This document shows, piece by piece, positions 1 to 64,000 of a stretch of DNA of 64,000 nucleotides. The stretch is from Desulfosoma sp. Lineage in GTDB: Bacteria; Desulfobacterota; Syntrophobacteria; Syntrophobacterales; DSM-9756. The notes below the pieces were generated by a model, which searched no databases, was not told where the DNA came from, and saw only the letters and a list, made by a program, of their open reading frames with translations. Numbering within the stretch: the first letter of the stretch is position 1; the number at the start of each line of letters is the position of its first letter. The DNA is taken from assembly GCA_037481835.1 (NCBI GenBank), contig JBBFKW010000002.1, positions 1 to 64,000 on the forward strand, given 5' to 3'. The position numbers and the translations under genes are program-made.

Positions 1-372
1 GGCATCTTGCGAAATGCACCCCCATGTTGTTCGCTCTTAAGTCAACAGCATTGGGTGCCCAACCCGGTGACCCTTGCGGCATCTCGCCTCCCTGACGTAA
101 GATCCGTTAGTTCCCGACCGCGTCAAAACTTTTTCTTTAAGGAATTCTCTGCGACATCCAAAGCTTGCTTTTAGGATGTGGATCTTTCTCGGGCTCGCGA
201 AATCCTTTAGGCGATTCCATTCCGACAATGGTCGATAATTTCCTTAAAGGAATTGGATCAGCATGACGACTTATTCAATGGGAAAATGTGGCTGAGGAAA
301 GAGACTCTCGCCGAAAGAGGGCAAATTCCTAAAGCTAAGATGACCGCCACTCAACCCCAGAAGGAGCCGGAA

Positions 373-894
373 GTGTTATCCAGTGCAGGCACTCAACGGA
401 CAAGGGCGGGGCGCCGCAGAGCTTTGGAGGACAACGTCTCCCGTCTAAGGCAGACGCTTGGGTTTACGTTGGTAGAGCTCATGATCACCGTAGCCATTCT
501 GGCGATCTTGGGTGCGGTGGCCATCCCGGCCTATGTCAATTATGTGAACCGCGCGCGGCAAAGCGAGGCGATCCTCGCCCTCATGAACGTGAAAATGGAC
601 CAGGAGATTTTCTGGGATGATCACAACCGTTATGCGGGAACGATCAGTTGCCTCCCATCCTTTGGCAACGACTGTTCGGCCGGAACGGCGCGCACGACGG
701 CAAGCGGCTACCGGATCACGGTGCAAAATGCGGCGGCGAGCACCTTCAGGGCACAGGCCTTTAAGAAAATTTACAACTACGCCGCAACCGACATCATCGA
801 ACTCTCTGTAACGGCCGATACGCCCAACGCGGTTCCAGAAGTAAAGAACCCGGATGCCATAGCGTTTTCCATTTTTAAATGGATCTTCGACTAA
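373..894 (+). CDS. pilE: Type IV minor pilin, PilE-like (cluster 1)
   Basis: Class III signal G|FTLVELMITVAILAILGAVAIPAY followed by RARQSEA..L, typical of PilE. GTG at 373 follows AAGGAG; ORF is open from 253, so start is uncertain. Confidence 0.88.
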   Translation: MLSSAGTQRTRAGRRRALEDNVSRLRQTLGFTLVELMITVAILAILGAVAIPAYVNYVNRARQSEAILALMNVKMDQEIFWDDHNRYAGTISCLPSFGNDCSAGTARTTASGYRITVQNAAASTFRAQAFKKIYNYAATDIIELSVTADTPNAVPEVKNPDAIAFSIFKWIFD

Positions 895-1679
895 TGGGAA
901 ACATGACAAAAACCAAAACCCGAAGTTTTCGTCTTGCCATCAGCGGGCTTTTTCTGTGCCTGTGTTTGGTGGGCTGCTCTTCGTCCGTTTCCCAGGAATC
1001 GCTCAAGTCCTCCAAGGTTGTGCATGGGGCGCGGCCCGTCGCGGAAAGGCAGGGCGGCAACTCGGGTTTGGTTTCCAACGGTAAGGAGAGTGTCGAAAAG
1101 TCTTCTCCTAAGCCAACGAGGCTCTCGTTGAGATTTGACCCTCCGCAGCCGGTCACGGGGGATACCTTGCGGGCCGTGGTGGACTTTGGAAAAGGCGGCG
1201 AACCCACAGACTCTTCTCTTGTTGTCCGCTGGACGGTGAACGGCAAGGAATTGGAACAAACGGGCGAAACCTTGGAACATGATTTGGTTTACGGAGATTT
1301 TGTCACGGCCACGGCTGAGCTCATGGGCACCGGTAATCAGCCTCGGCGTGTTTCGGCCTCTGTGGTGGTGGGGAATGCCCCCCCGGTCGTTTCAGTCCTC
1401 GATGAGACGCTTAAAGAGGGCGAGTTTTCCGCCACGGTGGACATCAGGGACCCAGAGGGTGACCCTGTGATCGTAGACCTTTCGGAAGGCCCTGAAGGGA
1501 TGTTCTGGAATGACGAGATGAAAGCCATCCAATGGCGGCCTGCGCCGTCTCAGAGGGGGGTGTTCCACGTGAAGCTGGAAGCCAAAGATCCCGCCGGAAA
1601 CGCGGGAGCATACAGTTTCGATGTCACGGTAACCGAACCTGAAGGCGGAGCGCCCTCCAGGGAGGGGACACGGCCATGA
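894..1679 (+). CDS. Lipoprotein with Ig/cadherin-like (putative Ig) domains
   Basis: Lipobox LVG|C; GNAPPV and DPEGDPV..L..GPEGM...WRP motifs of He_PIG/cadherin-like domains; TAATG overlap with pilE stop. Confidence 0.75.
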   Translation: MGNMTKTKTRSFRLAISGLFLCLCLVGCSSSVSQESLKSSKVVHGARPVAERQGGNSGLVSNGKESVEKSSPKPTRLSLRFDPPQPVTGDTLRAVVDFGKGGEPTDSSLVVRWTVNGKELEQTGETLEHDLVYGDFVTATAELMGTGNQPRRVSASVVVGNAPPVVSVLDETLKEGEFSATVDIRDPEGDPVIVDLSEGPEGMFWNDEMKAIQWRPAPSQRGVFHVKLEAKDPAGNAGAYSFDVTVTEPEGGAPSREGTRP

Positions 1680-2194
1680 AGGGGCACACCCGCGCGCAGG
1701 GTTTTACACTGGTGGAATTGATGATCACTGTGGCCATTGTGGGCATTTTACTCAAATTGGTGGGCTGGGGCCTTGCCGGTATGACGGCGTATGAAGACGT
1801 GCGCACGGCCGCTCGCGGACTGGAGACCGTTTTCCAAGAAGCCAAGGCCCTCGCTTACGAAAAGGGCGTGCCGCACTCCGTCGTCTTCCTTGACGGCGGA
1901 CGAGAATACCGGCTGTTTCGAGATGACAACGGCAATGACAACAGGACGGAACCCACCGACGGCGATTGCCGAAGAAACGCCGATGAGCCGTGGATCCATA
2001 ACCAGGCGCTCTCCTCCCGTGTGGCTATCGATAATAACACCTTGCCGAAGAACGCCGACAACAACCCCTGTGTTTCCTTTCGGGCCGACGGTCGGGTTGC
2101 GAGCGGTTCGGAAGGTCATGTAATTTTCAAAGGTTCGAGCGGCGAAACCCTTACGGTTTCCATCAATGCTCTGGGGTGGGTCAATGTGGAATAG
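1676..2194 (+). CDS. fimT: FimT/FimU (GspH-like) minor pilin, cluster 1
   Basis: QG|FTLVELMITVAIVGIL; C-terminal F..DGR and INALG.V typical of GspH/FimT. Confidence 0.85.
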   Translation: MKGHTRAQGFTLVELMITVAIVGILLKLVGWGLAGMTAYEDVRTAARGLETVFQEAKALAYEKGVPHSVVFLDGGREYRLFRDDNGNDNRTEPTDGDCRRNADEPWIHNQALSSRVAIDNNTLPKNADNNPCVSFRADGRVASGSEGHVIFKGSSGETLTVSINALGWVNVE

Positions 2195-2627
2195 GTTCGT
2201 CGTGATCAGATTGCGGCCCCGTGACCATGCTCTCGGAAAACGGGGGTTCACCCTGGTCGAAGTCCTCGTCTCGCTGATGGTCCTCGGCGTTGCCCTGATG
2301 TCCTTGTGGGGATTCCATTGGACGTCGCATCGGGTCAACATGAAGGCTAAGAGGGAAGCGACGGCTTTGATGCTAGCAAACGAGAAACTTGAAGAACTCC
2401 GTCGAGCGGCGAGTGCGGGGCAATCCATAGACAATGAGACGGGAACGGAAGCCCTGGACAATCAGACAAAAACCGGAATGCCGGATGGAGTCGTTTTTAT
2501 TAGACAAACGAGCATCGCGACAGACGCCGTGAACGATTGGAGGGCGAATGTCACTGTATCGGTTCGATGGACAGAACAGCGGGGTGAAGAAGGCCAGGTG
2601 GTTTTGCAAACCGTCGTGGCCCCATAA
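2184..2627 (+). CDS. pilV: PilV-like minor pilin, cluster 1
   Basis: RG|FTLVEVLVSL; A..LA.EKLEEL and VTVSVRW motifs; gene position. Confidence 0.82.
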   Translation: MWNRFVVIRLRPRDHALGKRGFTLVEVLVSLMVLGVALMSLWGFHWTSHRVNMKAKREATALMLANEKLEELRRAASAGQSIDNETGTEALDNQTKTGMPDGVVFIRQTSIATDAVNDWRANVTVSVRWTEQRGEEGQVVLQTVVAP

Positions 2628-2646
2628 CTCGCAAGGTTCCAACACC

Positions 2647-3690
2647 TTGGGTCATGCCCCCGTCTTGCCGGATGGAGGGACAAGGGGGTGGAGCTTCGGC
2701 ATGACCCTTGTGGAGTTGATGGTGGCGCTTGCCATCACGGCCTTGGTCATGGCCGCGGCGGTCGGCATCTTCACTTCCCAGCACCGAAACTACGTGCGTG
2801 ACCGATCCGAAAAAGAAATCATCCAAGATGGGGTCGATGTTTTAAAAGCCCTCCAAACGGATCTCCTGGAAGCGGGGTGGTCCGTCCGGCCGAACATGGC
2901 GTTTCTTGTGGTAGATGGCGGCCCGAGCGGTTCGGACCGGATTTTCATCAATGATGTGGATCTCATTGACCCCGTGCGCCACGCGACGAGGATGATCGAG
3001 GCGGCCGAGTGCCCTGGATGTTTGAGGATCGCCGCCATTTCGGGTTCGACCATAACCGTGGACGACCCTTGGGAGTCCTCGCCCTATCCGGATGAAGTCC
3101 TCGACATCAATGGAGACAATCAGACCGATTTCACGGACAACGGCACCGACTTTTTTGTCATCAGCGACGGGACGGACCCTGCCAAAAAGGTTGCCTCTGT
3201 GACCGCCGTAGCCAATACCCAATTGACCCTGTCATCCCCTATCGACGGCTCACTCATGGCTCCGGCCGTGGCTTACTGCATCGACAACGGGACCTCCACC
3301 TCGGTCTGTCATCCTTCTGGATCCAGGGAAAGGTTCGTGCTTCGCCGCAGTGACCGAACCACTCAGGGCCGGCTGCTTCCCATTGCGGAAAATATTGTGG
3401 ACCTTCAGGTCACCTACCAAGACGATAATGGAAATTGGTACGGGGAAGCCGGCTGTGCAGGCTCCGGCGCCGGGTCGAACTTTTGCACTCGCAAGCCGTT
3501 CGAACCTCATCACATTCGCCTGCTTCGGGTGAGTGTGGTGCTCCGGAGTCCCAAAAAGGACAAGGACCGCGCAAACGATCCCGCTTATTGCCGTCCTGCC
3601 GTGGCCAATCGACAAGCCGGTTCGGGTCCCGATGAATGCGGCTATCGTTATAAAGTGCACACCCTCGTCATTCATCCTCGAAATACCTAG
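2647..3690 (+). CDS. pilW: PilW-like minor pilin, cluster 1
   Basis: G|MTLVELMVAL; DLLEAG, IAENIVDLQVTY and C-terminal PRN motifs. TTG start chosen; ORF is open from 2548. Confidence 0.85.
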   Translation: MGHAPVLPDGGTRGWSFGMTLVELMVALAITALVMAAAVGIFTSQHRNYVRDRSEKEIIQDGVDVLKALQTDLLEAGWSVRPNMAFLVVDGGPSGSDRIFINDVDLIDPVRHATRMIEAAECPGCLRIAAISGSTITVDDPWESSPYPDEVLDINGDNQTDFTDNGTDFFVISDGTDPAKKVASVTAVANTQLTLSSPIDGSLMAPAVAYCIDNGTSTSVCHPSGSRERFVLRRSDRTTQGRLLPIAENIVDLQVTYQDDNGNWYGEAGCAGSGAGSNFCTRKPFEPHHIRLLRVSVVLRSPKKDKDRANDPAYCRPAVANRQAGSGPDECGYRYKVHTLVIHPRNT

Positions 3691-3704
3691 GAGGCTTTTT
3701 GACA

Positions 3705-4271
3705 ATGAAAACCCAAAAAAAAAACGCCGACCCCCATGACAATGTGATTCGGTCAACCGCAGGAAGGCTCGTCCTGAAAAACGAACAGGGCATGGCCATG
3801 GTGCTGACGATCTCGGCGGTGGCCTTGCTGAGCCTCCTCGGGGTTTGGCTCGTCATGCAAAGCGGCGCCACGCATCGGATCACTCAATCCGTGGAACGGC
3901 GCGAAGGAACCTTCAATCTCGCCGAAGGCGCCCTTCAACTCAGTTGGCATTGCCTCCAGACCGAGTCCAATGAGAAAATCCTCAAGGATCTTAAGAAAAA
4001 TCAAGACGTGACCCCACCTGCCAGCCTTGTCCCCTACATGCAGTCGGATCAGAAAGTGGACAACCAGACGAAAGATTCGAGAACCCTGACCCCGCGTCTT
4101 TTTTTCTTGGATTCCCAAACCGTGGCGGGATGGGATATGAATAAATTCCGAGGATATTATTACTTGGCCCAAGGGCTGGGTCTGGAAAACCTTCCCGACA
4201 AAAAAGGCGGACCCGCCCGATCCGAAGTGGTGATGTTCGTCCAAAAGGTCGGGCAGGTCCGGTCCCGCTGA
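3705..4271 (+). CDS. pilX: PilX-like minor pilin, cluster 1
   Basis: NEQG|MAMVLTI lacking Glu5; TFNLAEGAL motif; AGGAGG RBS. Confidence 0.82.
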   Translation: MKTQKKNADPHDNVIRSTAGRLVLKNEQGMAMVLTISAVALLSLLGVWLVMQSGATHRITQSVERREGTFNLAEGALQLSWHCLQTESNEKILKDLKKNQDVTPPASLVPYMQSDQKVDNQTKDSRTLTPRLFFLDSQTVAGWDMNKFRGYYYLAQGLGLENLPDKKGGPARSEVVMFVQKVGQVRSR

Positions 4272-4289
4272 TCGTGCAAAACGTTTAAT

Positions 4290-7200
4290 CTATTGCTGCT
4301 GCTTCCAGCCGCTTTTTTCCACGGGAGAGGGCAGATCCACTTTCAAGCGGTGGATTTCCCCGTTGCTCGTCTGGATGAAAAGATACTCCCCGGATGAATC
4401 CATAACGGGGCGGCTGGGCATCCCCTCGCCCAGTTTCAACACGTAAGCTTGCACCTGCCCCCCATCTTTCACCTCGGTATACTCGCCGCTTTGCAGCTGA
4501 TCCGGTGTTTTATTCACCTTGGCGAACCCCGATTTTTGGAAGGGATCGAGAGTCATGGGCCGGCACAGGTAATCGACTGCATAGAGGTAAGCGTCACCGC
4601 CGGCAGCGCAGGGATCGTCCTTGGGGACAAACGTGGTGAAGAATACGACTCCGCCCGCAACCAAGGCCGAGTCGACGACCCGCTCTCCCGCGATGGATAG
4701 ATCCTTCACACAGCTCCAGCAGGATCCCGAGCAAGACCCTTCGCAGCAATCCGGGCTGCCGTCGGCTTTGACCCAGTCACACCCGTTGAGAAATGTGGAA
4801 GAGGCGCATCGGAAAGAGGCTGTTATGTTGAGGCCGTGATAACTAATTCCACCGCTGAAGGTGTTCGGCCGGGTGGCGTTGTCATGAATGGCGTAGAAGG
4901 ACATGGTGGCGGTGTCGGTCTTGTCGTTAGAACCGCCGACGGCATTGTCGAATTTTCCCGTTCCAAAGTACAGCCAAAGGTTCTTGTACGGATCAAGGGT
5001 GGCCACGGGCATCACGGTCATGGGTTGGCGGTTGGAACGATAGATATTTGTTCCCGTTGGGGCGGGTTTGGTTTTGCTGACGCTCAGGTGCATTCCCGGC
5101 GGCGAAGCATCGAAATTGAGCTTCAAGGTGTAGAAGTTTCCGTTGAGATCCCCGAAAGCCAGATAATCCACATATCCGTCGTTGGCCACGAACCCCTGCG
5201 CATCCCAGAGATCCAAGGCCACGGGATCCCCCAGAGCATAAGGAATGGTGTTCGTTCCCGATGTGACTCTCGGCCATTGGGCCTCCCAAGTTTTGACGAT
5301 CTTGGGCCAGAGGTACTGAAAAATGTTAATGCCTTTTTCGATGTCGATCGCCAAGAAATTGGGGCGCAGGACAGCCGTCGTGGCATTGTCGCTCAGCGAC
5401 GCCGGAAGTTCCACGGATGGTTTGAACGTCCGCGGCGATGCTCCGAGAAAAGCGAACCATCCGCTCAGAGCATCGAGGCCGCGGCACGAAGAGGACAAGG
5501 AGGGGCTTCCCGCATCCAGAGACTCCACCCGTGGCTTGGTTTCGAAACACACGCCGTTGGGCACGCTCAGGGCCCCCACGTAAGGGACGGTCCAGGAAAC
5601 GGGCATGGCAGCCAACTGATCATAGACGGCCTTGTCGAGGAACGGCATTTCCCCGGTGCTCGCATCCATGACGAAGTTCCGCAATACCGGGTATTCCCAA
5701 AGGACTTTCGGAGCGTCGGGGTCGGTGACGTCGACGGCGAAATACACATCGCCGCCTCCTCGCTCGCCACCGATCAAGACCGTCCGCCATTCGCGGGTTC
5801 CATTCCCGTCATGATCGATGAAAACATCCCAGGCGACGGGAGAGAGGTCCACCATGGTTCGATGGGCGCACCCCGATGGATGGCCGTAGTCGCACTTGGC
5901 TAAGCTTTTGAGCTCAGGGAGGAGATTGCTGGGCACATAGGCCCAGAGTTCTTTGCCGATTTGCGATCCCAAGGTCCCATTGTCCGGGTCGTAGACCCAC
6001 TTGGAGGTGTTGTTATCCCACACACCGACGACAAAGGCATGAAGCATGCCGTCGTTGGCCCCCACATAAACCATTTTTTTTCGTGTGCTTTGTTTTTGGC
6101 GGAAACAGTAAAAACATTTCTCCGCACATGCGTCGACTTCCGTTTGCATGCCTGTGCAGGTGCAGGAGCAATCCCCCGCAAGGTGAGGATTCACGGAACT
6201 GATGGACGGAGGCCCCACAACCACAGGGGTGGAATAGACGATGTCCCCCAGCGGCCACCCGTGGCGATCCCGAGCCTGATCTTTCCAAAATGTGTCCCAT
6301 TCGCCGCGGAGCCATCGGATCAAGTTCCCGGAATCGTCTGCAGCGCTTCCATCGCCGTCAAAGTCGATATCGTTCGCCAAGACCGCTTCAAGAGTGCCCG
6401 AATTGGAGGGGAGCCCTGAGTAGAATGAAGTGTTGCAGGAGGATGTCCCATCGTCCAGTTTGGTCATGGTTCCGTCGATCATCGTGAAAAGGCACCGTTT
6501 ATTGGGGTCTCCATCCTTCAAAACTTTTCCGGCATCCCAGCAGGAGCCATAGGTGAATCCGGGATCGGAGCAGAACTTTCCCTTGTTCTCGGTCCTCTGA
6601 AAGCTGTATAGGGTCCCCGTGCATTGTCCGAGATACCATTGGCACCCGGTATAACTCTGACATGTGGCATTATCGGTAATATCTGTACAGTTGTCGGGCC
6701 AGTAGGCTTCCAAGTGCCCTTTCCATGCATAAATGCTGGGGTTGTCCTCGTAGGCGGTGAAAGCGCCGCGAATAACGAGATCCTGGCCCAACACTTCCTG
6801 AGTGACAGTGGCGACAGCGCCGGCGCTGCCCGCCTTGGCCAGGATGGCAAGCATGGCTTTTTCCAATTTTTGTTCCAGTTCCAGGGGGTTGGCCACGAAG
6901 AAATAATTGTCCGGAACACCGTCTCCGTCCTTGTCCCACTCGTTTTGGAGATCCGGCTTGTTGTTTCCGTTCATGTCGTCGAAACCGCCCCACTTGGCGG
7001 CGTACCATAGTGGATTCTTGAGGGTCTGTGCGGGATCGCCCGAAACGGTGAATGTCTTGGACCATGTCTTCGGCAATCCCGCGACGACGCTCGATGTGTC
7101 AGCATCCGCGCTATCTGGCACATCCGTGTCTTTGACAGGCAGATAGAGACCGTCCTCATTTGTTCCGGAAATAACGAATCCCAGAACCTGATCGATGCAC

Positions 7201-9356
7201 CCGGCGGCGTATTGTGAATTCAGGGTGACCTTGACTTGATTGGATCCAACGGGTTCAATTTCGTAAGTGACCATGGAATCCATATCATGATCGGCACCCT
7301 GTTCCACGTCCTCGAAGTTGACCCGAAACTTGGCGTAGGTGAGGTGCGAGGCGTTGTCATAGGTGACGGTATCCACATAAAAGTCCACGATTTGATTTGA
7401 TGGGCAATAGGCGTCTGACGAGCACGAGGCGATCTTGAGCCCGTGGGTGTCAGTCGTCAGAGTGCACTTTGCCGCGCACGCCGTTTTCACGCCCAGGCAG
7501 CCGCTGGCGGATTTCCCCACAGGGACCAAGCGCACGAACTGGTCGCCCACTTTGACGTTGATGTCGGGAATGGGGGACGACATGGCCACGGCATAAGTGG
7601 TCACGTCTGGAATCCCAGCATCTTGAGTGATCCCGGTTTTTCCGTAATAAGCCACGGCTGCTGAGTAGAAACTTCCCTGCTTGGTGGGTTCTTCCGGGCA
7701 CAATCCGCGTATGGAACTCAGATTGGCGATGGTTTTGGACGAGCAGACGAAGTCGTAAAGATTGCCGCTTTGCCCGATAAAAAAGTCCTGATTTTGAAGA
7801 CCTTCCGATGTTCCTATCAGGTTGGCCAGCGTGCTCACATTCAATCCGGACAGATCCCCGGTAAAGGAACCAAAGGTACTCGAAACACCGGGAATCTGGT
7901 TGGAATCGTAACTTGGGTTGATGTCGCTGAGGACCAAGAGGTTGGGTTTTGAACAATCGGGAAAGAGATCAAAAGGGTGAAGCTCATCATTTCCTTTCTG
8001 GATGAACCAGTCGGGCTTGGATAAGTTCAGCCCGGCGTCATCATTGCCGCTGTATGTGAAGGCGCCCGTCGGAGCGCTCTTGCCGACAATGAAGCGCAGG
8101 GCCTCATACATCATTTCGCCGACAGGATTTCCCCACATGCGGCATTCGCCCTCGTTCAAGGCGTGGTCCGTGATCCACCCGCATGTACCCCCGGCGCTCG
8201 CTTGGTAAGAAAAATCGGAATAACGGAAACCGACGGGTTTCATCCGGTCCATTGTCAGGACAATATTGCCTTGAACGTTTTCCGAACTTTGAAAGCTTCC
8301 CGACTGGGTGTTGATTTCATCCATGACCGTCCAAATATTTTTTCGAAGAACCCCGCCGCTGAGGTTCTTTAGGTAAGATCCGGTGAGCAAGCCGATGTAA
8401 AGGGGACTGCGAAACACGCAGAGTCCCTCGCCCGTGCCGCAATCGGCGTCCGTCTGGCAACTTTTATAGGTCTTGGAGCACATCTTGCTGCCGTCCCCTT
8501 CGCCGTATTTTTGCAAGAGACCGACGGGCTTTGGAGTGGTTCCCCCTCCTGGATAGAGTTTACAATAGTTTCTTTCTAACCCCTGTTGGTAAGCCGTACT
8601 GCAAACCTGGACTCGGACGATATAATCCGATATATCAGCTCTTGTTCCTACCGGCCCATGGCGATAGGCAGCTGGAGTTTCCGGCCCGCTGCACACAGCC
8701 CGTTCCGTCGTGGCCCATTCCCAGATGCGGTGGCTATCATTAAGGGCGACGCGAATTTTGTGAGGCTCGCCAGCTCCTGTGCTTGTAACGCAGAAAAGGT
8801 GGCGTTTTCCTGAATCCGGAGGATTGAAGGGGGTGAGGTTTCTCGTATCGCTGGCGCTGTATTCCTTTCCCCAACTGTGCGCGTCCTGGGGGATGTACAC
8901 CCCCTCAAGGACCGTCTCACTAGAACTGTCTGTGGAGCGGTGCCCTCCGTAGAGGACGCGTCGCAATACATCCATGCGGGACATGGAGAGCCAGTTGAGG
9001 AAATTGCCGCTCCATTCGTCGGCTCCTCCACAGTACTTATTCGCCGTATAACGGGTAGGAACGAACTTGGCCTGACCGGAACTCTGATATTGGTAGCATT
9101 TGTACGGGTCGAAATAACCAAAATAATCTATGGAGTGCTTATAGCCCACATCCAGCTTACCGTCACCATCCAAGTCCTGAGCATCGTTATACGCTTCATA
9201 GTAAAGTTTATGGTCCCTTTCCATGACCATCATCACCATGGGGTTGGCGCCGGCCGAGACGAAAGGGGGGGGATCGCACGATGGGGAATAGGCCTGAGCT
9301 GGGGTGAGAAAGGTGAGAAAACAAAAAACCGCCTCAAAAAGCCCTGCTTTCCTCAT
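4290..9356 (-). CDS. pilY1: PilY1/PilC type IV pilus tip adhesin, Cys-rich, 1688 aa
   Basis: Signal peptide (AQA); LGDIVYSTP, VYVGANDGMLHAF, ELWAYVP, YFGTGK and VFFTTF beta-propeller motifs; GGAGG RBS. Confidence 0.93.
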   Translation of the reverse strand: MRKAGLFEAVFCFLTFLTPAQAYSPSCDPPPFVSAGANPMVMMVMERDHKLYYEAYNDAQDLDGDGKLDVGYKHSIDYFGYFDPYKCYQYQSSGQAKFVPTRYTANKYCGGADEWSGNFLNWLSMSRMDVLRRVLYGGHRSTDSSSETVLEGVYIPQDAHSWGKEYSASDTRNLTPFNPPDSGKRHLFCVTSTGAGEPHKIRVALNDSHRIWEWATTERAVCSGPETPAAYRHGPVGTRADISDYIVRVQVCSTAYQQGLERNYCKLYPGGGTTPKPVGLLQKYGEGDGSKMCSKTYKSCQTDADCGTGEGLCVFRSPLYIGLLTGSYLKNLSGGVLRKNIWTVMDEINTQSGSFQSSENVQGNIVLTMDRMKPVGFRYSDFSYQASAGGTCGWITDHALNEGECRMWGNPVGEMMYEALRFIVGKSAPTGAFTYSGNDDAGLNLSKPDWFIQKGNDELHPFDLFPDCSKPNLLVLSDINPSYDSNQIPGVSSTFGSFTGDLSGLNVSTLANLIGTSEGLQNQDFFIGQSGNLYDFVCSSKTIANLSSIRGLCPEEPTKQGSFYSAAVAYYGKTGITQDAGIPDVTTYAVAMSSPIPDINVKVGDQFVRLVPVGKSASGCLGVKTACAAKCTLTTDTHGLKIASCSSDAYCPSNQIVDFYVDTVTYDNASHLTYAKFRVNFEDVEQGADHDMDSMVTYEIEPVGSNQVKVTLNSQYAAGCIDQVLGFVISGTNEDGLYLPVKDTDVPDSADADTSSVVAGLPKTWSKTFTVSGDPAQTLKNPLWYAAKWGGFDDMNGNNKPDLQNEWDKDGDGVPDNYFFVANPLELEQKLEKAMLAILAKAGSAGAVATVTQEVLGQDLVIRGAFTAYEDNPSIYAWKGHLEAYWPDNCTDITDNATCQSYTGCQWYLGQCTGTLYSFQRTENKGKFCSDPGFTYGSCWDAGKVLKDGDPNKRCLFTMIDGTMTKLDDGTSSCNTSFYSGLPSNSGTLEAVLANDIDFDGDGSAADDSGNLIRWLRGEWDTFWKDQARDRHGWPLGDIVYSTPVVVGPPSISSVNPHLAGDCSCTCTGMQTEVDACAEKCFYCFRQKQSTRKKMVYVGANDGMLHAFVVGVWDNNTSKWVYDPDNGTLGSQIGKELWAYVPSNLLPELKSLAKCDYGHPSGCAHRTMVDLSPVAWDVFIDHDGNGTREWRTVLIGGERGGGDVYFAVDVTDPDAPKVLWEYPVLRNFVMDASTGEMPFLDKAVYDQLAAMPVSWTVPYVGALSVPNGVCFETKPRVESLDAGSPSLSSSCRGLDALSGWFAFLGASPRTFKPSVELPASLSDNATTAVLRPNFLAIDIEKGINIFQYLWPKIVKTWEAQWPRVTSGTNTIPYALGDPVALDLWDAQGFVANDGYVDYLAFGDLNGNFYTLKLNFDASPPGMHLSVSKTKPAPTGTNIYRSNRQPMTVMPVATLDPYKNLWLYFGTGKFDNAVGGSNDKTDTATMSFYAIHDNATRPNTFSGGISYHGLNITASFRCASSTFLNGCDWVKADGSPDCCEGSCSGSCWSCVKDLSIAGERVVDSALVAGGVVFFTTFVPKDDPCAAGGDAYLYAVDYLCRPMTLDPFQKSGFAKVNKTPDQLQSGEYTEVKDGGQVQAYVLKLGEGMPSRPVMDSSGEYLFIQTSNGEIHRLKVDLPSPVEKSGWKQQQ

Positions 9357-9484
9357 AGCCGATCCTCCCTATCTCATGGGATGTCAGGATGCCGACTCGC
9401 GTCACGATGGAAACTCGAACGTCCCAGTGAGGACAACGCCGCACCTCGGGCGGGGCCCCCTAGTCTTAGGAATCCTCATGTAAG

Positions 9485-9512
9485 GTATCGGCAGATTTTT
9501 TGTAAAAAATAA
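9485..9512 (-). promoter_or_regulatory. Possible sigma28 promoter for pilY1 (cluster 1)
   Basis: Minus strand TTAT-N16-GCCGATAC; good -10, weak -35. Confidence 0.4.
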
Positions 9513-9613
9513 ATCTTTTTCGCTGTTGCGGGCAAAAAATTTTTTCATGTTTCACGCGTGACCATGTTATGAAATTAAATAACATCCACTACCATGGTGT
9601 ATCCGAGGGCGCA

Positions 9614-10114
9614 ATGCGGTCGGAAGATCGGCGGTATGTCGCCTCCTATCGAGCTTTCCGAAAATGCCAGGTCCTCATTCGCTATCGAGGGTGGGCGAGG
9701 GCCGATGAACACACAGGCCCTACGGCCTTTACGCTGGTGGAACTGATGGTCACGGTGGCCATTGTGGCGGTTTTGGCGGCGGTGGCCGTGCCGGCCTATG
9801 TCCATCATGTGAGGCGATCGGAGCAGTCCCAGGCGGTGGAGGCGCTCCTCACGGCGCGCATGGAGCTGGAGGCTTTCTGGGCCGACCACAACCGCTACGC
9901 GGGAACCTTGCGCCTGCTTCCTTCCTTTGAAAGCGCAACCCAGGGAAAATACGTCTTGACGTTGAAAACGAGCCCAGACGGGCAGCGTTACCGCATCGAA
10001 GCCATGCGGCCCGATGTGGGGGACCTCCTGCACCTTTGCGATAACGAAACGAAGCCCGTTGTGGATACGCCCAAGGCCTTGGGGTGGTCCCTGTTTCAAT
10101 GGGTTTTTGACTGA
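9614..10114 (+). CDS. pilE: Type IV minor pilin, PilE-like (cluster 2)
   Basis: A|FTLVELMVTVAIVAVLAAVAVPAY; clear paralog of the first pilE (FW.DHNRYAGT..LPSF). Start uncertain. Confidence 0.82.
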   Translation: MRSEDRRYVASYRAFRKCQVLIRYRGWARADEHTGPTAFTLVELMVTVAIVAVLAAVAVPAYVHHVRRSEQSQAVEALLTARMELEAFWADHNRYAGTLRLLPSFESATQGKYVLTLKTSPDGQRYRIEAMRPDVGDLLHLCDNETKPVVDTPKALGWSLFQWVFD

Positions 10115-10138
10115 GCGCGGCCATGGAAAGGAGGCGCC

Positions 10139-10771
10139 ATGGGACGGCTCCCGAAGGAGGCCCGTAGATGCATCCGGGGCATGACCCTGGTGGAACTCAT
10201 GGTGGTCCTCGGCCTCATCGCCCTTCTCATGAGCGTCTTTGCCATCCGCGTGCACAGCGCTTCCTACCGCTTGAAATCCGCCGTATCCCAGGTGCGGTCC
10301 CTCATCCAGCGCGCCCGCCTGGAAGCCGTCAAGAACAATAAAAACGTTTACCTGGACTTCGATGCGGACGACGATGGAGTTCTCCAAACCGTCGTCCTTT
10401 GGGTCCACATGGATTCGGGGGAGTCCAGTCCCACCTATGATGCGGAGGAGGACGCGGCGGTGGTGTCTGAAAGAATCTTCTTTCCTCCGGGATCGTCCAC
10501 GAACAGACCCACGCTGGGGGCCGTTCCGGCCTCGGCAGGGGGACCGAGCACGGGCGCTCCTCGGGAAGGCGGAACGATTCCCGAAGACGGGGTGAGCTTT
10601 TCCGGAAACCGCATCAATTTCAACCCGGACGGCACATCGTCCACGGGAACCGTGTACATGCACGTGCCGAATGATCCCAAGGCGGGAACCTACGCCATCG
10701 TCGTCAACAACACGGGGCGGGCGTATTTGCGGTATTTCCCCACGGGAGGTGCGGCGTGGGAGGACCGGTAG
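10139..10771 (+). CDS. fimT: FimT/FimU minor pilin, cluster 2
   Basis: RG|MTLVELMVVL; ARLEAVK and FNPDGTS.TGTVY motifs; AAGGAGG RBS. Confidence 0.85.
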   Translation: MGRLPKEARRCIRGMTLVELMVVLGLIALLMSVFAIRVHSASYRLKSAVSQVRSLIQRARLEAVKNNKNVYLDFDADDDGVLQTVVLWVHMDSGESSPTYDAEEDAAVVSERIFFPPGSSTNRPTLGAVPASAGGPSTGAPREGGTIPEDGVSFSGNRINFNPDGTSSTGTVYMHVPNDPKAGTYAIVVNNTGRAYLRYFPTGGAAWEDR

Positions 10772-10848
10772 GCGCACGGAGGAACTATGTTCCACGGCGC
10801 CCCTTCGTGCGGAACTTCGCGGCCGGGGGGACGGAAGATCGGGAGCGG

Positions 10849-12039
10849 GTGCGCCCGAACAGGGGGAAAAGGCGGGGAAGGAATTCTGGAGGCGGGCGAA
10901 CGGAGATTTTTGGAGAGCGGGATTTTTGGCGGCGGGGCATGAGCCTTGTGGAATTGCTCACGGCCGTAGCCGTCACGGCCGTGGTGATGCTTTCCGTCTA
11001 CGGGGCCTTTACGGCCCAGCAGCGCTTCTACGGGGAGGAACAGCTGATCCTGGAGCTGCAGCAAAACCTGCGCGCGGCTTTGGACGCCGCCGCGCAGACA
11101 CTCCAGCAGGCGGGTTACTGGCGATGCGTGGACCCTCACCGGGTCAGCCGAGAAGGGGCGGGCGTCAAAAACGCCCTGCGTGAGGCGGGAAATCTTTTCC
11201 ACACGCATCCTGTGATGGGGTTTAACAACGTCTCGGCTGATTCGGAACCTTTCTCCGACGGGCAGACCCGCCTTGGGACCGACGTCCTGGGATACAGTTT
11301 CATCGATCCGGCCTTCCACGGACCGCTCGCCCAGGACCAGGCCGTGCCGTCGGGTCCCCTCCGGCTCGTCAAGAATCCCTTCACGAGCGGCCTGAAGAAG
11401 GGCCAGATCGTTTTCGTCACCGCATGCCGTCGAAGCGCCCTGTTTCAAGTGACGGGCGTTTCAACAAGCGGCGGTGGGGTCACCCTGGAACACGAGGCTG
11501 GGGCGGGCTTCCCGGGAAACGCCACGCGCTGCCTCCAGTGCGACGACGGCACATCGGCCTGTCTGGATGAGGGCGCATGCGCCGGATCGGGTAACGGCTT
11601 TGCCAAGGATGTCTCCTTCGTCCACCCTGTCAAGGTGGGTTATTTTCGCGTGAACACCAAGGGAGAATTTCAATGGATCGAAGGCGGACCTGGGACCGGC
11701 GTGCAGTTTGTCTTTTCCGGCCCCCGGACCTTGGCCGAAAACGTGGAAGATTTCCAGGTGGAATTCGGGGTGGACATGAGCCCGATCCCGGATGGGTCCG
11801 CGGAGGCGTGGGTGCCGGCTGACGCTGTCCCCGATGCCATGCCGGAAGACGGCTTTCCCGATTGGGAACGGGTGACGGCCGTGCGCTGCCATCTTCTCGG
11901 GCGCGCCCGGAGGGCCTTCAAAAATTTCGTGAACACGAACACGTATCTTTTCGCGGATCGAGACGCGAAGCCCACCGGGGACGGGTATCGACGTCTCCAC
12001 GTGATGAAAACGGTGATCTTGCGCAATGCCATGCCGTAA
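10849..12039 (+). CDS. pilW: PilW-like minor pilin, cluster 2
   Basis: RRG|MSLVELL; LQQNLR..L...LQQAGY, LAENVEDFQVEFGVD and C-terminal LRN. Start uncertain (ORF open from 10756). Confidence 0.85.
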   Translation: MRPNRGKRRGRNSGGGRTEIFGERDFWRRGMSLVELLTAVAVTAVVMLSVYGAFTAQQRFYGEEQLILELQQNLRAALDAAAQTLQQAGYWRCVDPHRVSREGAGVKNALREAGNLFHTHPVMGFNNVSADSEPFSDGQTRLGTDVLGYSFIDPAFHGPLAQDQAVPSGPLRLVKNPFTSGLKKGQIVFVTACRRSALFQVTGVSTSGGGVTLEHEAGAGFPGNATRCLQCDDGTSACLDEGACAGSGNGFAKDVSFVHPVKVGYFRVNTKGEFQWIEGGPGTGVQFVFSGPRTLAENVEDFQVEFGVDMSPIPDGSAEAWVPADAVPDAMPEDGFPDWERVTAVRCHLLGRARRAFKNFVNTNTYLFADRDAKPTGDGYRRLHVMKTVILRNAMP

Positions 12040-12055
12040 GAAATGGGATCTCAAC

Positions 12056-12568
12056 ATGATGCCGGGCGTCACCCCCTCGACGGGGACCATTTTTGTCCCG
12101 TGTCCGTGGACCGGAAGGTGGGGTGGTTGGAGAGAGCCACCCGGTTTCACCCTTGTGGAAGTTCTTGTGGCCGTCGTCGTAGCCGTGGTGGTCTTTTTAG
12201 CGTTTTTCGGCGTGCATGCCATAGGAATCCGAACCCGAGCCCACGCCCGGCTGGCGTCCGCGGCGCTCAATGTTGCGGCGGATTTCGTGGATCAAGTGGC
12301 GGTGTCCGCCGGAGACACCGTTGTCATCAACGGCGAAGGAGTGGCCGATTCCGGTTTTCTTGAAAACGGCGTCCCCACGGGGTCGGGGGCGGTTTTTTCA
12401 AGGCGCTGGGACATTCAAAGGGGGGTTCCTGCGCCGCATCTTGTGACGGTGCGGGTGATCCTGTGCTGGAGCGAACCCGGAAAACCTCTGCCTACGGCGG
12501 TTCATTGCGATTTCCCGGATCCCGCGGCGCCCCATGTGGCGCTGGAGGCGGTGTTGTATCGGCCGTGA
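12056..12568 (+). CDS. pilV: PilV-like minor pilin, cluster 2
   Basis: G|FTLVEVLVAV; FSRRW.I and VTVRV..CW motifs. Confidence 0.78.
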   Translation: MMPGVTPSTGTIFVPCPWTGRWGGWREPPGFTLVEVLVAVVVAVVVFLAFFGVHAIGIRTRAHARLASAALNVAADFVDQVAVSAGDTVVINGEGVADSGFLENGVPTGSGAVFSRRWDIQRGVPAPHLVTVRVILCWSEPGKPLPTAVHCDFPDPAAPHVALEAVLYRP

Positions 12569-12694
12569 AGGGGAGGGTGTTGGGGTTCGCTGAGCTCACA
12601 CCAACCTCCATTGGGACGGGAGATTTTCACGAGATTTATCGGCGGCATGAGTGGATGGGAGGGGCGGTGAAGAGAAGGAAGAGGAGCGGGAGGC

Positions 12695-13378
12695 ATGGAT
12701 GCGGGGCGATGGGGTGGAAGGAGGGGTGAGCCAGCTGGGAAGTGCCCGGGGGTTTTGGTGCGCAATCGCGAAGGCATGGCCTTGCCCTTGGTGCTGGTGA
12801 TCGTGGCGGCTCTGGCGGTTTTGACCGTGGGCTTGGCCCTGGACCATGCCGTGGAGATGCGTATCGCGGGGAACCGCAAGGCTGCGGAGACGGCTTTTCG
12901 AAACGCCGAGGCAGGCCTTGCGCTGGCGCAACAGCGGCTGGCTCAAAGATTCGCTTCAGACCCCGTGAACCTGCAGCGCCGGCGCTCAGGCAGCGCAGCG
13001 CTTCCGGACTGGGATTTCCTGTTCCTGGGGGTGGTGCCGTACGCGGGCCGAAACAGCCGAAGCGACCTTTACGATGAGGTCAAGGTGGATTTGGGCATGG
13101 ATCATCGGTTCAAGGTCTTTGCCAGGCTCCCCGAAGACCGCAAAGACGGCGCCTTTAACGACCTGTACGGGGACAACACCCGAGTGGTGCTGCGCAGCGT
13201 GGGTTTCGGCCCGGCCGGGGCGGAGCAGGAAACGGAACTGATGGTGGAAGCCGCTGCCGAACCGTCCGCGTCCGTCTGTTACGCCCAGGAAGGGGGAGGG
13301 TCCATGCCCGGCTACGTAAACATGCATGATCGGGATGCCGTCTCCGCGATGGGATCGCCTCTCGCCACGGTTCCCTGA
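12695..13378 (+). CDS. pilX: PilX-like minor pilin, cluster 2
   Basis: NREG|MALPLVL lacking Glu5; IAGN...AFRNAEAGL PilX N-terminal motif. Confidence 0.85.
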   Translation: MDAGRWGGRRGEPAGKCPGVLVRNREGMALPLVLVIVAALAVLTVGLALDHAVEMRIAGNRKAAETAFRNAEAGLALAQQRLAQRFASDPVNLQRRRSGSAALPDWDFLFLGVVPYAGRNSRSDLYDEVKVDLGMDHRFKVFARLPEDRKDGAFNDLYGDNTRVVLRSVGFGPAGAEQETELMVEAAAEPSASVCYAQEGGGSMPGYVNMHDRDAVSAMGSPLATVP

Positions 13379-13589
13379 GGCCCGGAACGAGCCGGAAGGG
13401 GGCCGCGAGAGGTCGGGACCGAACGCGAAGGAAGACGAACGAGCGCAAGGGAGCCGATGGATACAAGAAAGATGAGCGATGTGAAGGTCCGCCGGGGTCT
13501 TCGTTGTAGGAGTGGCGCGCCGCGAGGGTGAAGCACAGGGCGAAGTCTTCGCCACGGGGCGGGCCAGGTGGATGGAAGGGGTGGAAAAG

Positions 13590-16500
13590 ATGGTCGGCAC
13601 AAATCCCGCAATGCGCCGCGTCGCCCGGGTTGTCCTCCCGGGCATCCTCATAGGGGTCGTCTCTGCGGCTTTCGGGGCCGTGTGCGAACCCCAGAGAACC
13701 GTCCGGTATGACGGGGCGTGGCAGAAGAGCCATTTCAGCGTCTTGGACCCCCCCGTGGTCATTGACCCCGACACGGGCCGTCTTGTCCTGCGCCCCGGCG
13801 TCCCCGCGCCCGATTGGGAAAGGATCGTTACGGCAAAAGACCAGGACGTGCGCGTGACGTTCGTCTTCCAAGGGTCCGAAGGCTCCCGGAACCACCTGGG
13901 TTATTTCTTGAAATCCGCTGCGCACCGCAAAGGCTACATCGGACAGGACGGGAGCCTCGATCGCACGGCCTTCGTTCGAGGAATCAATTTCACAGATCCG
14001 GCCGGCTACGATGCGGAAACGTTTCACTACATTTTCACGTGCCTTCGGGATGAAAACCAAAACGGCATTCTCGAAAAACCCTCCGGCCCGGGATGCGCGG
14101 CATCATTTCCCGAAGCGGCATCTGCCGTCCTGGACTATGCCGATACGGAAGAAGCCCTGGCGAGGGTGGAGGACGGCACGGGGCTGGCTTTCGTCCCGGA
14201 CGGCGACGGGCGGATCACCGTTCGGGATATGACCAAGAGTCTCGGCATCATTGCGGAAGGGGAAGAGATCGTTTTCTTCATGGTGCCTGACGGCCGCTTC
14301 CAGGATGCCTTTGTGACCAAGGCCTCATGGAACGGGGACGTGTATGCGGGGATCGATCCATGCGGGGCCGAGTTTTCCGACGGCATGCCGCCGAAAACAT
14401 ACCGCCTGAACACTTCCGCCCCGGATGACGGTACCTGCGCCGTGGATTCCGGCTGGCTTCCGGCGCGGGCTCTGGAGCGCCTGCGGGAAGGGTTGGGCAT
14501 CGTTTTTGATCCCGAGGATGCCGCTCACGTGTCCGTGCACACGGGAAAGAAATTTTCCCACGTGATTATCGGGGCTTCTCGCCGCTTTCCCACCCGATGG
14601 GTCATGGGGTGGGAAGACGGTGAAGGGGGAACCGATACGGATCACAACGACCTCGTGGTTGCCGTATCCCTTAAGGCGGCGGGGCGCGCCGTATCCCAGG
14701 ATTTGACCGGAGCCCAGCTTGCCGAGACGGGGGCGTTCATCACGGCCGTGGATGTGGAAGTGACGGATCGCCGAGCCCCTTGTGAGGCCGCCGAGGCCGG
14801 GTTCGTTTTGGAAAGCGGCGGTTTGACGGGTGCGGCCGTATCCTACTTCATCAGCGTGGATAACGGGACCTCGTGGCTTCCCGTCCGTTCCTGGAACGAG
14901 GTGATCCAGGGCGAGGACGGGTTTCAAACCCGAAAGGCCCACGTGGACGTTTTGAGCACCGGCCGCACAGGCCGTGCCCTTAAGTGGAAAGCCGTCCTGG
15001 AAACCGTGGACGGGCGCTGCGATCCGCCGGAGATTGCCGGCGTGAAAGTCGCCTATACGGCCGCGGCAAGCGGAGAATTTTCGCGCGCCGATCCCGTGGT
15101 GCTCGGAAACGTCTTGTATTCCGGTTCATTGGAAACCCCGTCCGCGTCATGGGCGGAGCCGTCTCGACTCCGCGGGCATCTTCGGGCTTACAAGATCTAC
15201 GACCCGGCCGATCCCGCACGACCCCTTTTCGACCTTCTTTGGGACGCGGGCCCAAAACTTGCCGAACGGTCTTTTAAGACCGAGCCTAGAGCGGTCCTGA
15301 GCCCGATCGGTGAAGCTCGGACCTTCCGGGAAACCGTCGGAACCGGAGACGGCGTCACGCGCCGTTTTCAGGGAAACCTTTTCCAAGGGTCGGTTCTTCC
15401 CGCATCGGTAATCTTTCGGAGCATATCCGAGGCTGGGGCCTCCCTGATCGTCACCGAATCCGGTGAAGGGGATTTCCAAGGCGACGGCGCCGGAACCATC
15501 CACCGGGGGACCGGGTACTATGCGCTCGAGTTTGTGCAGGCTCCGTGCGATGGCTGTCCCGTCAAAGTGGAAGGCGTTACTTTCACGCAAGGCAGCGAAC
15601 TGCGGCCTTTTTCCGAAGAAACCCTATCAGCCCTCATGCTGGGCCTGAGCGACGCCTATGTCCACGGGACGGGTTACGCATGGGACCTGAACGGCGACGG
15701 GCGATACGACGATACGGACCGAGGGCACCTGATCCGGTGGGTGTTGGGCTTTGACGGTCCCGCTCAAAGGCCGTGGCCCTTGGACGGGATCGATCACGGC
15801 ACACCGGCCGTGGTGGGACCGCCGGGGCTTCCCCCGTGGTATTTCGGCACGGGGACGACCCCGGAGGAACGGGACGCCTATGATCTTTGGAGGCAGTCGG
15901 AATCCGTGGCGAAGCGACCCACGGTGGCCTATACGGGAAGTTTGGGAGGCATGATCCACGCCTTCCGTGCCGGCCGCTACCGCCACGGGGACGATCCCCG
16001 GACGCCCGTAAGAGAAAACAGGGGATACTTCGACGGGCACGATTACGGCGACGGCGCCGAACTGTGGGCCTTTCTTCCTTCAAATCACATTTCCAGGCTA
16101 AAGCTTTTCCTGAGGCCCGACCCCCGGGCCGCCCCTCCGAGCATGGATGCCTCGCCGGCGGTCCACGACATCGCCGTGGCGACCGACAAGGGCCCTGTGT
16201 TTAAAACGGTCCTTTTGTCGGCTCAAGGGGCTGGAGGGGACACCATCGTCGCCCTGGATGTGACGGATCCCGAAAAGCCGTCATTTCTTTGGGAATACGC
16301 CGACCCCGACCTTTATCGAAGCCGGGCGGCTTGCGCCGTGGCGAAAATCGGCCGGTTGAACGACCGCGGTTCTCCCGCATGGGCGGCTTTCTTCCCTTCA
16401 GGGCGAACGCACGACCAATCTCACCCGTTTCTTTTTGTCTTCGATGCCGCTCGCGGCTCCCTGATTGGAAAGAAAGCCTTCGACGTCGTGGACACCAATC

Positions 16501-17321
16501 GAGGCGCCCTTTTGAGCGGCAGTGCCGCCGTTGTGGACAGTGACGGAAACGGCTTTGCAGACCGGGCCTATCTGGCGGACAACAAGGGCCATGTGTACCG
16601 CGTGGACTTTCCGGATCGGGCGGAATGGGCCTGGGATCCGGCAAAGATCGCCGTGAGTCTCCTCGTCAAGGTATCCTCACCGGTTTATGCCACCCCGGTG
16701 GTCTATCTCGCCCACCGGTACAAGCCGGATGGAACCATCGACGAAGAGCACGTCAAGGTCATGTTCGGCACTGGGGACGATCCCTACCACGCCGACAGTC
16801 CCAACGCCCCGACGGGCTACAAGTTCTATGTTTTTGACGATACCTGCCGGAGGGATGGATCCGGCGGGGTTCTGCGCCGAAACGACGGCACGCCGTGTGC
16901 GCCGGAAAAGATGTTCACGGAGGCGGAGGCCCAGTGGATCTGGACGCTTCTGGGGGGCCACCGCATCTGGGCCGAAGCCGTCGCCGCCGCCGGGAGGGTC
17001 TATTTCGGCACGGCGGTGACGGATACCACCGATCCCTGCGCGCCCTTGCAAGACGAAGGAAAAAAGGGAGGCACGGTCTACAGCGTAGATCTCGCCGCGT
17101 TGGAGCCGGAGTTGGAACCGACGGTCGTCATGGAAGCGGAAGGAAACGTGACAGGACTTTTTGTGGAGGACGAACACCTGTACGCCAAGGTGACGTCGCG
17201 GGAAGGCGGCACCCGAGTGCGCGTGGTGGGCGACGGCCTTTTCAACAACGAAACGGTGCTCGGAACGACCTACGTCACAAGGAAGGTCAAAGGGTCCTGG
17301 CGGCGCATTTTGGAAAAGTGA
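13590..17321 (+). CDS. pilY1: PilY1-type tip adhesin with N-terminal DUF4114-like domain (cluster 2)
   Basis: Signal peptide; WEDGEGGTDTDHNDLVV (DUF4114-like); GMIHAF, ELWAFLP, LDVTDP..P..LWE, DSDGNGFADRAY and FGTG propeller motifs; ends in SWR. Start uncertain. Confidence 0.88.
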   Translation: MVGTNPAMRRVARVVLPGILIGVVSAAFGAVCEPQRTVRYDGAWQKSHFSVLDPPVVIDPDTGRLVLRPGVPAPDWERIVTAKDQDVRVTFVFQGSEGSRNHLGYFLKSAAHRKGYIGQDGSLDRTAFVRGINFTDPAGYDAETFHYIFTCLRDENQNGILEKPSGPGCAASFPEAASAVLDYADTEEALARVEDGTGLAFVPDGDGRITVRDMTKSLGIIAEGEEIVFFMVPDGRFQDAFVTKASWNGDVYAGIDPCGAEFSDGMPPKTYRLNTSAPDDGTCAVDSGWLPARALERLREGLGIVFDPEDAAHVSVHTGKKFSHVIIGASRRFPTRWVMGWEDGEGGTDTDHNDLVVAVSLKAAGRAVSQDLTGAQLAETGAFITAVDVEVTDRRAPCEAAEAGFVLESGGLTGAAVSYFISVDNGTSWLPVRSWNEVIQGEDGFQTRKAHVDVLSTGRTGRALKWKAVLETVDGRCDPPEIAGVKVAYTAAASGEFSRADPVVLGNVLYSGSLETPSASWAEPSRLRGHLRAYKIYDPADPARPLFDLLWDAGPKLAERSFKTEPRAVLSPIGEARTFRETVGTGDGVTRRFQGNLFQGSVLPASVIFRSISEAGASLIVTESGEGDFQGDGAGTIHRGTGYYALEFVQAPCDGCPVKVEGVTFTQGSELRPFSEETLSALMLGLSDAYVHGTGYAWDLNGDGRYDDTDRGHLIRWVLGFDGPAQRPWPLDGIDHGTPAVVGPPGLPPWYFGTGTTPEERDAYDLWRQSESVAKRPTVAYTGSLGGMIHAFRAGRYRHGDDPRTPVRENRGYFDGHDYGDGAELWAFLPSNHISRLKLFLRPDPRAAPPSMDASPAVHDIAVATDKGPVFKTVLLSAQGAGGDTIVALDVTDPEKPSFLWEYADPDLYRSRAACAVAKIGRLNDRGSPAWAAFFPSGRTHDQSHPFLFVFDAARGSLIGKKAFDVVDTNRGALLSGSAAVVDSDGNGFADRAYLADNKGHVYRVDFPDRAEWAWDPAKIAVSLLVKVSSPVYATPVVYLAHRYKPDGTIDEEHVKVMFGTGDDPYHADSPNAPTGYKFYVFDDTCRRDGSGGVLRRNDGTPCAPEKMFTEAEAQWIWTLLGGHRIWAEAVAAAGRVYFGTAVTDTTDPCAPLQDEGKKGGTVYSVDLAALEPELEPTVVMEAEGNVTGLFVEDEHLYAKVTSREGGTRVRVVGDGLFNNETVLGTTYVTRKVKGSWRRILEK

Positions 17322-17362
17322 AAGCCCCCGGGCCCCCATCAGGACACATTTTCCTTGAGGGC

Positions 17363-19606
17363 CTAGCGTCGGGCCGGAAGGACTTCCCAGAGCTGATACA
17401 CGAAAGGTTTTTGAGCGACGCGGCGGAATCGGCCTCCGGCAGGCGTTTCGTTCAAGAAAAACAATCGGTGAAAAACCGAATCCCCGATGGCCGCTCCATC
17501 CATGAGCACGCCCAATGAGACGGCCTGGTGCAGATCGAGGTGAGGCCCCATGCCGTCTCGGTAACGCCACATGGTCCGGGTGCCGTCTGGGCCGACCAAG
17601 CCCAGGGAAGAGAGGGGGACGAGGCGATCGCCCAGGTGAAGTTCCCCGCGCTGGAGATGAACGCCAGCGGCACCCGGCACCCGCCGTGTCGAATCGTCCC
17701 AAAGAACCACGGGATAGATGGGCCGATAGGTCGGATGAATGCCGTCTCGGATTTCCGGGTCCCAGGTGCCGAACCAATACCACCAGTAGGCCGTGTTGAG
17801 GAGCAGTTGATCCAAGAAAAGATAAACCGGACGCGGAGGATCGGGATAGAAAAAGGTGCTCCAGGTATTTTTTCCGGGAATTCGGGTGAGCCCCAAACGG
17901 CGGGCATTTTCTTCACACCCATCGGGACCGGCGGAAAGCATGACTCTTAGGGCCTTCAGGGTTTGGGTTGCGGAAAGCCCGTTGGCGCGCGAAAATTCCC
18001 GGATGCCGGATAAGCCCCGGGCGCTGAAAAAGATCATGAAATTCGCTGCAAAACTTTCGTCCGTTGCGGCCAAAGGCATGGCCAAGGACACCACCAGCTC
18101 TCCGCCGTGGATTTCCCCGTCGGCGATGGTGCCGCGCCGAGCCCAGTATTGCAGATGATACCCATGGTCCCACCAAGCCCAAAGCACGGCGTTTTCCGGG
18201 GTGCGCCGCGCCGCTTCCGTCATGCCGGAGACGACCGGGGCGTTTTCCGACGGCCACCTCACGGCTTTGGCCGTGCTGAAAAAGGCGGGAAGAAGAAAAA
18301 TCGTTCCCACCGTTAAGGCCGCCGCCGTGGAAAACACCCGCCGGGCCGAGATCCCTGTCGATGGCGGCACCGTGGGCGAGGGCGCGGGCGGATCGCCCTT
18401 TTGGCGCGCAGGCCGGGAGTGGGCGGTTTCGCGACGGAAGCGTTCCCAAAAAGCGGGCGAGGGGGTTTCCAGGCGCCGCTGGAGGCGGTCCGCGATCCAT
18501 CCCAAGCCCAGGCCTGCAAGAGGGGCGGCGTAGACGGCGAGACGTTGGGCGAAAAAAGATCCCACGAAACCGAGAACGATCAAGGGCGCGAAGAAAAAAA
18601 ACGTGCTCGGCTGCGTGATGAAAAGCCATCCGAGACCCAAAACCGCAACGGTGAGCACCCCCGCATGGCCCGCCACGGTGCGTGCGAATTCCTCGAAACT
18701 CGGCCGAACCTGCTCACTGATGGACAAACCGATGTTGGGAAAATCCCCCGGGGCTTGTTTGATAAGCATGTATGCGAGTTGGCCCCTGGCTCGGTGCCAG
18801 GCGTCCACGAAAGGAGTGGGACCCTTGAAAGCGAAGAGCACGGCGGCGGCGCAAAAAACAAGAGCCAAAACGACCCAGAGGGATTTCTTGTCGCCCCTCC
18901 GGCGCCGTTTCACCAAGGCCGCCGCCAAAGGGACGGCCGCCAGAAGAAACGGCGTTTGAGGGCTCTGATCCCACCACCAGGCATGCAGCCCCACGGCCGC
19001 CAAGGCGCTCCCGAGCCATAAACCGGCGCGCCGGGACGCGTTGGAAAAGCCCATCAGGCATCCCACGACCAGGACGGGAAGGCCCACGTTCAGGCTGTCC
19101 GTATCCAAACGCCCGAGATTGGTGCGGTGCACAAAAAATGGGGAAAGCCCCAAGGCCGCACAGGCGATGAGCGCTCCCACGGGGCCCATGAGGGTCCGGG
19201 CGGGCACGTAGAGGCACAGGGCCGAAAGGGCACCGAGTACGGCCGGCAGGGCCATGGCGATCCAGGGGATGGAAACGCCGCTGAGCTTGTGCAGACCCGC
19301 GGTGAGGAGACTCAGGAGCGGTATGGGCCGAGGTCGCGCCGGACTGTCAGGAACCCCGCGAAAAGAGTCTTGCGCCTCGTAGGTTCCTTCCACCACGTCG
19401 CGAGCCAACCGCATGTAGTACGGCGCGTCGAACGTGGTGGGCAAGGGTTCCCCCTGGACAAAGCACCGGTCCCGATGCTGTTTCCAGGCCGGATACGGCG
19501 CAAGGCGCACCCATAGCCCCGAGGCGATCACGGCGGCGAGCCCCAAAGCGACCCACAGTCGAGAGGATCGGTAAAGGGCGGCCACGTGGGAAGGAATGGG
19601 GTTCAT
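17363..19606 (-). CDS. pglB: STT3/PglB/AglB-family N-oligosaccharyltransferase
   Basis: Polytopic membrane N-half with TTFDAPYY, R....RLDTD and SISE (TIXE-like) motifs; periplasmic WWDHG (WWDYG-like) and DGEIH motifs. Confidence 0.9.
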   Translation of the reverse strand: MNPIPSHVAALYRSSRLWVALGLAAVIASGLWVRLAPYPAWKQHRDRCFVQGEPLPTTFDAPYYMRLARDVVEGTYEAQDSFRGVPDSPARPRPIPLLSLLTAGLHKLSGVSIPWIAMALPAVLGALSALCLYVPARTLMGPVGALIACAALGLSPFFVHRTNLGRLDTDSLNVGLPVLVVGCLMGFSNASRRAGLWLGSALAAVGLHAWWWDQSPQTPFLLAAVPLAAALVKRRRRGDKKSLWVVLALVFCAAAVLFAFKGPTPFVDAWHRARGQLAYMLIKQAPGDFPNIGLSISEQVRPSFEEFARTVAGHAGVLTVAVLGLGWLFITQPSTFFFFAPLIVLGFVGSFFAQRLAVYAAPLAGLGLGWIADRLQRRLETPSPAFWERFRRETAHSRPARQKGDPPAPSPTVPPSTGISARRVFSTAAALTVGTIFLLPAFFSTAKAVRWPSENAPVVSGMTEAARRTPENAVLWAWWDHGYHLQYWARRGTIADGEIHGGELVVSLAMPLAATDESFAANFMIFFSARGLSGIREFSRANGLSATQTLKALRVMLSAGPDGCEENARRLGLTRIPGKNTWSTFFYPDPPRPVYLFLDQLLLNTAYWWYWFGTWDPEIRDGIHPTYRPIYPVVLWDDSTRRVPGAAGVHLQRGELHLGDRLVPLSSLGLVGPDGTRTMWRYRDGMGPHLDLHQAVSLGVLMDGAAIGDSVFHRLFFLNETPAGGRFRRVAQKPFVYQLWEVLPARR

Positions 19607-19612
19607 GGAACC

Positions 19613-20383
19613 TTACGGCGCGTTCAATTTGTTTTCCAGGGCCGATCGGTCCATGACCCCCGATCGGAACGTGCCGTCGGAGAAGATGTAGGTGGGCGTT
19701 CCCCCGATGCCGTGCGCCTGCATGAACTTCATGACGGCGTCGATCTTTTCGGTCCCTTCCTTGCACTGGTTGTCCGACTTGTAATTGGTTTTGAATTCGT
19801 CATGCCCTTTCTTGTCGCACAACAGAGCGATGCAGGATTCTCGAGCTCCGGGATGCATGGGCAGAGGATAGAGCACATAGCGAACGTTCAGAACGCCTTC
19901 CGAGGCCATGGCTTCCAGAGTGCCTTCCGCCTGTTTGCAGTAAGGGCATTGAGGGTCCGTCACGAAATAAATGGTCTTGGGGGCCTTCTCCGGCCCCAGG
20001 GTGAACGCCGTGAGGCCTTTCAGGGTTTCCAGATCTTTCGAGGTCAGTCGGTTCAATTCTTCCAGAGCCGCTTGGGTGAGGTTCTTCTTGTCTTGCGCGT
20101 CAAGAATTTGTCCCAGGACAAGGTATCGACCCGAAGGGTCGATGTAAAGGATTTGGTTTCTCTCGCTGACCAGAACATGGACTTGGCACAAACCCGGCAC
20201 GGGAGACGGAGCCACCTTTTTGACGGTCACCTCGCGCCCGGCGAAGGTCGCCGAAACCTTTTCCTGAACAGCGCCCGCTTCGGGGCAGGAGGCTTCTTTG
20301 GGAGCCGCGGCCCACAGGGAACCGGACACAAAAAGCAGAAGAAAACTCCAGACCCATATCGCCATCACTCTCTTCCTTCGCAT
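19613..20383 (-). CDS. dsbC: DsbC-family disulfide isomerase
   Basis: Signal peptide, N-terminal dimerisation domain (SPVPGL...LYID..GRY), TDPQCPYC and GTP motifs. Confidence 0.9.
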   Translation of the reverse strand: MRRKRVMAIWVWSFLLLFVSGSLWAAAPKEASCPEAGAVQEKVSATFAGREVTVKKVAPSPVPGLCQVHVLVSERNQILYIDPSGRYLVLGQILDAQDKKNLTQAALEELNRLTSKDLETLKGLTAFTLGPEKAPKTIYFVTDPQCPYCKQAEGTLEAMASEGVLNVRYVLYPLPMHPGARESCIALLCDKKGHDEFKTNYKSDNQCKEGTEKIDAVMKFMQAHGIGGTPTYIFSDGTFRSGVMDRSALENKLNAP

Positions 20384-20650
20384 GCTTTTCTCCTCGCTCG
20401 TTTTCGTGAGTCGTTTCTCGGAAAAGGCCGCTGTCGCCCGCAGGAACCGGTCCTGTGGGCATCCAGTGTAGCGCAATCCTCGTCTTGAGGCAATTTTCAA
20501 CCCTTGGGAGGGAAGAGGGGACGTTTTTCGGACGAGGACGATCAGTTCACGGTTTTGTCATGCAAGAAACCTAATTGTGACAATTTTTTCATTGTAAGAG
20601 CTTGTTTATCATGGCATAAGCACGAACATCGGCGGTATGGGTTTTTTCCT

Positions 20651-20678
20651 TAAGGTTTGGTCCCGCTTGGGACGATAA
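20651..20678 (+). promoter_or_regulatory. Sigma28 (FliA)-type promoter
   Basis: TAAG-N16-GACGATAA; same spacing as four other sites in the window. Confidence 0.6.
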
Positions 20679-20694
20679 CTTAAGAGGGGGAAAG

Positions 20695-22497
20695 ATGGGA
20701 CCGGAAAAACCCATAGGCGACTCACAGGGGCTCATCATGGAAGATCCGTGGCATGACCGTCGTCCGGAGACCCGTTCGCTGAAGAGCGAGAGACATCCGA
20801 TGGAATACCAGCCGGGTGCCGGGTTCGACCTTGTCCTCAGAGGGCCCTTTCGGGATCGAGGCGGCGTGGGAGAAAATGCTCAAGGCCGGCTCCCTCGTTC
20901 TGACGAAGGGCCCTCGTCAGGCCCGGGACTTCCCGAGGAGGCTCCGAGCGCCGCGCGCGGCTCGAGCTCCTTGGACCAAGATCATGGGCCGAGCGCCGCA
21001 CGGCAAGCCGAAGTCAAAGCGGATCTTTGGCGGCACATCCTTCTCGAAGTGTTTCGCCGAAGCCCCTACGGGATCGGGGTTTTGGATGCCCGGGGCAAGA
21101 TTCTGGAAGCCAACGATGTTTTGGCTTCCTGGTTCTCCAAGGGCGGGGCGAAATCCGAAGAGCTTGACGCCGAGGCACTTTTTCAGAAGCGGGGGATTTT
21201 GCCTCGGCTTCTCTTGGAGGCTCAAGGTCAGCCATGCGTTCGAGATGGGGAGCTGACCGCCGTCGACGGTCAAGGGCGTACATTTCCCGTGAGTGTAACG
21301 ATTTCGAGGATCAACCTCCCCGAAGGTCACTCTCCCTGCTTTCTCCTCATCGTGGAAGACATCAGTGAGAAGAAAACCTTTTCCCAGCAGCTCATCCGCA
21401 CGGAAAAGCTGGCCTCCCTCGGCACCATGGCGGGCGGTGTCGCCCATGATTTCAACAACATCCTCATGACCATTCTGGGTAACACTCAACTTCTGAGCAA
21501 AGAACTCGCCCAAACGGCCCCGCACATCCGGCGGCGTTTGAAGAACATCGAACAAGCGGTGCTTGACGGGGCTCACGTGGTGCGCCGCCTTCAGGTCTTC
21601 ACGGGCAAAGGCGGGGGGCCGCACGAAGGGGCCGAGAAGACCGTAATTGGCGAGGCGGTGCAGGACGTCCTCGAGTTGACTCGGCCCCGGTGGAAAAACG
21701 CCCTGGAAAAGCAAGGGCGGCGCCTGGAGATCGTCAAAGAATTGGCACCGGGAATCTGTGCGGCCATCAACGGTTCTGATTTTCGCGAGGTGCTCACGAA
21801 TCTCGTCTTCAACGCCATCGACGCCATGCCTTCCGGGGGTATGTTGCGGTTCAGATCTTACGCCGGTGTCGATCACGTGTTTCTGGAGGTCACCGATACC
21901 GGCATAGGCATGGATGAAGAAACCCGGAAAAAGATTTTCGATCCTTTTTTCACCACCAAGGGTGCGGGCAATTCGGGGCTTGGGCTCAGCGTGTGTTCGA
22001 GCCTGATCCAAAGGTGGGGGGGGCATCTTACGGTGCAGAGCGTTCCCGGCAAGGGGACCACATTCACTCTCAGGCTGCCGGCGGCAGGAACCCCAGAGCG
22101 CGGGCGCGACACAGCGGAGGTCGCTGCGAGTCGACACGCACGCAAGCGTTTGCTGGTCGTCGATGACGACCGGGAAGTCTTGGAACTTTTAGGAGACATG
22201 CTGCGCCTCATGGGCCACCAGGTGACGACCGAGCATGACGGGCGCAAGGCCCTGGAGCTGTTGAACACCCAAGCTTTTGACCTGATTCTTACGGATCTGG
22301 GCATGCCCGAAGTGAACGGCTGGGACATCGCCGAGCGTGCCAAGGAGCGCCGTCCGGGTGTGCCGGTTGTCATGGTGAGCGGCTGGGGGGCTCAGTACGA
22401 AGACGAGGACTTAAGCCACCGGGGCGTCGATCTTGTCTGTTCCAAGCCACTGAGCTATCAAAAACTTTTGGAGATCTTGGAGCGGTTTTCGAACTGA
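20695..22497 (+). CDS. Cytoplasmic hybrid histidine kinase (PAS-HisKA-HATPase-REC)
   Basis: GVAHDFNN, NLVFNAIDAM, FFTTK, GLGL; C-terminal receiver VDDD/TD/K; no transmembrane segment. Confidence 0.92.
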   Translation: MGPEKPIGDSQGLIMEDPWHDRRPETRSLKSERHPMEYQPGAGFDLVLRGPFRDRGGVGENAQGRLPRSDEGPSSGPGLPEEAPSAARGSSSLDQDHGPSAARQAEVKADLWRHILLEVFRRSPYGIGVLDARGKILEANDVLASWFSKGGAKSEELDAEALFQKRGILPRLLLEAQGQPCVRDGELTAVDGQGRTFPVSVTISRINLPEGHSPCFLLIVEDISEKKTFSQQLIRTEKLASLGTMAGGVAHDFNNILMTILGNTQLLSKELAQTAPHIRRRLKNIEQAVLDGAHVVRRLQVFTGKGGGPHEGAEKTVIGEAVQDVLELTRPRWKNALEKQGRRLEIVKELAPGICAAINGSDFREVLTNLVFNAIDAMPSGGMLRFRSYAGVDHVFLEVTDTGIGMDEETRKKIFDPFFTTKGAGNSGLGLSVCSSLIQRWGGHLTVQSVPGKGTTFTLRLPAAGTPERGRDTAEVAASRHARKRLLVVDDDREVLELLGDMLRLMGHQVTTEHDGRKALELLNTQAFDLILTDLGMPEVNGWDIAERAKERRPGVPVVMVSGWGAQYEDEDLSHRGVDLVCSKPLSYQKLLEILERFSN

Positions 22498-22699
22498 TTT
22501 GACCTTCCAAGTCCTCCGAGAAGGCGCTCTTCGGAATTCGCCAGACCACGATTTTGCGCCTGCCTGTATAAGAACCCTCTTTTTCGAAGCGGAAGGATGA
22601 GCCTCCTCGGCTGCGAAACGGAGGGTGCAGAAGCGGCCCTGGCCGTGATCCTCGCCGGCACGCTGTGACTTCTCCCCAAGGAATCCTGAAAAAAACCTC

Positions 22700-22727
22700 T
22701 CATGTTTTTTTCCTGCTTTTCCGATTA
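22700..22727 (+). promoter_or_regulatory. Possible sigma28 promoter
   Basis: TCAT-N16-TCCGATTA upstream of the lipoprotein-flaG unit. Confidence 0.5.
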
Positions 22728-22802
22728 ATGCAATGGGAAAGATCGTCCGTGCGTGCCGTTTGAGGAAGGGCGGCAGGTGGCGCCGCTTCGAGGACTGAGG
22801 CC

Positions 22803-23486
22803 ATGGTGTTTTCAAAATGTTCCAAAGCCTTTCACGGCCCGCGGGTGTGGGTGGGGATCTTGCTTCTTTACCTTTCCGGGTGTGCGGCAGGACCCGATTT
22901 TCAAAGATCCCGCCCCGTCGAGCTTTCTCCGGTGGACGTCATCACCCGGCGGCCCTACGATCCTTACGCTTACCGGCGCTTGTGCCTCATGCCGTTTTCC
23001 GGGCCGCAGGGCATGGAGAAATTGGGAGCGTCCCTGGCGGACATTTACCGGCAGGGGCTGGTTCAAAACGGACTCTTTTCGGACCCGACGGTTTTGGAAC
23101 AGAAGCCGCGTTTTCCCGGGGCATCTGTCGTCCAAGACCGAAGCGCCTTCGGTGACTGCTCCCTTGTGCTCGCGGGGACGATCCAAAGGATTCACGACGG
23201 TTCGGGCGCCCTGCCCACCGTCGTGGAACTCACGGTGCGCATTTTCGATGCCGAGCACGGAACAGTTCTGTGGGAAGTGGTCCAAGAAGGGCGATCTTCC
23301 CCGTCTCCCGATGTAGATCTTTTCTGGAACGTGGTTCCGGGAGGCGGGGCGGCGGATTATCGCCAAACCGGTCGATGGATGGCTCGCCAGTTCGCTCTTT
23401 TCCTGAAAGGCGAGATGTATCCGACAACGGGGCGGGATGCCCCATGGATGGCGGGAGGGCATGGAGATGGACATGAGGATCGATAA
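22803..23486 (+). CDS. Lipoprotein, PelC/CsgG/LpoB-like alpha/beta fold
   Basis: Lipobox LSG|C; LCLMPF, LVLAGTI and VELTVRIFDAEHGTVLW resemble that superfamily. Confidence 0.6.
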   Translation: MVFSKCSKAFHGPRVWVGILLLYLSGCAAGPDFQRSRPVELSPVDVITRRPYDPYAYRRLCLMPFSGPQGMEKLGASLADIYRQGLVQNGLFSDPTVLEQKPRFPGASVVQDRSAFGDCSLVLAGTIQRIHDGSGALPTVVELTVRIFDAEHGTVLWEVVQEGRSSPSPDVDLFWNVVPGGGAADYRQTGRWMARQFALFLKGEMYPTTGRDAPWMAGGHGDGHEDR

Positions 23487-23862
23487 CGTGACGGCTGTAT
23501 CGCCGGACCTGTGGGTCAGGGACGACCCTCAGTGGAAGCCGAAGACGCTCGTCCAACCCGTTCGAGGCGGGGATAAGGCGTCGAATCCTACAATGGATCG
23601 GCCTGGGGAACAGCGGGATTCCGGCACGGTTCTTGTTAACGAAAAAGCAGTCCGCGATGTGGTGGAAGACGTGCAGCAGTACCTGCTGGAACACAACATT
23701 CGGCTGAGCTTCTCGCTCCACGACAAGACAGGGGATCTGGTGGTGCGGGTGCTGGACAAGGATACCGGGGAGGTGATCCGCCAGATTCCACCAGAAGAAA
23801 TGCTGAGGCTCAGGGAAAAGCTGGAAGAGTTGACAGGGGTTTTGCTGAACGGCAAAGTGTGA
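23461..23862 (+). CDS. flaG: Flagellar protein FlaG
   Basis: LSFSLH......VVRVLDKDTGEVIRQIPPEEML..GVLL signature. Confidence 0.9.
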   Translation: MEMDMRIDNVTAVSPDLWVRDDPQWKPKTLVQPVRGGDKASNPTMDRPGEQRDSGTVLVNEKAVRDVVEDVQQYLLEHNIRLSFSLHDKTGDLVVRVLDKDTGEVIRQIPPEEMLRLREKLEELTGVLLNGKV

Positions 23863-23968
23863 GGGCAACCCGGCTCCGGGGAGCCGTCGGCAAGTGCCGC
23901 CTCAAAGGGGCGATTCCAGGGCTTGGGGGGCTCGATCATGCGATGCTGATGTGGGGTGAGGATGGCGC

Positions 23969-24685
23969 GTGGAGAATCAGCCTGTCAAAATTTTGATTGT
24001 CGATGACGATGAAGTCTATCGCGACGTGCTCAAGGACGCCATCGGCGAGGAGAACACCGAACTGTCTCTGGCCGCCAGTGGCGAGGAAGCCTTGGAACTT
24101 TTGCAATCCTCGCCTTTCGACATCCTCATCACGGACCTCAACATGCCCGGCATCGACGGGCTGACGCTCCTCAAAAGAGCCCGCCAGCTCTATCCAGACA
24201 TTCTCACGCTGATCATCACCGGATACGGCAGCCTGGAATCCGCCGTGGAAGCCATCCGCAGCGGCGCCTACGACTACATCCAGAAACCCTTTCGCATTGA
24301 TGAAGTGGCGGTTTCTACGCGAAACGCCGTCGACCGGGTGCGCATCCTTCGGGAGCGACAGGCTCTTTTGGAGGAGCTGGAAAAAGCCTACCTGCGGCTG
24401 CAGCAGTTGGAGGGGGAGGCCCGAAAAAAGGGGACCCGTGAAGAAAGCGACGACGAGGGGCCGTGGGAGGACGAACAAACCCTCGCCAAAGGCCGGCCTC
24501 GAATGGTCTGGGTCCCGGGGCGCACCCTTCCTTTGGATGCCCTCCAAGGCCCCAAGGATGCCATGGCCCAGGTTTTGACCGATCTGGAGCGCCTCAAAGA
24601 GCTTCGCCGGGAACGTATTGTGGACGAGGCCGAATTCGAACGACTGAAGAAGATCATCCTGCGCAATGTGGATGGGGTGCGATGA
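23969..24685 (+). CDS. Response regulator (REC + coiled coil + SHOCT-like tail)
   Basis: VDDD/TDLNMP/KPF receiver; C-terminal LERLKELR....VDEAEFERLKKIIL. Confidence 0.85.
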   Translation: MENQPVKILIVDDDEVYRDVLKDAIGEENTELSLAASGEEALELLQSSPFDILITDLNMPGIDGLTLLKRARQLYPDILTLIITGYGSLESAVEAIRSGAYDYIQKPFRIDEVAVSTRNAVDRVRILRERQALLEELEKAYLRLQQLEGEARKKGTREESDDEGPWEDEQTLAKGRPRMVWVPGRTLPLDALQGPKDAMAQVLTDLERLKELRRERIVDEAEFERLKKIILRNVDGVR

Positions 24686-26325
24686 ATATCCTTATCGTGG
24701 AAGACGATCAGCTCTTGGGAGACATCCTGAGGGATTACCTGATCCAGCTCGGCCATGAAGAGGTCCTGGTGTGTTCCCGCGCCGATGAGGCTTTATGCGC
24801 CTTCGAAGATCGAAAATTCGACTGTGCCTTTATCGACCTTAAACTCCCCGACATGGACGGCGTGCGCCTTCTGGGGCTCCTCAAAGAAAAAGACCGCACC
24901 CTGCCTGTGATTATGATGAGCGGCTATCCCACGATGGAAGCGACCATCGGGGCCATGAGGCTCGGGGCTTCGGATTTTCTCACCAAGCCGTTTACGCTTC
25001 AGGACCTGGCCTTAGCCATGGAACGGGTGATGAAAGAAAGAAACCTGCTGCTGGAAAACTTGAGCCTCAAGTTGGAATGCCAAGCCCAGCAACAGCTCAA
25101 AGTGGTCAATCGTGAGCTCCAGAAAAAGATCCGGTTCAAGGAAAAACTCTTTCACGTCTCTCGAGTTATTGATGAGATCCGCTCCAGTGACGACCTGTAT
25201 GCCGCTATCGCCGACCTGGCATCTTCCGTCATGCCCGGCAAGAAGGTGGCTTTCTTCGTCTATCTTCCGGATCATCAACGTCTGGCGCTCATTTCCCACA
25301 AAGGCCTTTCCAACGGTCATGTGCCCAAGATTCTCCCGGTTTCGGATAGTGCCCTCCAAACCCTTTTAGCGAAGGACCAGCGTCCCGTTCGCGCGTCCTT
25401 GAGTTCTTTGGTCGAGGGGGCTTTTCGGAGCACAGGTGGGAACTGTTCCGAGGTGTGGGCGGAGCGGGCTGGCATGGGAATACCGCACCACGATCTTCAT
25501 GGTGGGTATGGGGCCGTGCTACGTGGCGGGGGGGTCCTGGATGCGCCCTGCAGTGTGTGGCCGTTGTGGATTCGAGGAGAACTGTTCGGCTTCCTGGCGC
25601 TTTTCCACGACGAAGGGGGGCGCCGCCCGAGCGGCGACGAAGAGGGCCTCCTGGATTTTTTGGTCAAAAAAGCGGCCTTGGCCGTGGAAAACATGGCTCT
25701 CTACGAGAGCCTTATCAGCAACTTTTACGGGATTTTGCGTTCCCTGGTGAACGCTTTGGAAGCGAAGGATCCCTATACGGGAAAACATTCGGAGCGGGTC
25801 ACGCAGCTGGCCGTCGAGTTGGCCAAGGAAATGAACATCGGCGAGACTCATATTGAAATCCTCAATACCGTCGGGTACCTGCACGATATCGGCAAGATCG
25901 GCATGCCCGATGAGATTTTGAATAAGCCCGGCGCCTTGACGGGAGAGGAATATGAAATCGTTAAGAGGCATCCCGTGATCGGGGAGTCTATCATCAAGGA
26001 CTTGGGGCTGGGCACCGAGGAACGGGCCATCATCCGGCATCACCACGAACGTTGGGACGGCAGAGGTTATCCCGATAAGCTGGCTGGTCGGGACATTCCT
26101 TTGCTGGCCAGGATTGTGGCAGTGGCGGACGCTTTCGACGCCATGACATCCAAACGGGCCTACCGCGATTCCTTGCCCTTGGAAAAGGCTGTGGCTGAAA
26201 TCGTGAACAACCGTAACAAACAGTTCGATCCCGACGTAGTGGATGCTTTCCTTTCGAGCTTGGCTAAGAAATCATTTCGGGGGAATCATGAACAACAGAG
26301 AGTACTTGAGGGTACGCATTCCTGA
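24682..26325 (+). CDS. REC-GAF-HD-GYP cyclic dinucleotide phosphodiesterase
   Basis: HSERV, LHDIGKIG, HHHERWDGRGYP, VADAFDAM; N-terminal receiver; ATGA coupling. Confidence 0.92.
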   Translation: MNILIVEDDQLLGDILRDYLIQLGHEEVLVCSRADEALCAFEDRKFDCAFIDLKLPDMDGVRLLGLLKEKDRTLPVIMMSGYPTMEATIGAMRLGASDFLTKPFTLQDLALAMERVMKERNLLLENLSLKLECQAQQQLKVVNRELQKKIRFKEKLFHVSRVIDEIRSSDDLYAAIADLASSVMPGKKVAFFVYLPDHQRLALISHKGLSNGHVPKILPVSDSALQTLLAKDQRPVRASLSSLVEGAFRSTGGNCSEVWAERAGMGIPHHDLHGGYGAVLRGGGVLDAPCSVWPLWIRGELFGFLALFHDEGGRRPSGDEEGLLDFLVKKAALAVENMALYESLISNFYGILRSLVNALEAKDPYTGKHSERVTQLAVELAKEMNIGETHIEILNTVGYLHDIGKIGMPDEILNKPGALTGEEYEIVKRHPVIGESIIKDLGLGTEERAIIRHHHERWDGRGYPDKLAGRDIPLLARIVAVADAFDAMTSKRAYRDSLPLEKAVAEIVNNRNKQFDPDVVDAFLSSLAKKSFRGNHEQQRVLEGTHS

Positions 26326-26899
26326 ACTGTCGGTCCTCTATAACGAACTGCCGGCAGGCTCGTCTCCCCCGTTTTTTCTCGGGTTCGGTGAGCGCAGGGA
26401 GCCTCCGGCGGAGCGCGAGGCCCCTGTGGAGGACCCCGGCCTTGCGGCCGTCATGGAATCCCTGGCGAAACTGGAAGCCAAAGTCGATCGCATTCTCGGC
26501 TACTTGGAACGCCACGGGGCCCTGAAGCCCTCTTACGCCCATCAAGGCCAGGTTGTGGACATCAGCGGCGGCGGCGTCTCTTTTGCCACTCTCAGCCTTC
26601 ATCCGGTGGGGGCCTATCTGGAATTGTGCCTCATCCCGCAGGTGGGTGATCCGCGACCCATCTACGCCATCGGAAAGATCTGCTGGGTTGAGCCGGTCCC
26701 GGAAAAGGCCGGATCCGGAGCGCACCACCTGGGCGTGAAGTTTGTGGAAATCGAGGAGGCGGACCGCCAGGCCATTATTCGTTTGGTTTTTCAGCTCCAG
26801 CGGAAGGAAAAGGACCAAAGATCCGTGGAGTCCGGGTCTTCCCCGGAAATGGGCGAGCCTAAAGGGGCGGAAGTCGACCCGTGCCGGAGGAACGGCTGA
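26288..26899 (+). CDS. PilZ-domain c-di-GMP receptor
   Basis: REYLR (RxxxR) and DISGGG (DxSxxG) motifs. Confidence 0.85.
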   Translation: MNNREYLRVRIPELSVLYNELPAGSSPPFFLGFGERREPPAEREAPVEDPGLAAVMESLAKLEAKVDRILGYLERHGALKPSYAHQGQVVDISGGGVSFATLSLHPVGAYLELCLIPQVGDPRPIYAIGKICWVEPVPEKAGSGAHHLGVKFVEIEEADRQAIIRLVFQLQRKEKDQRSVESGSSPEMGEPKGAEVDPCRRNG

Positions 26900-26913
26900 A
26901 AAGGGATGCTCTC

Positions 26914-27741
26914 ATGACGCTTCACACGAAACCCGCCATCATCGACTGTCCTTTGGAGGTGCTGGCCGAACTGGACCGACCGGCTCACATGGGACGACTC
27001 CTGCGGGGCCTCATCCACAACATCAACGGGCCGCTGCAAAACATTTCCATGCTCCTGGAACTCATGGAACGCAATCACGCCAAGATCGACGGGCATCTGC
27101 AGTCCGAGCCTGCCGCCGTGCAGGATGCCCTGCGCCCCTTGTGCGACGGCCAGAAAAGCCGCATCCAGCGTATCCTGGATCAGGTCCGGGTTTTTTCCGA
27201 AATGCTCAAGGATTTCATGGTGCTTCAGGAGATCGAGGGCAACGAATCGGAGGTGGAAATCAATCTTATCCTGGAAAAGATGAGCCGGGCCTATCGGGCG
27301 GACCTCTTCTTGAAGCACCATGTGACGGTGACGCTGCGCCCCGCCGCCAAGGTGCCCCTCTTGCGCGTGCGCGGAAGGCACCTCATCCCGGCTCTGGAAC
27401 ATCTCGTGGAAAACGCGGTCCTCTCCATGAGGGCCTCCAAAGAAAAAAACCTGGTCCTTTCTTCCGAAGTGACAGAGGAGCACGTGATCGTGGAAGTCAG
27501 GGATACGGGCTGCGGGCTGCCCAAGGATCGATCCTCGGAAGAGCTCTTTGAGGCTTTCGTCACGGCGTGGCCCGACGATATCCGCTCCGCCGACAAGACC
27601 GCCCGACACATGGGCCTGGGTTTGACCTTGGCTCGAAAACTCCTGGAACCCTACGGCGCCGCCATCGCCTTGAAGCCTGGAGAAAGCGGCGGCACTACGG
27701 CGCGGGTTGTCCTCGCAAAGTCGGGAACTTTTTTCCCATAA
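26914..27741 (+). CDS. Histidine kinase core lacking a sensor domain
   Basis: IHNINGPL H-box, LVENA, DTGCG, GLGL. Alternative GTG start at 26881. Confidence 0.8.
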   Translation: MTLHTKPAIIDCPLEVLAELDRPAHMGRLLRGLIHNINGPLQNISMLLELMERNHAKIDGHLQSEPAAVQDALRPLCDGQKSRIQRILDQVRVFSEMLKDFMVLQEIEGNESEVEINLILEKMSRAYRADLFLKHHVTVTLRPAAKVPLLRVRGRHLIPALEHLVENAVLSMRASKEKNLVLSSEVTEEHVIVEVRDTGCGLPKDRSSEELFEAFVTAWPDDIRSADKTARHMGLGLTLARKLLEPYGAAIALKPGESGGTTARVVLAKSGTFFP

Positions 27742-27821
27742 GTCGGAAAAAATCTCACCACTTTCGGTCTGAGACACCGGTTCCCGTAAGGTTTCGGCGC
27801 TTGCCAAGCCCGCCGTGATCC

Positions 27822-27836
27822 TGGCACAGGGATTGC
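27822..27836 (+). promoter_or_regulatory. Sigma54 promoter
   Basis: TGGCAC-AGGGA-TTGC, exact -24/-12 consensus. Confidence 0.85.
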
Positions 27837-27895
27837 CTATTTGAAACAGTGTTAGAAAATGTTGTCAAACCCAGGATCGGAAGGGGTGAGTTCCC

Positions 27896-28363
27896 ATGAA
27901 AATCCAAAACATTCAGGACCTGAACGGGATCGTTTCCGAGGAAAATCGCAAGGCGGGGCAGACGGGTCCGGCCGGCTCGTCGTTTCAACAACTCTTGGAT
28001 GAGGAAGTGGCGGCCGGGGGCCAGCCGGCATCCGGCGTTCAGGGTCCCATGGCTTCCATCTCGAACGTTTCGAGCCCAATGGGCGTCGTGATGCCCAATG
28101 GAACCGAGGGGATGGCTCCCCTTGTGGGAACGTTCGACGGCGTGTTGGGACAATTGGTGCAGCTGTGCAGCCCCGGCGCACAAGCCCCCGTGGACCTTGA
28201 GGCCGTGGCCCAGGCCCTGACGGATCTCGGCCGGACGGCCGATGAAATCGTACGTCGCACCCAGTCCCTGGCGGAGGATCATCCCGTGCGGCGGCTTGCT
28301 GAAGAGGCGCGGGTTTTGGCTTACGTGGAATCCGTCAAGTGGCGCCGAGGGGATTACCTGTGA
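27896..28363 (+). CDS. Hypothetical protein, probably flagellar regulon
   Basis: Downstream of sigma54 promoter; MKI start, SFQQLL motif, ends WRRGDYL. Confidence 0.7.
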   Translation: MKIQNIQDLNGIVSEENRKAGQTGPAGSSFQQLLDEEVAAGGQPASGVQGPMASISNVSSPMGVVMPNGTEGMAPLVGTFDGVLGQLVQLCSPGAQAPVDLEAVAQALTDLGRTADEIVRRTQSLAEDHPVRRLAEEARVLAYVESVKWRRGDYL

Positions 28364-28677
28364 GCCGCACGGGATGGCGAGCGCGCACGGCGGCCGTCTT
28401 GTGCGGCCTCATGTTGTGGTGCGGCGGTTTGGGAACACGCGGGGAGCTGTGGCGTCGGTGGTTGGCTTTTGCCGAAATGCTTGAGACGAAAGACGCCGTC
28501 ATCTACCGAGCCCAGCCCCAGGATCCGGCGGGGGCTCAGGCCCAGCGCCGGGAAGAGGAACGCAAAGAGGCCGCATCGTGGGAGATGTTGCGGCGGCTCA
28601 CCATCGAAATCGAACGGCCCGAGTCCCATCGGGAACCATCCGTGCCTTCCCGCCCCGAGCCCAAAAGTATTCGGTAA
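28360..28677 (+). CDS. Small hypothetical protein with N-terminal hydrophobic segment
   Basis: GTGA overlap with previous gene; fills the gap before the cheR promoter. Confidence 0.5.
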   Translation: MSRTGWRARTAAVLCGLMLWCGGLGTRGELWRRWLAFAEMLETKDAVIYRAQPQDPAGAQAQRREEERKEAASWEMLRRLTIEIERPESHREPSVPSRPEPKSIR

Positions 28678-28696
28678 TCCCTTCCCATTTTTTTCT

Positions 28697-28724
28697 TAAA
28701 GTCTGCCTTTTGAAATTCCGATGA
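28697..28724 (+). promoter_or_regulatory. Sigma28 promoter of the che operon
   Basis: TAAA-N16-TCCGATGA. Confidence 0.7.
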
Positions 28725-28812
28725 AACAAATGACAAGGCCGCCGGGATGTTTGCGGCGGCGGGCTTATGGACTCCGGGTGTGCGCAGACGGCCTTTTGCG
28801 AAGGGATCGCCC

Positions 28813-29643
28813 ATGCACCGTCTCTCAGAAAGTCTTTTCCAAAAGTTCAGCACCCTGGTCTACCGGGAAGCGGGCATCAACCTCCATGACGGCAAGAAGG
28901 CGCTTCTCGAAGCTCGCCTGGCTAAGAGACTGCGGGCCACCGGAATCGCATCACCTAAGGACTACTTGGAGTTCATCCTCTCGGAAGACGGCCGTGAAGA
29001 ATATGTGAGATTTTTCGACGCCGTATCCACGAACCTCACATTTTTCTTCCGCGAGCCCAAGCATTTTGAATTCCTTGAAAAGGTCGCTCTACCGGAAATC
29101 CTTGAAAGAAGCCGCCGGGATGGGCGTTCGCGGATTCGCATCTGGAGCGCGGGCTGTTCTACGGGAGAAGAACCTTACAGCATCGCCATGACGGTCTTGG
29201 TCGCTTTGGACCATCCCGGGCGCTGGGACTTTCGGGTCTTGGCGACGGACATTTCCACCCGCGTGTTGTCCATAGCCCAGACCGGCGTCTATGACAAAGC
29301 CAAGCTGAACCATGTCCCTCCGGCGTTGCGCCAAAGGTTCTTTGAGCCCGTGACCAACGGAGGACCTGCGAAAAGCTATCGCATCTCCGGGGAGCTCATG
29401 AAAATCGTCGCCTTTCGGCGATTGAACCTCATGGATCCCTTTCCCTTTTCCGGCCCTTTTGATGTCATTTTCTGCCGGAATGTCATGATCTATTTCGACA
29501 AGAAAACCCAGGAGTCCCTCATTCAAAAAATGGCGGCGTATCTCCATGCAGGGGGCTATTTCCTCGTTGGCCATTCCGAAAGCCTGACGGGTTTGAAACA
29601 CTCCTTAAGATACGTCAAGCCCGCGGTCTACCGAAAGCCGTAG
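28813..29643 (+). CDS. cheR: Chemotaxis methyltransferase
   Basis: TNLTFFFRE, IWSAGCSTGEEPYS, FCRNVMIYF, GHSE. Confidence 0.96.
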   Translation: MHRLSESLFQKFSTLVYREAGINLHDGKKALLEARLAKRLRATGIASPKDYLEFILSEDGREEYVRFFDAVSTNLTFFFREPKHFEFLEKVALPEILERSRRDGRSRIRIWSAGCSTGEEPYSIAMTVLVALDHPGRWDFRVLATDISTRVLSIAQTGVYDKAKLNHVPPALRQRFFEPVTNGGPAKSYRISGELMKIVAFRRLNLMDPFPFSGPFDVIFCRNVMIYFDKKTQESLIQKMAAYLHAGGYFLVGHSESLTGLKHSLRYVKPAVYRKP

Positions 29644-29687
29644 TGTTTCGTGGGGTGGTGGATGTCACGTAGGCTGAGAGAGTGCCC

Positions 29688-30170
29688 ATGAATCGTGTGA
29701 TTGTCGGTGTGGCGGATATGGCGGTGAGCCATCATCCTGACGATGTTATCATCACGTACTCCTTGGGATCATGCATCGCCGTGGTGGTCTATGACCCCAG
29801 AGTGTGCGTCGGAGGGATGCTCCATTACATGCTCCCCGAGGCCAGCACGGATCCGGTGAAGGCCCAAACCAAACCGGCCATGTTCGCCGACACGGGAATC
29901 CCGCTCCTTTTTAAGGAGACGTATAAGTACGGGGCGACCAAGAAGAACCTCATCGTCAAGGTTGTGGGCGGCGCCCAAATCCTGGATGAGGACGGAGTCT
30001 TCAACATCGGCAAGCGCAATTACATGATGCTTCGAAAGATCTTTTGGAAAAACAACGTACTCATTGCCGCCGAACATGTGGGGGGTAACGTGAACCGGAC
30101 CGTTCGACTGGAAATGGCCACCGGCCGCGTGATCCTCAAGGTTTCGGGGCTCGGGGAGTTTGAACTGTAG
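29688..30170 (+). CDS. cheD: Chemoreceptor glutamine deamidase
   Basis: LGSCIAV, GGMLHYMLP, KVVGGA, IGKRN. Confidence 0.95.
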   Translation: MNRVIVGVADMAVSHHPDDVIITYSLGSCIAVVVYDPRVCVGGMLHYMLPEASTDPVKAQTKPAMFADTGIPLLFKETYKYGATKKNLIVKVVGGAQILDEDGVFNIGKRNYMMLRKIFWKNNVLIAAEHVGGNVNRTVRLEMATGRVILKVSGLGEFEL

Positions 30171-30190
30171 GGCATGAAGGAAAGACGGCG

Positions 30191-32100
<1,910 letters not shown>

Positions 32101-32215
32101 CCCCGCACCGACGAGCACAACAGGTTGCCGGTGGCACAGCATGAGGTTCTCGAAGGGCTTGCGGTCCGGGTTTTGTTCTGAGGGATCATTGAAAGTACAG
32201 CAAAGGAGTTGAGCC

Positions 32216-32599
32216 GTGGCGTACAAGGATATGAAGGTCTTGGTCGTGGATGATTTCGCCACCATGCGTCGCATCGTCAAAAACATTCTGAGGGAGCTGG
32301 ATTTCAAGGAGATTGTGGAAGCGGAAAACGGCGCGGCGGCGGTCAAGATTTTGGAATCCCAAGACATCGACCTCATCGTCTCCGACTGGAACATGCCCAA
32401 GATGACCGGGTTGGACCTTCTCAAATGGGTTCGAGCCAACGAAAAAACCAAGAACCTGCCGTTTCTCATGGTGACGGCGGAGGCACAAAAGGAAAACGTG
32501 GTGGAAGCCGTGAAGGCCAAAGTGAGCAACTACATCGTCAAGCCCTTTACGGCCGCCGTCATGGCCGAAAAGCTCGCCAAGATTCTCCCTCAAAACTGA
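32216..32599 (+). CDS. cheY: Chemotaxis response regulator
   Basis: VDDFATMRRIV, SDWNMP, MVTAE, YIVKPFT. Confidence 0.96.
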   Translation: MAYKDMKVLVVDDFATMRRIVKNILRELDFKEIVEAENGAAAVKILESQDIDLIVSDWNMPKMTGLDLLKWVRANEKTKNLPFLMVTAEAQKENVVEAVKAKVSNYIVKPFTAAVMAEKLAKILPQN

Positions 32600-32613
32600 G
32601 TGGGAGTGGGACC

Positions 32614-34830
32614 ATGGCCGTGGAACATTTTCCTTCGGAACCTTTGGAGGCTTTGCTATCCCGCCTGGCTGACGGTGTGGTGGCGGGACCCGACGACCTC
32701 ATGGGCATCGGGGAATGCCTCAATGTCATCGAAAGTATCGAAGCCCACGAGAGCACCCCGGATTCCTGGAGGGATGACCTTGAAGCCGTGAAGCGGCTTT
32801 TTCGAGGGATCATCCTGGAGGAATCCGCGGACCCGTCGGCGGACTGGGAAAAGATCCGTGACGTCCTGAAAAAATTTTCCGGAAACGGGCGCGGAGGGGC
32901 CGTGAGCGCCTCCGGGGTCCACGCCGAGGAGCCGCCGCCGGAGACTCAACAGGCGGCGTGCCCCTTGAATGTTTCGGGGGAAGAAGCCGATGAGGATCAC
33001 CCCGCATCGGAAGAAGTCCGGTTGGAAGATGCGGAACTCATCAAGGATTTTATCGAGGAAGCGAAAGAGCACCTTGCGTCCATCGAGCTCAACATCATGT
33101 CCCTGGAAGCGGATCCGACGGACAAGGAAGCCATCAACGCCGTCTTTCGCCCGTTTCATTCCATTAAAGGTGTCGCCGGCTTTCTCAACCTTAGCTCCAT
33201 TCACCACTTGAGCCACGAAGTGGAAAACCTTTTGGACGAGGCCCGATCGGGCGCCATTGACGTGACCGATGCGGTCATTGATGTCGTCTTGCGCGCCGTG
33301 GATATCCTCAAGGTCCTGCTTCAGGAGCTGGAAGCCGCTCTGGGATGCGGCCAGGCGACGCTCTCCGCCGGCTTGGTGGAAAACTTCCTCAAGAGCCTCA
33401 AGGCCTTTGATTCGGCCCGGCATGTGCCCGCTGCCGGCGCCCAAAAGCGGCCCAAGGTCGGGGAAATTCTCGTTCAAAAGGGGCTGGTGGAACCCGAGGT
33501 TGTGGAGAAGGCAATTCATGAGGCCAAGAAAAGGGGGAAGAAAGTCGGCGAAGTGCTCGTGGAAGAAGGGGTGCTCAGCCCCCAAGACGTGGCCATCGCC
33601 CTTCGGGAGCAGCGCCGTTACCAGGAAAACACGGCCTCGGTTCGCGTGGATACGGCCAAACTGGACAATCTGGTGGACATGGTGGGGGAACTGGTCATCG
33701 CCCAGTCCATGGTGCTTCAGAACCCGGAGGTGCAGGCCATCAGGGACCAGAAGTTCCAAAAGGATTCCGTCCAGCTGCGGCGCATCACGGCGGAACTGCA
33801 GCGCATTTCCATGTCCCTGCGGATGGTCCCCATCAAGAGCACGTTCCAGAAGCTCATCCGGCTGGTTCGGGATCTTTCCAAAAAATCCGGCAAGGACGTG
33901 CGGTTAGAGATGCGAGGGGAAGAGACCGAAATCGACCGGAACATGGTCGAAGAGATTTACGAGCCGCTGGTGCACATGATTCGAAATGCCGTGGATCACG
34001 GTCTGGAACTGCCCGAAGAACGAAAGGCCCGCGGCAAGGATCCCTGTGGGACCATTTATCTGAGCGCCGAACAGAAAGGCGGGAACATCATCATCGAACT
34101 GCGAGACGACGGCCGGGGTCTGGATGCGCAGAAGATCCGGGCCAAGGCCGTGGAACGGGGTCTGATCGGGCCGGATGAGGTCTTAGAAGAAAGGGCCCTG
34201 TTCGAACTCATCTTTCACCCGGGGTTTTCCACCAAAGACGAGGTGACGGACGTTTCCGGGCGCGGCGTGGGCATGGATGTGGTGCGACGCAGCGTGGAAG
34301 AACTGCGCGGGAAGCTGGAGGTGAGCAGCGTGCCGGGCCAGGGCACCCGCTTCGAGTTGAAGCTGCCCCTGACTATGGCCATCATCGACGGCATGGTCAT
34401 CTGCGTCGGTTCCGAACGGTACGTGGTGCCCACGGTGGCCCTGCGGGAATCCCTCCGGCCGTCCCGGGAAGCCTACCTCACCGTCCATGGTTCGGAAGAG
34501 ATGATCAAGGTCAGAAACCAGCTCATGCCGCTTATCCGGCTTCATAAAATGTTCGGCGTGGCACCTCGATACACCGACCCGTGGGACGCCCTCATTCTCG
34601 TCGTCAATGAGGACCAGAAATCCTATTGCCTCCTGGCCGATGAAATCATTGGGCGACAAGAGGTGGTCATCAAGAGCCTCGGGGCGGGGCTGCGCCATGT
34701 GAAGGGACTTTCGGGCGGGGCGATCCTGGGCGACGGCAAGGTCGCCCTGATCCTGGACGTGAAAGGCATTGTGAGCGGCTACGAAGAAGGTGGACACCAT
34801 GGATATGATCGGCAAAGACGAGTGGCGTGA
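32614..34830 (+). CDS. cheA: Chemotaxis histidine kinase with MshEN-like insert
   Basis: Hpt FHSIKG, dimerisation domain, RNAVDHG, SGRGVGMDVV, C-terminal CheW-like domain. Confidence 0.96.
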   Translation: MAVEHFPSEPLEALLSRLADGVVAGPDDLMGIGECLNVIESIEAHESTPDSWRDDLEAVKRLFRGIILEESADPSADWEKIRDVLKKFSGNGRGGAVSASGVHAEEPPPETQQAACPLNVSGEEADEDHPASEEVRLEDAELIKDFIEEAKEHLASIELNIMSLEADPTDKEAINAVFRPFHSIKGVAGFLNLSSIHHLSHEVENLLDEARSGAIDVTDAVIDVVLRAVDILKVLLQELEAALGCGQATLSAGLVENFLKSLKAFDSARHVPAAGAQKRPKVGEILVQKGLVEPEVVEKAIHEAKKRGKKVGEVLVEEGVLSPQDVAIALREQRRYQENTASVRVDTAKLDNLVDMVGELVIAQSMVLQNPEVQAIRDQKFQKDSVQLRRITAELQRISMSLRMVPIKSTFQKLIRLVRDLSKKSGKDVRLEMRGEETEIDRNMVEEIYEPLVHMIRNAVDHGLELPEERKARGKDPCGTIYLSAEQKGGNIIIELRDDGRGLDAQKIRAKAVERGLIGPDEVLEERALFELIFHPGFSTKDEVTDVSGRGVGMDVVRRSVEELRGKLEVSSVPGQGTRFELKLPLTMAIIDGMVICVGSERYVVPTVALRESLRPSREAYLTVHGSEEMIKVRNQLMPLIRLHKMFGVAPRYTDPWDALILVVNEDQKSYCLLADEIIGRQEVVIKSLGAGLRHVKGLSGGAILGDGKVALILDVKGIVSGYEEGGHHGYDRQRRVA

Positions 34831-36202
34831 TCTCTTGCAGCTTGTGGACGATGTGGAGAGAGCGGTCACGGAAACGGACGTGGACCCTGAGTCGGCCTGG
34901 GATCGTTGTTCCGACGCCCTGAAAACCCTAAGCAGCACGGCGGCCATGCTGGGCATGGAAGGGCTGGCGAAAGCGGGCGGCGCCCTGGAAGCCCACCTGG
35001 AACACAAGGTGCGTGGCAACGGCACGATGTCAGGCGAAGGGCGTTCGGTTTTCCAGTTCGCCGTGAACGCCCTGAAGGAACAGATGAGCCATGCGTCACG
35101 TTCTGAAGGGGCGCAGGACATCGATCCGCAGGAGGTCCTTTCCTTTGTGGAGGATGCGGACGAGGGCGCGGAAACCGAGGAGCCCGGAGTTCCATTGGGC
35201 GAGGCTCTTGCTGAGGATGATGCTGATGAAGACGCCGTGATCGATCGGCTGGTTGGGACCCCTCCGCGCGCTGCGGCGCTGTCGAGGGAGGTCGACGAGC
35301 ACAGAGGCGTTTCTGCCATTGAAGATTTTTGCCGGAGAGTGCAGGGCTCTGTGTGTCGGTTTGACGACGGCGCTGGGTGTCCCGTGGCGCACATCCAGGT
35401 TCCCTTAACCCCAGAAGCTCTCGAACGGCTGGAGACACTTCTCAACCCGGCAGGAAGGCTGGAAAACCTTCGCGTGAAGGTTTCTTCTGATGAGAGCAAG
35501 GTCACGGAGACCGTGCTTGAGGCCATCAAAGAATTCATGCAGGCCCTTTCCGACGGCGATCTCTCGAGGGCGGAAAAGATTCTCGGGGAGCTTGCCGAAA
35601 GCCGCCACCCCGGTCTTTACCAGGAAATCGGGGGAATCGCCAGGGAGCTGCACAATTCTTTGCGGGACTTCGTCCGCACCATGGACCCCTCTTTGCGGGA
35701 AATGGTGGAGGAAAAGATTCCCGATTCGGGAAATCGTCTGGAGCACATCATCAAACTCACCGAAACGGCGGCCAACACGACCTTGGATCATGTGGAAGCC
35801 CTGCAGAAAAGAAACGAAAAGGATCAGGAACGACTGGAAGCCATCGGTGAGGTCTTGAGCGGGCTGCACCCCCTGGGAGAGGGCGCTCAAAAGAGGTTGG
35901 ACGAGGCGGTGGCGGCCGTCCGGGAGCTCTTGGGATCGGCGCAAAAAAGCCACGAGGATTTGATCAGGATCCTCACGGCCCAGGACTATCAGGACCTCAC
36001 AGGCCAGATCATTATGAAGATCATGGCCCTTCTCGAAGATTTGGAAACCAAGCTGGTCCAGCTCATCGCCAAATTCGGCGTCAAGGTGGATAAAGCGAGG
36101 AAGGTTAAGGACGAGCTTTACGGACCCGCCCACGAAGCGGTGGAAGACGCCCTGCATTCCCAGAGCGATGTGGATGCGCTCCTAGCGGAATTCGGATTTT
36201 AA
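34799..36202 (+). CDS. cheZ: CheZ phosphatase with long N-terminal extension
   Basis: AQDYQDLTGQ catalytic motif and SQSDVDALLAEFGF C-terminus. Confidence 0.88.
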   Translation: MDMIGKDEWRDLLQLVDDVERAVTETDVDPESAWDRCSDALKTLSSTAAMLGMEGLAKAGGALEAHLEHKVRGNGTMSGEGRSVFQFAVNALKEQMSHASRSEGAQDIDPQEVLSFVEDADEGAETEEPGVPLGEALAEDDADEDAVIDRLVGTPPRAAALSREVDEHRGVSAIEDFCRRVQGSVCRFDDGAGCPVAHIQVPLTPEALERLETLLNPAGRLENLRVKVSSDESKVTETVLEAIKEFMQALSDGDLSRAEKILGELAESRHPGLYQEIGGIARELHNSLRDFVRTMDPSLREMVEEKIPDSGNRLEHIIKLTETAANTTLDHVEALQKRNEKDQERLEAIGEVLSGLHPLGEGAQKRLDEAVAAVRELLGSAQKSHEDLIRILTAQDYQDLTGQIIMKIMALLEDLETKLVQLIAKFGVKVDKARKVKDELYGPAHEAVEDALHSQSDVDALLAEFGF

Positions 36203-36209
36203 AAGAAAC

Positions 36210-36264
36210 CACGGTCGGGAGGGAGGGGCGGCGGGTTCGAGGTTACCCCTCCCTGTGATCCGTG
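36210..36264. terminator. Hairpin between convergent cheZ and GGDEF genes
   Basis: CACGG..AGGGAGGGG pairs with CCCCTCCCT..CCGTG. Confidence 0.6.
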
Positions 36265-36310
36265 AAGGAACTCGTCCTTAGCTCCGACGAAGGTGGAGGG
36301 GCGGAGAAGT

Positions 36311-37759
36311 TCAATCCGCGGCGACACAATTTCGACCGCGCTTTTTCGCCTCATAGAGGGCCGCATCGGCCCGTTCAAAAAGGTGCTGAGGGGACTCCTC
36401 GTCGACTCTTGTCTGCGCCACCCCCACACTGATGGTCAAGGGAACCCTTTGACCCTGGTAGAGAAATCGGGTTTTTTCCACGCAGCTTCTCAGCTTTTCC
36501 GCAACCGCTATGGCCCCTTCCGCCTCAATGCCCGGCAGAATGACCGCAAATTCTTCCCCGCCGTATCGCGAGAGAAAATCGGACTTTCTGAGAACGGCTC
36601 CCATGCGTCGGGTGACCTCCTTGAGGCACTGATCCCCCGTGGTGTGGCCGTAGAGGTCGTTGACCCGCTTGAAGTGGTCCAGATCGATCACCAGGAGGGA
36701 AAAGCCCTGACCATAGCGTTGGAACCGATGAAATTCCTCCTGCAGGCGAATATCGAAGGCCCTGCGGTTGTGGATCCCGGTGAGAGGGTCTTGAACCGCT
36801 TGTTGCTCCAGGATGCGCGTTTTTTCCTGCATGTGGGAAATTTCGTGCTTCATTTTCTTCAGGGCCTGCTGGAGGGCCTCGGTGTTTTGATCCGCCGTGC
36901 GATGGCGGGATTCATCCTGTTCGCGCTTTTCTTTCAAAAACTTTTTGATGGTGGCGAGCTTGGATTCCACAACGATCTTGAGTTCCTCCAGAGTGCGGGT
37001 CAGATTGACCGAATCGCGCATTTCCTGCATCTGCCCGTCCAGAGTGGCGGCGAAGACCTCGTTGGCTTCTTTGGCCTCTCGGCTGTGGCGGACCGTGGTG
37101 TGAAGCATGGTTTCCATTTCCACCAGGTCTTGGCCGATTTCCGTGAAAAATCGGGCCACACGGGACCGTTCCACCGTGACGGACTCATTGAACTCTCGAG
37201 CCAAATCCGCCAAGAGGCGGGTGCCGACGAGGAGATCGTCGAAAGAACGGCAGGCGTCGAGCTTGGCGGAGACGGTTTCCCACTTTTTATGGTAAGCTTC
37301 CCCGAAATCGCTGCGCAGAGAATCCATCACCAGGCGATGGGCATTGAGGAAGTCAGGGAGGGGAGGAAGGGGTGCGGAGAGGCCCGAAAGCGGCCTGGCG
37401 GAACCTCCGTCGTCCCCGGCAGCCCCTCCGCTACAGGTTTCCTGCAGAGACCATGTCTTGATCTGCTGGATATCTCGGTCCACTTGGTCCCAATCGGGAT
37501 CGCCGGCCAACAATCGGTCTTTTAGCCCGTCGAGGGCGTCCGAGGTCTTGGGGTCTGCCAAAGGCTTGACCATAGACATGAGATGAAGGAGAGACCGCCG
37601 AAAGATGTCCGTGAGATGCTCTTTCTGCTGCTTCAAATCGAAAATGTCTTTCATAAGGTCGTTTTTCTGACTCCGAATCCGCTGGACCTGTTCCCTGAGG
37701 GCCTCCATCCGTTGAACGTCGGAAAGGGTGCCGTCACTTCCTGAAAATCTGTTCGGCAT
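36311..37759 (-). CDS. Diguanylate cyclase with coiled-coil N-terminus
   Basis: DPLTG, DLDHFK.VND, RKSD I-site five residues before GGEEF. Alternative start 37789 (ATGA overlap). Confidence 0.92.
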   Translation of the reverse strand: MPNRFSGSDGTLSDVQRMEALREQVQRIRSQKNDLMKDIFDLKQQKEHLTDIFRRSLLHLMSMVKPLADPKTSDALDGLKDRLLAGDPDWDQVDRDIQQIKTWSLQETCSGGAAGDDGGSARPLSGLSAPLPPLPDFLNAHRLVMDSLRSDFGEAYHKKWETVSAKLDACRSFDDLLVGTRLLADLAREFNESVTVERSRVARFFTEIGQDLVEMETMLHTTVRHSREAKEANEVFAATLDGQMQEMRDSVNLTRTLEELKIVVESKLATIKKFLKEKREQDESRHRTADQNTEALQQALKKMKHEISHMQEKTRILEQQAVQDPLTGIHNRRAFDIRLQEEFHRFQRYGQGFSLLVIDLDHFKRVNDLYGHTTGDQCLKEVTRRMGAVLRKSDFLSRYGGEEFAVILPGIEAEGAIAVAEKLRSCVEKTRFLYQGQRVPLTISVGVAQTRVDEESPQHLFERADAALYEAKKRGRNCVAAD

Positions 37760-37785
37760 GGTCTTCTCCATCATGTTCAAACAGT

Positions 37786-38001
37786 TCATGCCTTTTCTCC
37801 GGATGAGAAATCGGGGCGCTTCTTTTCTCGAAAAAACTGGCATGGGTATCCCGAGGAGGCGCACACGCTCAGGCTCGGATGGTGCCGGCTTCTGATTCCC
37901 CAGGCACGGCAGCCGTAAGGGGCGCGCGGATCCCACGTCATGGCGAAATGCACGCACCGCGGACAGTAAACCGTCGATGATTCCTGCGATAAAGACGGCA
38001 T
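37786..38001 (-). CDS. Small Cys-rich protein (CxxCxHF..TWD...P.GC...C), likely metal-binding
   Basis: GGAGGAG RBS; patterned Cys/His/Trp motif; stop overlaps an ATG of the cyclase ORF. Confidence 0.75.
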   Translation of the reverse strand: MPSLSQESSTVYCPRCVHFAMTWDPRAPYGCRAWGIRSRHHPSLSVCASSGYPCQFFREKKRPDFSSGEKA

Positions 38002-38075
38002 GGCTTTGTGCGCTCCTCCCAAAATTCTTCGGCTCAAACCCGGCCTTCCACGGCTCCCACGGCATCCTCATAAGA

Positions 38076-38092
38076 AGCATATCGCATGCCAG
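38076..38092 (-). promoter_or_regulatory. Sigma54 promoter for the Cys-protein/DGC operon
   Basis: Minus strand CTGGCAT-GCGAT-ATGCT (GG-N10-GC). Confidence 0.7.
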
Positions 38093-38159
38093 ATCCCTTT
38101 TCGGAACTGCGCCCGCGCAGCTCCGCGGAGCCCGGAGGCTTCAGAGCGGAAGATATTTC

Positions 38160-38187
38160 TCAAGTCCTGGGCAAAATCTTCCGATAT
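38160..38187 (+). promoter_or_regulatory. Sigma28 promoter of the flgM unit
   Basis: TCAA-N16-TCCGATAT. Confidence 0.7.
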
Positions 38188-38211
38188 ATTAAGCGAAGGA
38201 GAAAATCGGCT

Positions 38212-38439
38212 ATGATCGTCACGGACTACCACGTGCAGAGCGTTCTTCGAACCTACACCCGCCAATTGCAGCGCTCCCGGCTGGCGTCGGTTTTGAGCGG
38301 CGGTGAGAAGGGAGGTTCGCCTGCAGAGGAGAAGGTGAGCATTTCGGAAGAAGCTCGGCGTCGCCTCATCCGTGACCGCGTAACCAGCCAGGTGTTGGAA
38401 AAACAGATGCTTGAGCAGCCCGTGGAAAGCGTCCGGTAA
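38212..38439 (+). CDS. DVU0524-family FlgM-associated protein
   Basis: VLRTY.RQL and VSISEEARR motifs; directly upstream of flgM; AAGGAG RBS. Confidence 0.75.
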   Translation: MIVTDYHVQSVLRTYTRQLQRSRLASVLSGGEKGGSPAEEKVSISEEARRRLIRDRVTSQVLEKQMLEQPVESVR

Positions 38440-38501
38440 CGGAAAGAGTCCCGCGGATCCATGGTGGGATCGCCCATCCGGCGCGACAAAGGATGAAGGA
38501 C

Positions 38502-38798
38502 ATGGATATCAAAAAAGTTGGAAGTTACATGGCCACCACTGCGCATGTCCAGGAAAACCGCCCCGTGCGACCCGAAGAACAGCCCGCTCAGGTTTCCAAA
38601 AACCTGGAGGCCGACGGGGTGGAAGACCGCGTGCAGTTTTCCCGGGAAGCCGTCGAGCTCGCCCGAACCCGGGTCATGATGGACCGCGAAGACATCCGAA
38701 CCGAAAAGGTGGAAGCCTTGCGTCAAAAGATCCATGACGGAACCTACAAGGTGGATCCGCAGAAAATCGCCGCCCGCATGCTGGATGAAATTATTTGA
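38502..38798 (+). CDS. flgM: Anti-sigma28 factor
   Basis: DRVQFS and R.EKVEALRQKI.DGTYKVD..KIA..M. Confidence 0.93.
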   Translation: MDIKKVGSYMATTAHVQENRPVRPEEQPAQVSKNLEADGVEDRVQFSREAVELARTRVMMDREDIRTEKVEALRQKIHDGTYKVDPQKIAARMLDEII

Positions 38799-38880
38799 CG
38801 CTCCGTGCTGAGTCATTCTATTGACAGAGAACGGCCCCCGTAGTTCGTCATCCTTTTGACGACAGGGGGCCGGCCGTTTC

Positions 38881-38917
38881 AAACCCTCGGGTCGCCTTTA
38901 GCGGCTCGGGGGTTTTT
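38881..38917. terminator. Intrinsic terminator between convergent flgM and flgL
   Basis: AAACCCTCGGGTCGC-CTTTA-GCGGCTCGGGGGTTTTT stem-loop ending in a T run. Confidence 0.75.
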
Positions 38918-39006
38918 ACTCGGGAACGCCCACCCTCTGGGCCTTCATTCCCCCGAGGGGCTTTTGTCCCATTGACCTTTACACAAGATGCGGACGATGG
39001 GGAGCC

Positions 39007-39876
39007 TTAGAGGTATCGGACGAGGCTCAAATCTTTGAGCACCAAGGTGGATTTGAGGGCGGCTTCCAGGGCGATCTGGTGGCTTTGGAGCCTGCTCACG
39101 GCATCGAGAAGATCCGTGTCTCGAAGGTCGGAAAGGGTTTGCTGGCGGTCTGTCGTGAGCGCATCGAGGGCGTCGCGGCGCCTTTCGAGGCCGCTCATGC
39201 GGGTTCCCACGGTGGCCGATAGGGCCCGAAGATTTTCCAGGGCGTCTTCCAGATCCACGAGGGCCGTGTCGATGCCTTGAGTGTCGTCGCTTTGGATGGA
39301 TGTCTTCAGGCTTTCCAAGGCATTCATCACGTCAGGGATGGTTTGCGAAAGGTCGCAGGGGAGGGTCATCCCGTCGGTGCCGTTTCCGAGGGGCAGCTTC
39401 AGCGGGTCGTCTTCAGGGCGTGATGAGGTCCACTCCCATGTCTCTGCTGCCTCGTTCCAGGTCGGCGTGCCGCCGAAGACGCTTTGGCCGTTGTATTCTT
39501 CGGAAACGGTCAAGGCGAGTTCTTCGAGGATCTGTCCCAGTTCTTCCACATAAGCGGTTTTTTCTTCTGCCGAATTGGGGGTGTTGGCCGCCATGCCGAT
39601 TTCTTTGGCCCTCACCAAAAGGTCATGGGCGTGGTTCAACCCGCTGTCGGCTACGGCCAGCATGCCCATGGCGAAATCCATATTGTTCCTGTACCGTTCC
39701 ATGCGTTGGAGCACCTGCTGGACATCCAGGGATCGGGCCCAGGCGGACGGATCATCGTGGGGGTTATGGAGCCGCACCCCGCTGGAGATGTCTCGGCTCA
39801 GACGGCTGATGTTCTCCTGTTTTCTCAGGATGTCTCGGTTCGTTGTCCCGTACATCAGGGGAAGGGTCACTCGCAT
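39007..39876 (-). CDS. flgL: Hook-associated protein 3
   Basis: SSG.RL..P.DDP N-terminus; flagellin-like C-terminus ending LSLVRYL. Confidence 0.9.
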   Translation of the reverse strand: MRVTLPLMYGTTNRDILRKQENISRLSRDISSGVRLHNPHDDPSAWARSLDVQQVLQRMERYRNNMDFAMGMLAVADSGLNHAHDLLVRAKEIGMAANTPNSAEEKTAYVEELGQILEELALTVSEEYNGQSVFGGTPTWNEAAETWEWTSSRPEDDPLKLPLGNGTDGMTLPCDLSQTIPDVMNALESLKTSIQSDDTQGIDTALVDLEDALENLRALSATVGTRMSGLERRRDALDALTTDRQQTLSDLRDTDLLDAVSRLQSHQIALEAALKSTLVLKDLSLVRYL

Positions 39877-39891
39877 GGGCCGTCCTTCTCA

Positions 39892-41247
39892 TCACACCAT
39901 GTTGATGGCGGTTTGAATCATTTCGGCGGTCTGCTGGACCAGTTTCGCCGCCGCCTGATAGAGCTGCTGGTGCTTGATGAGTTCAACCATTTCTTCATCG
40001 AGGGAAACCCCTGAGACGCTTTGCCGCTGCGCGTCCAGTTGCTGAGCCAGGGAATCCTTCAAAAGGGATTGGGTCGAAGCCGATTGCACCGACAGCCCCA
40101 CATCCTGGCTGAGCTGGGTGAGGTATTGGCCTGGGGTGAGATTCCCCAGGGACTCCATGGGCGCGCTTTCCAGGGAGAGGGCGCCGCGGGCCAGGGCGTT
40201 GGTCGGTGAACTCAAGGGATCGTCCGACAGGCGGATCTCGGCCGCCGTCGTGAAATCAGGATCGAAAAAGGCCCCGGGGATTTGGAGGTCTTCATAGAGA
40301 CCCTGGAAGCTTGTCACCAGCGCAGAGGCGAAGGTGTCCAAAGCATCGCGCCAGGTCTGGACCGTGCCCAAGGCCGTGAGGAGCGCTCCCGTAGATCCGT
40401 GCAGGCCGTCCTGGACCTTTTCCTCGGCTGCGGCGTCAAACTGCGCGACGATCTTATCGGAGTCAGAGATCCGGATGTCCAGCGCGTCGGCATCTCCCCT
40501 GATTTTCAGTTCGGCGGCGTAATCCGTGAAAAGGACAAGGGGGGTTCCATCTTCAAGAAAGACATTCAGGGTGCCGCCGGTGCCCTCCTGAGTCGTAAAC
40601 CGCACGTATTGGGAAAGTTCCTGCAGGGCTTGGAAGCGTTGATCCCGCAGGTCGTTGGCCATGAAGGTCGGGGTTTCCGAGCGTTGAATCTGTTGGTTGA
40701 GATCCCGGATTTTTTGAAGCAAGCCGTTGATCGCGGACACATTGTCTCTGAGCTCCGCCACGATGCCTTCCCGGTGTTGGGTGAGTTCTGCGGCCGTTTG
40801 ATTCAGGCCGGTGCAAAGGTTTCGGCCGCATTCCAGGACCACGGCCCTTTCCGCCGCTCCTTCCGGGTTTTGGGCCAAGGCGTTCCATGCGTTCCAAAAA
40901 TCCTTCAACGCCGCATACAAACCGGTGTCGCCGTCGTCGGATAAAGACGTTTCCGCGGCCGTCAGGATGCGTTCCAAGGTCCCGTAGTAAGCGCTTTGGG
41001 AGGACGCGTCCAAGTAACGCCCTTCCAGGAAGGTATCCCGTTGCTGGACGATCCGATCCAGGCGCGCTCCGGCCCCGATCCATCCGGCGCGGCCGAGGAT
41101 GGCCCCCTGGGTGACGGTCGGCGCTTTCTGGCGGGAGTAGTTGGGATTTTCCGCGTTGGCCACGTTATGGGACGTGGTTTGGATCTGCACCTGAGCGTTC
41201 AACAGGGCGTTTTTGCCGATCTCCAAGGCGGCGTTCAACCCAGCCAT
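39892..41247 (-). CDS. flgK: Hook-associated protein 1
   Basis: TSHNVANA....YSRQ, NDLRDQR, SGVSLDEE. Confidence 0.93.
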   Translation of the reverse strand: MAGLNAALEIGKNALLNAQVQIQTTSHNVANAENPNYSRQKAPTVTQGAILGRAGWIGAGARLDRIVQQRDTFLEGRYLDASSQSAYYGTLERILTAAETSLSDDGDTGLYAALKDFWNAWNALAQNPEGAAERAVVLECGRNLCTGLNQTAAELTQHREGIVAELRDNVSAINGLLQKIRDLNQQIQRSETPTFMANDLRDQRFQALQELSQYVRFTTQEGTGGTLNVFLEDGTPLVLFTDYAAELKIRGDADALDIRISDSDKIVAQFDAAAEEKVQDGLHGSTGALLTALGTVQTWRDALDTFASALVTSFQGLYEDLQIPGAFFDPDFTTAAEIRLSDDPLSSPTNALARGALSLESAPMESLGNLTPGQYLTQLSQDVGLSVQSASTQSLLKDSLAQQLDAQRQSVSGVSLDEEMVELIKHQQLYQAAAKLVQQTAEMIQTAINMV

Positions 41248-41249
41248 GA

Positions 41250-41672
41250 TCAGGCCTCCGTGCTGAGGCTGCAGCCCTTGAGGGCCGGCAAGGTCTCTCG
41301 GGCCGCATGGCCGTACGTCTGAGGGACCATCATGGAAAGGAGTTCCCGGTAAACGAGCAAAAGGTCGGCGATGTATCGGCCGTTGGCGTCGTTTTGGGCT
41401 TCGATGCGCCGAAGGGTTTCCTTGAGATCGAGCCATGCGGCCCGGTCCCGGGCCGGACCCTTCGACGGGTCTCCGGCATGATGGAGGCTCCGGAGGCTTT
41501 CCGAAAGCCTCCGAGCGAGCGCCTCCTTTTCGGGAAGAATCTCCAGCAGGGCGGCGTGCTCGCCTTCAGCTAGGAGGCGGGTTTCTTGCTGAAGGAGTTC
41601 GAGAAGGTGCTCCGCCGTAATCCGCACCGCATCGGGGTCAAGGTCTGTAACGCGTTGTCCGTTGTGTGTCAT
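41250..41672 (-). CDS. flgN: Flagellar export chaperone FlgN-like
   Basis: Helical protein with QN..NG..I and TY motifs, directly upstream of flgK. Confidence 0.75.
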   Translation of the reverse strand: MTHNGQRVTDLDPDAVRITAEHLLELLQQETRLLAEGEHAALLEILPEKEALARRLSESLRSLHHAGDPSKGPARDRAAWLDLKETLRRIEAQNDANGRYIADLLLVYRELLSMMVPQTYGHAARETLPALKGCSLSTEA

Positions 41673-41729
41673 GGGGATGCTCCGAAAAGAGGATTGGGCG
41701 AGACGCCCTTGCTATTCCCACACTCATAT

Positions 41730-41757
41730 AAGTCGTCACAATGCCTGAAAAACTTCA
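41730..41757 (-). promoter_or_regulatory. Sigma28 promoter for flgN-flgK-flgL
   Basis: Minus strand TGAA-N16-GACGACTT. Confidence 0.6.
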
Positions 41758-41774
41758 GTCAAATCCTCAGCCCT

Positions 41775-42080
41775 TTACCGGGGTTCTTCCTTTTTGACCA
41801 TAAGGGGTTCCAAGGACCGATAGAGCCATCGGCCTAAGCCCAGGGATTCCTGCCGGCTCCACACATCGGCCAGGCCTTCGTCCAGCATGGATTCATAAAG
41901 CCCCATGGCATGGTCCGGCTCTTCGTCTCGCAGCACCGAAGCCCGCATGGATGTCACCAGTTGGGCCGCGAGCAGGCTTTCAAAGTCCATGCACGCCTGT
42001 TTGAGCCGGTTTTTTTCCTTGTCCGTGCCCTTGGACGGAGCCGAGGTTTCCGTGACATGAATGGAGCTAATCGACGACAT
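41775..42080 (-). CDS. flgJ: Rod-binding protein (FlgJ N-terminal domain only)
   Basis: LKQAC.DFESLL...MR..V, YESMLD..LA, SLGLG..LY; no muramidase domain. Confidence 0.85.
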   Translation of the reverse strand: MSSISSIHVTETSAPSKGTDKEKNRLKQACMDFESLLAAQLVTSMRASVLRDEEPDHAMGLYESMLDEGLADVWSRQESLGLGRWLYRSLEPLMVKKEEPR

Positions 42081-42089
42081 CGCGGTCCT

Positions 42090-42830
42090 CTATTTGATTT
42101 TTTCGAAAATGATTTCCACCCGCCGGTTCAGTCGGCGCCCTTCAGGCGTGTCGTTTGAGGCCAGGGGCTGGGTGTCTCCGTAACCGCCCAAGGCGACCTT
42201 TTCCGGCGGCACCTTTCCTTGGGTCACCAGATATTCCAAAACGGCGTGCGCGCGGGCCAAGGCCAGGTCCTCGTTGGAGGCGAAGGCGGCGCCCTTGACG
42301 GGAACGTCATCGGTATGCCCGTCCACATACGCCTTGTAGGAGGCTTCATTGAGAAAGCGCGCGAATTTTTCCAGGATTCCATAGGCCCCGGGCTTCAGGG
42401 TGGCGCTGCCGCTTTCAAAGAGCAGCTGATCCCCGAAGATGAAGGAGAAATCCCCTGGACTCCACCTTTTTTTGACCAAGAGGGCGTTGCCCGAAGAGAC
42501 GATGAGTTTAAAGTCCTTTTTCCAGGGGGTCTTGGACACTTCGTCCAACTTCCGCACATCGGCGATATAGACGCTCTTGAGGCTCTTGATGATATCCTGG
42601 ATAACGATATCGGGATTGTGGCGGATCTTCTGACGTTCTTTAAAGAAAAGAATCCCGCTGGTCTTGTCGAAGTTTTGAAAGGTGCTGCGGATGGCCTTTT
42701 CGTTCAAGGACGACATGCTGAGGAGCAGCACGAAAAAGGTGAGGAGCAGCGTGGACAGGTCCGAGAAGGTGACCATCCACGTCGCACCACCGCCGCCCTC
42801 ATCGCCTCCCTTGTTCTTTTTTCGGGCCAT
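42090..42830 (-). CDS. motB: Stator B subunit (MotB/PomB), copy 2
   Basis: WMVTFSDLSTLLLTFFVLL TM; OmpA-like GHTD...RA...NRRVEI. Confidence 0.92.
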   Translation of the reverse strand: MARKKNKGGDEGGGGATWMVTFSDLSTLLLTFFVLLLSMSSLNEKAIRSTFQNFDKTSGILFFKERQKIRHNPDIVIQDIIKSLKSVYIADVRKLDEVSKTPWKKDFKLIVSSGNALLVKKRWSPGDFSFIFGDQLLFESGSATLKPGAYGILEKFARFLNEASYKAYVDGHTDDVPVKGAAFASNEDLALARAHAVLEYLVTQGKVPPEKVALGGYGDTQPLASNDTPEGRRLNRRVEIIFEKIK

Positions 42831-42842
42831 AGCTCGTCTCCT

Positions 42843-43721
42843 CTACCCACGGCTTGCCCCGGGGCTCGTCGGGGGTGGACCTTCCGCACCGTGAGCCTCC
42901 CGGCCCTTTTCGGGCATGGGGAACAAGCGGAAGAAGAAGTTCTTGTAATTGAAAAAGGGACTGGCTTGGGGTTCATCACGGAGCAGGGTTGCGGGCAGGT
43001 TCCGGCTGTAGGTGAGGACGATTTCCACCCGTTGGTTTTTCTCCCGGAGGTGGGGGTATTGGATCCCGTCGACCAGAGGTTTGTAAAAACTGAAACCGTG
43101 AACACTCACGCGTTTCGGGTCCAGCCCCTGGGAAAGAAGGTATCGATAAACGGCCATGGCCCTTCTGGCTGAGATGGTCCAGGAGAGCTTTTCCCACCCC
43201 GGGGTTTCGATTTTTTCGAAGCGATCGGTGTGCCCGCCGATTTCGATCTCCCGGGAATCCCGTTCCAGGTAGGGCAGGAGCTGGGAAAGGTAGCGGCGGG
43301 CTGCGGGCTTGAGTTCAAACGAGCCGGCCTCGAACAGAATTTTCTGGTTGAGGACGAGAGTCAGGGATTCGTCTTTTCTAATGATGTCCACGTCCTTATC
43401 CAATTCGTTTTTCATGGTCACTTCGCGGAGCATATCGAAATTGAGGTTGTTTTTTTCCATGGGGGCTTCGAATTCGCTGATGTCCGTCCCTTTGGGCGTG
43501 CCGATGGCCGAGCGTCCTCCCGGCAAAAACCCGAAGGCGCCCACGAGGGAGTTGAGTGCCTGCCTCTGGCGGGTATTGTCTATGACAGACATGCTGAGCA
43601 AAAGGACGAAAAAGGTGAGCAGGAGCGTGCACAGGTCGCAATAGGTCGTAAGCCAGCCTTCCGCCGGAGGGCCTTCGTCGCCGCCGGATTTGTTTTTTCT
43701 AGATGATTTCGAGTTCGGCAT
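42843..43721 (-). CDS. motB: Stator B subunit (MotB/PomB), copy 1
   Basis: WLTTYCDLCTLLLTFFVLL TM; GHTD...S.RRA...NQRVEI. Confidence 0.9.
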   Translation of the reverse strand: MPNSKSSRKNKSGGDEGPPAEGWLTTYCDLCTLLLTFFVLLLSMSVIDNTRQRQALNSLVGAFGFLPGGRSAIGTPKGTDISEFEAPMEKNNLNFDMLREVTMKNELDKDVDIIRKDESLTLVLNQKILFEAGSFELKPAARRYLSQLLPYLERDSREIEIGGHTDRFEKIETPGWEKLSWTISARRAMAVYRYLLSQGLDPKRVSVHGFSFYKPLVDGIQYPHLREKNQRVEIVLTYSRNLPATLLRDEPQASPFFNYKNFFFRLFPMPEKGREAHGAEGPPPTSPGASRG

Positions 43722-44805
43722 GAAGAGCTCCTGCGGCCTTGATGGCTTGGAGGATCGTGATGATGTCTCGGGGCGTGGCGCCGATGGCGTTCAGCCCCTT
43801 AATGACTTCCCCGATGGTGGCCCCTCCGCCCACGACGTTGATGGTTCCCTTACCTTCCTGGACCTGCACTGTGGACTGCGGGGTGACCACGGTTCTCCCC
43901 TGGCTGAAGGGCAAAGGCTGGGAAACGGCGGGCTGTTCGCTGATCTGTACCGTGAGGTTGCCATGGGCGACGGCCACGGGAGAGATCCGCACGTTCTCTC
44001 CAAGGACGATGGTTCCTGTGCGTTCGTTGATAACGACTTTGGCGGGGACGTCTGGGCTGATGTCCAGGGCTTCCACCTGAGACATGAGCCCCACGATGTC
44101 CGACCGATAGGACGGCGGCACATCCACCTGGATGGTGGTCCCGTCCACAGCCTTGGCGTAGTGGCCGCCCAAAGCCAGGTTGATCTTTCGGGCGGCCTGA
44201 TCGGCGGTGCTGAAGTCCGGGGTGTTTAGAACCAGGTCCAGGCGATCCAGCCCGTCGAGCTGCACGGGAAATTCCTGTTCCACCACGGCCCCTTGGGAAA
44301 TGAAGCCCACCGTGGGATGGTTCTTCTGGACCGAACTGCCGCTGGCCCCGGAAGCGGAAAAGCCGCCTGTGGAAACGGGACCTTGGGCGACGGCGTAGAC
44401 CTGCCCGTCGGGACCCTGCAGGGTGGTCATGAGAAGCGTGCCGCCTTCCAGACTCTTGGCGTCCCCGATGGAAGACACCTGCACATCGAGCTTGCTTCCG
44501 ATACGGGCGAAAGGCGGGAGCTTGGCTGTGACCATGACGGCGGCCACGTTTTTCACCTTGACACTGTCCGGATCCACGTGGACGCCCATGCGGTCCAGGA
44601 AATTGGCCAAAGTGCTCGTGGTGAACTGCGTCTTGTTGTTGTCCCCGGTGCCGTTGAGGCCGATGACCAGCCCGTAGCCGAAGAGGGCGTTGGGACGCAC
44701 GCCCATGAAGCGGGCCACATCCTTGATGCGGGTGCCTTGGGCCATTGGGGCGCTCCAGAGGAGCAGGCACGCGAAGACGAGCGCGGTCCACAAGCGGCGT
44801 TCCAT
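43699..44805 (-). CDS. flgI: P-ring protein
   Basis: RIKD, GYGLVIGLNGTGD, KNVAAVMVT, GALHAELEII. Confidence 0.97.
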   Translation of the reverse strand: MERRLWTALVFACLLLWSAPMAQGTRIKDVARFMGVRPNALFGYGLVIGLNGTGDNNKTQFTTSTLANFLDRMGVHVDPDSVKVKNVAAVMVTAKLPPFARIGSKLDVQVSSIGDAKSLEGGTLLMTTLQGPDGQVYAVAQGPVSTGGFSASGASGSSVQKNHPTVGFISQGAVVEQEFPVQLDGLDRLDLVLNTPDFSTADQAARKINLALGGHYAKAVDGTTIQVDVPPSYRSDIVGLMSQVEALDISPDVPAKVVINERTGTIVLGENVRISPVAVAHGNLTVQISEQPAVSQPLPFSQGRTVVTPQSTVQVQEGKGTINVVGGGATIGEVIKGLNAIGATPRDIITILQAIKAAGALHAELEII

Positions 44806-44824
44806 GGAAGACGGCCCCTCCTAT

Positions 44825-45574
44825 CTAAAAAGGTACGATCATATCCAGGATTTGTCCCAAAATGCCCGGTTTCTGCTGTCGGCTGATGGGACCTTTGCCC
44901 ACGAAGAAGATTTTGGCCTCGGCGATGTTCTGGGACAACACGGTGTTGTCCCTGGTGATGTCCATGGGACGCACCACCCCTTCCAGGACGATCTGCTGGA
45001 GTTCATCGTTGACTTTCGTCCATCGGGATCCGCGGATAACCAGATTGCCGTTGGGCAGGATGTCGGTGACCGTGGCCGTCATATAGGCCGTCATGGAATC
45101 CGCTTTCTTGGTGCTCCCCTTGCCGGTGAACGTGTTGTCGAAGCTCAAGCCGTATCCGGTCTTGTTCACCGGTTGGAGAATCGTCTGGGACGGGGTGCTC
45201 AGTCCCATAAAACTCCCTTCGCCGTTGTACTCCCGCACCCGGCTCGTGGACGTGGCGGCTTCCTTGGACGCTTTGGATTGTTCGCTCACCATGATGGTGA
45301 CGATATCCCCCACGCGATGGGCCTTGATGTCCTGAAAAAGGGATTCCCGGCCGGCGTTCCACATGGAGCCCGTGGGGGCCGGCTTGGGCTGTGCCGTTGT
45401 CCGGGAAGGGCTGAATTCTTCCTGAAGCGGCGGAGGCGGCGGTAAGGGGCTGTGGGCCGTAGGAGTGCGCACGTTTTGGCTATCGGCGGCACATCCCCAC
45501 ACTGCGACCCAGAGCACCGCCCAAAGCCCAAGAATTCTGGTTCGTGCCCGATGCGATTTTCCGTTTCGTTCCAT
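44825..45574 (-). CDS. flgH: L-ring lipoprotein
   Basis: Lipobox WG|C, VGDIVTI, LPNGNLVI.G, ends PF. Confidence 0.95.
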   Translation of the reverse strand: MERNGKSHRARTRILGLWAVLWVAVWGCAADSQNVRTPTAHSPLPPPPPLQEEFSPSRTTAQPKPAPTGSMWNAGRESLFQDIKAHRVGDIVTIMVSEQSKASKEAATSTSRVREYNGEGSFMGLSTPSQTILQPVNKTGYGLSFDNTFTGKGSTKKADSMTAYMTATVTDILPNGNLVIRGSRWTKVNDELQQIVLEGVVRPMDITRDNTVLSQNIAEAKIFFVGKGPISRQQKPGILGQILDMIVPF

Positions 45575-45613
45575 GGTCGTCCTCTTGAGGCCCGTTTGTC
45601 TCGGGCGTCGATC

Positions 45614-46633
45614 TTAGGGGGATAACGCCACGGTGGTTTCGTCCACTACCCTGGCTTTGAGCGTCTTTTGGGAGGCCGCGTTCACCACCCGGATCCAATC
45701 CCCTTCGGCTCCGCTTTCTTTGGATTCCCCCTTGGCGGTGAGTTTCAGAGATCCTTCCTGATAGAGGATGGTCACCGGTTTTCCGGACGTGATGCATAGG
45801 GGTTTGTCCACAAAGGCCGTTTCGATGGGCTGTCGGGCGTTCACGGGGCGCACGAGCCTCTTGCCCGCGAGCTCTTCCATGCGCGTGGCGTAGGTCCTGG
45901 AGGCATCGGTAAGGAGGATTTCTCGGAATTCCATGTGCTCCGGCCCAAGGATCGTGTCTCGTCGAAGGTTTTGTGTGGCGTGGATCACCCTCTTTCGAAC
46001 GGTCACCTTGCCGGCGACCCGAAGACTCCGCACTTTCCGGCCTTCGACGAAAAAGTGAATTGTCAGGGGCACGACCCCCAAAAAGGACGTGTCCTGTGGC
46101 GCTTCGATCTCGTGGGTCACCTCGCCTTCGGGGACGGCGGCAAGCCCGGAAATCACAATGTCCCGAATCTCCATTTCCGCGGGATCCCACGGTGCGTGGT
46201 CCCGAATGTAGGCGCGGTAAAGATCCTCAACCCTTTGGGGGTCCAAAGCCGCCGCTTTCCTGCGCAGCGTGATGCGTTCGGGAATGGACAGGAACACCTG
46301 CTCGGGATCCGTGCCCAGAGACGCCAGCACTTTCTTGAGGTATGGACCCAGATTGTCCGTTCGCACCGTCTTTTCGGAGCCCACCGGCGGGGTTTGCCCC
46401 AGGGGAATGGATCGGAATGCGCCGGCCCATCGGGGCGGCAACCCTTCGGCATTGTCGATGAGATCATAAAGGGTCAGCGTCTCCTGGGACGTTTCCACGA
46501 CGGAGCGGACCTGGAGGGACGAAGGACTTGCGTCCGTCAAAAGGGTGGAAGCATCGCCGTCGGGAGGCGACGCCTGGCTTAATGCGGCACACAAGAGCCC
46601 GAGAACCGAAAGGCTTAGGATGAGAGGTCTCAT
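45614..46633 (-). CDS. flgA: P-ring assembly chaperone
   Basis: Signal peptide, SAF domain, G..GD.IRVVN..S; between flgG and flgH. Confidence 0.9.
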   Translation of the reverse strand: MRPLILSLSVLGLLCAALSQASPPDGDASTLLTDASPSSLQVRSVVETSQETLTLYDLIDNAEGLPPRWAGAFRSIPLGQTPPVGSEKTVRTDNLGPYLKKVLASLGTDPEQVFLSIPERITLRRKAAALDPQRVEDLYRAYIRDHAPWDPAEMEIRDIVISGLAAVPEGEVTHEIEAPQDTSFLGVVPLTIHFFVEGRKVRSLRVAGKVTVRKRVIHATQNLRRDTILGPEHMEFREILLTDASRTYATRMEELAGKRLVRPVNARQPIETAFVDKPLCITSGKPVTILYQEGSLKLTAKGESKESGAEGDWIRVVNAASQKTLKARVVDETTVALSP

Positions 46634-46722
46634 CTTTGGTCGATTCCCTTTACCAATGCGAAAGAGCCGTTTTTTCGGACAGCATTCGGAGCACCCTTCC
46701 CCGCGATTCGGATCACGGACGA

Positions 46723-47505
46723 TTACGAGGCCACGCTGTTGGCGATCCGAAGCATTTCGTCGGCCGTTCGGATCACTTTGGAATTGGCTTCATAAGCCCG
46801 CTGCCCTGCGATCATATTGACCATTTCCTCGACCACGTTGATGTTGGCGCTTTCCAGGAACCCTTGGAGGAGTGTGCCGAATCCTTCCGTTCCCGGCTGC
46901 CCTTCCACGGCGTCCCCGGAGGCTTCCGAGGGGGCGAAGTAGTTCTTGCCCAGGCTGAGCAACCCGGCGGGATTGGCGAAATCGTAGAGTGTCAGATTGA
47001 CCGAGGCGAGCAGCGTCCCGTTTTGATCGAAGGCGCTCAGTGTGCCCCGAGGATCCACGTTGATGGTCACGGCCTCCCTGGGGATACTCACTTCGGGCTG
47101 AAGGCGGTTGCCTTCGGAGTCCACCAGGTAGCCTTCCGAATCCAGCTTGAAGGTTCCGGCGCGCGTGTAGACTTCATCGGCGCCTCGTAGAACTTTGAAG
47201 AACCCCTTGCCTTCGATGGCCAGGTCCAGTTGGTTTCCCGTTTCGGTGAAGTTGCCCTGCGTGAAAATCTTTTGGACGGACGCCGTCTTCACTCCCATGC
47301 CGATCTGGATGCCCGTAGGGATCGTCGCCGAAGCCCCCGTTTCGGCGCCGGGCGGGATGATGTTCTGGTACATGAGGTCTTCGAAATTGGCCCGGCTCTT
47401 CTTAAAACCCGTGGTGTTGGCGTTTGCCAAGTTATGGGCCACCACGTCCATATTGAGCTGCTGGGCATCCATCCCCGTTGCCGCCGTCCAGAGACTCCTC
47501 ATCAT
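46723..47505 (-). CDS. flgG: Distal rod protein
   Basis: NLANANTTGFK, YTRAG.F, NVVEEMVNMI..QRAYE.NSK. Confidence 0.96.
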   Translation of the reverse strand: MMRSLWTAATGMDAQQLNMDVVAHNLANANTTGFKKSRANFEDLMYQNIIPPGAETGASATIPTGIQIGMGVKTASVQKIFTQGNFTETGNQLDLAIEGKGFFKVLRGADEVYTRAGTFKLDSEGYLVDSEGNRLQPEVSIPREAVTINVDPRGTLSAFDQNGTLLASVNLTLYDFANPAGLLSLGKNYFAPSEASGDAVEGQPGTEGFGTLLQGFLESANINVVEEMVNMIAGQRAYEANSKVIRTADEMLRIANSVAS

Positions 47506-47521
47506 GGCTCGCTATTCCTCC

Positions 47522-48199
47522 CTAGGATTTTCCAAGTTGGTTGATGACCTGTTTGTCTTCTTCATAAGACATTTTCATGACCTTCTGGCACGCTTCGAAA
47601 ATGCGCAGGGTCTCGATCATGGAAGTCATTTCCTGGACCGCGGAAAAATTTGCCCCTTCCAGGGCTCCCTGCTCCACCGTGAAATTCCGGGCCGGCACAG
47701 CAAAGGTGTTGGGATCTGCGGGCATGAGCAGATTTCTTTCGTCGTGCACGAGCCGAACCCCCGGCGGAAAGGCCACCACATCCAGAGTGTCCACGAGGTT
47801 CTCGCCGTCGTAGACCTGGCCTTCGGAGCCGATGCGCAGTTGCGATCCCTCCACCTGGATGATCCCGCCTTGCCCCAAAATCGGCCACCCTTGCGGCGTG
47901 ACCAGGCGGCCCTGGGCGTCCACCGTCAAATTCCCGGCGCGCGTGTAGCGTTCCCCTCGATCGGTTTGGATGCGAAAATAGCCCTCACCGTTGATGGCCA
48001 CATCCATGGGGTTTTCCGTGCGGTGCACCGGGCCTTGGGTGGATTGGGTATAGGTCTGGAGTTCCATGAAATTTTCGAAACGCGTCCCCACCTTTCGGTA
48101 GCCCGGCGTGGCGGCGTTCGCCAAATTATTGGCGATGACGTCCAGGCGCTTTTCCTGTTGGATGGCTCCCACTACCGACGTAAAGGGGCTAAGTTTCAT
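47522..48199 (-). CDS. flgF: Proximal rod protein
   Basis: ANNLANA.TPGY, YTRAG, QGALE; upstream of flgG. Confidence 0.92.
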   Translation of the reverse strand: MKLSPFTSVVGAIQQEKRLDVIANNLANAATPGYRKVGTRFENFMELQTYTQSTQGPVHRTENPMDVAINGEGYFRIQTDRGERYTRAGNLTVDAQGRLVTPQGWPILGQGGIIQVEGSQLRIGSEGQVYDGENLVDTLDVVAFPPGVRLVHDERNLLMPADPNTFAVPARNFTVEQGALEGANFSAVQEMTSMIETLRIFEACQKVMKMSYEEDKQVINQLGKS

Positions 48200-48226
48200 C
48201 GCGGTTCTCCTTTCGCCGTGCAAAGA

Positions 48227-48243
48227 AGCAACCCCAGTGCCAA
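48227..48243 (-). promoter_or_regulatory. Sigma54 promoter of the flgF operon
   Basis: Minus strand TTGGCAC-TGGGG-TTGCT. Confidence 0.85.
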
Positions 48244-48267
48244 ATCCACGGCCTTCGGCAGCCGTTG

Positions 48268-48753
48268 TTATTTGGATTTCTTGTGTTGCAGCTTGTGGAG
48301 GTTGAGGACCAATTCCACTTCCCCCACGGGCCGGCGGATCCTGGAGGCGATGTCTTGGGGGGAGTGGCCGGCGTCGGCGAGCTGAAGGATGCGTTCCGCC
48401 GGAGTCTTAGGGGAGGAATCCCTCGGCGGGGCGTGGAGGGAGTCCGAGGCGACGGCCCGGTGCTGTTCCAAACGTTTCAAGATGGTTCTCGCTTCTTCGA
48501 GCTTCGCATCCAGGGATTCCAAAAGCTTTTCGATGAGACGTCCTCGCTCCTTCAAGTTCCGATCGAAGGCGTCGCTCAAGGTCTGGGTCTCGGCCAGGAT
48601 GCGTTGGAAAGATTCCACCACATGTTGAGAGGATGCAGAAGAGACGTTTCGGCGTCGGTCCCAAACAAGGGCGAGGACCAGGACAAGGAGCAGTCCGTCG
48701 ACAAAGAGCTGTAGGGTCGAATGCCAATCGCCGAGTTGAAGCCAGGCCCACAT
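48268..48753 (-). CDS. Membrane-anchored coiled-coil protein with C-terminal HTH-like motif (DUF2802/DUF6115-like)
   Basis: N-terminal TM; G.S..DIA......GEVELVL.L. Confidence 0.75.
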   Translation of the reverse strand: MWAWLQLGDWHSTLQLFVDGLLLVLVLALVWDRRRNVSSASSQHVVESFQRILAETQTLSDAFDRNLKERGRLIEKLLESLDAKLEEARTILKRLEQHRAVASDSLHAPPRDSSPKTPAERILQLADAGHSPQDIASRIRRPVGEVELVLNLHKLQHKKSK

Positions 48754-48779
48754 GGGGATGCCTCGAAGCCCTCAAGGGT

Positions 48780-49472
48780 TCAAATCTTCTGGAGATCTTC
48801 CAGTTCCACGGCGGTAATGGCGGCCTGGGGAAAGCGCTTTTGCAATTCCACGAGGAGCTCTTTTTCCACAACGGGGGCCCAGGATCGCCGCACGTTTTTT
48901 TCAGGATGCTGTCGGGAAAGGTAGTCGTACACAGCGTCCCTCAAGGTTACCCTGATGGACGAAAGAATGGCTTCGGCATTGGGGCGGCCGGTGTGCACCG
49001 CGACGGTCATCAACAGGAGGTCTTCCTTCTCCTTGGACTGGGCGGGGAAGAAGACCTCGATGCGTTCGACGGCGCTGGGAACGGCGATGGAATGACGAAC
49101 CTGAACCGGATTCTTGGCCGCGGCCCCCCCAAGGGACGGTTTGAAAAAGAAATGGCGGGCTCCCACGGCGGTCGCGGCGGCAAGGACGACGCCGAAAAGC
49201 CCAAAAATAAGCGCTCGTTTTCTCGTGCTTTTTCCCTCGGAAAGGGAAACTTCCACGGAGGGCTCTTCCGCCTTGGATGGCACGGGATCCGGTTCCGAAG
49301 GAGGTTCTGCGGAGGCTGCCTTTTCGGACGAAGCCGGCTGTTTCTTTTCGATACTCGCAAAGAGAGAGGCCAGATCCGTGTCTGTGTTTTCCACAACGAA
49401 AACACTGTCGTGCCGGCTGGAAGAGCTTCCCGCATTGGCTGAAGAGGTAGTGTTGAGGGGCACGTCCGCCAT
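48780..49472 (-). CDS. Divergent FliL-like protein
   Basis: Single TM followed by LRDAVYDYL FliL-like domain; long low-complexity N-terminus. Confidence 0.6.
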   Translation of the reverse strand: MADVPLNTTSSANAGSSSSRHDSVFVVENTDTDLASLFASIEKKQPASSEKAASAEPPSEPDPVPSKAEEPSVEVSLSEGKSTRKRALIFGLFGVVLAAATAVGARHFFFKPSLGGAAAKNPVQVRHSIAVPSAVERIEVFFPAQSKEKEDLLLMTVAVHTGRPNAEAILSSIRVTLRDAVYDYLSRQHPEKNVRRSWAPVVEKELLVELQKRFPQAAITAVELEDLQKI

Positions 49473-49484
49473 AGTCATCCTTTC

Positions 49485-50327
49485 TTAGCGTTTCTTCGTC
49501 CTGCGCTTTTGTGCCTGTTCGGGCTCCGACTTTCTCAGGGCGGGAACGCCGTCGGGGAGATCCTCCGGGTTCAGCCTCTTGGCGAGCCGAAGGCGCAGTT
49601 TGAGCACGGCTTGGGTATGGATCTGAGAAATGCGCGATTCCGTATATCCCATGACGGCCCCGACTTCTTTCATGGTCAGCTCTTCGAAGTAGTAAAGGGA
49701 CAGAACGAGTTTTTCTTTCTCATCGAGGGTTTCGATGCATTCGGCAAGGATCTGCTGCATTTGTCCCTTGTGGATGCGATGAAAAATTTCGTCGGGGTCC
49801 GTGGCCAAATGGGCCGCTTCGCGGTTTTCCTGGATATATTCGTTCAAATCTTCAGGAATGAAGGAGATGCCTTTGAGGCTGTCGACCAGTTCGAAGTAGG
49901 CGTCCAGATCCAAACCCAATTCGGCGGCGATCTCTTCGTCTTCGGGAAATCGTCCCAGTTTTTTTTCCAGAGCGGCACAGACCTTTTCCATTTCCGAAGA
50001 TTTTTGCCGAAGCGAGCGAGGGATCCAGTCCATGCTGCGGATTTCGTCCAGCATGGCGCCCCGGATGCGGATCTTCGCATAATTTTCGAACGACACACCT
50101 TGGTTGGGGTCGTACTTGGCCATGGCGTCCATGAGGCCGATGACGCCGGCGGCGCACAGATCTTCCATGCTGGTGGTGCTGGGAAGACGGGCGGCCAATC
50201 GATACGCGGTATGGCGCACGAGAGGATAGTATTTGAGGATGGCCTCGTCTCGACTGGCGCATCCCAGTCGGAAAGGATCAGCGTCTTCAGGGTAAGACTG
50301 TTTGACGGGTGCAGGGTTCAGGTTCAT
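49485..50327 (-). CDS. fliA: RNA polymerase sigma28
   Basis: RIRGAMLDE.R..DW.PRS, YYFEELT.KE.G......ESR.SQ.H. Confidence 0.96.
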   Translation of the reverse strand: MNLNPAPVKQSYPEDADPFRLGCASRDEAILKYYPLVRHTAYRLAARLPSTTSMEDLCAAGVIGLMDAMAKYDPNQGVSFENYAKIRIRGAMLDEIRSMDWIPRSLRQKSSEMEKVCAALEKKLGRFPEDEEIAAELGLDLDAYFELVDSLKGISFIPEDLNEYIQENREAAHLATDPDEIFHRIHKGQMQQILAECIETLDEKEKLVLSLYYFEELTMKEVGAVMGYTESRISQIHTQAVLKLRLRLAKRLNPEDLPDGVPALRKSEPEQAQKRRTKKR

Positions 50328-50343
50328 CACGATCTCCGGTTCG

Positions 50344-51231
50344 TTAAACCTGCAGGAGTCGCTTCCAGAAAAACTGGATGGTTCCCTTTGGTATGGCAGG
50401 GGCTTCCCGGGCAAGACGTCGGGCGATATCCATGAAAGCCCGGGAGGCGGGCGCTCCGGGAAAAACTTCCAGCAGAGCCTTCTGGCGCCGAACGGCTTCG
50501 GGGACGCTGGGGTCTCGGGGGATCCACCCCAGGTAATCCAAGGACATGCCGTCCAAGAAATGATCGGCCACCCGGCTGAGCTTTGCGAAAACGGATCGGC
50601 CTTCCTTTTCATCGGCGACCCCGTTGGTAAGGATCCGGAAGGAGCGCTCGCCGTGCCGGGTGAACATGACCTTGATAAAGGCGTAGGCATCGGTGAGGGA
50701 CGTGGGCTCAGGGGTCACCACCACGATTTTTTCCTGGGCCGCCACGTTGAAATAGAGCACCGTGTCGGAAATGCCCGCCCCGGTGTCGATGAGCAGCACG
50801 TCCACGTCCGTTTCCAAATCGTCCAGAAGGTCCACGAGGAAGAGCTTCTGTTCCTGGGTCAATTGGGTGAGTTTCTGCACACCCGAACTGGCCGGCATGA
50901 TGCGGATGTTTCCGGGCCCGGCAACGAGCACCTCTTCGAACCGGCGGCTGCCGTCCAAAACGTGACTGATGTTGTGAACCGGGGTGAGACCGAGAAGGAC
51001 GTCCACGTTGGCCAAACCCAAATCGGCGTCCAAAATCATCACGCGCTTGCCCAGGCGATCCAAAGCCACGGCGAGATTGACCACAACATTGCTCTTGCCC
51101 ACCCCTCCTTTGCCGCTGCTGACCGACAAAGTCCGAACGACGGCTTCCGCATGAGGAGCGTGCAAAGATCGGCTTTCGTTCCAAGGATCACGAGATGAGG
51201 TCCTCTTGCGAAGTCCGAGCGCCTGATCCAT
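50344..51231 (-). CDS. flhG: MinD-like flagellar number regulator
   Basis: MDQA..LR, GKGGVGKS, DADLGLAN, PEPTS.TDAYA. Confidence 0.95.
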   Translation of the reverse strand: MDQALGLRKRTSSRDPWNESRSLHAPHAEAVVRTLSVSSGKGGVGKSNVVVNLAVALDRLGKRVMILDADLGLANVDVLLGLTPVHNISHVLDGSRRFEEVLVAGPGNIRIMPASSGVQKLTQLTQEQKLFLVDLLDDLETDVDVLLIDTGAGISDTVLYFNVAAQEKIVVVTPEPTSLTDAYAFIKVMFTRHGERSFRILTNGVADEKEGRSVFAKLSRVADHFLDGMSLDYLGWIPRDPSVPEAVRRQKALLEVFPGAPASRAFMDIARRLAREAPAIPKGTIQFFWKRLLQV

Positions 51232-51254
51232 ATCCTCCCTTTCTCCTCACCCTT

Positions 51255-52355
51255 TCAGTGCCCGCGTGGAAAAAAGAACCCCAAAATGCGCTTGTGGGTC
51301 GCTCTGACCAAATCCTCGGGGACCCTCTGGCCTACGCCGAAATATGACAGGGGGTAAGCGAATCGAAACACGGGGTTGAGGATCGTCCCGGGAGTGAGCG
51401 TTTCATCGATTTTCGTAAAAATGAGGCTTTCCGGACCCAGAGGACGAAACCTTTGGATGACGTGACGCACATCCTCGTCCTTGGCCGTGGCGCTCAAGAC
51501 CAGGAAGTGGGACACCCCGTCCACGTCCCGAAAAATTTCCTGAAGATCCTGGATGCTGCTGCCGCTGAGGTAATTGCGTCCGGTGGTGTCCACCAAGACC
51601 ACGGGACAGTCCTTGAGGGCCTCACGGGCCGAAACCAATTCCAGGCGCGTCTGGGCCACCTTCAGGGGGACGTCCAAAATATCCGCATAGGTTTTCAGCT
51701 GATCCAGAGCCCCGATGCGGTAAGTGTCCAACGAAATGAGCCCGACGGGCACCTTCTTCTTGAGCTTGAGATAGGCTGCAATCTTGGCGAGTGTGGTCGT
51801 CTTTCCCACGCCTGTCGGCCCCAAAAACACATACAACCTGGGAGACCCTCCCACCCCTTCGTCCACCCGGGCAAAAGGATCTGTGAGGCCCACTCTGTCA
51901 TTGAGTTGACGACTCAAGGCGTCCAAAAGTTGACTCTTCGTGGGGCCTTCTTTGGGGCACGCGGAAAGGATGTTTTCGAGGAGCGTGAAGGCGGTTTTTT
52001 CGTTAAGGCCCCGAAGGAGCAGGTGTTGGAAGAGGTCCGAGACAGCTTTTTGGCCGTGGAGGCGCATGAAGGCGTCTTTGGCCGAAAGGAGCAGGGACAG
52101 CATGCCTCGGATGTCTTCGAGCTGTTCTTGGACAGTGGGGTCCTCGGGGGGCGGGGGGGACGCGTTGGGAGCTGGTTTGCCGGGCAGGTCAGCGGGAGTC
52201 CCCCGATCCACGGCGGCCGTGATTTCGACGCACGATGTGCCTTCAGGGCTTTTGACCTTTCGGGTGCCTAAAAGGACGGCGTCGGGTCCCAGTTCCCGGC
52301 GGACCCATTCCAGTGCCTGGGGCATTGTGGGCGCGACAAAGGTCTTAACCTGCAT
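51255..52355 (-). CDS. flhF: SRP-family GTPase
   Basis: GPTGVGKTTT, DTYRIGA, TKIDE, GQRVPED. Confidence 0.95.
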   Translation of the reverse strand: MQVKTFVAPTMPQALEWVRRELGPDAVLLGTRKVKSPEGTSCVEITAAVDRGTPADLPGKPAPNASPPPPEDPTVQEQLEDIRGMLSLLLSAKDAFMRLHGQKAVSDLFQHLLLRGLNEKTAFTLLENILSACPKEGPTKSQLLDALSRQLNDRVGLTDPFARVDEGVGGSPRLYVFLGPTGVGKTTTLAKIAAYLKLKKKVPVGLISLDTYRIGALDQLKTYADILDVPLKVAQTRLELVSAREALKDCPVVLVDTTGRNYLSGSSIQDLQEIFRDVDGVSHFLVLSATAKDEDVRHVIQRFRPLGPESLIFTKIDETLTPGTILNPVFRFAYPLSYFGVGQRVPEDLVRATHKRILGFFFPRGH

Positions 52356-54450
52356 GGACCCCTCGAATCATGCCGACGGATTGGATTTCGGACAAATTCG
52401 TCAATTCGCTGTGACTGATCACCACCACTTCAGGCAAGAAGCGTTCCAAAAGCTTTTTCAAATGGCGCCGCACCATGGGGGAGGTGAGGATCACGGGGTG
52501 ATGGCCGGCGTTGGCCGCCCGCTGCACTTCCGTGGTGGTGGACTGGATGATCTTGTGCAGAAAATCGGGATCGATGGAAAGGAACGATCCGTGTTCCGTT
52601 TTTTGGATGCTTTGGGCGAGTTTTTCTTCGAGCTGCGGATGCACCGTGAGCACGTGGAGTTTCCCGTTTTCCTTTTCGTAGGGGCGGGTGATGGTTCGCG
52701 CCAGGGCCTGTCGCACGTATTCGGTGAGGATGTCCGGGTCCTTGGTCACCGTGCCGTGGTCGGCCAAAGTTTCGCAGATGGTCTGGAGGTCCCGGATGGA
52801 GACCTTTTCCCGCACCAGGTTTTGGAGCACCTTCTGGATGACGCCAAGAGGCAGCGGGTTCGGGGTCAATTCTTCGATGAGTTTGGGTTGGGATTGGGCC
52901 ACCATGTCCAGGAGTTTTTGGACGGTTTGCCGAGTCAGGAATTCGTCGGCGTGCTTCTTGAAAAGTTCCGTCAAATGGGTGGCGACAACCGTCGAAAGGT
53001 CGATCAGGGTGTAACCGGCCCGTGCTGCGGCTTCCTTGTTCTTGTCGGCGACCCACAGGGCCGGCAAACCGAAGGCCGGGTCCTTGGTGGGAATGCCTTC
53101 CACGCTGGGCTGACGGTCGGAGGTGGGCAACGCCAAGTGGTGGCCCAGCATGAGTTCCGCTCGGGCGATGGGGTTTCCCTTGAGCAACAGGCGGTATTCG
53201 GACGGCTTAAGCTGGAGGTTGTCCCGAACGTGCAGTGACGGAACGACGATGCCGTATTCCAGGGCCAATTGCTGACGGATGGATCGGATGCGGCCCAAAA
53301 GATCGGAGGGGTGGTCCCCGTCCACCAAGGGGATCAAGCCGTAGCCCACTTCCAGTTCCAGGAGGTCCAGCGGAGGGGGCAGCGCCGAGGCGCTCTTGTC
53401 TTCCTTTTTCTGTTCGACGCCGGCCTGCTGCGCTGTCTTTCGCGCGTCGGCTTTCTGCTTTTGGGTTTTTTGATAGGCAAGGCCCAAGAGCCCGCCGCCG
53501 ACGAGCATCAAAGGCACAAAGGGAAACCCGGGCACCAGGGCCAGGGCGCAGAGCATCCCGCCGGTGATGCTTAAGGGCTTGGGATTCACGGCCAACTGCC
53601 TCTTGAACGCTTCGCCCATGCCTTGGTCCAGTTCGGCGCGGCTGACCAGGACGCCTGCGGCGGTGGAAATGATCAAGGCGGGGATTTGGGACACCAACCC
53701 GTCTCCGACGGTCAGCAACGTGTAGTTCTTGAGGGCTTCCACGATGTCCATGCCCCGTTGCAGCACCCCGATGGCCAGCCCCCCAAGGATGTTGATCAAC
53801 GTGATGAGGATCCCCGCGATGGCATCTCCGCGCACGAACTTGCTCGCGCCGTCCATGCTCCCGTAGAAGTCCGCTTCCCTCATAATTTCAGCACGACGCT
53901 CCCGGGCCTTCTTTTCATCGATGAGGCCGGCGTTGAGGTCGGCGTCGATGCTCATCTGTTTTCCGGGCATGGCGTCCAAGGTAAAGCGGGCGGCCACTTC
54001 CGAGATGCGCTCTGTCCCCTTGGTGATCACCACGAAATTGACGATGACCAAAATGATGAAGATCACCAAGCCGATGACGTAGTTGCCGCCGACGACGAAT
54101 TGCCCGAACGCCTCAATGATGTGGCCGGCGGCGTCCGTCCCCTGGTCCCCCTTGAGAAGGATGAGGCGGGTGCTGGCCACGTTGAGGGCCAGTCGAAACA
54201 GGGTGGTGATGAGCAAGAGGGTGGGGAAGATGCCGAAATCCAGAGGCTTGGCCGAGTAGATGGTGGTCAAGAGAATGAGGATGCCGAAGGAGATGTTGAC
54301 GGCCAGGAAAACGTCCATGACCTGGCTGGGAATGGGCAAGAGCATGACTGCCAGAATCATGACGACGCCGACGCCCAGAACCGCCTCAGTGTCGCTCACC
54401 CCCTTGAGGTTCCATCGCACGCGGGACATTCCGGAAGAAGTCGCTGGCAT
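52345..54450 (-). CDS. flhA: Flagellar export gate protein
   Basis: EVAARFTLDAMPGKQMSIDADL, FYGSMDGASKFV.GD. Confidence 0.97.
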   Translation of the reverse strand: MPATSSGMSRVRWNLKGVSDTEAVLGVGVVMILAVMLLPIPSQVMDVFLAVNISFGILILLTTIYSAKPLDFGIFPTLLLITTLFRLALNVASTRLILLKGDQGTDAAGHIIEAFGQFVVGGNYVIGLVIFIILVIVNFVVITKGTERISEVAARFTLDAMPGKQMSIDADLNAGLIDEKKARERRAEIMREADFYGSMDGASKFVRGDAIAGILITLINILGGLAIGVLQRGMDIVEALKNYTLLTVGDGLVSQIPALIISTAAGVLVSRAELDQGMGEAFKRQLAVNPKPLSITGGMLCALALVPGFPFVPLMLVGGGLLGLAYQKTQKQKADARKTAQQAGVEQKKEDKSASALPPPLDLLELEVGYGLIPLVDGDHPSDLLGRIRSIRQQLALEYGIVVPSLHVRDNLQLKPSEYRLLLKGNPIARAELMLGHHLALPTSDRQPSVEGIPTKDPAFGLPALWVADKNKEAAARAGYTLIDLSTVVATHLTELFKKHADEFLTRQTVQKLLDMVAQSQPKLIEELTPNPLPLGVIQKVLQNLVREKVSIRDLQTICETLADHGTVTKDPDILTEYVRQALARTITRPYEKENGKLHVLTVHPQLEEKLAQSIQKTEHGSFLSIDPDFLHKIIQSTTTEVQRAANAGHHPVILTSPMVRRHLKKLLERFLPEVVVISHSELTNLSEIQSVGMIRGVHAG

Positions 54451-54459
54451 GGGCTCATC

Positions 54460-55521
54460 CTATGGTGTGGACCGACGTTGCTGATAGACGTACGCCAGGA
54501 CTTTGGCCACAGCCCGATACAGGGTTTCGGGGATGACCTGATCCAGCTTCACCTGGTGATACAAGGCGCGTGCCAAGGGCGGATTCTGCACCACGGGAAC
54601 CCTGTGTTCCCGGGCGATGCGGATGATGTTTTGGGCGATGAGATTCATGCCTTTGGCGACCACCTTGGGGGCCTGCAGGCCCTCCTTGTAGAAGAGGGCC
54701 ACGGCGTAATGGGTCGGGTTCGTGACGACAACCGTGGCCCTGGGGACCTTGGACATCATGCGTTGGCGCGCCAAGGTCCTTTGAATGGAGCGGATGCGGG
54801 ACTTGATCTGGGGGTTTCCTTCGCTTTGCTTGTGCTCTTCCTTGACTTCTTGTTTCGTCATCATGAGGTCCTTGATGTACTGCCAGCGCTGATAGGCAAA
54901 ATCCAAAATGGCCAGGACCAAAATGAATGCCCCGGCCTTCCACACGAACCGGAACACGATGCGGCCCGTCTCACGGCCGATGCCGAAAAGATCGTGGTGG
55001 ACAAGGGTCGCCAAGGATTCCCGTTCGCTTTGGAACACGGAATAGAGCACACAACCGATGATGAGGATTTTCAGGAATGATTTGGCCGTTTCCGCAAAAA
55101 ACCGCACCTGAGCGAACCGCTTGAGGCCGTTGAGGGGGTTCAATTTGGAAAATTTAGGTTCCAGGGCTTTGGGAGCGAACAGGAAGCCTTTGAGCTGCAC
55201 GAGATTGACCGCGACAGCGGTTGCCAGGGCCGCGAGGATCCCCGGAGCCGCCATGAGAAAAAATGCCTGGAAGACGGAAACCGCGAGGGCCTTTCCCGAA
55301 AGCCCGCTTTCCGGAAGAGCGAACCCGTGGGGCCAAAGCTGATCCAAGAGGGCTCGGAATTGTTCGGGAAACTTCTTGATCTGGAAAGATGCGGCAAGCC
55401 AGCCTGCGCAAAGCACCGCAAGGGACGTGAGCTCTTGGCTCTTGGGGACGTTTCCCTTGCGGCGCGCTTCCGCCAGGCGCTTCCCCGTTGGCTTTTCCGT
55501 TCTTTCTTGAGCTCCCGCCAT
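54460..55521 (-). CDS. flhB: Flagellar export switch protein
   Basis: TEKPT..RL..AR..G and NPTH autocleavage motif. Confidence 0.96.
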   Translation of the reverse strand: MAGAQERTEKPTGKRLAEARRKGNVPKSQELTSLAVLCAGWLAASFQIKKFPEQFRALLDQLWPHGFALPESGLSGKALAVSVFQAFFLMAAPGILAALATAVAVNLVQLKGFLFAPKALEPKFSKLNPLNGLKRFAQVRFFAETAKSFLKILIIGCVLYSVFQSERESLATLVHHDLFGIGRETGRIVFRFVWKAGAFILVLAILDFAYQRWQYIKDLMMTKQEVKEEHKQSEGNPQIKSRIRSIQRTLARQRMMSKVPRATVVVTNPTHYAVALFYKEGLQAPKVVAKGMNLIAQNIIRIAREHRVPVVQNPPLARALYHQVKLDQVIPETLYRAVAKVLAYVYQQRRSTP

Positions 55522-55585
55522 GGGCACACGTCTCGTTCAGGATCGGGGATTTCCTGACACGTGGATCGTCAATTCCTCGACGTCT

Positions 55586-56359
55586 TCACGAAAGGCCGAC
55601 GGCTCGGAAGAATTTCAGAAGCACGGTCAGGGCGGTGGACACCGATTGAGCCCATTCCGGCAGGGACAGAAGGGCAAAGAAAATGCCAACGCCGATGGTG
55701 ATGGGAAAGCTCACCATGAGGACGTTGATCTGCGGGGAGAACTTGGCCACAAGGGCGAAGCCGGCCTGGAGCAGCAGTTGGGCGCTCATGACCGGAGCGG
55801 CGATCTTCAGGGCGATGACGAAAAGCCGTCCCGAGAGGGTGAAAATGTTGTGCACGATGTTTGGGGTGGGCAGGAAGCTTCCGACGGGCACGGCCTGAAA
55901 ACTTTCGATGAAGGTGCGGATGACGACGAGGTGCCCCTGAATGGCGAAGAAGAAGAGTGTGGCCAGAATCTGCAGCCATTGGCTCAGGAGCACGTCTTGG
56001 GTTCCGTTTTGAGGATCCACCACTTGGGCAAAACCGAGCCCCATTTGAAAGGCCATGAGCTGGCCTGCCATGTGGAAAGCGCCGTAGATGACGTGCATGG
56101 AAAGGGCGAAGAGTGTGGCGTAGATGAGTTCACTGATCATGGTCCCCGCGAGGGGCAAAGGTTCCAAGGGGAGGGGGGGGACGGAGGGGGCCGTAAGGGG
56201 TGCGGCCATAAAAGATAAGGCCCACACGGACCAGGCTTTGACGGCCATGGGGACTTGGCGCGTTCTAAAGACGGGAAGAAGGAACAAAACGAGACTGAGG
56301 CGAAGGAGGACGCTCAAAAAAACGCGGATCTGCACTGTATCGATATGAAATGTGACCAT
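55586..56359 (-). CDS. fliR: Flagellar export protein
   Basis: AGQ....QMGL......DP and PQIN motifs. Confidence 0.93.
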   Translation of the reverse strand: MVTFHIDTVQIRVFLSVLLRLSLVLFLLPVFRTRQVPMAVKAWSVWALSFMAAPLTAPSVPPLPLEPLPLAGTMISELIYATLFALSMHVIYGAFHMAGQLMAFQMGLGFAQVVDPQNGTQDVLLSQWLQILATLFFFAIQGHLVVIRTFIESFQAVPVGSFLPTPNIVHNIFTLSGRLFVIALKIAAPVMSAQLLLQAGFALVAKFSPQINVLMVSFPITIGVGIFFALLSLPEWAQSVSTALTVLLKFFRAVGLS

Positions 56360-56391
56360 GACGCCCCATCGTCCCGGCTGTGCCCTTCCCG

Positions 56392-56661
56392 TCACCGGAT
56401 CCAGTACGGCATGTTTTCCAGGAGGGTTCGCGTAAAAGAAAGCATACGGCCGGTCATCCAGGATCCGAAGGCGAGCAGGGCGAGGAACGTGATCACGATC
56501 TTAGGGACGAAGGTGAGGGTCATTTCCTGGATTTGGGTCACGGCTTGAAACAGGCTGATGAGCACTCCGACGACGAGACTGGTGAGCAACACGGGCAGAC
56601 TGACCATCAGCATGGTTTCCAGGGCTTGGCGGGCAAGGCCGATGACGAATTCTTGGGTCAT
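56392..56661 (-). CDS. fliQ: Flagellar export protein
   Basis: FQAVTQIQEMTLTFVPK. Confidence 0.96.
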   Translation of the reverse strand: MTQEFVIGLARQALETMLMVSLPVLLTSLVVGVLISLFQAVTQIQEMTLTFVPKIVITFLALLAFGSWMTGRMLSFTRTLLENMPYWIR

Positions 56662-56673
56662 GGCACAGGGTCC

Positions 56674-57444
56674 TTAGGAAAAGCTTTTCACCAGGGAGCC
56701 GATCAGGAGGTTCCAGCCGTCCACGAGGACAAAGAGCATGAGTTTGAACGGCAGGGAAATCATCACCGGAGGAAGCATCATCATGCCCATGGACAAAAGA
56801 ACACTGGCTACCACCATGTCCAAAACAAGGAAGGGGATATAAAGCAGAAAGCCGATCTGGAAGGCGGTTTTCAATTCACTGATGACGAAGGCGGGGACCA
56901 CCGCCGAAAGGGGGACGTCGTCCGGACCGCGGGGCTTCTGGTCGCCGGTGAAGGACATGAAGAGCTTGAGGTCTTTCGTGCGGGTTTGCTTCATCATGAA
57001 GGCTTTGAGCGGCGCGACGGCGCGCTCGAGGAAGGCTTCCCCGCCGATGGCCTGGTTCTGGAACGGAATGACGGCCTCCCGGTGGATCTCCTGCCAGACG
57101 GGCCACATGATGGAAAAGGTGAGAAAAAGGGCCAGCCCCACGATCACCTGGTTGGGTGGGGATTGCTGGGTGCCCAAGGCGGTGCGCAGGAAAGCCAAAA
57201 CCACGGCCAACCGCGTAAAGCAGGTCATGAGAAGAAGGATGGACGGGGCGATGGAAAGAACGGTAATGATGAAAATGATTTTCAACAGGCCGGAAACCTG
57301 CTCCGCTCCCGCAGAGTCATCCCACTGGAGCCGAAAGGCGGGCAGATTGAGGTCGGCGGCCCAGGCGCCGTGGGGGATGAGGATCACGGCAAGGACCAGA
57401 GCAAAGAGCATGGCGCCGATAAGGCCGGAGGTTCGGGACTTCAT
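56674..57444 (-). CDS. fliP: Flagellar export protein
   Basis: PPNQV, ISELKTAFQIG, MGMMMLPP..ISLPFK...FVLVDGW. Confidence 0.96.
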   Translation of the reverse strand: MKSRTSGLIGAMLFALVLAVILIPHGAWAADLNLPAFRLQWDDSAGAEQVSGLLKIIFIITVLSIAPSILLLMTCFTRLAVVLAFLRTALGTQQSPPNQVIVGLALFLTFSIMWPVWQEIHREAVIPFQNQAIGGEAFLERAVAPLKAFMMKQTRTKDLKLFMSFTGDQKPRGPDDVPLSAVVPAFVISELKTAFQIGFLLYIPFLVLDMVVASVLLSMGMMMLPPVMISLPFKLMLFVLVDGWNLLIGSLVKSFS

Positions 57445-57746
57445 GGCCGTTCGTCCTCCAAGGGCGACCTGTCCGCAAGGGGGGCACTCGCCGCGTGCAC
57501 TGGAGCCAAGAACGAAAGTCCTTGCGGGGACATGCCCAGAAGCAAAGTGTCTTCGGCAACGCGAACGAGCAGAAGGCAATGTTTCGGGCCGAGATAGCGC
57601 CGTTCCAAAACGTTTATGAGCGCTTTGTCGGATCGGTCGGCAAACCGGTGGCCCCAGCGCTTAAGCGCGAAGGCGGCGCCGAAGAGCACAAGGATCACGA
57701 CGGCAAGGGCGCCGAAGGTTTTCAGTGCCTGCACGGTGAGATCCAT
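57441..57746 (-). CDS. fliO: Flagellar biogenesis protein
   Basis: TM plus LGPK..LLLVRV....LLG; between fliN and fliP. Confidence 0.88.
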   Translation of the reverse strand: MDLTVQALKTFGALAVVILVLFGAAFALKRWGHRFADRSDKALINVLERRYLGPKHCLLLVRVAEDTLLLGMSPQGLSFLAPVHAASAPLADRSPLEDERP

Positions 57747-57750
57747 GGCC

Positions 57751-58143
57751 CTATCCCAGCTGTTTGACCCGTTCCATGGGGCTTACGATGTCGGTGATGC
57801 GCACCCCGAACTTTTCATTGACGACCACCGCTTCCCCGCGGGCCACCAATCGATTGTTGACAAGAATTTCCAAGGGTTCCCCGGCGAACTTGTTGAGTTC
57901 CACCACGGAGCCTTGGCCGAGCTGCAACAGGTCGTTGATGAGGAGCTTGGCCCGGCCCAATTCAACGGACACTTCCAGCGGCAGGTCCAGGATGAATTCC
58001 AGATCCCGAATGTCTTTCCTGAGCGCCGCCTCTGCGTTTTCGGCGGCTTCGGCCTGCCCGGCCCCGGCATGGGGGGCGGATACCTTGGGGGCGTCCATGG
58101 GTTCCAAGGAGACGGCATCCTTGATGATGTTCTGATCGGCCAT
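57751..58143 (-). CDS. fliN: C-ring switch protein
   Basis: LDLPLEVSVELG, GEAVVVNEKFGVRIT. Confidence 0.95.
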   Translation of the reverse strand: MADQNIIKDAVSLEPMDAPKVSAPHAGAGQAEAAENAEAALRKDIRDLEFILDLPLEVSVELGRAKLLINDLLQLGQGSVVELNKFAGEPLEILVNNRLVARGEAVVVNEKFGVRITDIVSPMERVKQLG

Positions 58144-58168
58144 GACGGTCACTCCCTGTCCCGTTCGG

Positions 58169-59158
58169 CTATTCGTGAGGAACCGCGATGAGGTCCACGA
58201 TCTTCACCGCGTGATTGCCTTTGTGAACCCCCGCAAAAACCTTGTATTTGGGAACGCTTTCCACGCTCGCCGTAAGGGGGTGGTTCACGTCTTGGTCCAA
58301 AACGATGACATCGCCCTTTTCCAGCCGCAGGAGGTCCTGTCCTTTAATTTCCGTTCGTCCCAGGGCGACGCAAAACTGTACGGGGATTTCATAAAGCCTG
58401 CGGATGAAGCGCCGTGTCCAGGAATAATCCACTTCCAGCTGATCGCTCTGGTAGCTGGCGGAAAGTTTGGACCGAATGGGTTCGATGGTGGAATAGGGCA
58501 GGCACAGGATGATCTTTCCCATGAGGGTGTCCATTTCCAGTTCGTAGTGGACCACGATGACGAGTTCGGTGGGCGGCACGATGGTGGCGAACTGGGGGTT
58601 GACTTCCGATCGGACGAACTTGAAGGCCACGGGGGTCACCGGATTCCACGCCTGTTCCAAATCCTTCAAGGCCATGCGCACCACCTTGTTGATGACTCGG
58701 TGTTCGATGGACGTAAAGTCCCGCCCTTCGATCTTAAAGCTGCTGCGCCCCGAGCCGCCGAAGAAGCAGTCGACCAGATTGAAGATCAGGCGGCTTTCAA
58801 CCACAAGCAGGACATGGCCTCGAAAGGGTTCCATCTTGAGCACGTGCAGACTGGTGGGTACCGGCAGCGTGCGGGTGAAATCCCCGAACTTGATCATTTC
58901 CTTTTGGGTCACCGTAATGTCCACCACCTTGCGAAGCGCCCCGGAAAGGGTCACGCGATGGACCCGGGCGAACCGATCGTTGATGATCTCCAAGGTCGGC
59001 ATGCGACCTCGGATGATCCGATCCTGGCTCGTGAGGTCATACGGGCGGATGCCGCTGTGCTCCTCTTCGGCCGCCGCCGCGGTCTCCGCCTCGATTTCCC
59101 CGTCGCTCAACCCCTTGAGGAGGGCATCCACCTCGTCTTGGGAAAGCACCTGTTCCAT
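58169..59158 (-). CDS. fliM: C-ring switch protein
   Basis: N-terminal LSQDEVDALL CheY-binding peptide. Confidence 0.96.
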   Translation of the reverse strand: MEQVLSQDEVDALLKGLSDGEIEAETAAAAEEEHSGIRPYDLTSQDRIIRGRMPTLEIINDRFARVHRVTLSGALRKVVDITVTQKEMIKFGDFTRTLPVPTSLHVLKMEPFRGHVLLVVESRLIFNLVDCFFGGSGRSSFKIEGRDFTSIEHRVINKVVRMALKDLEQAWNPVTPVAFKFVRSEVNPQFATIVPPTELVIVVHYELEMDTLMGKIILCLPYSTIEPIRSKLSASYQSDQLEVDYSWTRRFIRRLYEIPVQFCVALGRTEIKGQDLLRLEKGDVIVLDQDVNHPLTASVESVPKYKVFAGVHKGNHAVKIVDLIAVPHE

Positions 59159-59172
59159 GGTCCCACCCGAAT

Positions 59173-59673
59173 TTATTGCACCAGGAATTCGGTGAAATAG
59201 ATATCCTGCACGGTCCCTTGCTTGAGCAGCCGATTGAGCGTGGCCATGAGAGTCTTCTTCAACGCCAGTTTGCCGGAAAGGCTTGAAATGTCGTCGTATT
59301 CCTTGCTGGAAAGGAGCATGAGGATGGAATCTCGAAGCTCCGCCATGCGAGCGTCGATTTCCTGCGAGGCGGCCTCGCTGTTAAGGCTCAGCTGCATCGT
59401 CACCTTCAGGTAGCGCTCACCGCCCGGATCGGCGAGGTTGACCAGGAAGGTTTCCATGTTTTTCACGACGGGTTTCGCCTCTACGGGCTTGGCTTGGGCT
59501 TCCTTGGGCTTGTCGGCCGCGGCGAAAAACTTGGTGTAGGCGAAAAAGCCTCCTCCTCCCACAAGGGCTAGTGCCAGCGTGAGAACAAGGATCTTGATCA
59601 AGGGTGACTTCTTCTTTTGCGGTTGTTCCGCCTCTTGGGGCTTTTCTTGTCCCTCTTTTTTCTGTGCCGCCAT
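59173..59673 (-). CDS. fliL: Flagellar basal-body protein
   Basis: TM, FLVNLAD, LRDSI, IYFTEFLVQ. Confidence 0.93.
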   Translation of the reverse strand: MAAQKKEGQEKPQEAEQPQKKKSPLIKILVLTLALALVGGGGFFAYTKFFAAADKPKEAQAKPVEAKPVVKNMETFLVNLADPGGERYLKVTMQLSLNSEAASQEIDARMAELRDSILMLLSSKEYDDISSLSGKLALKKTLMATLNRLLKQGTVQDIYFTEFLVQ

Positions 59674-59700
59674 CGTGTCGACTCCTCAGAGACTCAAAAA

Positions 59701-60465
59701 TTATTCAAAGCGACTCTTTCTCGAATTGGGCGCCACAAAAGAGTGGAGCTTTTGCTCGATCACCCTGGGGTTCTCGCCATTGGCCACACTGACGATGCCG
59801 CTGATGATCATTTCTTTCACGAGAGCCTCTTCTGAGCTCCTCTTCTTGAGCTTTCCCGCCATGGGAAGGCAGACCAAGTTGGCGGCGACGGCTCCATAAA
59901 ATGTGGTCAAGAGCGCCACGGCCATGGACGGTCCGATGGTGCTCGGATCACTCATCGTCTTAAGCATCTGGACAAGACCGATGAGGGTCCCGATCATGCC
60001 CATGGCCGGAAAGAACGTGGCCATGGTCGTCAAGATCTCGGCGCCGGATTTGTGCCTCTCTTCCAAGTATTCGATTTCGGTTTCCAGGATGTCCCGAATG
60101 GCCTCGGGTTCCATTCCGTCGATGGTGAGCTGCAGGCCCTTGACGAGGAAAGGATCGTTGAGTGTGGGAACTTCCGATTCCAAGGCCAGGATCCCCTCTC
60201 TGCGGGACTTGTTGGCAAATTCCACAAAGCGATCGACCACCTCCTGGGTGCTCCAGGCCTTGGTAAAAAACACATTCTTGACGACTTTGACCACACTCAA
60301 GACGTCAGCGAGCGGATAGTTGATCATCGTCGCTCCGATGGTTCCCCCGAAGACAATCAGAACGGAAGGAATGTCGATGAAAAGCCCCAGACCTCCACCC
60401 ATCATGATGGAGATAAGGACTAGGGCGAACGCGGAAATGATCCCGACAAGGGTTGCAATGTCCAT
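59701..60465 (-). CDS. motA: Stator A subunit (MotA/PomA)
   Basis: RREGILALE, PAMGMIGTLIGL, ALLTTFYG, GENPR. Confidence 0.95.
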   Translation of the reverse strand: MDIATLVGIISAFALVLISIMMGGGLGLFIDIPSVLIVFGGTIGATMINYPLADVLSVVKVVKNVFFTKAWSTQEVVDRFVEFANKSRREGILALESEVPTLNDPFLVKGLQLTIDGMEPEAIRDILETEIEYLEERHKSGAEILTTMATFFPAMGMIGTLIGLVQMLKTMSDPSTIGPSMAVALLTTFYGAVAANLVCLPMAGKLKKRSSEEALVKEMIISGIVSVANGENPRVIEQKLHSFVAPNSRKSRFE

Positions 60466-60560
60466 CCAGCGTCCTCTCCCCCTTTGACGTTCCAGAGCTC
60501 AAAGCCAAGCCCACGACATGGGAGACACGAAGTGCCCCACACCATGCCGCCGCTTGGTTT

Positions 60561-60577
60561 AGCAAGCCGCGCGCCAG
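60561..60577 (-). promoter_or_regulatory. Sigma54 promoter of the motA-fliL-fliM...fliA operon
   Basis: Minus strand CTGGCGC-GCGGC-TTGCT. Confidence 0.8.
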
Positions 60578-60692
60578 ATTGCCCGGAAAGGATGTCTTAC
60601 CGTCTTGTCGGGGGAGAATACTTCGGAATCTGAAGCCGAAAAGGGGGGCTATGTCAGATCTCTGACGATCGGCGAGCCCCTCCCGGATGAAG

Positions 60693-60721
60693 CCTCCCCC
60701 CGAAGGCAGGACGGGGGGAGG
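60693..60721 (-). terminator. GC-rich hairpin downstream of flgE
   Basis: CCTCCCCCCG-N9-CGGGGGGAGG perfect 10-bp stem; T tail is weak. Confidence 0.6.
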
Positions 60722-60746
60722 ACGACCCCGAGGCTTACGACCGACA

Positions 60747-61928
60747 TCATCGCACCATGTTCACGGCGGTGTTGAGCAGTTCGGCGGAGGTGGTGATGGT
60801 TTTGGAATTGGCGTTGTAGCTTGCCTGGTAGGTGATCATGTTGACCATTTCCTTGGCGATATCCACGTTGGAGCCTTCGATGGTGGAGCTGAAGATGTTG
60901 CCGCGGATGCCGTCGTTGGCCGTGCCGTGAATGGGGAATTTGGATTCGGGGCCCTGGGTGTAGAGGTTGTTGCCCTGGCGGATGAGGCCGTTGTTATTGG
61001 CGAAAGTGGACACGCGCAGCTGTCCGTCCAACACGGGTTGCGGGTCGTTGGACGTGGCCATCCAATTGTCGGCCGTCCATTCTTCGCCGTTGGCCAGCGT
61101 GGATGTGACGTCCGCGATGGTGTAATAGCCGGGCGCGGCGTCGGGGCTTATGCCCGTCACATCCGGCGTGCCGTCGCCGTCGATATCCGTATCCGTCAAG
61201 GGAAATTCCGAAAGATTGATCGCCCCGGTAAAGGCGTCCATCTCCCCGTCGCCGTCGGTATCCGTGTTGAATTGCAGGTGGAAGGTATCGTCTTCCCCCA
61301 CGGTAAGGGTCAGTTCCGTTCCGTCGTTCAGGGTGATGGTGATATCGGCGTTGACGGGATCCTTAATGTAAACGCTTCCATACGCCTTGGCCGATTGATT
61401 GGCGTTGGGAGCGTAGATGACCACCTGGTTCGGGTCCGTCGGGGTTCCCCAAATCTGGCCGTTGCTGTCCACGTAATAATTGCTGAAGCGGGGATCGGTG
61501 GGGTTGTCCACTTTGATGGCGTTACCCTCTCGATTGAGCACGCGATACCCGAGTTCGTTCACCAGGTAACCGTCCTTGTCCATGTGGAAGCTGCCGTCCC
61601 GCGTATAGTAAACATTTGTCGTCCCGGGCACCTGCACGCTGAAAAATCCCTCCCCGTTAATGGCCAAATCGGACCAGCGCGTCGTGCTGATGAGCGGGCC
61701 TTGGGAAAACTGGGTGACGATTCCCATGATGGCCGTGCCCGATCCTTCACGGTCCGAATCCTGAGACAGGGTGGAATAGTATCCCGCCACCAGGTCCCCG
61801 AACCGCACGCTGTTGCTCTTAAAAGCAGTCGTGTTCACGTTGGCGATGTTGTCGCTCACCACCGTCAATGCGGTGGCGCTGGCGTTGAGTCCGCTGACGC
61901 CGATGTTCATGGCTTGGCTGATTCCCAT
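60747..61928 (-). CDS. flgE: Flagellar hook protein
   Basis: NIANVNT..FK, YTRDGSF..D..GYLV, EGSNVD...E...MI..Q..Y.AN.K. Confidence 0.93.
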   Translation of the reverse strand: MGISQAMNIGVSGLNASATALTVVSDNIANVNTTAFKSNSVRFGDLVAGYYSTLSQDSDREGSGTAIMGIVTQFSQGPLISTTRWSDLAINGEGFFSVQVPGTTNVYYTRDGSFHMDKDGYLVNELGYRVLNREGNAIKVDNPTDPRFSNYYVDSNGQIWGTPTDPNQVVIYAPNANQSAKAYGSVYIKDPVNADITITLNDGTELTLTVGEDDTFHLQFNTDTDGDGEMDAFTGAINLSEFPLTDTDIDGDGTPDVTGISPDAAPGYYTIADVTSTLANGEEWTADNWMATSNDPQPVLDGQLRVSTFANNNGLIRQGNNLYTQGPESKFPIHGTANDGIRGNIFSSTIEGSNVDIAKEMVNMITYQASYNANSKTITTSAELLNTAVNMVR

Positions 61929-61992
61929 GGCTGACCTCCTTGACCTTATTGGAGAACTGTCTCTTCTCCGTTTGTATACATCTCCCGGCTGT

Positions 61993-62712
61993 TCACGATG
62001 CCGCGGCCGTTTGGCCGTCCGCCGTGCCCAAAGCGGGCGTTTCGACGGTGGTGATGAGGCTCACCGGCACGCGAATGCCGCTGTTGTGGTCCAACACCAC
62101 GTAGTTCACGCCCTGTTCCATGAGGAAACCACAGACGTTGCCCATGACCAAGGGCAGGGCGGCGACGGATTCCCCGGAAGGTCCCAGGGCTTCCACGGAG
62201 AAAGTGTATTCCCCGTCGGGCAGGGATTTCCCTTGGTCGTCTTTTCCGTCCCAGGCAAAGTCGTGCCGGCCTGCTTGGAGGGATCCGAGGGAGAGGGTTC
62301 GCACAGTCCGGCCGGCGCTGTCGGTGATGACGACCTTCACGGTGGCCGGGCTCTGCAGGTCCAAGCCCGCTCGGGAGACCGTGCCGTTTTTCAGCTGCAG
62401 GCGATTGTCCTGGGCGACGATGGTTTTTCCCAGCAGCTGCACTCCCATGGCGTTGTTGATGGAGATGAGATAATTCTGCTGTGCCTTGAGTTGGGCGTGC
62501 ACCTGGGTCAGTTTTTCCACGGTGCTGAACTGCGCCAACTGGGCAGCCATCTCGTAGGCCGCCATGGGGTTCGTGGGGTCTTGATGCTGCAGCTGCGTCG
62601 TGAACAGCAAAAGAAACGCGTTCATGTCCGACAAGCTCGTGCCCCCGACCGCCCCGGTGATGGGGGGTGTCTCGGCTGCTTGCGTCAGGGCTGGAACCGA
62701 TGCGACTGCCAT
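61993..62712 (-). CDS. flgD: Hook capping protein
   Basis: QLQHQDPTNPM, QLAQFS.VE, WDGKD..G..LPDG.Y. Confidence 0.95.
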   Translation of the reverse strand: MAVASVPALTQAAETPPITGAVGGTSLSDMNAFLLLFTTQLQHQDPTNPMAAYEMAAQLAQFSTVEKLTQVHAQLKAQQNYLISINNAMGVQLLGKTIVAQDNRLQLKNGTVSRAGLDLQSPATVKVVITDSAGRTVRTLSLGSLQAGRHDFAWDGKDDQGKSLPDGEYTFSVEALGPSGESVAALPLVMGNVCGFLMEQGVNYVVLDHNSGIRVPVSLITTVETPALGTADGQTAAAS

Positions 62713-62739
62713 GAGGGGTCTCCGTTCTTCAACCGGGTT

Positions 62740-64000
62740 CTAGACGCGGACACTCAGGGCTCGGCCGAGCCCGGCGTCAAAGACGTGCAGGACGTTCATG
62801 AGGTTTTCGCCTTCGTCGCCTTTCCACGGCTTGGACGGCGTCCGCGGTTCGTCATGGGCCCATCGGGCGAGATTGCGCTCGGCAAAGGCCGTGTTTTCCT
62901 GGCGCACATCCACGGAAAACCGGCTCAACTGAAGGCCGTGTTCCGCAAGGACTTCTTTGAGCGATGCTGTATTGCGCTGGAGGATCTCCCGCGCCTCGGG
63001 ATGTTCCGCCTGGACAACGGCGCTCACGCGCGTGCCGTCCGTTTCCACGCGAAGGAAAAGCTTGCCGAGGCTTTCCGGCTGCAACTCCAGCGTCATGAAA
63101 CTTTTGCCACTTCGAGCCCAATGAGAAAGCTTTTGGCCGAATTCCCTGGGCCAGTCGGCGTTGAGAAAGGACAAGGTGGCTGAAGGACTCGAAGACATCG
63201 TTCGGTCCATGGGGGCTGCCGCCGGTTCTGAAAAGACCAACCCTTCGGCGGAACCCTGATAAGCTGCCTGGAAAAGGGCATTGCCGTTCTCACGGGGGCT
63301 TTCGCCGAATGGGGACGAGTCGCCCGCCGGCGATCCCGAACCTTTTCCTAGGTCGTGTCCGAAAAGGCGCCTTTCCGTGAAAAGGTCTTCTGCATTTGCA
63401 GCATCAAAAGGCTTTGAAAAATCGGAAAATATTTCGTGCACCTCGTCGGCCATGTTCAAGGAAGCGGCTGGACTGGCGTCTGAGCTCTCAACAGGGTCAT
63501 AAGCAGTCCTAGACTGAACGCTGGAAACTGTCGCGCCGTGGGGTGCCGTTCCAATCAGCGGGGCTGAAGGCCGATTGAAGATCTCCCAAGGCGGGAGGTC
63601 TCGATCCGGGAGGTCGAAGGCACCCTCAGGAGAGGGTAGAGGCACAGAGGGAAGGGTCTCTTTGTCCGGGGTCACGCCGAGCCCTGCTTTCCAAAGAATT
63701 GGACCCTGAGGAGATGCAGAGCGTGGAAGCGGCCGCGCAAGGTCTTGAGAAATGCCTTCAGGGAAAATGGGAAGGGCACTATGGAAAGCTTCAGAGCTGT
63801 TGGATTGGATGTCGGCCCCCAGGAAATCCGCCTGGGGATGGGGCTGACGATTTTCTGCATGGAGCGAAGAATCCGCCTCGCCGTACGTGGCCTCGTCGGC
63901 TTCGGCGTTTTCCGACGTTTTCCACTCATCCGTGGGCCTTCGCCAAAGGCTGAACGATCCGTCTGCCCAAAAATCTTTAAAATCCTCCGGAACGGAGTCG
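62740..64000 (-). CDS. fliK: Hook-length control protein, 5' end outside the window
   Basis: C-terminal LQPESLG..L...L...G domain. I read the same frame from 63675 to the window end and found no stop, so the gene extends past 64000. Confidence 0.88.
   Translation of the reverse strand, partial: DSVPEDFKDFWADGSFSLWRRPTDEWKTSENAEADEATYGEADSSLHAENRQPHPQADFLGADIQSNSSEAFHSALPIFPEGISQDLARPLPRSASPQGPILWKAGLGVTPDKETLPSVPLPSPEGAFDLPDRDLPPWEIFNRPSAPLIGTAPHGATVSSVQSRTAYDPVESSDASPAASLNMADEVHEIFSDFSKPFDAANAEDLFTERRLFGHDLGKGSGSPAGDSSPFGESPRENGNALFQAAYQGSAEGLVFSEPAAAPMDRTMSSSPSATLSFLNADWPREFGQKLSHWARSGKSFMTLELQPESLGKLFLRVETDGTRVSAVVQAEHPEAREILQRNTASLKEVLAEHGLQLSRFSVDVRQENTAFAERNLARWAHDEPRTPSKPWKGDEGENLMNVLHVFDAGLGRALSVRV

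Follow-up and report, generated by a model that had tools for sequence, protein, structure and literature searches.

A dsbC-pglB operon beside type IV pilus tip genes of Desulfosoma and the putative N-glycosylation of the pilus tip at D-N-X-T sites

The window analysed here, a 64,000-nucleotide stretch of DNA from Desulfosoma sp., carries type IV pilus genes in two priming/tip sets, each of minor pilins and PilY1, with a dsbC-pglB operon beside them. Comparison of these sequences with those of relatives makes it probable that the operon matures the pilus-tip complex and that PglB N-glycosylates this complex at fast-evolving D-N-X-T loop sites, and the operon is read as a candidate periplasmic maturation unit. 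Glycan attachment, PglB as its agent, the function served and a role for Asp(-1) in recognition are inferred from sequence. If true, this points to N-glycosylated pilus tips, a kind not described in bacteria.

Gene content of the locus

The host is a heat-loving sulfate reducer, and the features of its pilus locus are as follows.

253..894, plus strand: PilE0, ComP_DUS-type pilin (PF16732 and PF07963) that opens cluster 1, its start probably at 481
879..1679, plus strand: He_PIG/Ig-domain protein (PF05345) with a lipobox-like N-terminus, between PilE0 and FimT1
1676..2194, plus strand: FimT1, GspH-type minor pilin (PF07963 and PF12019)
2166..2627 (alternative start 2184), plus strand: PilV1, minor pilin (PF07963)
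2548..3690 (alternative start 2701), plus strand: PilW1, minor pilin (PF16074 and PF07963)
3699..4271, plus strand: PilX-position minor pilin (PilX1), named by position only and matching no Pfam family
4290..9356, minus strand: PilY1-1, 1688-aa tip adhesin with a signal peptide and 50 Cys (PF05567)
9569..10114, plus strand: PilE2, ComP_DUS-type pilin of cluster 2 (PF16732)
10139-10771, plus strand: FimT2, minor pilin of cluster 2 (10139..13378 set; Pfam GspH)
10756-12039, plus strand: PilW2, minor pilin of cluster 2 (Pfam PilW)
12026-12568, plus strand: PilV2, minor pilin of cluster 2 (Pfam N_methyl)
12695-13378, plus strand: PilX2, minor pilin of cluster 2 (Pfam PilX_N)
13512..17321, plus strand: PilY1-2, second PilY1 paralogue (PF05567)
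17363..19606, minus strand: PglB-type oligosaccharyltransferase, 747 aa (PF02516, 52 bits; PF21436, 34 bits)
19613..20365, minus strand: DsbC-type disulfide isomerase (PF10411 and PF13098), separated by 6 nt from pglB downstream of it

The pilY1-1 gene is convergent with the minor-pilin operon. PilE0 also heads the cluster in relatives, and the He_PIG/Ig-domain protein, which lacks a D-sequon, has an orthologue at the same position in ten genomes (G001-3, G005, G008, G006, G014, G010, G016, G029). The original prediction placed PglB directly after the pilus clusters; it does adjoin them, but on the minus strand and behind dsbC, in a transcription unit that holds no pilus gene.

The catalytic motifs of PglB are intact: aligned with C. 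lari PglB (3RCE), it retains D(56), DxD, the E of S-I-S-E, R(375) and WWD, the last within a WWDHG motif at residue 478. A soluble domain of 300 aa comes after at least nine hydrophobic segments. The PglB comparison turned up no candidate residue for reading Asp(-1), and the PglBs of clade A of the PglB tree do not all share the Arg near the R331 position.

D-N-X-T sequons and their distribution

The minor pilins of cluster 1 carry nine sequons, eight of which are D-N-X-T: DNRT (D88, nt 1937) and DNNT (D119, nt 2030) in FimT1, DNET (nt 2430) and DNQT (nt 2457) beside an ANVT in PilV1, DNQT (nt 3115), DNGT (nt 3136) and DNGT (nt 3283) in PilW1, and a single DNQT (nt 4059) in the PilX-position pilin. 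PilY1-1 has 18 sequons, including one overlapping pair, and in seven of them (DNAS, DNCT, three DNAT, DNNT and DNGT; D codons at nt 7358, 6695, 6674, 6017, 5984, 5390 and 4883) Asp stands at -1, so that seven of the ten DN dipeptides in the protein belong to sequons. Cluster 2, although it is the cluster that adjoins pglB, has only two D-sequons, DNET in PilE2 and DNGT in PilY1-2 (one of five sequons in the latter), and the three sequons of FimT2, PilW2, PilV2 and PilX2 all lack D at -1; the mature part of PilE0 contains no sequon. The gene and motif positions, every D codon and the counts of the original prediction (8 of 9 in the minor pilins with Asp at -1 and Thr at +2, about 18 sequons and 7 of 10 DN dipeptides in PilY1-1, two D-sequons in cluster 2) were all reproduced. 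An AF2 model of PilW1 (mean pLDDT 79.6) places all three sequon Asn residues in coil, two of them within loop 122-150, and the flanks of the D-sequons in PilY1-1 are less conserved (0.73 versus 0.82) and more often gapped.

Against 40 composition-keeping shuffles, the 14 D-N-X-T of the five cluster-1 proteins compare with a mean of 0.6, and no shuffle reaches 14. Control motifs are flat (DNXS 1 versus 0.7 expected; ENXT, DQXT and the reversed TXND 0 each), as is the Campylobacter-type [DE]XNXT (1 versus 0.7 expected). The cluster accounts for 14 of the genome's 67 D-N-X-T, and its proteins rank 1 (PilY1-1), 2 (PilW1), 3 (PilV1), 5 and 30 among 3112 proteins. The 14 occurrences of GAYAAYNNNACN all lie in frame 0, with none in frames 1 or 2 or on the opposite strand, and their codons vary; the pattern belongs to the protein rather than to the DNA. 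The enrichment does not extend to the exported proteome, where a check against cytoplasmic proteins gave no sequon-specific signal: outside the pilus clusters, exported proteins have 14 D-N-X-T where 10.6 are expected, and DQXT, a control that is no sequon, is raised equally.

Orthologues of PilY1-1 in the four genomes of the genus (G000-G003), all with PglB, have 6, 14, 9 and 8 D-N-X-T, as against 0, 0 and 0 in three PglB-less members of the same family (G005, G008, G006; 62-72% identity). The nearest relatives of the genus's PilY1-1, at 72% identity, come with neither PglB nor the motif; these three genomes are 96-99% complete, and neither protein query nor Pfam STT3 found a PglB/STT3 gene in them. 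Their dsbC orthologue lies directly downstream of pilY1-1. In the four minor pilins the D(-1) sequons number 8, 6, 6 and 4 in the genus versus 0, 0 and 0, and the D-N-X-T totals for all five cluster-1 proteins are 14, 19, 14 and 11, or 17, 15 and 12 for G001-G003 when D-N-X-S sequons are left out. Column 90 of FimT1 is DNxT in all four genus genomes and GQRD or GNLD in the PglB-less orthologues; the PilX-position DNQT, present in three of the four, is replaced there by GTGP or VPGH. The DNET of PilE2 is conserved in all four, and PilY1-2 orthologues in the genus have 1-3 D-N-X-T in the parts covered. The PilY1-1 sites turn over quickly: 14 of the 24 D-sequon columns in the genus occur in one genome only, and just 2 of the 24 are common to the PglB-less orthologues, compared with 7 of 23 non-D sequon columns (e.g. 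KNLS, ANLS).

In a class-wide count of 122 genomes grouped by the PglB tree, PilY1-1 orthologues have 58 D-N-X-T per 14,765 aa in clade A hosts versus 4.2 expected, 1 per 10,908 aa in clade B hosts and 3 per 34,679 aa in genomes without PglB, with all five clade A genera ranking above the 13 other genus groups; expectation from each protein's own composition is 0.2-0.8 in every group. The D(-1) form makes up 58 of 112 N-X-T in clade A hosts versus 3 of 115 without PglB, while non-D N-X-T is about equally dense in both (54 in 14.8 kaa versus 112 in 34.7 kaa), and the N-X-T surplus in PglB-linked PilY1 consists wholly of the D-form. Thr occupies +2 in 86 of 96 D-sequons versus 77 of 139 non-D sequons, and Ala is commonest at +1 (28 of 96 D-sequon sites). 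In genus g11 (G016, G075), where pglB directly abuts pilY1, none of seven D-sequon columns is identical to the 24 of the host's genus; this second lineage gained the motif independently, at different positions. All eight sequons in the minor pilins of G016 lack D at -1, which counts against the preferred reading.

The co-occurrence of the motif with this PglB clade is not general: outside the class it fails as a property of the clade. In four clade A hosts from other families of the phylum with PglB unlinked to pilus genes (G251, G281, G338, G411), PilY1 homologues have 3, 0, 1 and 0 D-N-X-T, no clear enrichment (4 in 7121 aa versus 2.2 expected), and in the PglB-less genomes sampled alongside them the count is 10 in 29,002 aa versus 9.9 expected. 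PglB adjoins a PilY1 gene in G000-3, a Desulfosoma MAG (L001), G007, G016, G075, G076 and G029; these linked cases represent roughly four genera from two families, kinship makes the genomes non-independent, and linked and unlinked hosts were separated only once the data had been seen. G078 has only three D-N-X-T, and G080 has none, a count taken from fragments. Pilin-type ORFs lie within 10 kb of 3 of 80 clade A PglB loci, the other 77 have no nearby pilin ORF and none has a D-N-X-T-rich neighbour; adjacency to pilus genes is not a trait of the clade.

Maturation of the tip complex and alternative explanations

In the proposed pathway, DsbC would sort the disulfides of the 50-Cys PilY1-1, and PglB would then move a lipid-linked glycan onto exposed-loop Asn residues of PilY1-1, FimT1, PilV1, PilW1 and the PilX-position pilin, before their incorporation into the pilus tip. 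The sites would be D-N-X-T: Asp at -1, most often Ala at +1, Thr far more often than Ser at +2, and no requirement for an acidic residue at -2. Rapid turnover of the sites between species would be expected if selection drives such a glycan coat to diversify, and phages or grazers that exploit the pilus tip may exert that selection. The claim that the locus N-glycosylates the priming complex through D(-1)-N-X-T is supported in part, by the orthologue comparison; the proteome-wide count, the rarity of pilus adjacency in the PglB clade and the unlinked clade A hosts lend it none, and Asp(-1) is a putative determinant read by the enzyme.

That the motif reflects a fold feature (Asx turn or Ca-binding loop), composition or a DNA-sequence effect unrelated to glycosylation is extremely improbable. 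Loops rich in D and N bind Ca2+ in PilY1 proteins, and turns containing DN are frequent, but composition predicts counts of 0.2-0.8 in every group, the nucleotide pattern keeps to the reading frame and 14 of the 24 site columns are restricted to a single genome. Equal motif density in pglB-less orthologues, which the original prediction named as evidence against itself, was looked for in PilY1-1, FimT1, PilV1, PilW1 and PilX1 of G005, G008 and G006; the count is zero at 62-72% identity, the idea survives, and a turn or Ca-binding bias is therefore ruled out as the cause. Coincidence of lineage, in which a D-N-X-T-rich PilY1 and a clade A PglB were inherited together while the motif serves another enzyme, receptor contact or a folding phase, is improbable. 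The few related genera of one class that supply the positives, the failed prediction at the phylum level and the lack of a pilus gene co-transcribed with pglB are consistent with it; against it, the nearest PilY1-1 relatives lack both PglB and the motif, the g11 sites occupy different columns, and the motif is an N-X-T sequon, the only known difference in content between the two kinds of genome being an N-glycosylating enzyme beside pilY1 in four genera.

An account on which PglB modifies these proteins but needs N-X-T alone, Asp(-1) being selected for loop conformation, occupancy, Ca2+ or charge by the glycan, or Asn protection, is unlikely, though it has more in its favour. D. marinus PglB is reported to be indifferent to the -1 residue, and a wide range of sequons is accepted by Desulfovibrio PglBs (PMC12229607, PMC4894442); the exclusively non-D sequons of the G016 minor pilins, the scarcity of D-N-X-T where a clade A PglB is unlinked and the failure to find an Asp-reading residue point the same way. 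Set against these are the wholly D-form surplus at unchanged non-D density, the convergence of two lineages, each at its own positions, on a single four-residue motif, and the bias toward Thr(+2) in D-sequons. Recognition of D-N-X-T by PglB remains the preferred reading.

Comparison with known systems

Campylobacter jejuni and C. lari PglB (pgl locus; PDB 3RCE, 5OGL, 6GXC) is likewise a single-subunit STT3-family enzyme, of general N-glycosylation, and shares with the PglB described here D in EL1, DxD, E in EL5, the WWD motif and a soluble C-terminal domain. Exported targets and an extended N-X-S/T sequon with one Asp would be further likenesses, but sequence similarity is remote (E 2.6e-8), the motifs differ (WWDHG and S-I-S-E-Q versus WWDYG and T-I-x-E), and the Asp would stand at -1 rather than -2. 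Unlike the Campylobacter gene, pglB here is adjoined by dsbC and pilus genes without pgl glycan-synthesis genes, and its targets would be pilus-tip proteins instead of a broad periplasmic proteome.

The PglBs of Desulfovibrio (D. gigas, D. alaskensis, D. vulgaris, D. marinus), from the phylum of the host, resemble it in a dispensable acidic -2 residue and an S-[IV]-x-E motif in EL5. In scFv13-R4 they glycosylate an internal site, R-D-N-A-T (Ollis et al. 2015, PMC4894442; Nat Commun 2025, PMC12229607), which matches the commonest form of the motif here (+1 Ala), and the same sources give WWDWG, DGGR and NL motifs and a -1 preference that is relaxed or, for D. marinus (PMC12229607), absent. The sole native substrate named in the passages compared is cytochrome HmcA, at T-A-N-G-T; they make no mention of a pilus protein, and the word "pilin" occurs 0 times in either paper (PMC4894442, PMC12229607). 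Clade A PglB has WWDHG in place of the WWDWG given for Desulfovibrio.

In the O-linked systems (PglL/PilO/TfpO, Wzy_C-family O-oligosaccharyltransferases) a lipid-linked glycan is likewise transferred to pilus proteins in the periplasm, and in Pseudomonas O-linked pilin glycosylation protects against pilus-specific phages. These enzymes form Ser/Thr linkages, usually on the major pilin, unlike what is proposed for the locus here. The host has five Wzy_C genes, all of them outside the contig region of the window, and these fail to account for an Asn-centred motif.

Archaeal AglB, also of the STT3 family, modifies archaellins and type IV pilins before their assembly, at N-X-S/T and on the outward-facing side of the membrane, and it provides the parallel of an STT3-family enzyme that, as is proposed here, acts on type IV filament subunits. 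The present system differs in its bacterial host, in a motif that includes the -1 Asp and in its probable targets, the tip minor pilins and PilY1 rather than the major subunit, PilE0 being free of sequons.

Pilus gene sets and the adjoining oligosaccharyltransferase gene

Two sets of type IV pilus tip and priming genes, recognized with Pfam, lie at positions 253-17321 of the window, which corresponds to contig C2:1-64000 in a genome of 3.63 Mb; beyond the dsbC-pglB operon that follows them, the window is taken up by chemotaxis and flagellar genes. Pilins with class III signal peptides, of the FimT/GspH, PilV and PilW types, are encoded in one locus together with a PilY1 beta-propeller protein, the composition of a minor-pilin/PilY1 priming complex.

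481-894, forward strand: PilE0, a ComP_DUS-type pilin, cluster 1 (Pfam)
879-1679, forward: He_PIG Ig-domain protein, cluster 1 (Pfam)
1676-2194, forward: FimT1, cluster 1 (N_methyl, GspH)
ending at 2627, forward: PilV1, cluster 1 (N_methyl)
ending at 3690, forward: PilW1, cluster 1 (N_methyl, PilW domain)
3699-4271, forward: PilX-position pilin, cluster 1 (no family match; named from position only)
4290-9356, reverse: PilY1-1, cluster 1 (PF05567; 1688 aa; signal peptide; 50 Cys; convergent with the minor-pilin genes)
9569-17321, forward: cluster 2, comprising PilE2, FimT2, PilW2, PilV2, PilX2 and PilY1-2
within 9569-17321, forward: PilY1-2, cluster 2 (PF05567)
17363-19606, reverse: STT3/PglB gene, 747 aa, 6 nt downstream of dsbC
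19613-20365, reverse: dsbC, first gene of a dsbC-pglB operon

The He_PIG/Ig-domain protein, which has a lipobox-like N-terminus, keeps its place between the first pilin and FimT in all cluster-1-type operons compared, those of 10 relatives. The stop codon of pilY1-1 is 18 nt from that of the minor-pilin operon, and the genes are convergent in this family, whereas pilY1-1 of the relative G016 (L104 9735-14495) is co-directional and the last gene of its operon; thus the gene was inverted in one of the two lineages. G+C content is 61-63% in cluster 2 and pglB (10001-20000), 54-57% in cluster 1 and 57-60% elsewhere in the window, and on this measure cluster 2 and pglB may have been inserted later.

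The PglB protein, which together with its neighbors is 66-87% identical to the proteins of a Desulfosoma metagenome-assembled genome (MAG; L001), carries the domains of the STT3/PglB/AglB family (GT66), scoring 52.0 bits for PF02516 (cut-off 24.5) and 34.1 bits for PF21436 (cut-off 23). A crude hydropathy scan gives at least 9 hydrophobic segments up to residue 442, followed by a soluble domain of 300 aa. In the C. lari enzyme the functional residues are D56 (EL1), D154/D156 (DxD), E319 (EL5, TIXE/SVSE) and R331, which binds the Asp/Glu at -2. A HMMER alignment with C. lari PglB (3RCE) pairs TTFDA with TTNDG (EL1 Asp), LDTDS with YDTDM (DxD) and SISEQ with ETIME (EL5 Glu), so that the catalytic acidic residues are kept, and the conserved Arg is paired as well. 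WWDHG at residue 478 aligns to WWDYG of 3RCE, the motif that binds the +2 Ser/Thr; past the WWD block the C-terminal domain, in which the family carries its DK/MI motif, does not align to 3RCE.

A tree of PglB from 47 relatives splits into two groups, clade A, which includes the window enzyme and most of 80 further loci, and clade B. Clade A sequences are uniformly WWDHG, S-I/V-S-E-Q and N/A-DG-x-x-H in the alignment, and those of clade B are WWDYG, S-I-S-E-L and DGG-x-Q. The catalytic acidic residues are invariant in 44 of 45 aligned sequences of both clades; in the row for G075 the EL1 motif falls in a gap, probably through a start-site artefact.

The candidate acceptor motif in the pilus proteins and the genome

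The original prediction, that the PglB encoded near the pilus genes N-glycosylates pilus tip proteins at sequons with Asp at -1 (D-N-X-T; D-sequons where +2 is Ser or Thr), was based on counts that a recount of the window pilus proteins reproduced in full. The four minor pilins of cluster 1 contain nine sequons, eight of them D-N-X-T; PilY1-1 has 18, with Asp at -1 in seven, or seven of its ten DN dipeptides; and cluster 2 has two D-sequons. Together the five cluster-1 proteins hold 14 D-N-X-T where about 0.6 would be expected from their own composition, a number reached in 0 of 40 shuffles, and the control motifs DNXS, ENXT, DQXT, reversed TXND and Campylobacter-type [DE]XNXT are flat in the same proteins. 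The last of these occurs once (0.7 expected), so that the minus-two rule of Campylobacter does not describe these putative substrates. A motif or repeat at the DNA level as the source of D-N-X-T is excluded, since the 14 matches to GAYAAYNNNACN are all in frame, with 0 in the other frames and 0 on the opposite strand, and their synonymous codons differ; D-N-X-T is thus a motif of the protein.

In the genome as a whole, scanned with our own gene call of 3112 genes, 67 D-N-X-T are present against 58.7 expected, and ranking of all 3112 by excess places PilY1-1 first, PilW1 second, PilV1 third and FimT1 fifth. The proposal that exported proteins in general would be enriched over cytoplasmic ones did not hold. 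Exported proteins outside the window pilus genes, assigned by crude localization rules, have 14 D-N-X-T (10.6 expected; 7 of 40 shuffles reach 14) and cytoplasmic proteins 10 (19.7 expected), but the non-sequon control DQXT gives the same contrast (exported, 25 against 12.4 expected; cytoplasmic, 17 against 26.4), and the difference is therefore not specific to sequons. Cytoplasmic proteins show a general avoidance of such motifs, at about half the composition expectation also for D-N-X-S (10 against 20.7) and [DE]-X-N-X-T (24 against 44.9).

Other exported proteins with D-N-X-T are a TadG-like Flp-pilus protein (3), a BACON-domain protein (2), a di-haem cytochrome c peroxidase (2) and a Spy/CpxP-like protein (1); among cytoplasmic proteins DnaK has two. 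The TadG-like pseudopilin (Tad_C, TadE/G; G000:C6:113312-114580, L111) ranks 4 of 3112 and extends the motif to another kind of pilus protein; orthologues of it, found in just two of 40 relatives (G023 and G016), have 0 D-sequons each and are too few for comparison.

Distribution of the motif among relatives with and without PglB

Among the 40 relatives compared, some with syntenic cluster-1 operons have PglB and others lack it, absence being scored by protein query and Pfam STT3. Such a comparison, in which the same proteins, at 62-78% identity, can be viewed with and without the enzyme, is seldom available for post-translational modifications. An equal motif density in the orthologues from genomes lacking pglB had been named as the outcome that would count against the original prediction, and the opposite is found: within the family the D-N-X-T contrast is complete. 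PilY1-1 of the genome under study and of three others of its genus (G000-G003), which have PglB and are 73-78% identical to each other in this protein, contains 6, 14, 9 and 8 D-N-X-T, against 0, 0 and 0 in three family members in which PglB was not found (G005, G008 and G006; genomes 96-99% complete; 62-72% identity to G000). Likewise, the minor pilins have 8, 6, 6 and 4 sequons with Asp at -1 in the former and 0, 0 and 0 in the latter. In single alignment columns, D-N-A-T in all four PglB genomes is replaced by GQSV or DQSA in the PglB-less ones, D-N-x-S by DAGG and D-N-x-T by EADE. Sequons without the Asp, such as KNLS and ANLS, are common to both sets and are taken to be structural, outside the phenomenon.

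The contrast extends to a class sample of 122 genomes, in which all five clade-A genera lie above the thirteen other genus groups for D-N-X-T.

D-N-X-T in PilY1-1 orthologues of the class sample. Groups were set from the PglB tree; G076, G080 and G029 (genes fragmentary) were put in clade A, and G017 and G019 in clade B, from identity and genus; the PilY1 counted for G007 is a distant paralogue.
Clade-A hosts: 58 D-N-X-T in 14,765 aa (4.2 expected)
Clade-B hosts: 1 in 10,908 aa
No PglB: 3 in 34,679 aa

In-frame stops are present in pglB and/or the adjacent pilY1-1 homologue of G029 (L108, G029:C41:20000-39999) and, for pilY1 only, of G080 (C49); the genes are either decaying or affected by assembly errors, these MAGs being 84-88% complete.

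Extended to clade A as a whole, the prediction failed in a phylum sample of 401 genomes. Four clade-A hosts (G251, G281, G338 and G411) have 3, 0, 1 and 0 D-N-X-T, or 4 in 7121 aa (2.2 expected), and each has PglB on a different contig from its PilY1-1 homologue; seventeen PglB-less sequences of this sample have 10 in 29,002 aa (9.9 expected). Of the 80 clade-A PglB loci in other genomes, three have pilin-type ORFs nearby, and none has a D-N-X-T-rich neighbor, no ORF having more than two. The D-N-X-T rule does not hold across all of clade A. As the unlinked clade-A hosts and these loci show no clear enrichment, nor the exported proteins of G000 outside the pilus clusters a sequon-specific one, D-N-X-T appears instead as a pilus-tip specialty of lineages with pglB beside pilY1, a grouping that was set post hoc.

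D-N-X-T by linkage of PglB to PilY1 (post hoc grouping; class and phylum counts summed).
PglB within ~10 kb of a PilY1 gene (genera g1, g3/G007, g11, g18): 59 in 12,688 aa (3.75 expected)
Unlinked clade A: 7 in 9,833 aa (2.86 expected)
Other PglB types: 2 in 15,636 aa (4.7 expected)
No PglB: 13 in 63,681 aa (20.1 expected)

The positions of the sites change rapidly. Across the four genomes of the genus, D-sequons fall in 24 columns of PilY1-1, four present in all, one in three, five in two and fourteen in a single genome; the flanks of these sites are less conserved (0.73 vs 0.82) and gaps are commoner there. In genus g11 (G016, G075 and G076), pglB stands immediately next to a pilE0...pilY1 operon of the same direction, and the seven D-sequon columns of the PilY1 there all differ from those 24; at one of the seven g11 has D-N-A-T where all others have D-T-A-T. 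Since the columns differ, the same four-residue motif was gained independently. Among 96 D-sequons of clade-A hosts, which are not independent, conserved sites being counted once per genome, Thr occupies +2 in 86 (against 77 of 139 non-D sequons), Ala is commonest at +1 (28), and acidic residues are not preferred at -2.

In a reasonable AF2 model of PilW1 (pLDDT 79.6) all three sites lie in coil, two of them within a low-confidence loop; as modeled, they would fit the requirement of PglB for flexible acceptor loops. The corresponding model of PilY1-1 residues 640-1688 (mean pLDDT 57.9) was too poor for placing sites. Comparison of clades A and B in the PglB alignment revealed no residue that explains a preference for Asp at -1. 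One candidate, an Arg adjacent to the R331 position, occurs only in this genus and G007 and is not conserved in clade A.

A putative glycan coat on the pilus tip and its relation to known systems

What stands of the original prediction is the motif excess and its association with PglB among orthologues; a clade-wide rule and a proteome-wide signal do not. On this sequence evidence, an N-glycosylated pilus tip with D-N-X-T as acceptor motif is the best reading and probably correct. A fuller account is more tentative and, in our judgment, falls somewhat short of an even chance: a pilus-linked branch of the WWDHG-type clade may read D-N-X-T, its Asp one position nearer the Asn than the -2 Asp of Campylobacter, and chiefly build an N-glycan coat that changes rapidly on the PilY1 tip adhesin and the minor pilins; at least two lineages would have acquired this coat independently, each at positions of its own. 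The active site of PglB faces the periplasm, where PilY1-1 would be exported by Sec and the minor pilins, anchored in the inner membrane, would expose their globular parts. Candidate genes for the donor glycan, of the initiating-transferase and flippase/ligase kinds, are found elsewhere in the genome (3 Bac_transf, 3 Glycos_transf_4 and 5 Wzy_C), none linked to pglB.

Orthologues of dsbC lie directly downstream of pilY1-1 in the three PglB-less family members (L096 12324-12986; L097 12349-13011; L098 5551-6213), and this position ties dsbC to PilY1-1. DsbC thus looks like a dedicated folding factor of the 50-Cys adhesin, and by this link the dsbC-pglB operon would serve in maturation of the tip complex. 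The quick turnover of sites suggests a glycan coat under diversifying selection. By analogy with the O-glycosylated pili of Pseudomonas, whose glycan is linked to phage defense, such a coat might protect against phages that bind the pilus tip.

Most of what is known about PglB-dependent N-glycosylation in bacteria comes from Campylobacterota and from a few Desulfovibrio enzymes studied in E. coli, and almost no native substrates are known outside Campylobacter; bacterial pili are described as O-glycosylated. The open-access literature searched yielded no N-glycosylated PilY1 or minor pilins in bacteria, related matches being archaeal or O-linked work only, and irrelevant matches only for the WWDHG motif. 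If the glycosylation reading is true, PilY1 and the minor pilins of this locus form a set of native substrates for a PglB clade so far unstudied, with D-N-X-T as a simple acceptor rule that can be put to the test; the coat, if real, would be the first case of an N-glycosylated pilus in bacteria and would add a new rule to those by which bacterial oligosaccharyltransferases choose their acceptors. A new sequon specificity would also be of interest to glyco-engineering, a field in search of short or orthogonal acceptor tags.

The enzyme of Campylobacter requires Asp/Glu at -2, in contrast to the Asp at -1 proposed for substrates of the window PglB. The published Desulfovibrio PglBs have a relaxed requirement at -2 and attach glycan to an internal R-D-N-A-T site of scFv13-R4 (PMC4894442, PMC12229607), and D. 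marinus PglB has no -1 preference (PMC12229607); pilins are mentioned in neither paper. The Desulfovibrio enzymes described there have WWDWG where clade A has WWDHG (PMC4894442, PMC12229607), and the motif combinations of clades A and B both differ from the Campylobacter set and from the published Desulfovibrio set.

Follow-up and report, generated by a model that had tools for sequence, protein, structure and literature searches.

An intact, single-subunit STT3/PglB-type N-oligosaccharyltransferase (OST) lies beside type IV pilus-tip genes that are packed with Asp-Asn-x-Thr, and the pilus tip of this organism is therefore probably sugar-coated, by way of a target rule that has not yet been described. 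On balance, we favour an active PglB-like enzyme, predicted to glycosylate the pilus-tip protein PilY1 and the minor pilins at Asp-Asn-x-Thr/Ser. The OST and the neighbours that matter to the argument occupy the following positions in the window, by which we mean the whole stretch of 64,000 nucleotides analysed here:

253..4271, plus strand: minor-pilin operon 1, encoding a ComP-like pilin, an Ig-domain protein, and FimT/GspH, PilV-like, PilW and PilX-like proteins (Pfam)
4290..9356, minus strand: large Cys-rich PilY1 of 1688 aa with 50 Cys (Pfam T4P_PilY1, 1.7e-15)
9569..13378, plus strand: minor-pilin operon 2, encoding a ComP-like pilin, a FimT/GspH-like protein, PilW and two N_methyl/PilX_N-like proteins (Pfam)
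13512..17321, plus strand: PilY1-like protein of cluster 2, convergent with the OST gene (Pfam T4P_PilY1, 1.3e-08)
17363..19606, minus strand: single-subunit STT3/PglB-type N-oligosaccharyltransferase, 747 aa (Pfam, profile, AF2, Foldseek)
19613..20500, minus strand: DsbC/DsbG-like periplasmic disulfide isomerase with CPYC at residue 185 (Pfam DsbC_N, 1.8e-17, and Thioredoxin_2; weak NCBIfam DsbG match)

In the pathway we envisage, the host would be a Desulfacinum/Desulfosoma-like member of the Syntrophobacterales, in which the OST gene, which converges on the pilus-tip genes, would be co-transcribed with that of the DsbC/G-like isomerase. The enzyme would move a lipid-linked glycan, in the periplasm, to Asn of the Cys-rich PilY1 adhesins and minor pilins, and some other exported proteins may also serve as acceptors. 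Its preferred sequon would be Asp-Asn-x-Thr/Ser, with the acid at -1, unlike the Campylobacter sequon with Asp/Glu at -2. We know of no N-glycosylated bacterial type IV pilus tip adhesin described to date; if the proposal is true, this would be the first bacterial pilus tip with N-glycosylation, together with a new sequon for glycoengineering. In thermophilic sulfate reducers such a modification would bear on adhesion, escape from phages or stability, and glycoprotein engineering would gain a useful tool in an OST whose short sequon is orthogonal.

Identity and catalytic residues of the oligosaccharyltransferase

The reading frame at 17363-19606 is a genuine and intact OST of the single-subunit STT3/PglB type. 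It passes the Pfam cut-offs for STT3 (PF02516; 1.1e-13, 52 bits against 24.5) and for STT3-PglB_core (PF21436; 4.7e-08, 34.1 bits against 23), and a profile of its relatives (alignment A1, comprising 31 relatives, with P0026 excluded at 38% coverage) matches C. lari PglB in the PDB over its full length (5ogl_A, E 1.4e-50). Its score against the NCBIfam PglB equivalog NF050801 is 51.6 bits, short of the cut-off of 1300. The AF2 model (pLDDT 88.7, pTM 0.87) has the PglB fold, with a multi-pass membrane part and a periplasmic domain; its top three Foldseek matches are 6gxc, 5ogl and 3rce (TM 0.67-0.75; for 6gxc_A, E 6.8e-27 and TM 0.70/0.74), followed by AglB and STT3. A genome-wide STT3 search returned the window OST as its sole match. 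The frame is unbroken in each of the genus's four genomes, the other three of which (G001-G003) encode OSTs 64-74% identical to it, and the genus occupies its own long branch in a FastTree tree of the family; the pairing of the G007 and G016 enzymes in that tree is unreliable because long branches are joined.

All five motifs listed by the earlier note (TTFD, R....RLDTD, SISE, WWDHG and DGEIH) were found in the 747-aa translation, and they align with C. lari PglB (ClPglB) as follows:

19427..19438, minus strand: TTFD (T57-D60), the first DXD-type motif, D60 corresponding to ClPglB D56 (aligned to ittnD56gy)
19097..19126, minus strand: R161-TNLG-R166-LDTD170, corresponding to ClPglB R147, D154 and D156 (profile alignment)
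18668..18724, minus strand: C-terminal half of EL5, SISE (S295-E298, catalytic E298) and then QVRPSFEEFARTVAG (translation)
18542..18544, minus strand: R355, aligned to ClPglB R375 and invariant in A1
18161..18175, minus strand: WWDHG (478-482), a variant of WWDYG, followed by Y483, corresponding to ClPglB Y468 (translation, alignment)
18107..18121, minus strand: DGEIH (496-500) in place of DGGKH, with Lys replaced by Ile499 (translation, alignment)

Both DXD-type acidic motifs (EL1 and EL2) are present, with D60, D168 and D170 aligned, and the catalytic Glu of EL5 sits in a motif of the S-[IV]-x-E kind (S295-I-S-E298). Across A1, D60, D168, E298, R355, W479 and D480 are invariant, and R161, D170, W478, Y483, D496, G497 and H500 nearly so; these aligned and conserved Asp/Asp/Glu/Arg residues bear out the claim of an intact catalytic set. 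The WWDYG motif and its following Tyr are found with His481, not Tyr, in the fourth place, and DGGK is replaced by D496-G-E-I499, in which Asp-Gly is kept. In GT66 OSTs a DK or MI motif forms the Ser/Thr pocket, and Tyr196 of ClPglB, like Arg375, contacts the pyrophosphate of the lipid-linked glycan. The contact made by R375 is described in the available text of PMC6215017. In the window OST a family-invariant Trp, W212, aligns with Y196, and the pocket residues M569xxI572 align to L602xxT605, both nearly invariant in A1.

Loss of the DGGK Lys, with Trp for Tyr196 and a replaced MxxI, could be read as the mark of an enzyme that is inactive or has changed its chemistry, a reading we consider scarcely credible. 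The variants are family-wide, with D496, G497, H500, W211/W212, L602 and T605 invariant or nearly so in A1; the frame has stayed open throughout the genus; and, in the portion of PMC12229607 at hand, Desulfovibrio PglBs with DGGR and NL variants are active.

Pilus-tip neighbours and the Asp(-1) sequon

The gene context agrees with the proposition that the OST sits among putative substrates, the type IV pilus minor pilins and PilY1, and not in a pgl locus. Its upstream neighbour on the same strand, 6 nt away, is the DsbC/DsbG-like gene. Translation of that gene probably begins at M40 (20383), and in G005, G008 and G006, relatives that have no OST, a homologue of it adjoins PilY1. The OST gene adjoins pilus-tip genes in the window, in three same-genus genomes and, in other genera, in G007 (31% OST identity), G016 (34%) and G029; the pairing of OST with PilY1 recurs in four genera at OST identities of 31-34%. 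As the earlier note had stated, the window contains no glycan-synthesis or flippase genes: no glycosyltransferase or flippase family was detected by Pfam among the window ORFs scanned (50+11+3), nor was a pgl-type locus, in which the OST would be clustered with a flippase, glycosyltransferases and a phosphoglycosyltransferase that initiates synthesis. Candidate glycan loci lie on two other contigs, C1 and C11. In other lineages the OST is flanked by a GT2-DUF2304 pair, whose best homologue in this genome is on C11, but DUF2304 was found in only two of the four same-genus OST-bearing genomes. The PglC-like 207-aa transferase of the C1 locus has no close orthologue in G001-G003, and co-occurrence thus assigns neither locus to the OST.

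The neighbouring proteins are rich in sequons preceded by Asp, as the earlier note had observed. In pilus cluster 1 there are 16 D-N-x-S/T motifs against 1.40 expected, a count reached in none of 5000 within-protein shuffles: operon 1 contributes nine among its 11 sequons, and the large Cys-rich PilY1 seven among its 18. Thr outnumbers Ser in these motifs by 14 to 2, and the reverse motif occurs once. Asp/Glu at -2 accompanies only 3/29 sequons of the cluster. Of the non-Pro DN dipeptides in cluster 1, 16/22 run on into x-S/T, compared with 114/836 genome-wide, those 114 being all the D-N-x-S/T motifs in the whole-genome gene set. Enrichment is weak in cluster 2, directly beside the OST (2 against 0.47 expected; 402/5000 shuffles reach 2), and the strongly enriched cluster 1 is 8-19 kb away; the cluster-2 PilY1-like gene, syntenic in G001-G003, encodes five sequons, one of them D-N-x-T, and the operon 2 ComP-like pilin has a DNET site conserved in G001, G002 and G003. 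With genes called as greedy longest ORFs and divided by a crude hydropathy rule, Asp(-1) is found in 19/258 sequons of exported-like proteins outside the pilus region and in 65/1675 of cytoplasmic-like proteins (odds ratio 1.97, p 0.02), and the same division gives no genome-wide enrichment of Asp/Glu(-2) (20/258 exported-like, 144/1675 cytoplasmic-like).

The Asp(-1) signal is tied to the presence of the OST. Asp precedes 16/29, 20/32, 17/33 and 13/32 sequons (66/126 in total) in the four OST-bearing genomes of the genus, which are kin and represent one event, and 0/11, 0/13, 2/11, 0/15, 0/10, 0/10 and 0/15 (2/85) in the orthologous clusters of seven OST-less relatives. No OST was found in any of these seven by protein query or by profile A1, nor in five of the seven by a Pfam model search. 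The PilY1 proteins of three of them are 64-74% identical to that of the window, and at the 24 columns where OST-bearing PilY1s have D-N-x-S/T, Asn occupies 3/64 cells of the OST-less orthologues. Four genus-wide sites of PilY1 arose from DAxG, SQxV, EAxE and N/DSxV, so that the three residues Asp, Asn and Thr were acquired jointly. PilY1 is rich in sequons even where the OST is absent (3.6-8.1 per 1000 aa), and in the more distant G011 and G013, whose OSTs are unlinked to pilus genes, Asp(-1) accompanies 0/18 and 1/16 sequons. Thus the excess in cluster 1, its extension through the genus and its near absence from OST-less relatives indicate an Asp(-1) sequon. Sister genomes with and without the OST, and with substrates of such high identity, provide a natural contrast for Asp-Asn-x-Thr and name the residues to mutate.

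What reads the sequon

After E298 the translation reads QVRPSFEEFARTVAG, which puts R309 (codon 18680-18682, minus strand) at +11 and T310 at +12; R301 (+3) and E305/E306 lie in the same C-terminal half of EL5. The C. lari numbering given in the earlier note is correct, with 12 residues from E319 to R331 by residue count and by HMMER alignments to 3rce and 5ogl. Single-sequence and profile alignments pair E298 with E319, R309 with Q330 and T310 with R331 without a gap, and the anchors Glu(+8) and Gly(+15)-His(+16) hold the same register in the window OST (E-F-A-R11-T-V-A-G-H) as in L078, a relative with its basic residue at +12 (E-L-I-V-K12-S-A-G-H). Because the flanking anchors share a register, with no indel between them, the one-residue displacement of Arg is a substitution-type shift and not an alignment artefact. 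By these alignments and anchors, Thr occupies the R331 position (E+12) in the window OST and Arg stands at +11, as the earlier note had claimed. A basic residue is found at +12 in 46 of 79 family OSTs, at +11 in nine and at neither position in 24.

The accompanying suggestion, that the -2 requirement is lost or shifted, stands in one part only: the neighbours do show Asp(-1), not Asp/Glu(-2), but the Arg shift as its cause is not supported. In its strong form, the move of the EL5 Arg from +12 to +11 re-aims a salt bridge from the -2 to the -1 acid and alone creates the D-N-x-T preference. The shift is real, R309 is kept in 13/13 close relatives (A1), the genus with Arg at +11 has the strongest Asp(-1) bias, and in the AF2 model R309 is predicted to lie next to the R331-equivalent position in a short helix (304-312; block pLDDT 91) before the next membrane helix. 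We nevertheless consider this mechanism doubtful, indeed quite unlikely. The G016 OST lacks Lys/Arg at both +11 and +12, but 7/36 sequons in its pilus cluster carry Asp(-1); the neighbours of the G007 OST, which does have Arg at +11, show an acid at -2 in 9/23 sequons and at -1 in 4/23; and the G011 OST, albeit unlinked, has Lys at +11 and 0/18 Asp(-1). The pattern of EL5 basic residue (+11, +12 or none) against -1 or -2 acid in linked pilus clusters is thus inconsistent. In the available part of Ollis 2015 (PMC4894442), D. gigas PglB retains the R331 equivalent but is the most relaxed enzyme, so that the R331 equivalent alone is no predictor of the -2 rule. E305/E306, one turn earlier, may also neutralise R309, as is argued for D. 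marinus PglB in the accessible text of PMC12229607. R301 (E+3) is as good a candidate reader of the sequon as R309, and a pocket that E305/E306 have remodelled is a third.

If the enzyme does not read the Asp, it may be a relaxed N-x-S/T OST akin to Desulfovibrio PglB, which glycosylates the pilus proteins, and Asp(-1) would then reflect where sequons can arise and be accessible, in Asp-rich surface turns of PilY1 and the pilins. Relaxed Desulfobacterota PglBs are known (PMC4894442 and PMC12229607, as far as their available text goes), and the non-Asp sequons EGNVT and FNNET are conserved in 4/4 cluster-2 PilY1 orthologues. In addition, 26/64 cells of the later sites already have Asp at -1 in OST-less PilY1 orthologues, and the loop context thus supplied some of the Asp bias beforehand. 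We still regard this reading as unlikely, since three of the four genus-wide sites needed new Asp, Asn and Thr (SQxV, EAxE, SAxK to DNxT), the run of DN into x-S/T in cluster 1 far exceeds the genome-wide rate, and a mild Asp(-1) excess extends to further exported-like proteins. A more radical view is that the adjacency is incidental, with D-N-x-T serving metal binding, turn structure or another enzyme, and the OST acting on other substrates. Pilus linkage as a family-wide trait is indeed rejected: by tblastn, pilus genes lie near the OST at only four of 80 loci (L002, L052, L017 and L008), and a strict pilin motif lies within 6 kb at 1/72 family OST loci. Glycosyltransferases adjoin the OST at six of the 12 Pfam-annotated distant loci (14 were chosen, L026 and L031 being left out), and elsewhere in the genome PglC/D/E-like genes accompany one for a Wzy_C protein (O-antigen ligase/PglL family). 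However, D-N-x-T contains the universal OST sequon with its usual bias of Thr over Ser, the motif belongs to the pilus clusters of OST-bearing lineages and is nearly absent from those of OST-less ones, and the pairing with PilY1 recurs across genera in divergent OSTs, all of which makes mere coincidence very improbable. We therefore return to glycosylation of pilus-tip D-N-x-S/T by this OST, with Asp(-1) presumably read by the enzyme. A natural OST with a minus-one rule, which would read Asp via a remodelled EL5 helix (R309, R301, E305/E306) and be dedicated to pilus-tip PilY1 and minor pilins, is a possibility that we put forward tentatively.

Relation to known oligosaccharyltransferases

Nearly all that is understood of bacterial N-glycosylation was learned from Campylobacter PglB and a handful of Desulfovibrio enzymes, and the basis of acceptor specificity is not yet settled. 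Like the PglBs of C. lari and C. jejuni (GT66; 3RCE, 5OGL, 6GXC), the window OST is a single-subunit bacterial N-OST of the same fold, with the catalytic Asp/Asp/Glu/Arg set, the WWD motif and a C-terminal periplasmic domain that aligns to its end. It differs in its low identity (~16%), in having SISE for TIME, WWDHG for WWDYG, DGEI for DGGK and LxxT for MxxI, in its Arg at E+11 instead of E+12, in its place outside a pgl glycan-assembly locus, and in a putative sequon with Asp at -1 where the Campylobacter enzymes have Asp/Glu at -2.

The Desulfovibrio PglBs (D. gigas, D. marinus, D. vulgaris and D. alaskensis; Ollis 2015, Sotomayor 2025) belong to the same phylum and, in the available text of those papers, share with the window OST a eukaryote-like S-[IV]-x-E in EL5, acidic residues beside the EL5 Arg and evidence against the -2 rule. 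According to the part of PMC4894442 at our disposal, they glycosylated an internal RDNAT site, with Asp at -1, and not RQNAT. With their SVIE/SIIE, WWDWG, DGGR and NL motifs, as given in the accessible portion of PMC12229607, they have S-I-x-E alone in common with the window OST, which belongs to another clade, and D. gigas and D. marinus PglB, unlike it, have Arg at the R331 position. Their known natural substrate in these sources is a periplasmic cytochrome, and the available text describes neither pilus linkage nor an Asp(-1) rule.

Archaeal AglB is likewise an STT3-family OST that acts on N-x-S/T of type IV filament subunits, both pilins and archaellins; it uses dolichol-phosphate donors and modifies major subunits, whereas the window OST is in a bacterial host and its enriched putative targets are tip proteins. 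The pilin O-OSTs (PglL, PilO/TfpO; Wzy_C) also transfer a lipid-linked glycan en bloc to type IV pilus proteins in the periplasm, and their genes often lie beside that of the substrate, as the window OST lies beside those of its putative substrates, but they are of an unrelated fold and family, form O-linkages to Ser/Thr and take major pilins as substrates.

The oligosaccharyltransferase and its catalytic residues

The 747-residue product of the minus-strand gene at 17363-19606 is, we believe, almost certainly a working N-oligosaccharyltransferase (OST), as judged from its sequence and its predicted structure. Its Pfam domains are STT3 N-terminal (1.1e-13) and STT3/PglB core (4.7e-08). The protein matches C. 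lari PglB (3rce, 5ogl, 6gxc) at about 3e-08 in phmmer, scores just 51.6 bits with the NCBI Campylobacter PglB equivalog, whose cut-off is 1300 bits, and is the single STT3 match in the whole 3.63-Mb genome. A profile of 31 relatives (A1; P0026, with 38% coverage, was excluded) matches 5ogl_A at 1.4e-50, in an alignment ending at most 10 residues from the C terminus. The AlphaFold2 model built from A1 (mean pLDDT 88.7, pTM 0.87) returns 6gxc, 5ogl and 3rce as its top three Foldseek matches (TM 0.67-0.75); archaeal AglB and eukaryotic STT3 come next. The nearest named relatives by annotation come from Desulfacinum infernum (85%) and Desulfosoma caldarium (65%).

Residue correspondence, C. lari PglB to window OST, counted on the HMMER alignment
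D56: D60 (TTFD)
R147: R161
D154 / D156: D168 / D170
Y196: W212
E319: E298 (SISE)
R375: R355
WWDYG-Y468: W478-W-D-H-G-Y483
D481-G-G-K: D496-G-E-I
M569xxI572: L602xxT605

Across A1, D60, D168, E298, R355, W479 and D480 are invariant, and D170, W478 and Y483 nearly so. Because the key residues map to C. lari PglB and are invariant or nearly invariant, the catalytic set is complete (motif roles assigned after parts of PMC8342417 and PMC6215017); at the DGGK lysine, the Tyr196 position and the MI motif, the whole family differs from C. lari PglB. Some 35 residues rich in Pro and Arg (residues ~383-420; 18347-18460, minus strand) are inserted after the helix ending near residue 380. This insertion is confined to P0001-P0004 in A1, is absent from the other relatives, and is the sole long low-confidence stretch of the model (block pLDDT 56-59).

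Pilus genes and glycan-assembly genes

The OST has a DsbC/G-like gene and pilus genes as neighbours, and the rest of the window is taken up by chemotaxis and flagellar genes.

253-4271, second minor-pilin operon (minor-pilin operon 1), converging on the PilY1 at 4290-9356
879-1679, plus strand, Ig-domain (He_PIG) protein with a lipoprotein-like N terminus, within minor-pilin operon 1
4290-9356, large PilY1, 1688 aa, 50 cysteines
9569-17321, minor-pilin operon whose last gene encodes a 1269-aa PilY1-like protein, convergent with the OST
19613-20500, minus strand, DsbC/G-like gene (DsbC_N plus thioredoxin fold, CPYC), ending 6 nt before the OST start

An OST match was found in 17 of 41 related genomes, our own counted. 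Gene order (kinase, dsbC, OST, convergent PilY1, minor pilins, second PilY1) is preserved in the three same-genus genomes, whose OSTs are 64-74% identical. In G007, from another genus (31%), the OST is flanked by a ComP-like pilin and by a TPR protein plus pilin, with PilW, a PilY1-like protein and a DsbC-like gene nearby. In G016, from another family (34%), it is convergent with an 1835-aa PilY1, after which come PilW, three N_methyl pilins, an Ig-domain protein and a ComP-like pilin. The Ig-domain protein of minor-pilin operon 1 occupies the same place in G001, G002, G003 and G016. G029 has the G016 arrangement with frame changes in all its genes; at this locus (L122, G029:C41:22000-37999) OST, PilY1 and PilW are each broken across several reading frames, a sign either of indel errors in the assembly or of the whole module decaying together.

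This linkage does not extend across the family. Pilus genes occur at only four of 80 public-genome OST loci (tblastn), one of 72 OSTs has a strict pilin motif less than 6 kb away, and glycosyltransferases adjoin the OST in 6 of 12 Pfam-annotated loci. A second arrangement that recurs, in L097 (G007), L052/L099 (G021) and L017, has the OST adjoining a TPR protein of ~800 aa and a small N_methyl pilin-like gene.

Since the DsbC-like gene adjoins PilY1 in OST-less G005, G008 and G006, the isomerase is part of the pilus cluster and not of the OST. Here it and the OST form one operon; in the OST-less loci L105 (6077-6919) and L107 (8348-9370) it is the direct neighbour of the 50-cysteine PilY1, a placement suggesting that the pilus tip adhesin has its own dedicated isomerase.

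The earlier note saw no glycan-synthesis or flippase genes in the window, and indeed none of the scanned window ORFs matched a glycosyltransferase, phosphoglycosyltransferase or flippase family. Elsewhere in the genome, such genes lie on contigs C1 (DegT, PglD_N-hexapeptide, a 207-aa Bac_transf, GT1, AsnB-like, Wzy_C) and C11 (GT2, WecA-like GT4, DUF2304-GT2, GT1); neither locus co-occurs with the OST inside the genus. The C1 genes (C1:86000-101999, L102) form a bacillosamine-like set of DegT aminotransferase, PglD_N-hexapeptide acetyltransferase, 207-aa PglC-like transferase, GT1 and AsnB-like protein. The adjoining Wzy_C protein belongs to a family that includes O-antigen ligases and PglL-type O-oligosaccharyltransferases, so the organism may also have an O-linked system. 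In a sister family (G009, G015, G019) a DUF2304 gene directly adjoins the OST. At L025 the arrangement is OST-GT2-DUF2304. In the window's genus this module, a likely partner for making a polyprenyl-phosphate sugar, no longer lies near the OST.

Asp-Asn-x-Ser/Thr sites in pilus tip proteins

The 13 window pilus ORFs contain 38 N-x-S/T sites, 18 of them directly preceded by Asp (Asp(-1)). Against within-protein shuffles (n=5000), cluster 1 (253-9356) has 16 D-N-x-S/T motifs where 1.40 are expected, a count reached by 0/5000 shuffles, and cluster 2, beside the OST, has 2 where 0.47 are expected (402/5000). Thr completes 14 of the cluster 1 motifs and Ser 2, and there is a single reverse motif. 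An x-S/T follows 16 of 22 non-Pro DN dipeptides in cluster 1 as against 114 of 836 in the whole genome, and those 114 are the only D-N-x-S/T motifs in 3177 ORFs (greedy gene calls). Eight ORFs have at least two: Rho, DnaK and six extracytoplasmic proteins (PilY1, PilW, and TadG-like Flp-pilus, BACON-domain, di-haem peroxidase-like and GH123_N-like proteins). Outside the pilus region, with proteins assigned by a crude hydropathy rule, Asp(-1) marks 19 of 258 exported-like against 65 of 1675 cytoplasmic-like sequons (odds ratio 1.97, p 0.02), and Asp/Glu(-2) shows no enrichment (20/258 against 144/1675). The TadG-like protein (428 aa, C6:113294-114577, L116) has D-N-x-S/T at 3 of its 7 sequons, and a second kind of pilus may thus share the modification.

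Asp(-1) among all sequons in cluster-1-type proteins
G000, OST-bearing, same genus: 16/29
G001, OST-bearing, same genus: 20/32
G002, OST-bearing, same genus: 17/33
G003, OST-bearing, same genus: 13/32
G016, OST linked, other genus: 7/36, plus 7 Asp/Glu(-2)
G007, OST linked, other genus: 4/23, plus 9 Asp/Glu(-2)
G005, OST-less: 0/11
G008, OST-less: 0/13
G006, OST-less: 2/11
G014, OST-less: 0/15
G032, OST-less: 0/10
G010, OST-less: 0/10
G027, OST-less: 0/15
G011, OST distant, unlinked: 0/18
G013, OST distant, unlinked: 1/16

Kinship limits the statistics of this comparison, in which the genus counts as a single event, G016 and G007 add two, and the OST-less genomes represent perhaps four lineages. 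Sequons number 9.5-12.1 per 1000 aa in OST-linked clusters against 3.6-8.1 in OST-less ones. Neither protein query nor profile A1 found an OST in the seven OST-less genomes, and Pfam STT3 found none in G005, G006, G008, G032 or G027; the A1 search did recover the OSTs of G007, G016 and G011.

Large-type PilY1 orthologues occur in relatives both with and without the OST; in a seven-way alignment, those of three OST-less relatives are 64-74% identical to the window PilY1. The four OST-bearing PilY1s have 24 distinct D-N-x-S/T columns, 4 common to all and 14 singletons. At those columns the OST-less PilY1s contribute 64 cells: 3 show Asn, 26 Asp(-1) and 29 Ser/Thr(+2). Their counterparts of the four genus-wide sites read DAxG; SQxV or DQxA; EAxE or DNxS; and N/DSxV, and that of a fifth site, present in 3 of 4 OST-bearing PilY1s, reads SAxK. 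From this comparison, the motif turns over fast and several sites were built whole, Asp included, in the OST lineage; part of the Asp bias is older than the sequons. The context is best explained by the OST glycosylating the pilus tip proteins, with Asp-Asn-x-Thr as its favoured sequon.

The EL5 arginine and the sequon rule

The earlier note took a displaced arginine in the specificity region to mean that the requirement for an acid at -2 is lost or shifted. The displacement itself, in external loop 5 (EL5), holds. Counting on the HMMER alignments confirms the C. lari spacing of 12 from E319 to R331 that the note gave. Downstream of E298 the window reads Q-V-R301-P-S-F-E305-E306-F-A-R309-T310-V-A-G-H, and R309 (+11) pairs with C. 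lari Q330 and T310 (+12) with R331, with no gap here in either of two HMMER alignments. The window (E8-F-A-R11-T-V-A-G15-H16), G007 (E8-L-L-R11-E-A-F-G15-H16) and L078 (E8-L-I-V-K12-S-A-G15-H16) keep both flanking anchors in one register, so the arginine was displaced by substitution and not by an indel, and the observation is sturdier than a single alignment would make it. In A1, Arg(+11) is present in 13/13 close relatives (63-85% identity) and, of the 18 more distant rows, in P0016 and P0032; Lys(+12) occurs in a single row. Of 79 family OSTs from retrieved loci, 46 are basic at +12 (41 Lys, 5 Arg), 9 at +11 and 24 at neither position; 41 carry Arg or Lys at +3, and 48 carry Glu at +8. Since the model has residues 304-312 as a short helix directly before the next membrane helix (block pLDDT 91), R309 and T310 would lie about 100 degrees apart, with E305 and E306 one turn before R309.

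The proposed mechanism, in which this shift sets the sequon rule, is not supported, because Arg(+11) and Asp(-1) do not go together across the three linked lineages, the Asp bias partly predates the sequons, and the published record cautions against inferring specificity from the EL5 arginine alone. In the portions of Ollis et al. 2015 (PMC4894442) consulted, the R331 equivalent (R377) is retained in D. gigas PglB, yet this is the most relaxed enzyme; the cavity of D. vulgaris PglB has no Arg; the R331 position is concluded not to be the primary determinant of the minus-two rule; and an internal RDNAT site is modified by Desulfovibrio PglBs, RQNAT not. According to parts of Sotomayor et al. 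2025 (PMC12229607), SVIE/SIIE replaces TIXE in Desulfovibrio enzymes, and the D. marinus PglB Arg has Glu and Asp on either side, neutralising the patch. Applying this logic to the window OST, with its SISE, E305/E306 beside R309 and R301 at +3, we infer that the enzyme should not need a -2 acid and that R301 and R309 would be equally good candidate readers.

Literature on N-glycosylation with type IV pili, PilY1, minor pilins, PglB and Desulfobacterota yielded archaeal N-linked and bacterial O-linked pilin work and no bacterial N-linked pilus system, and the consulted part of PMC11164674 has nothing on the window's clade. New here are the Asp(-1) signature, the way it follows whether close relatives have an OST, and the focus on tip proteins.
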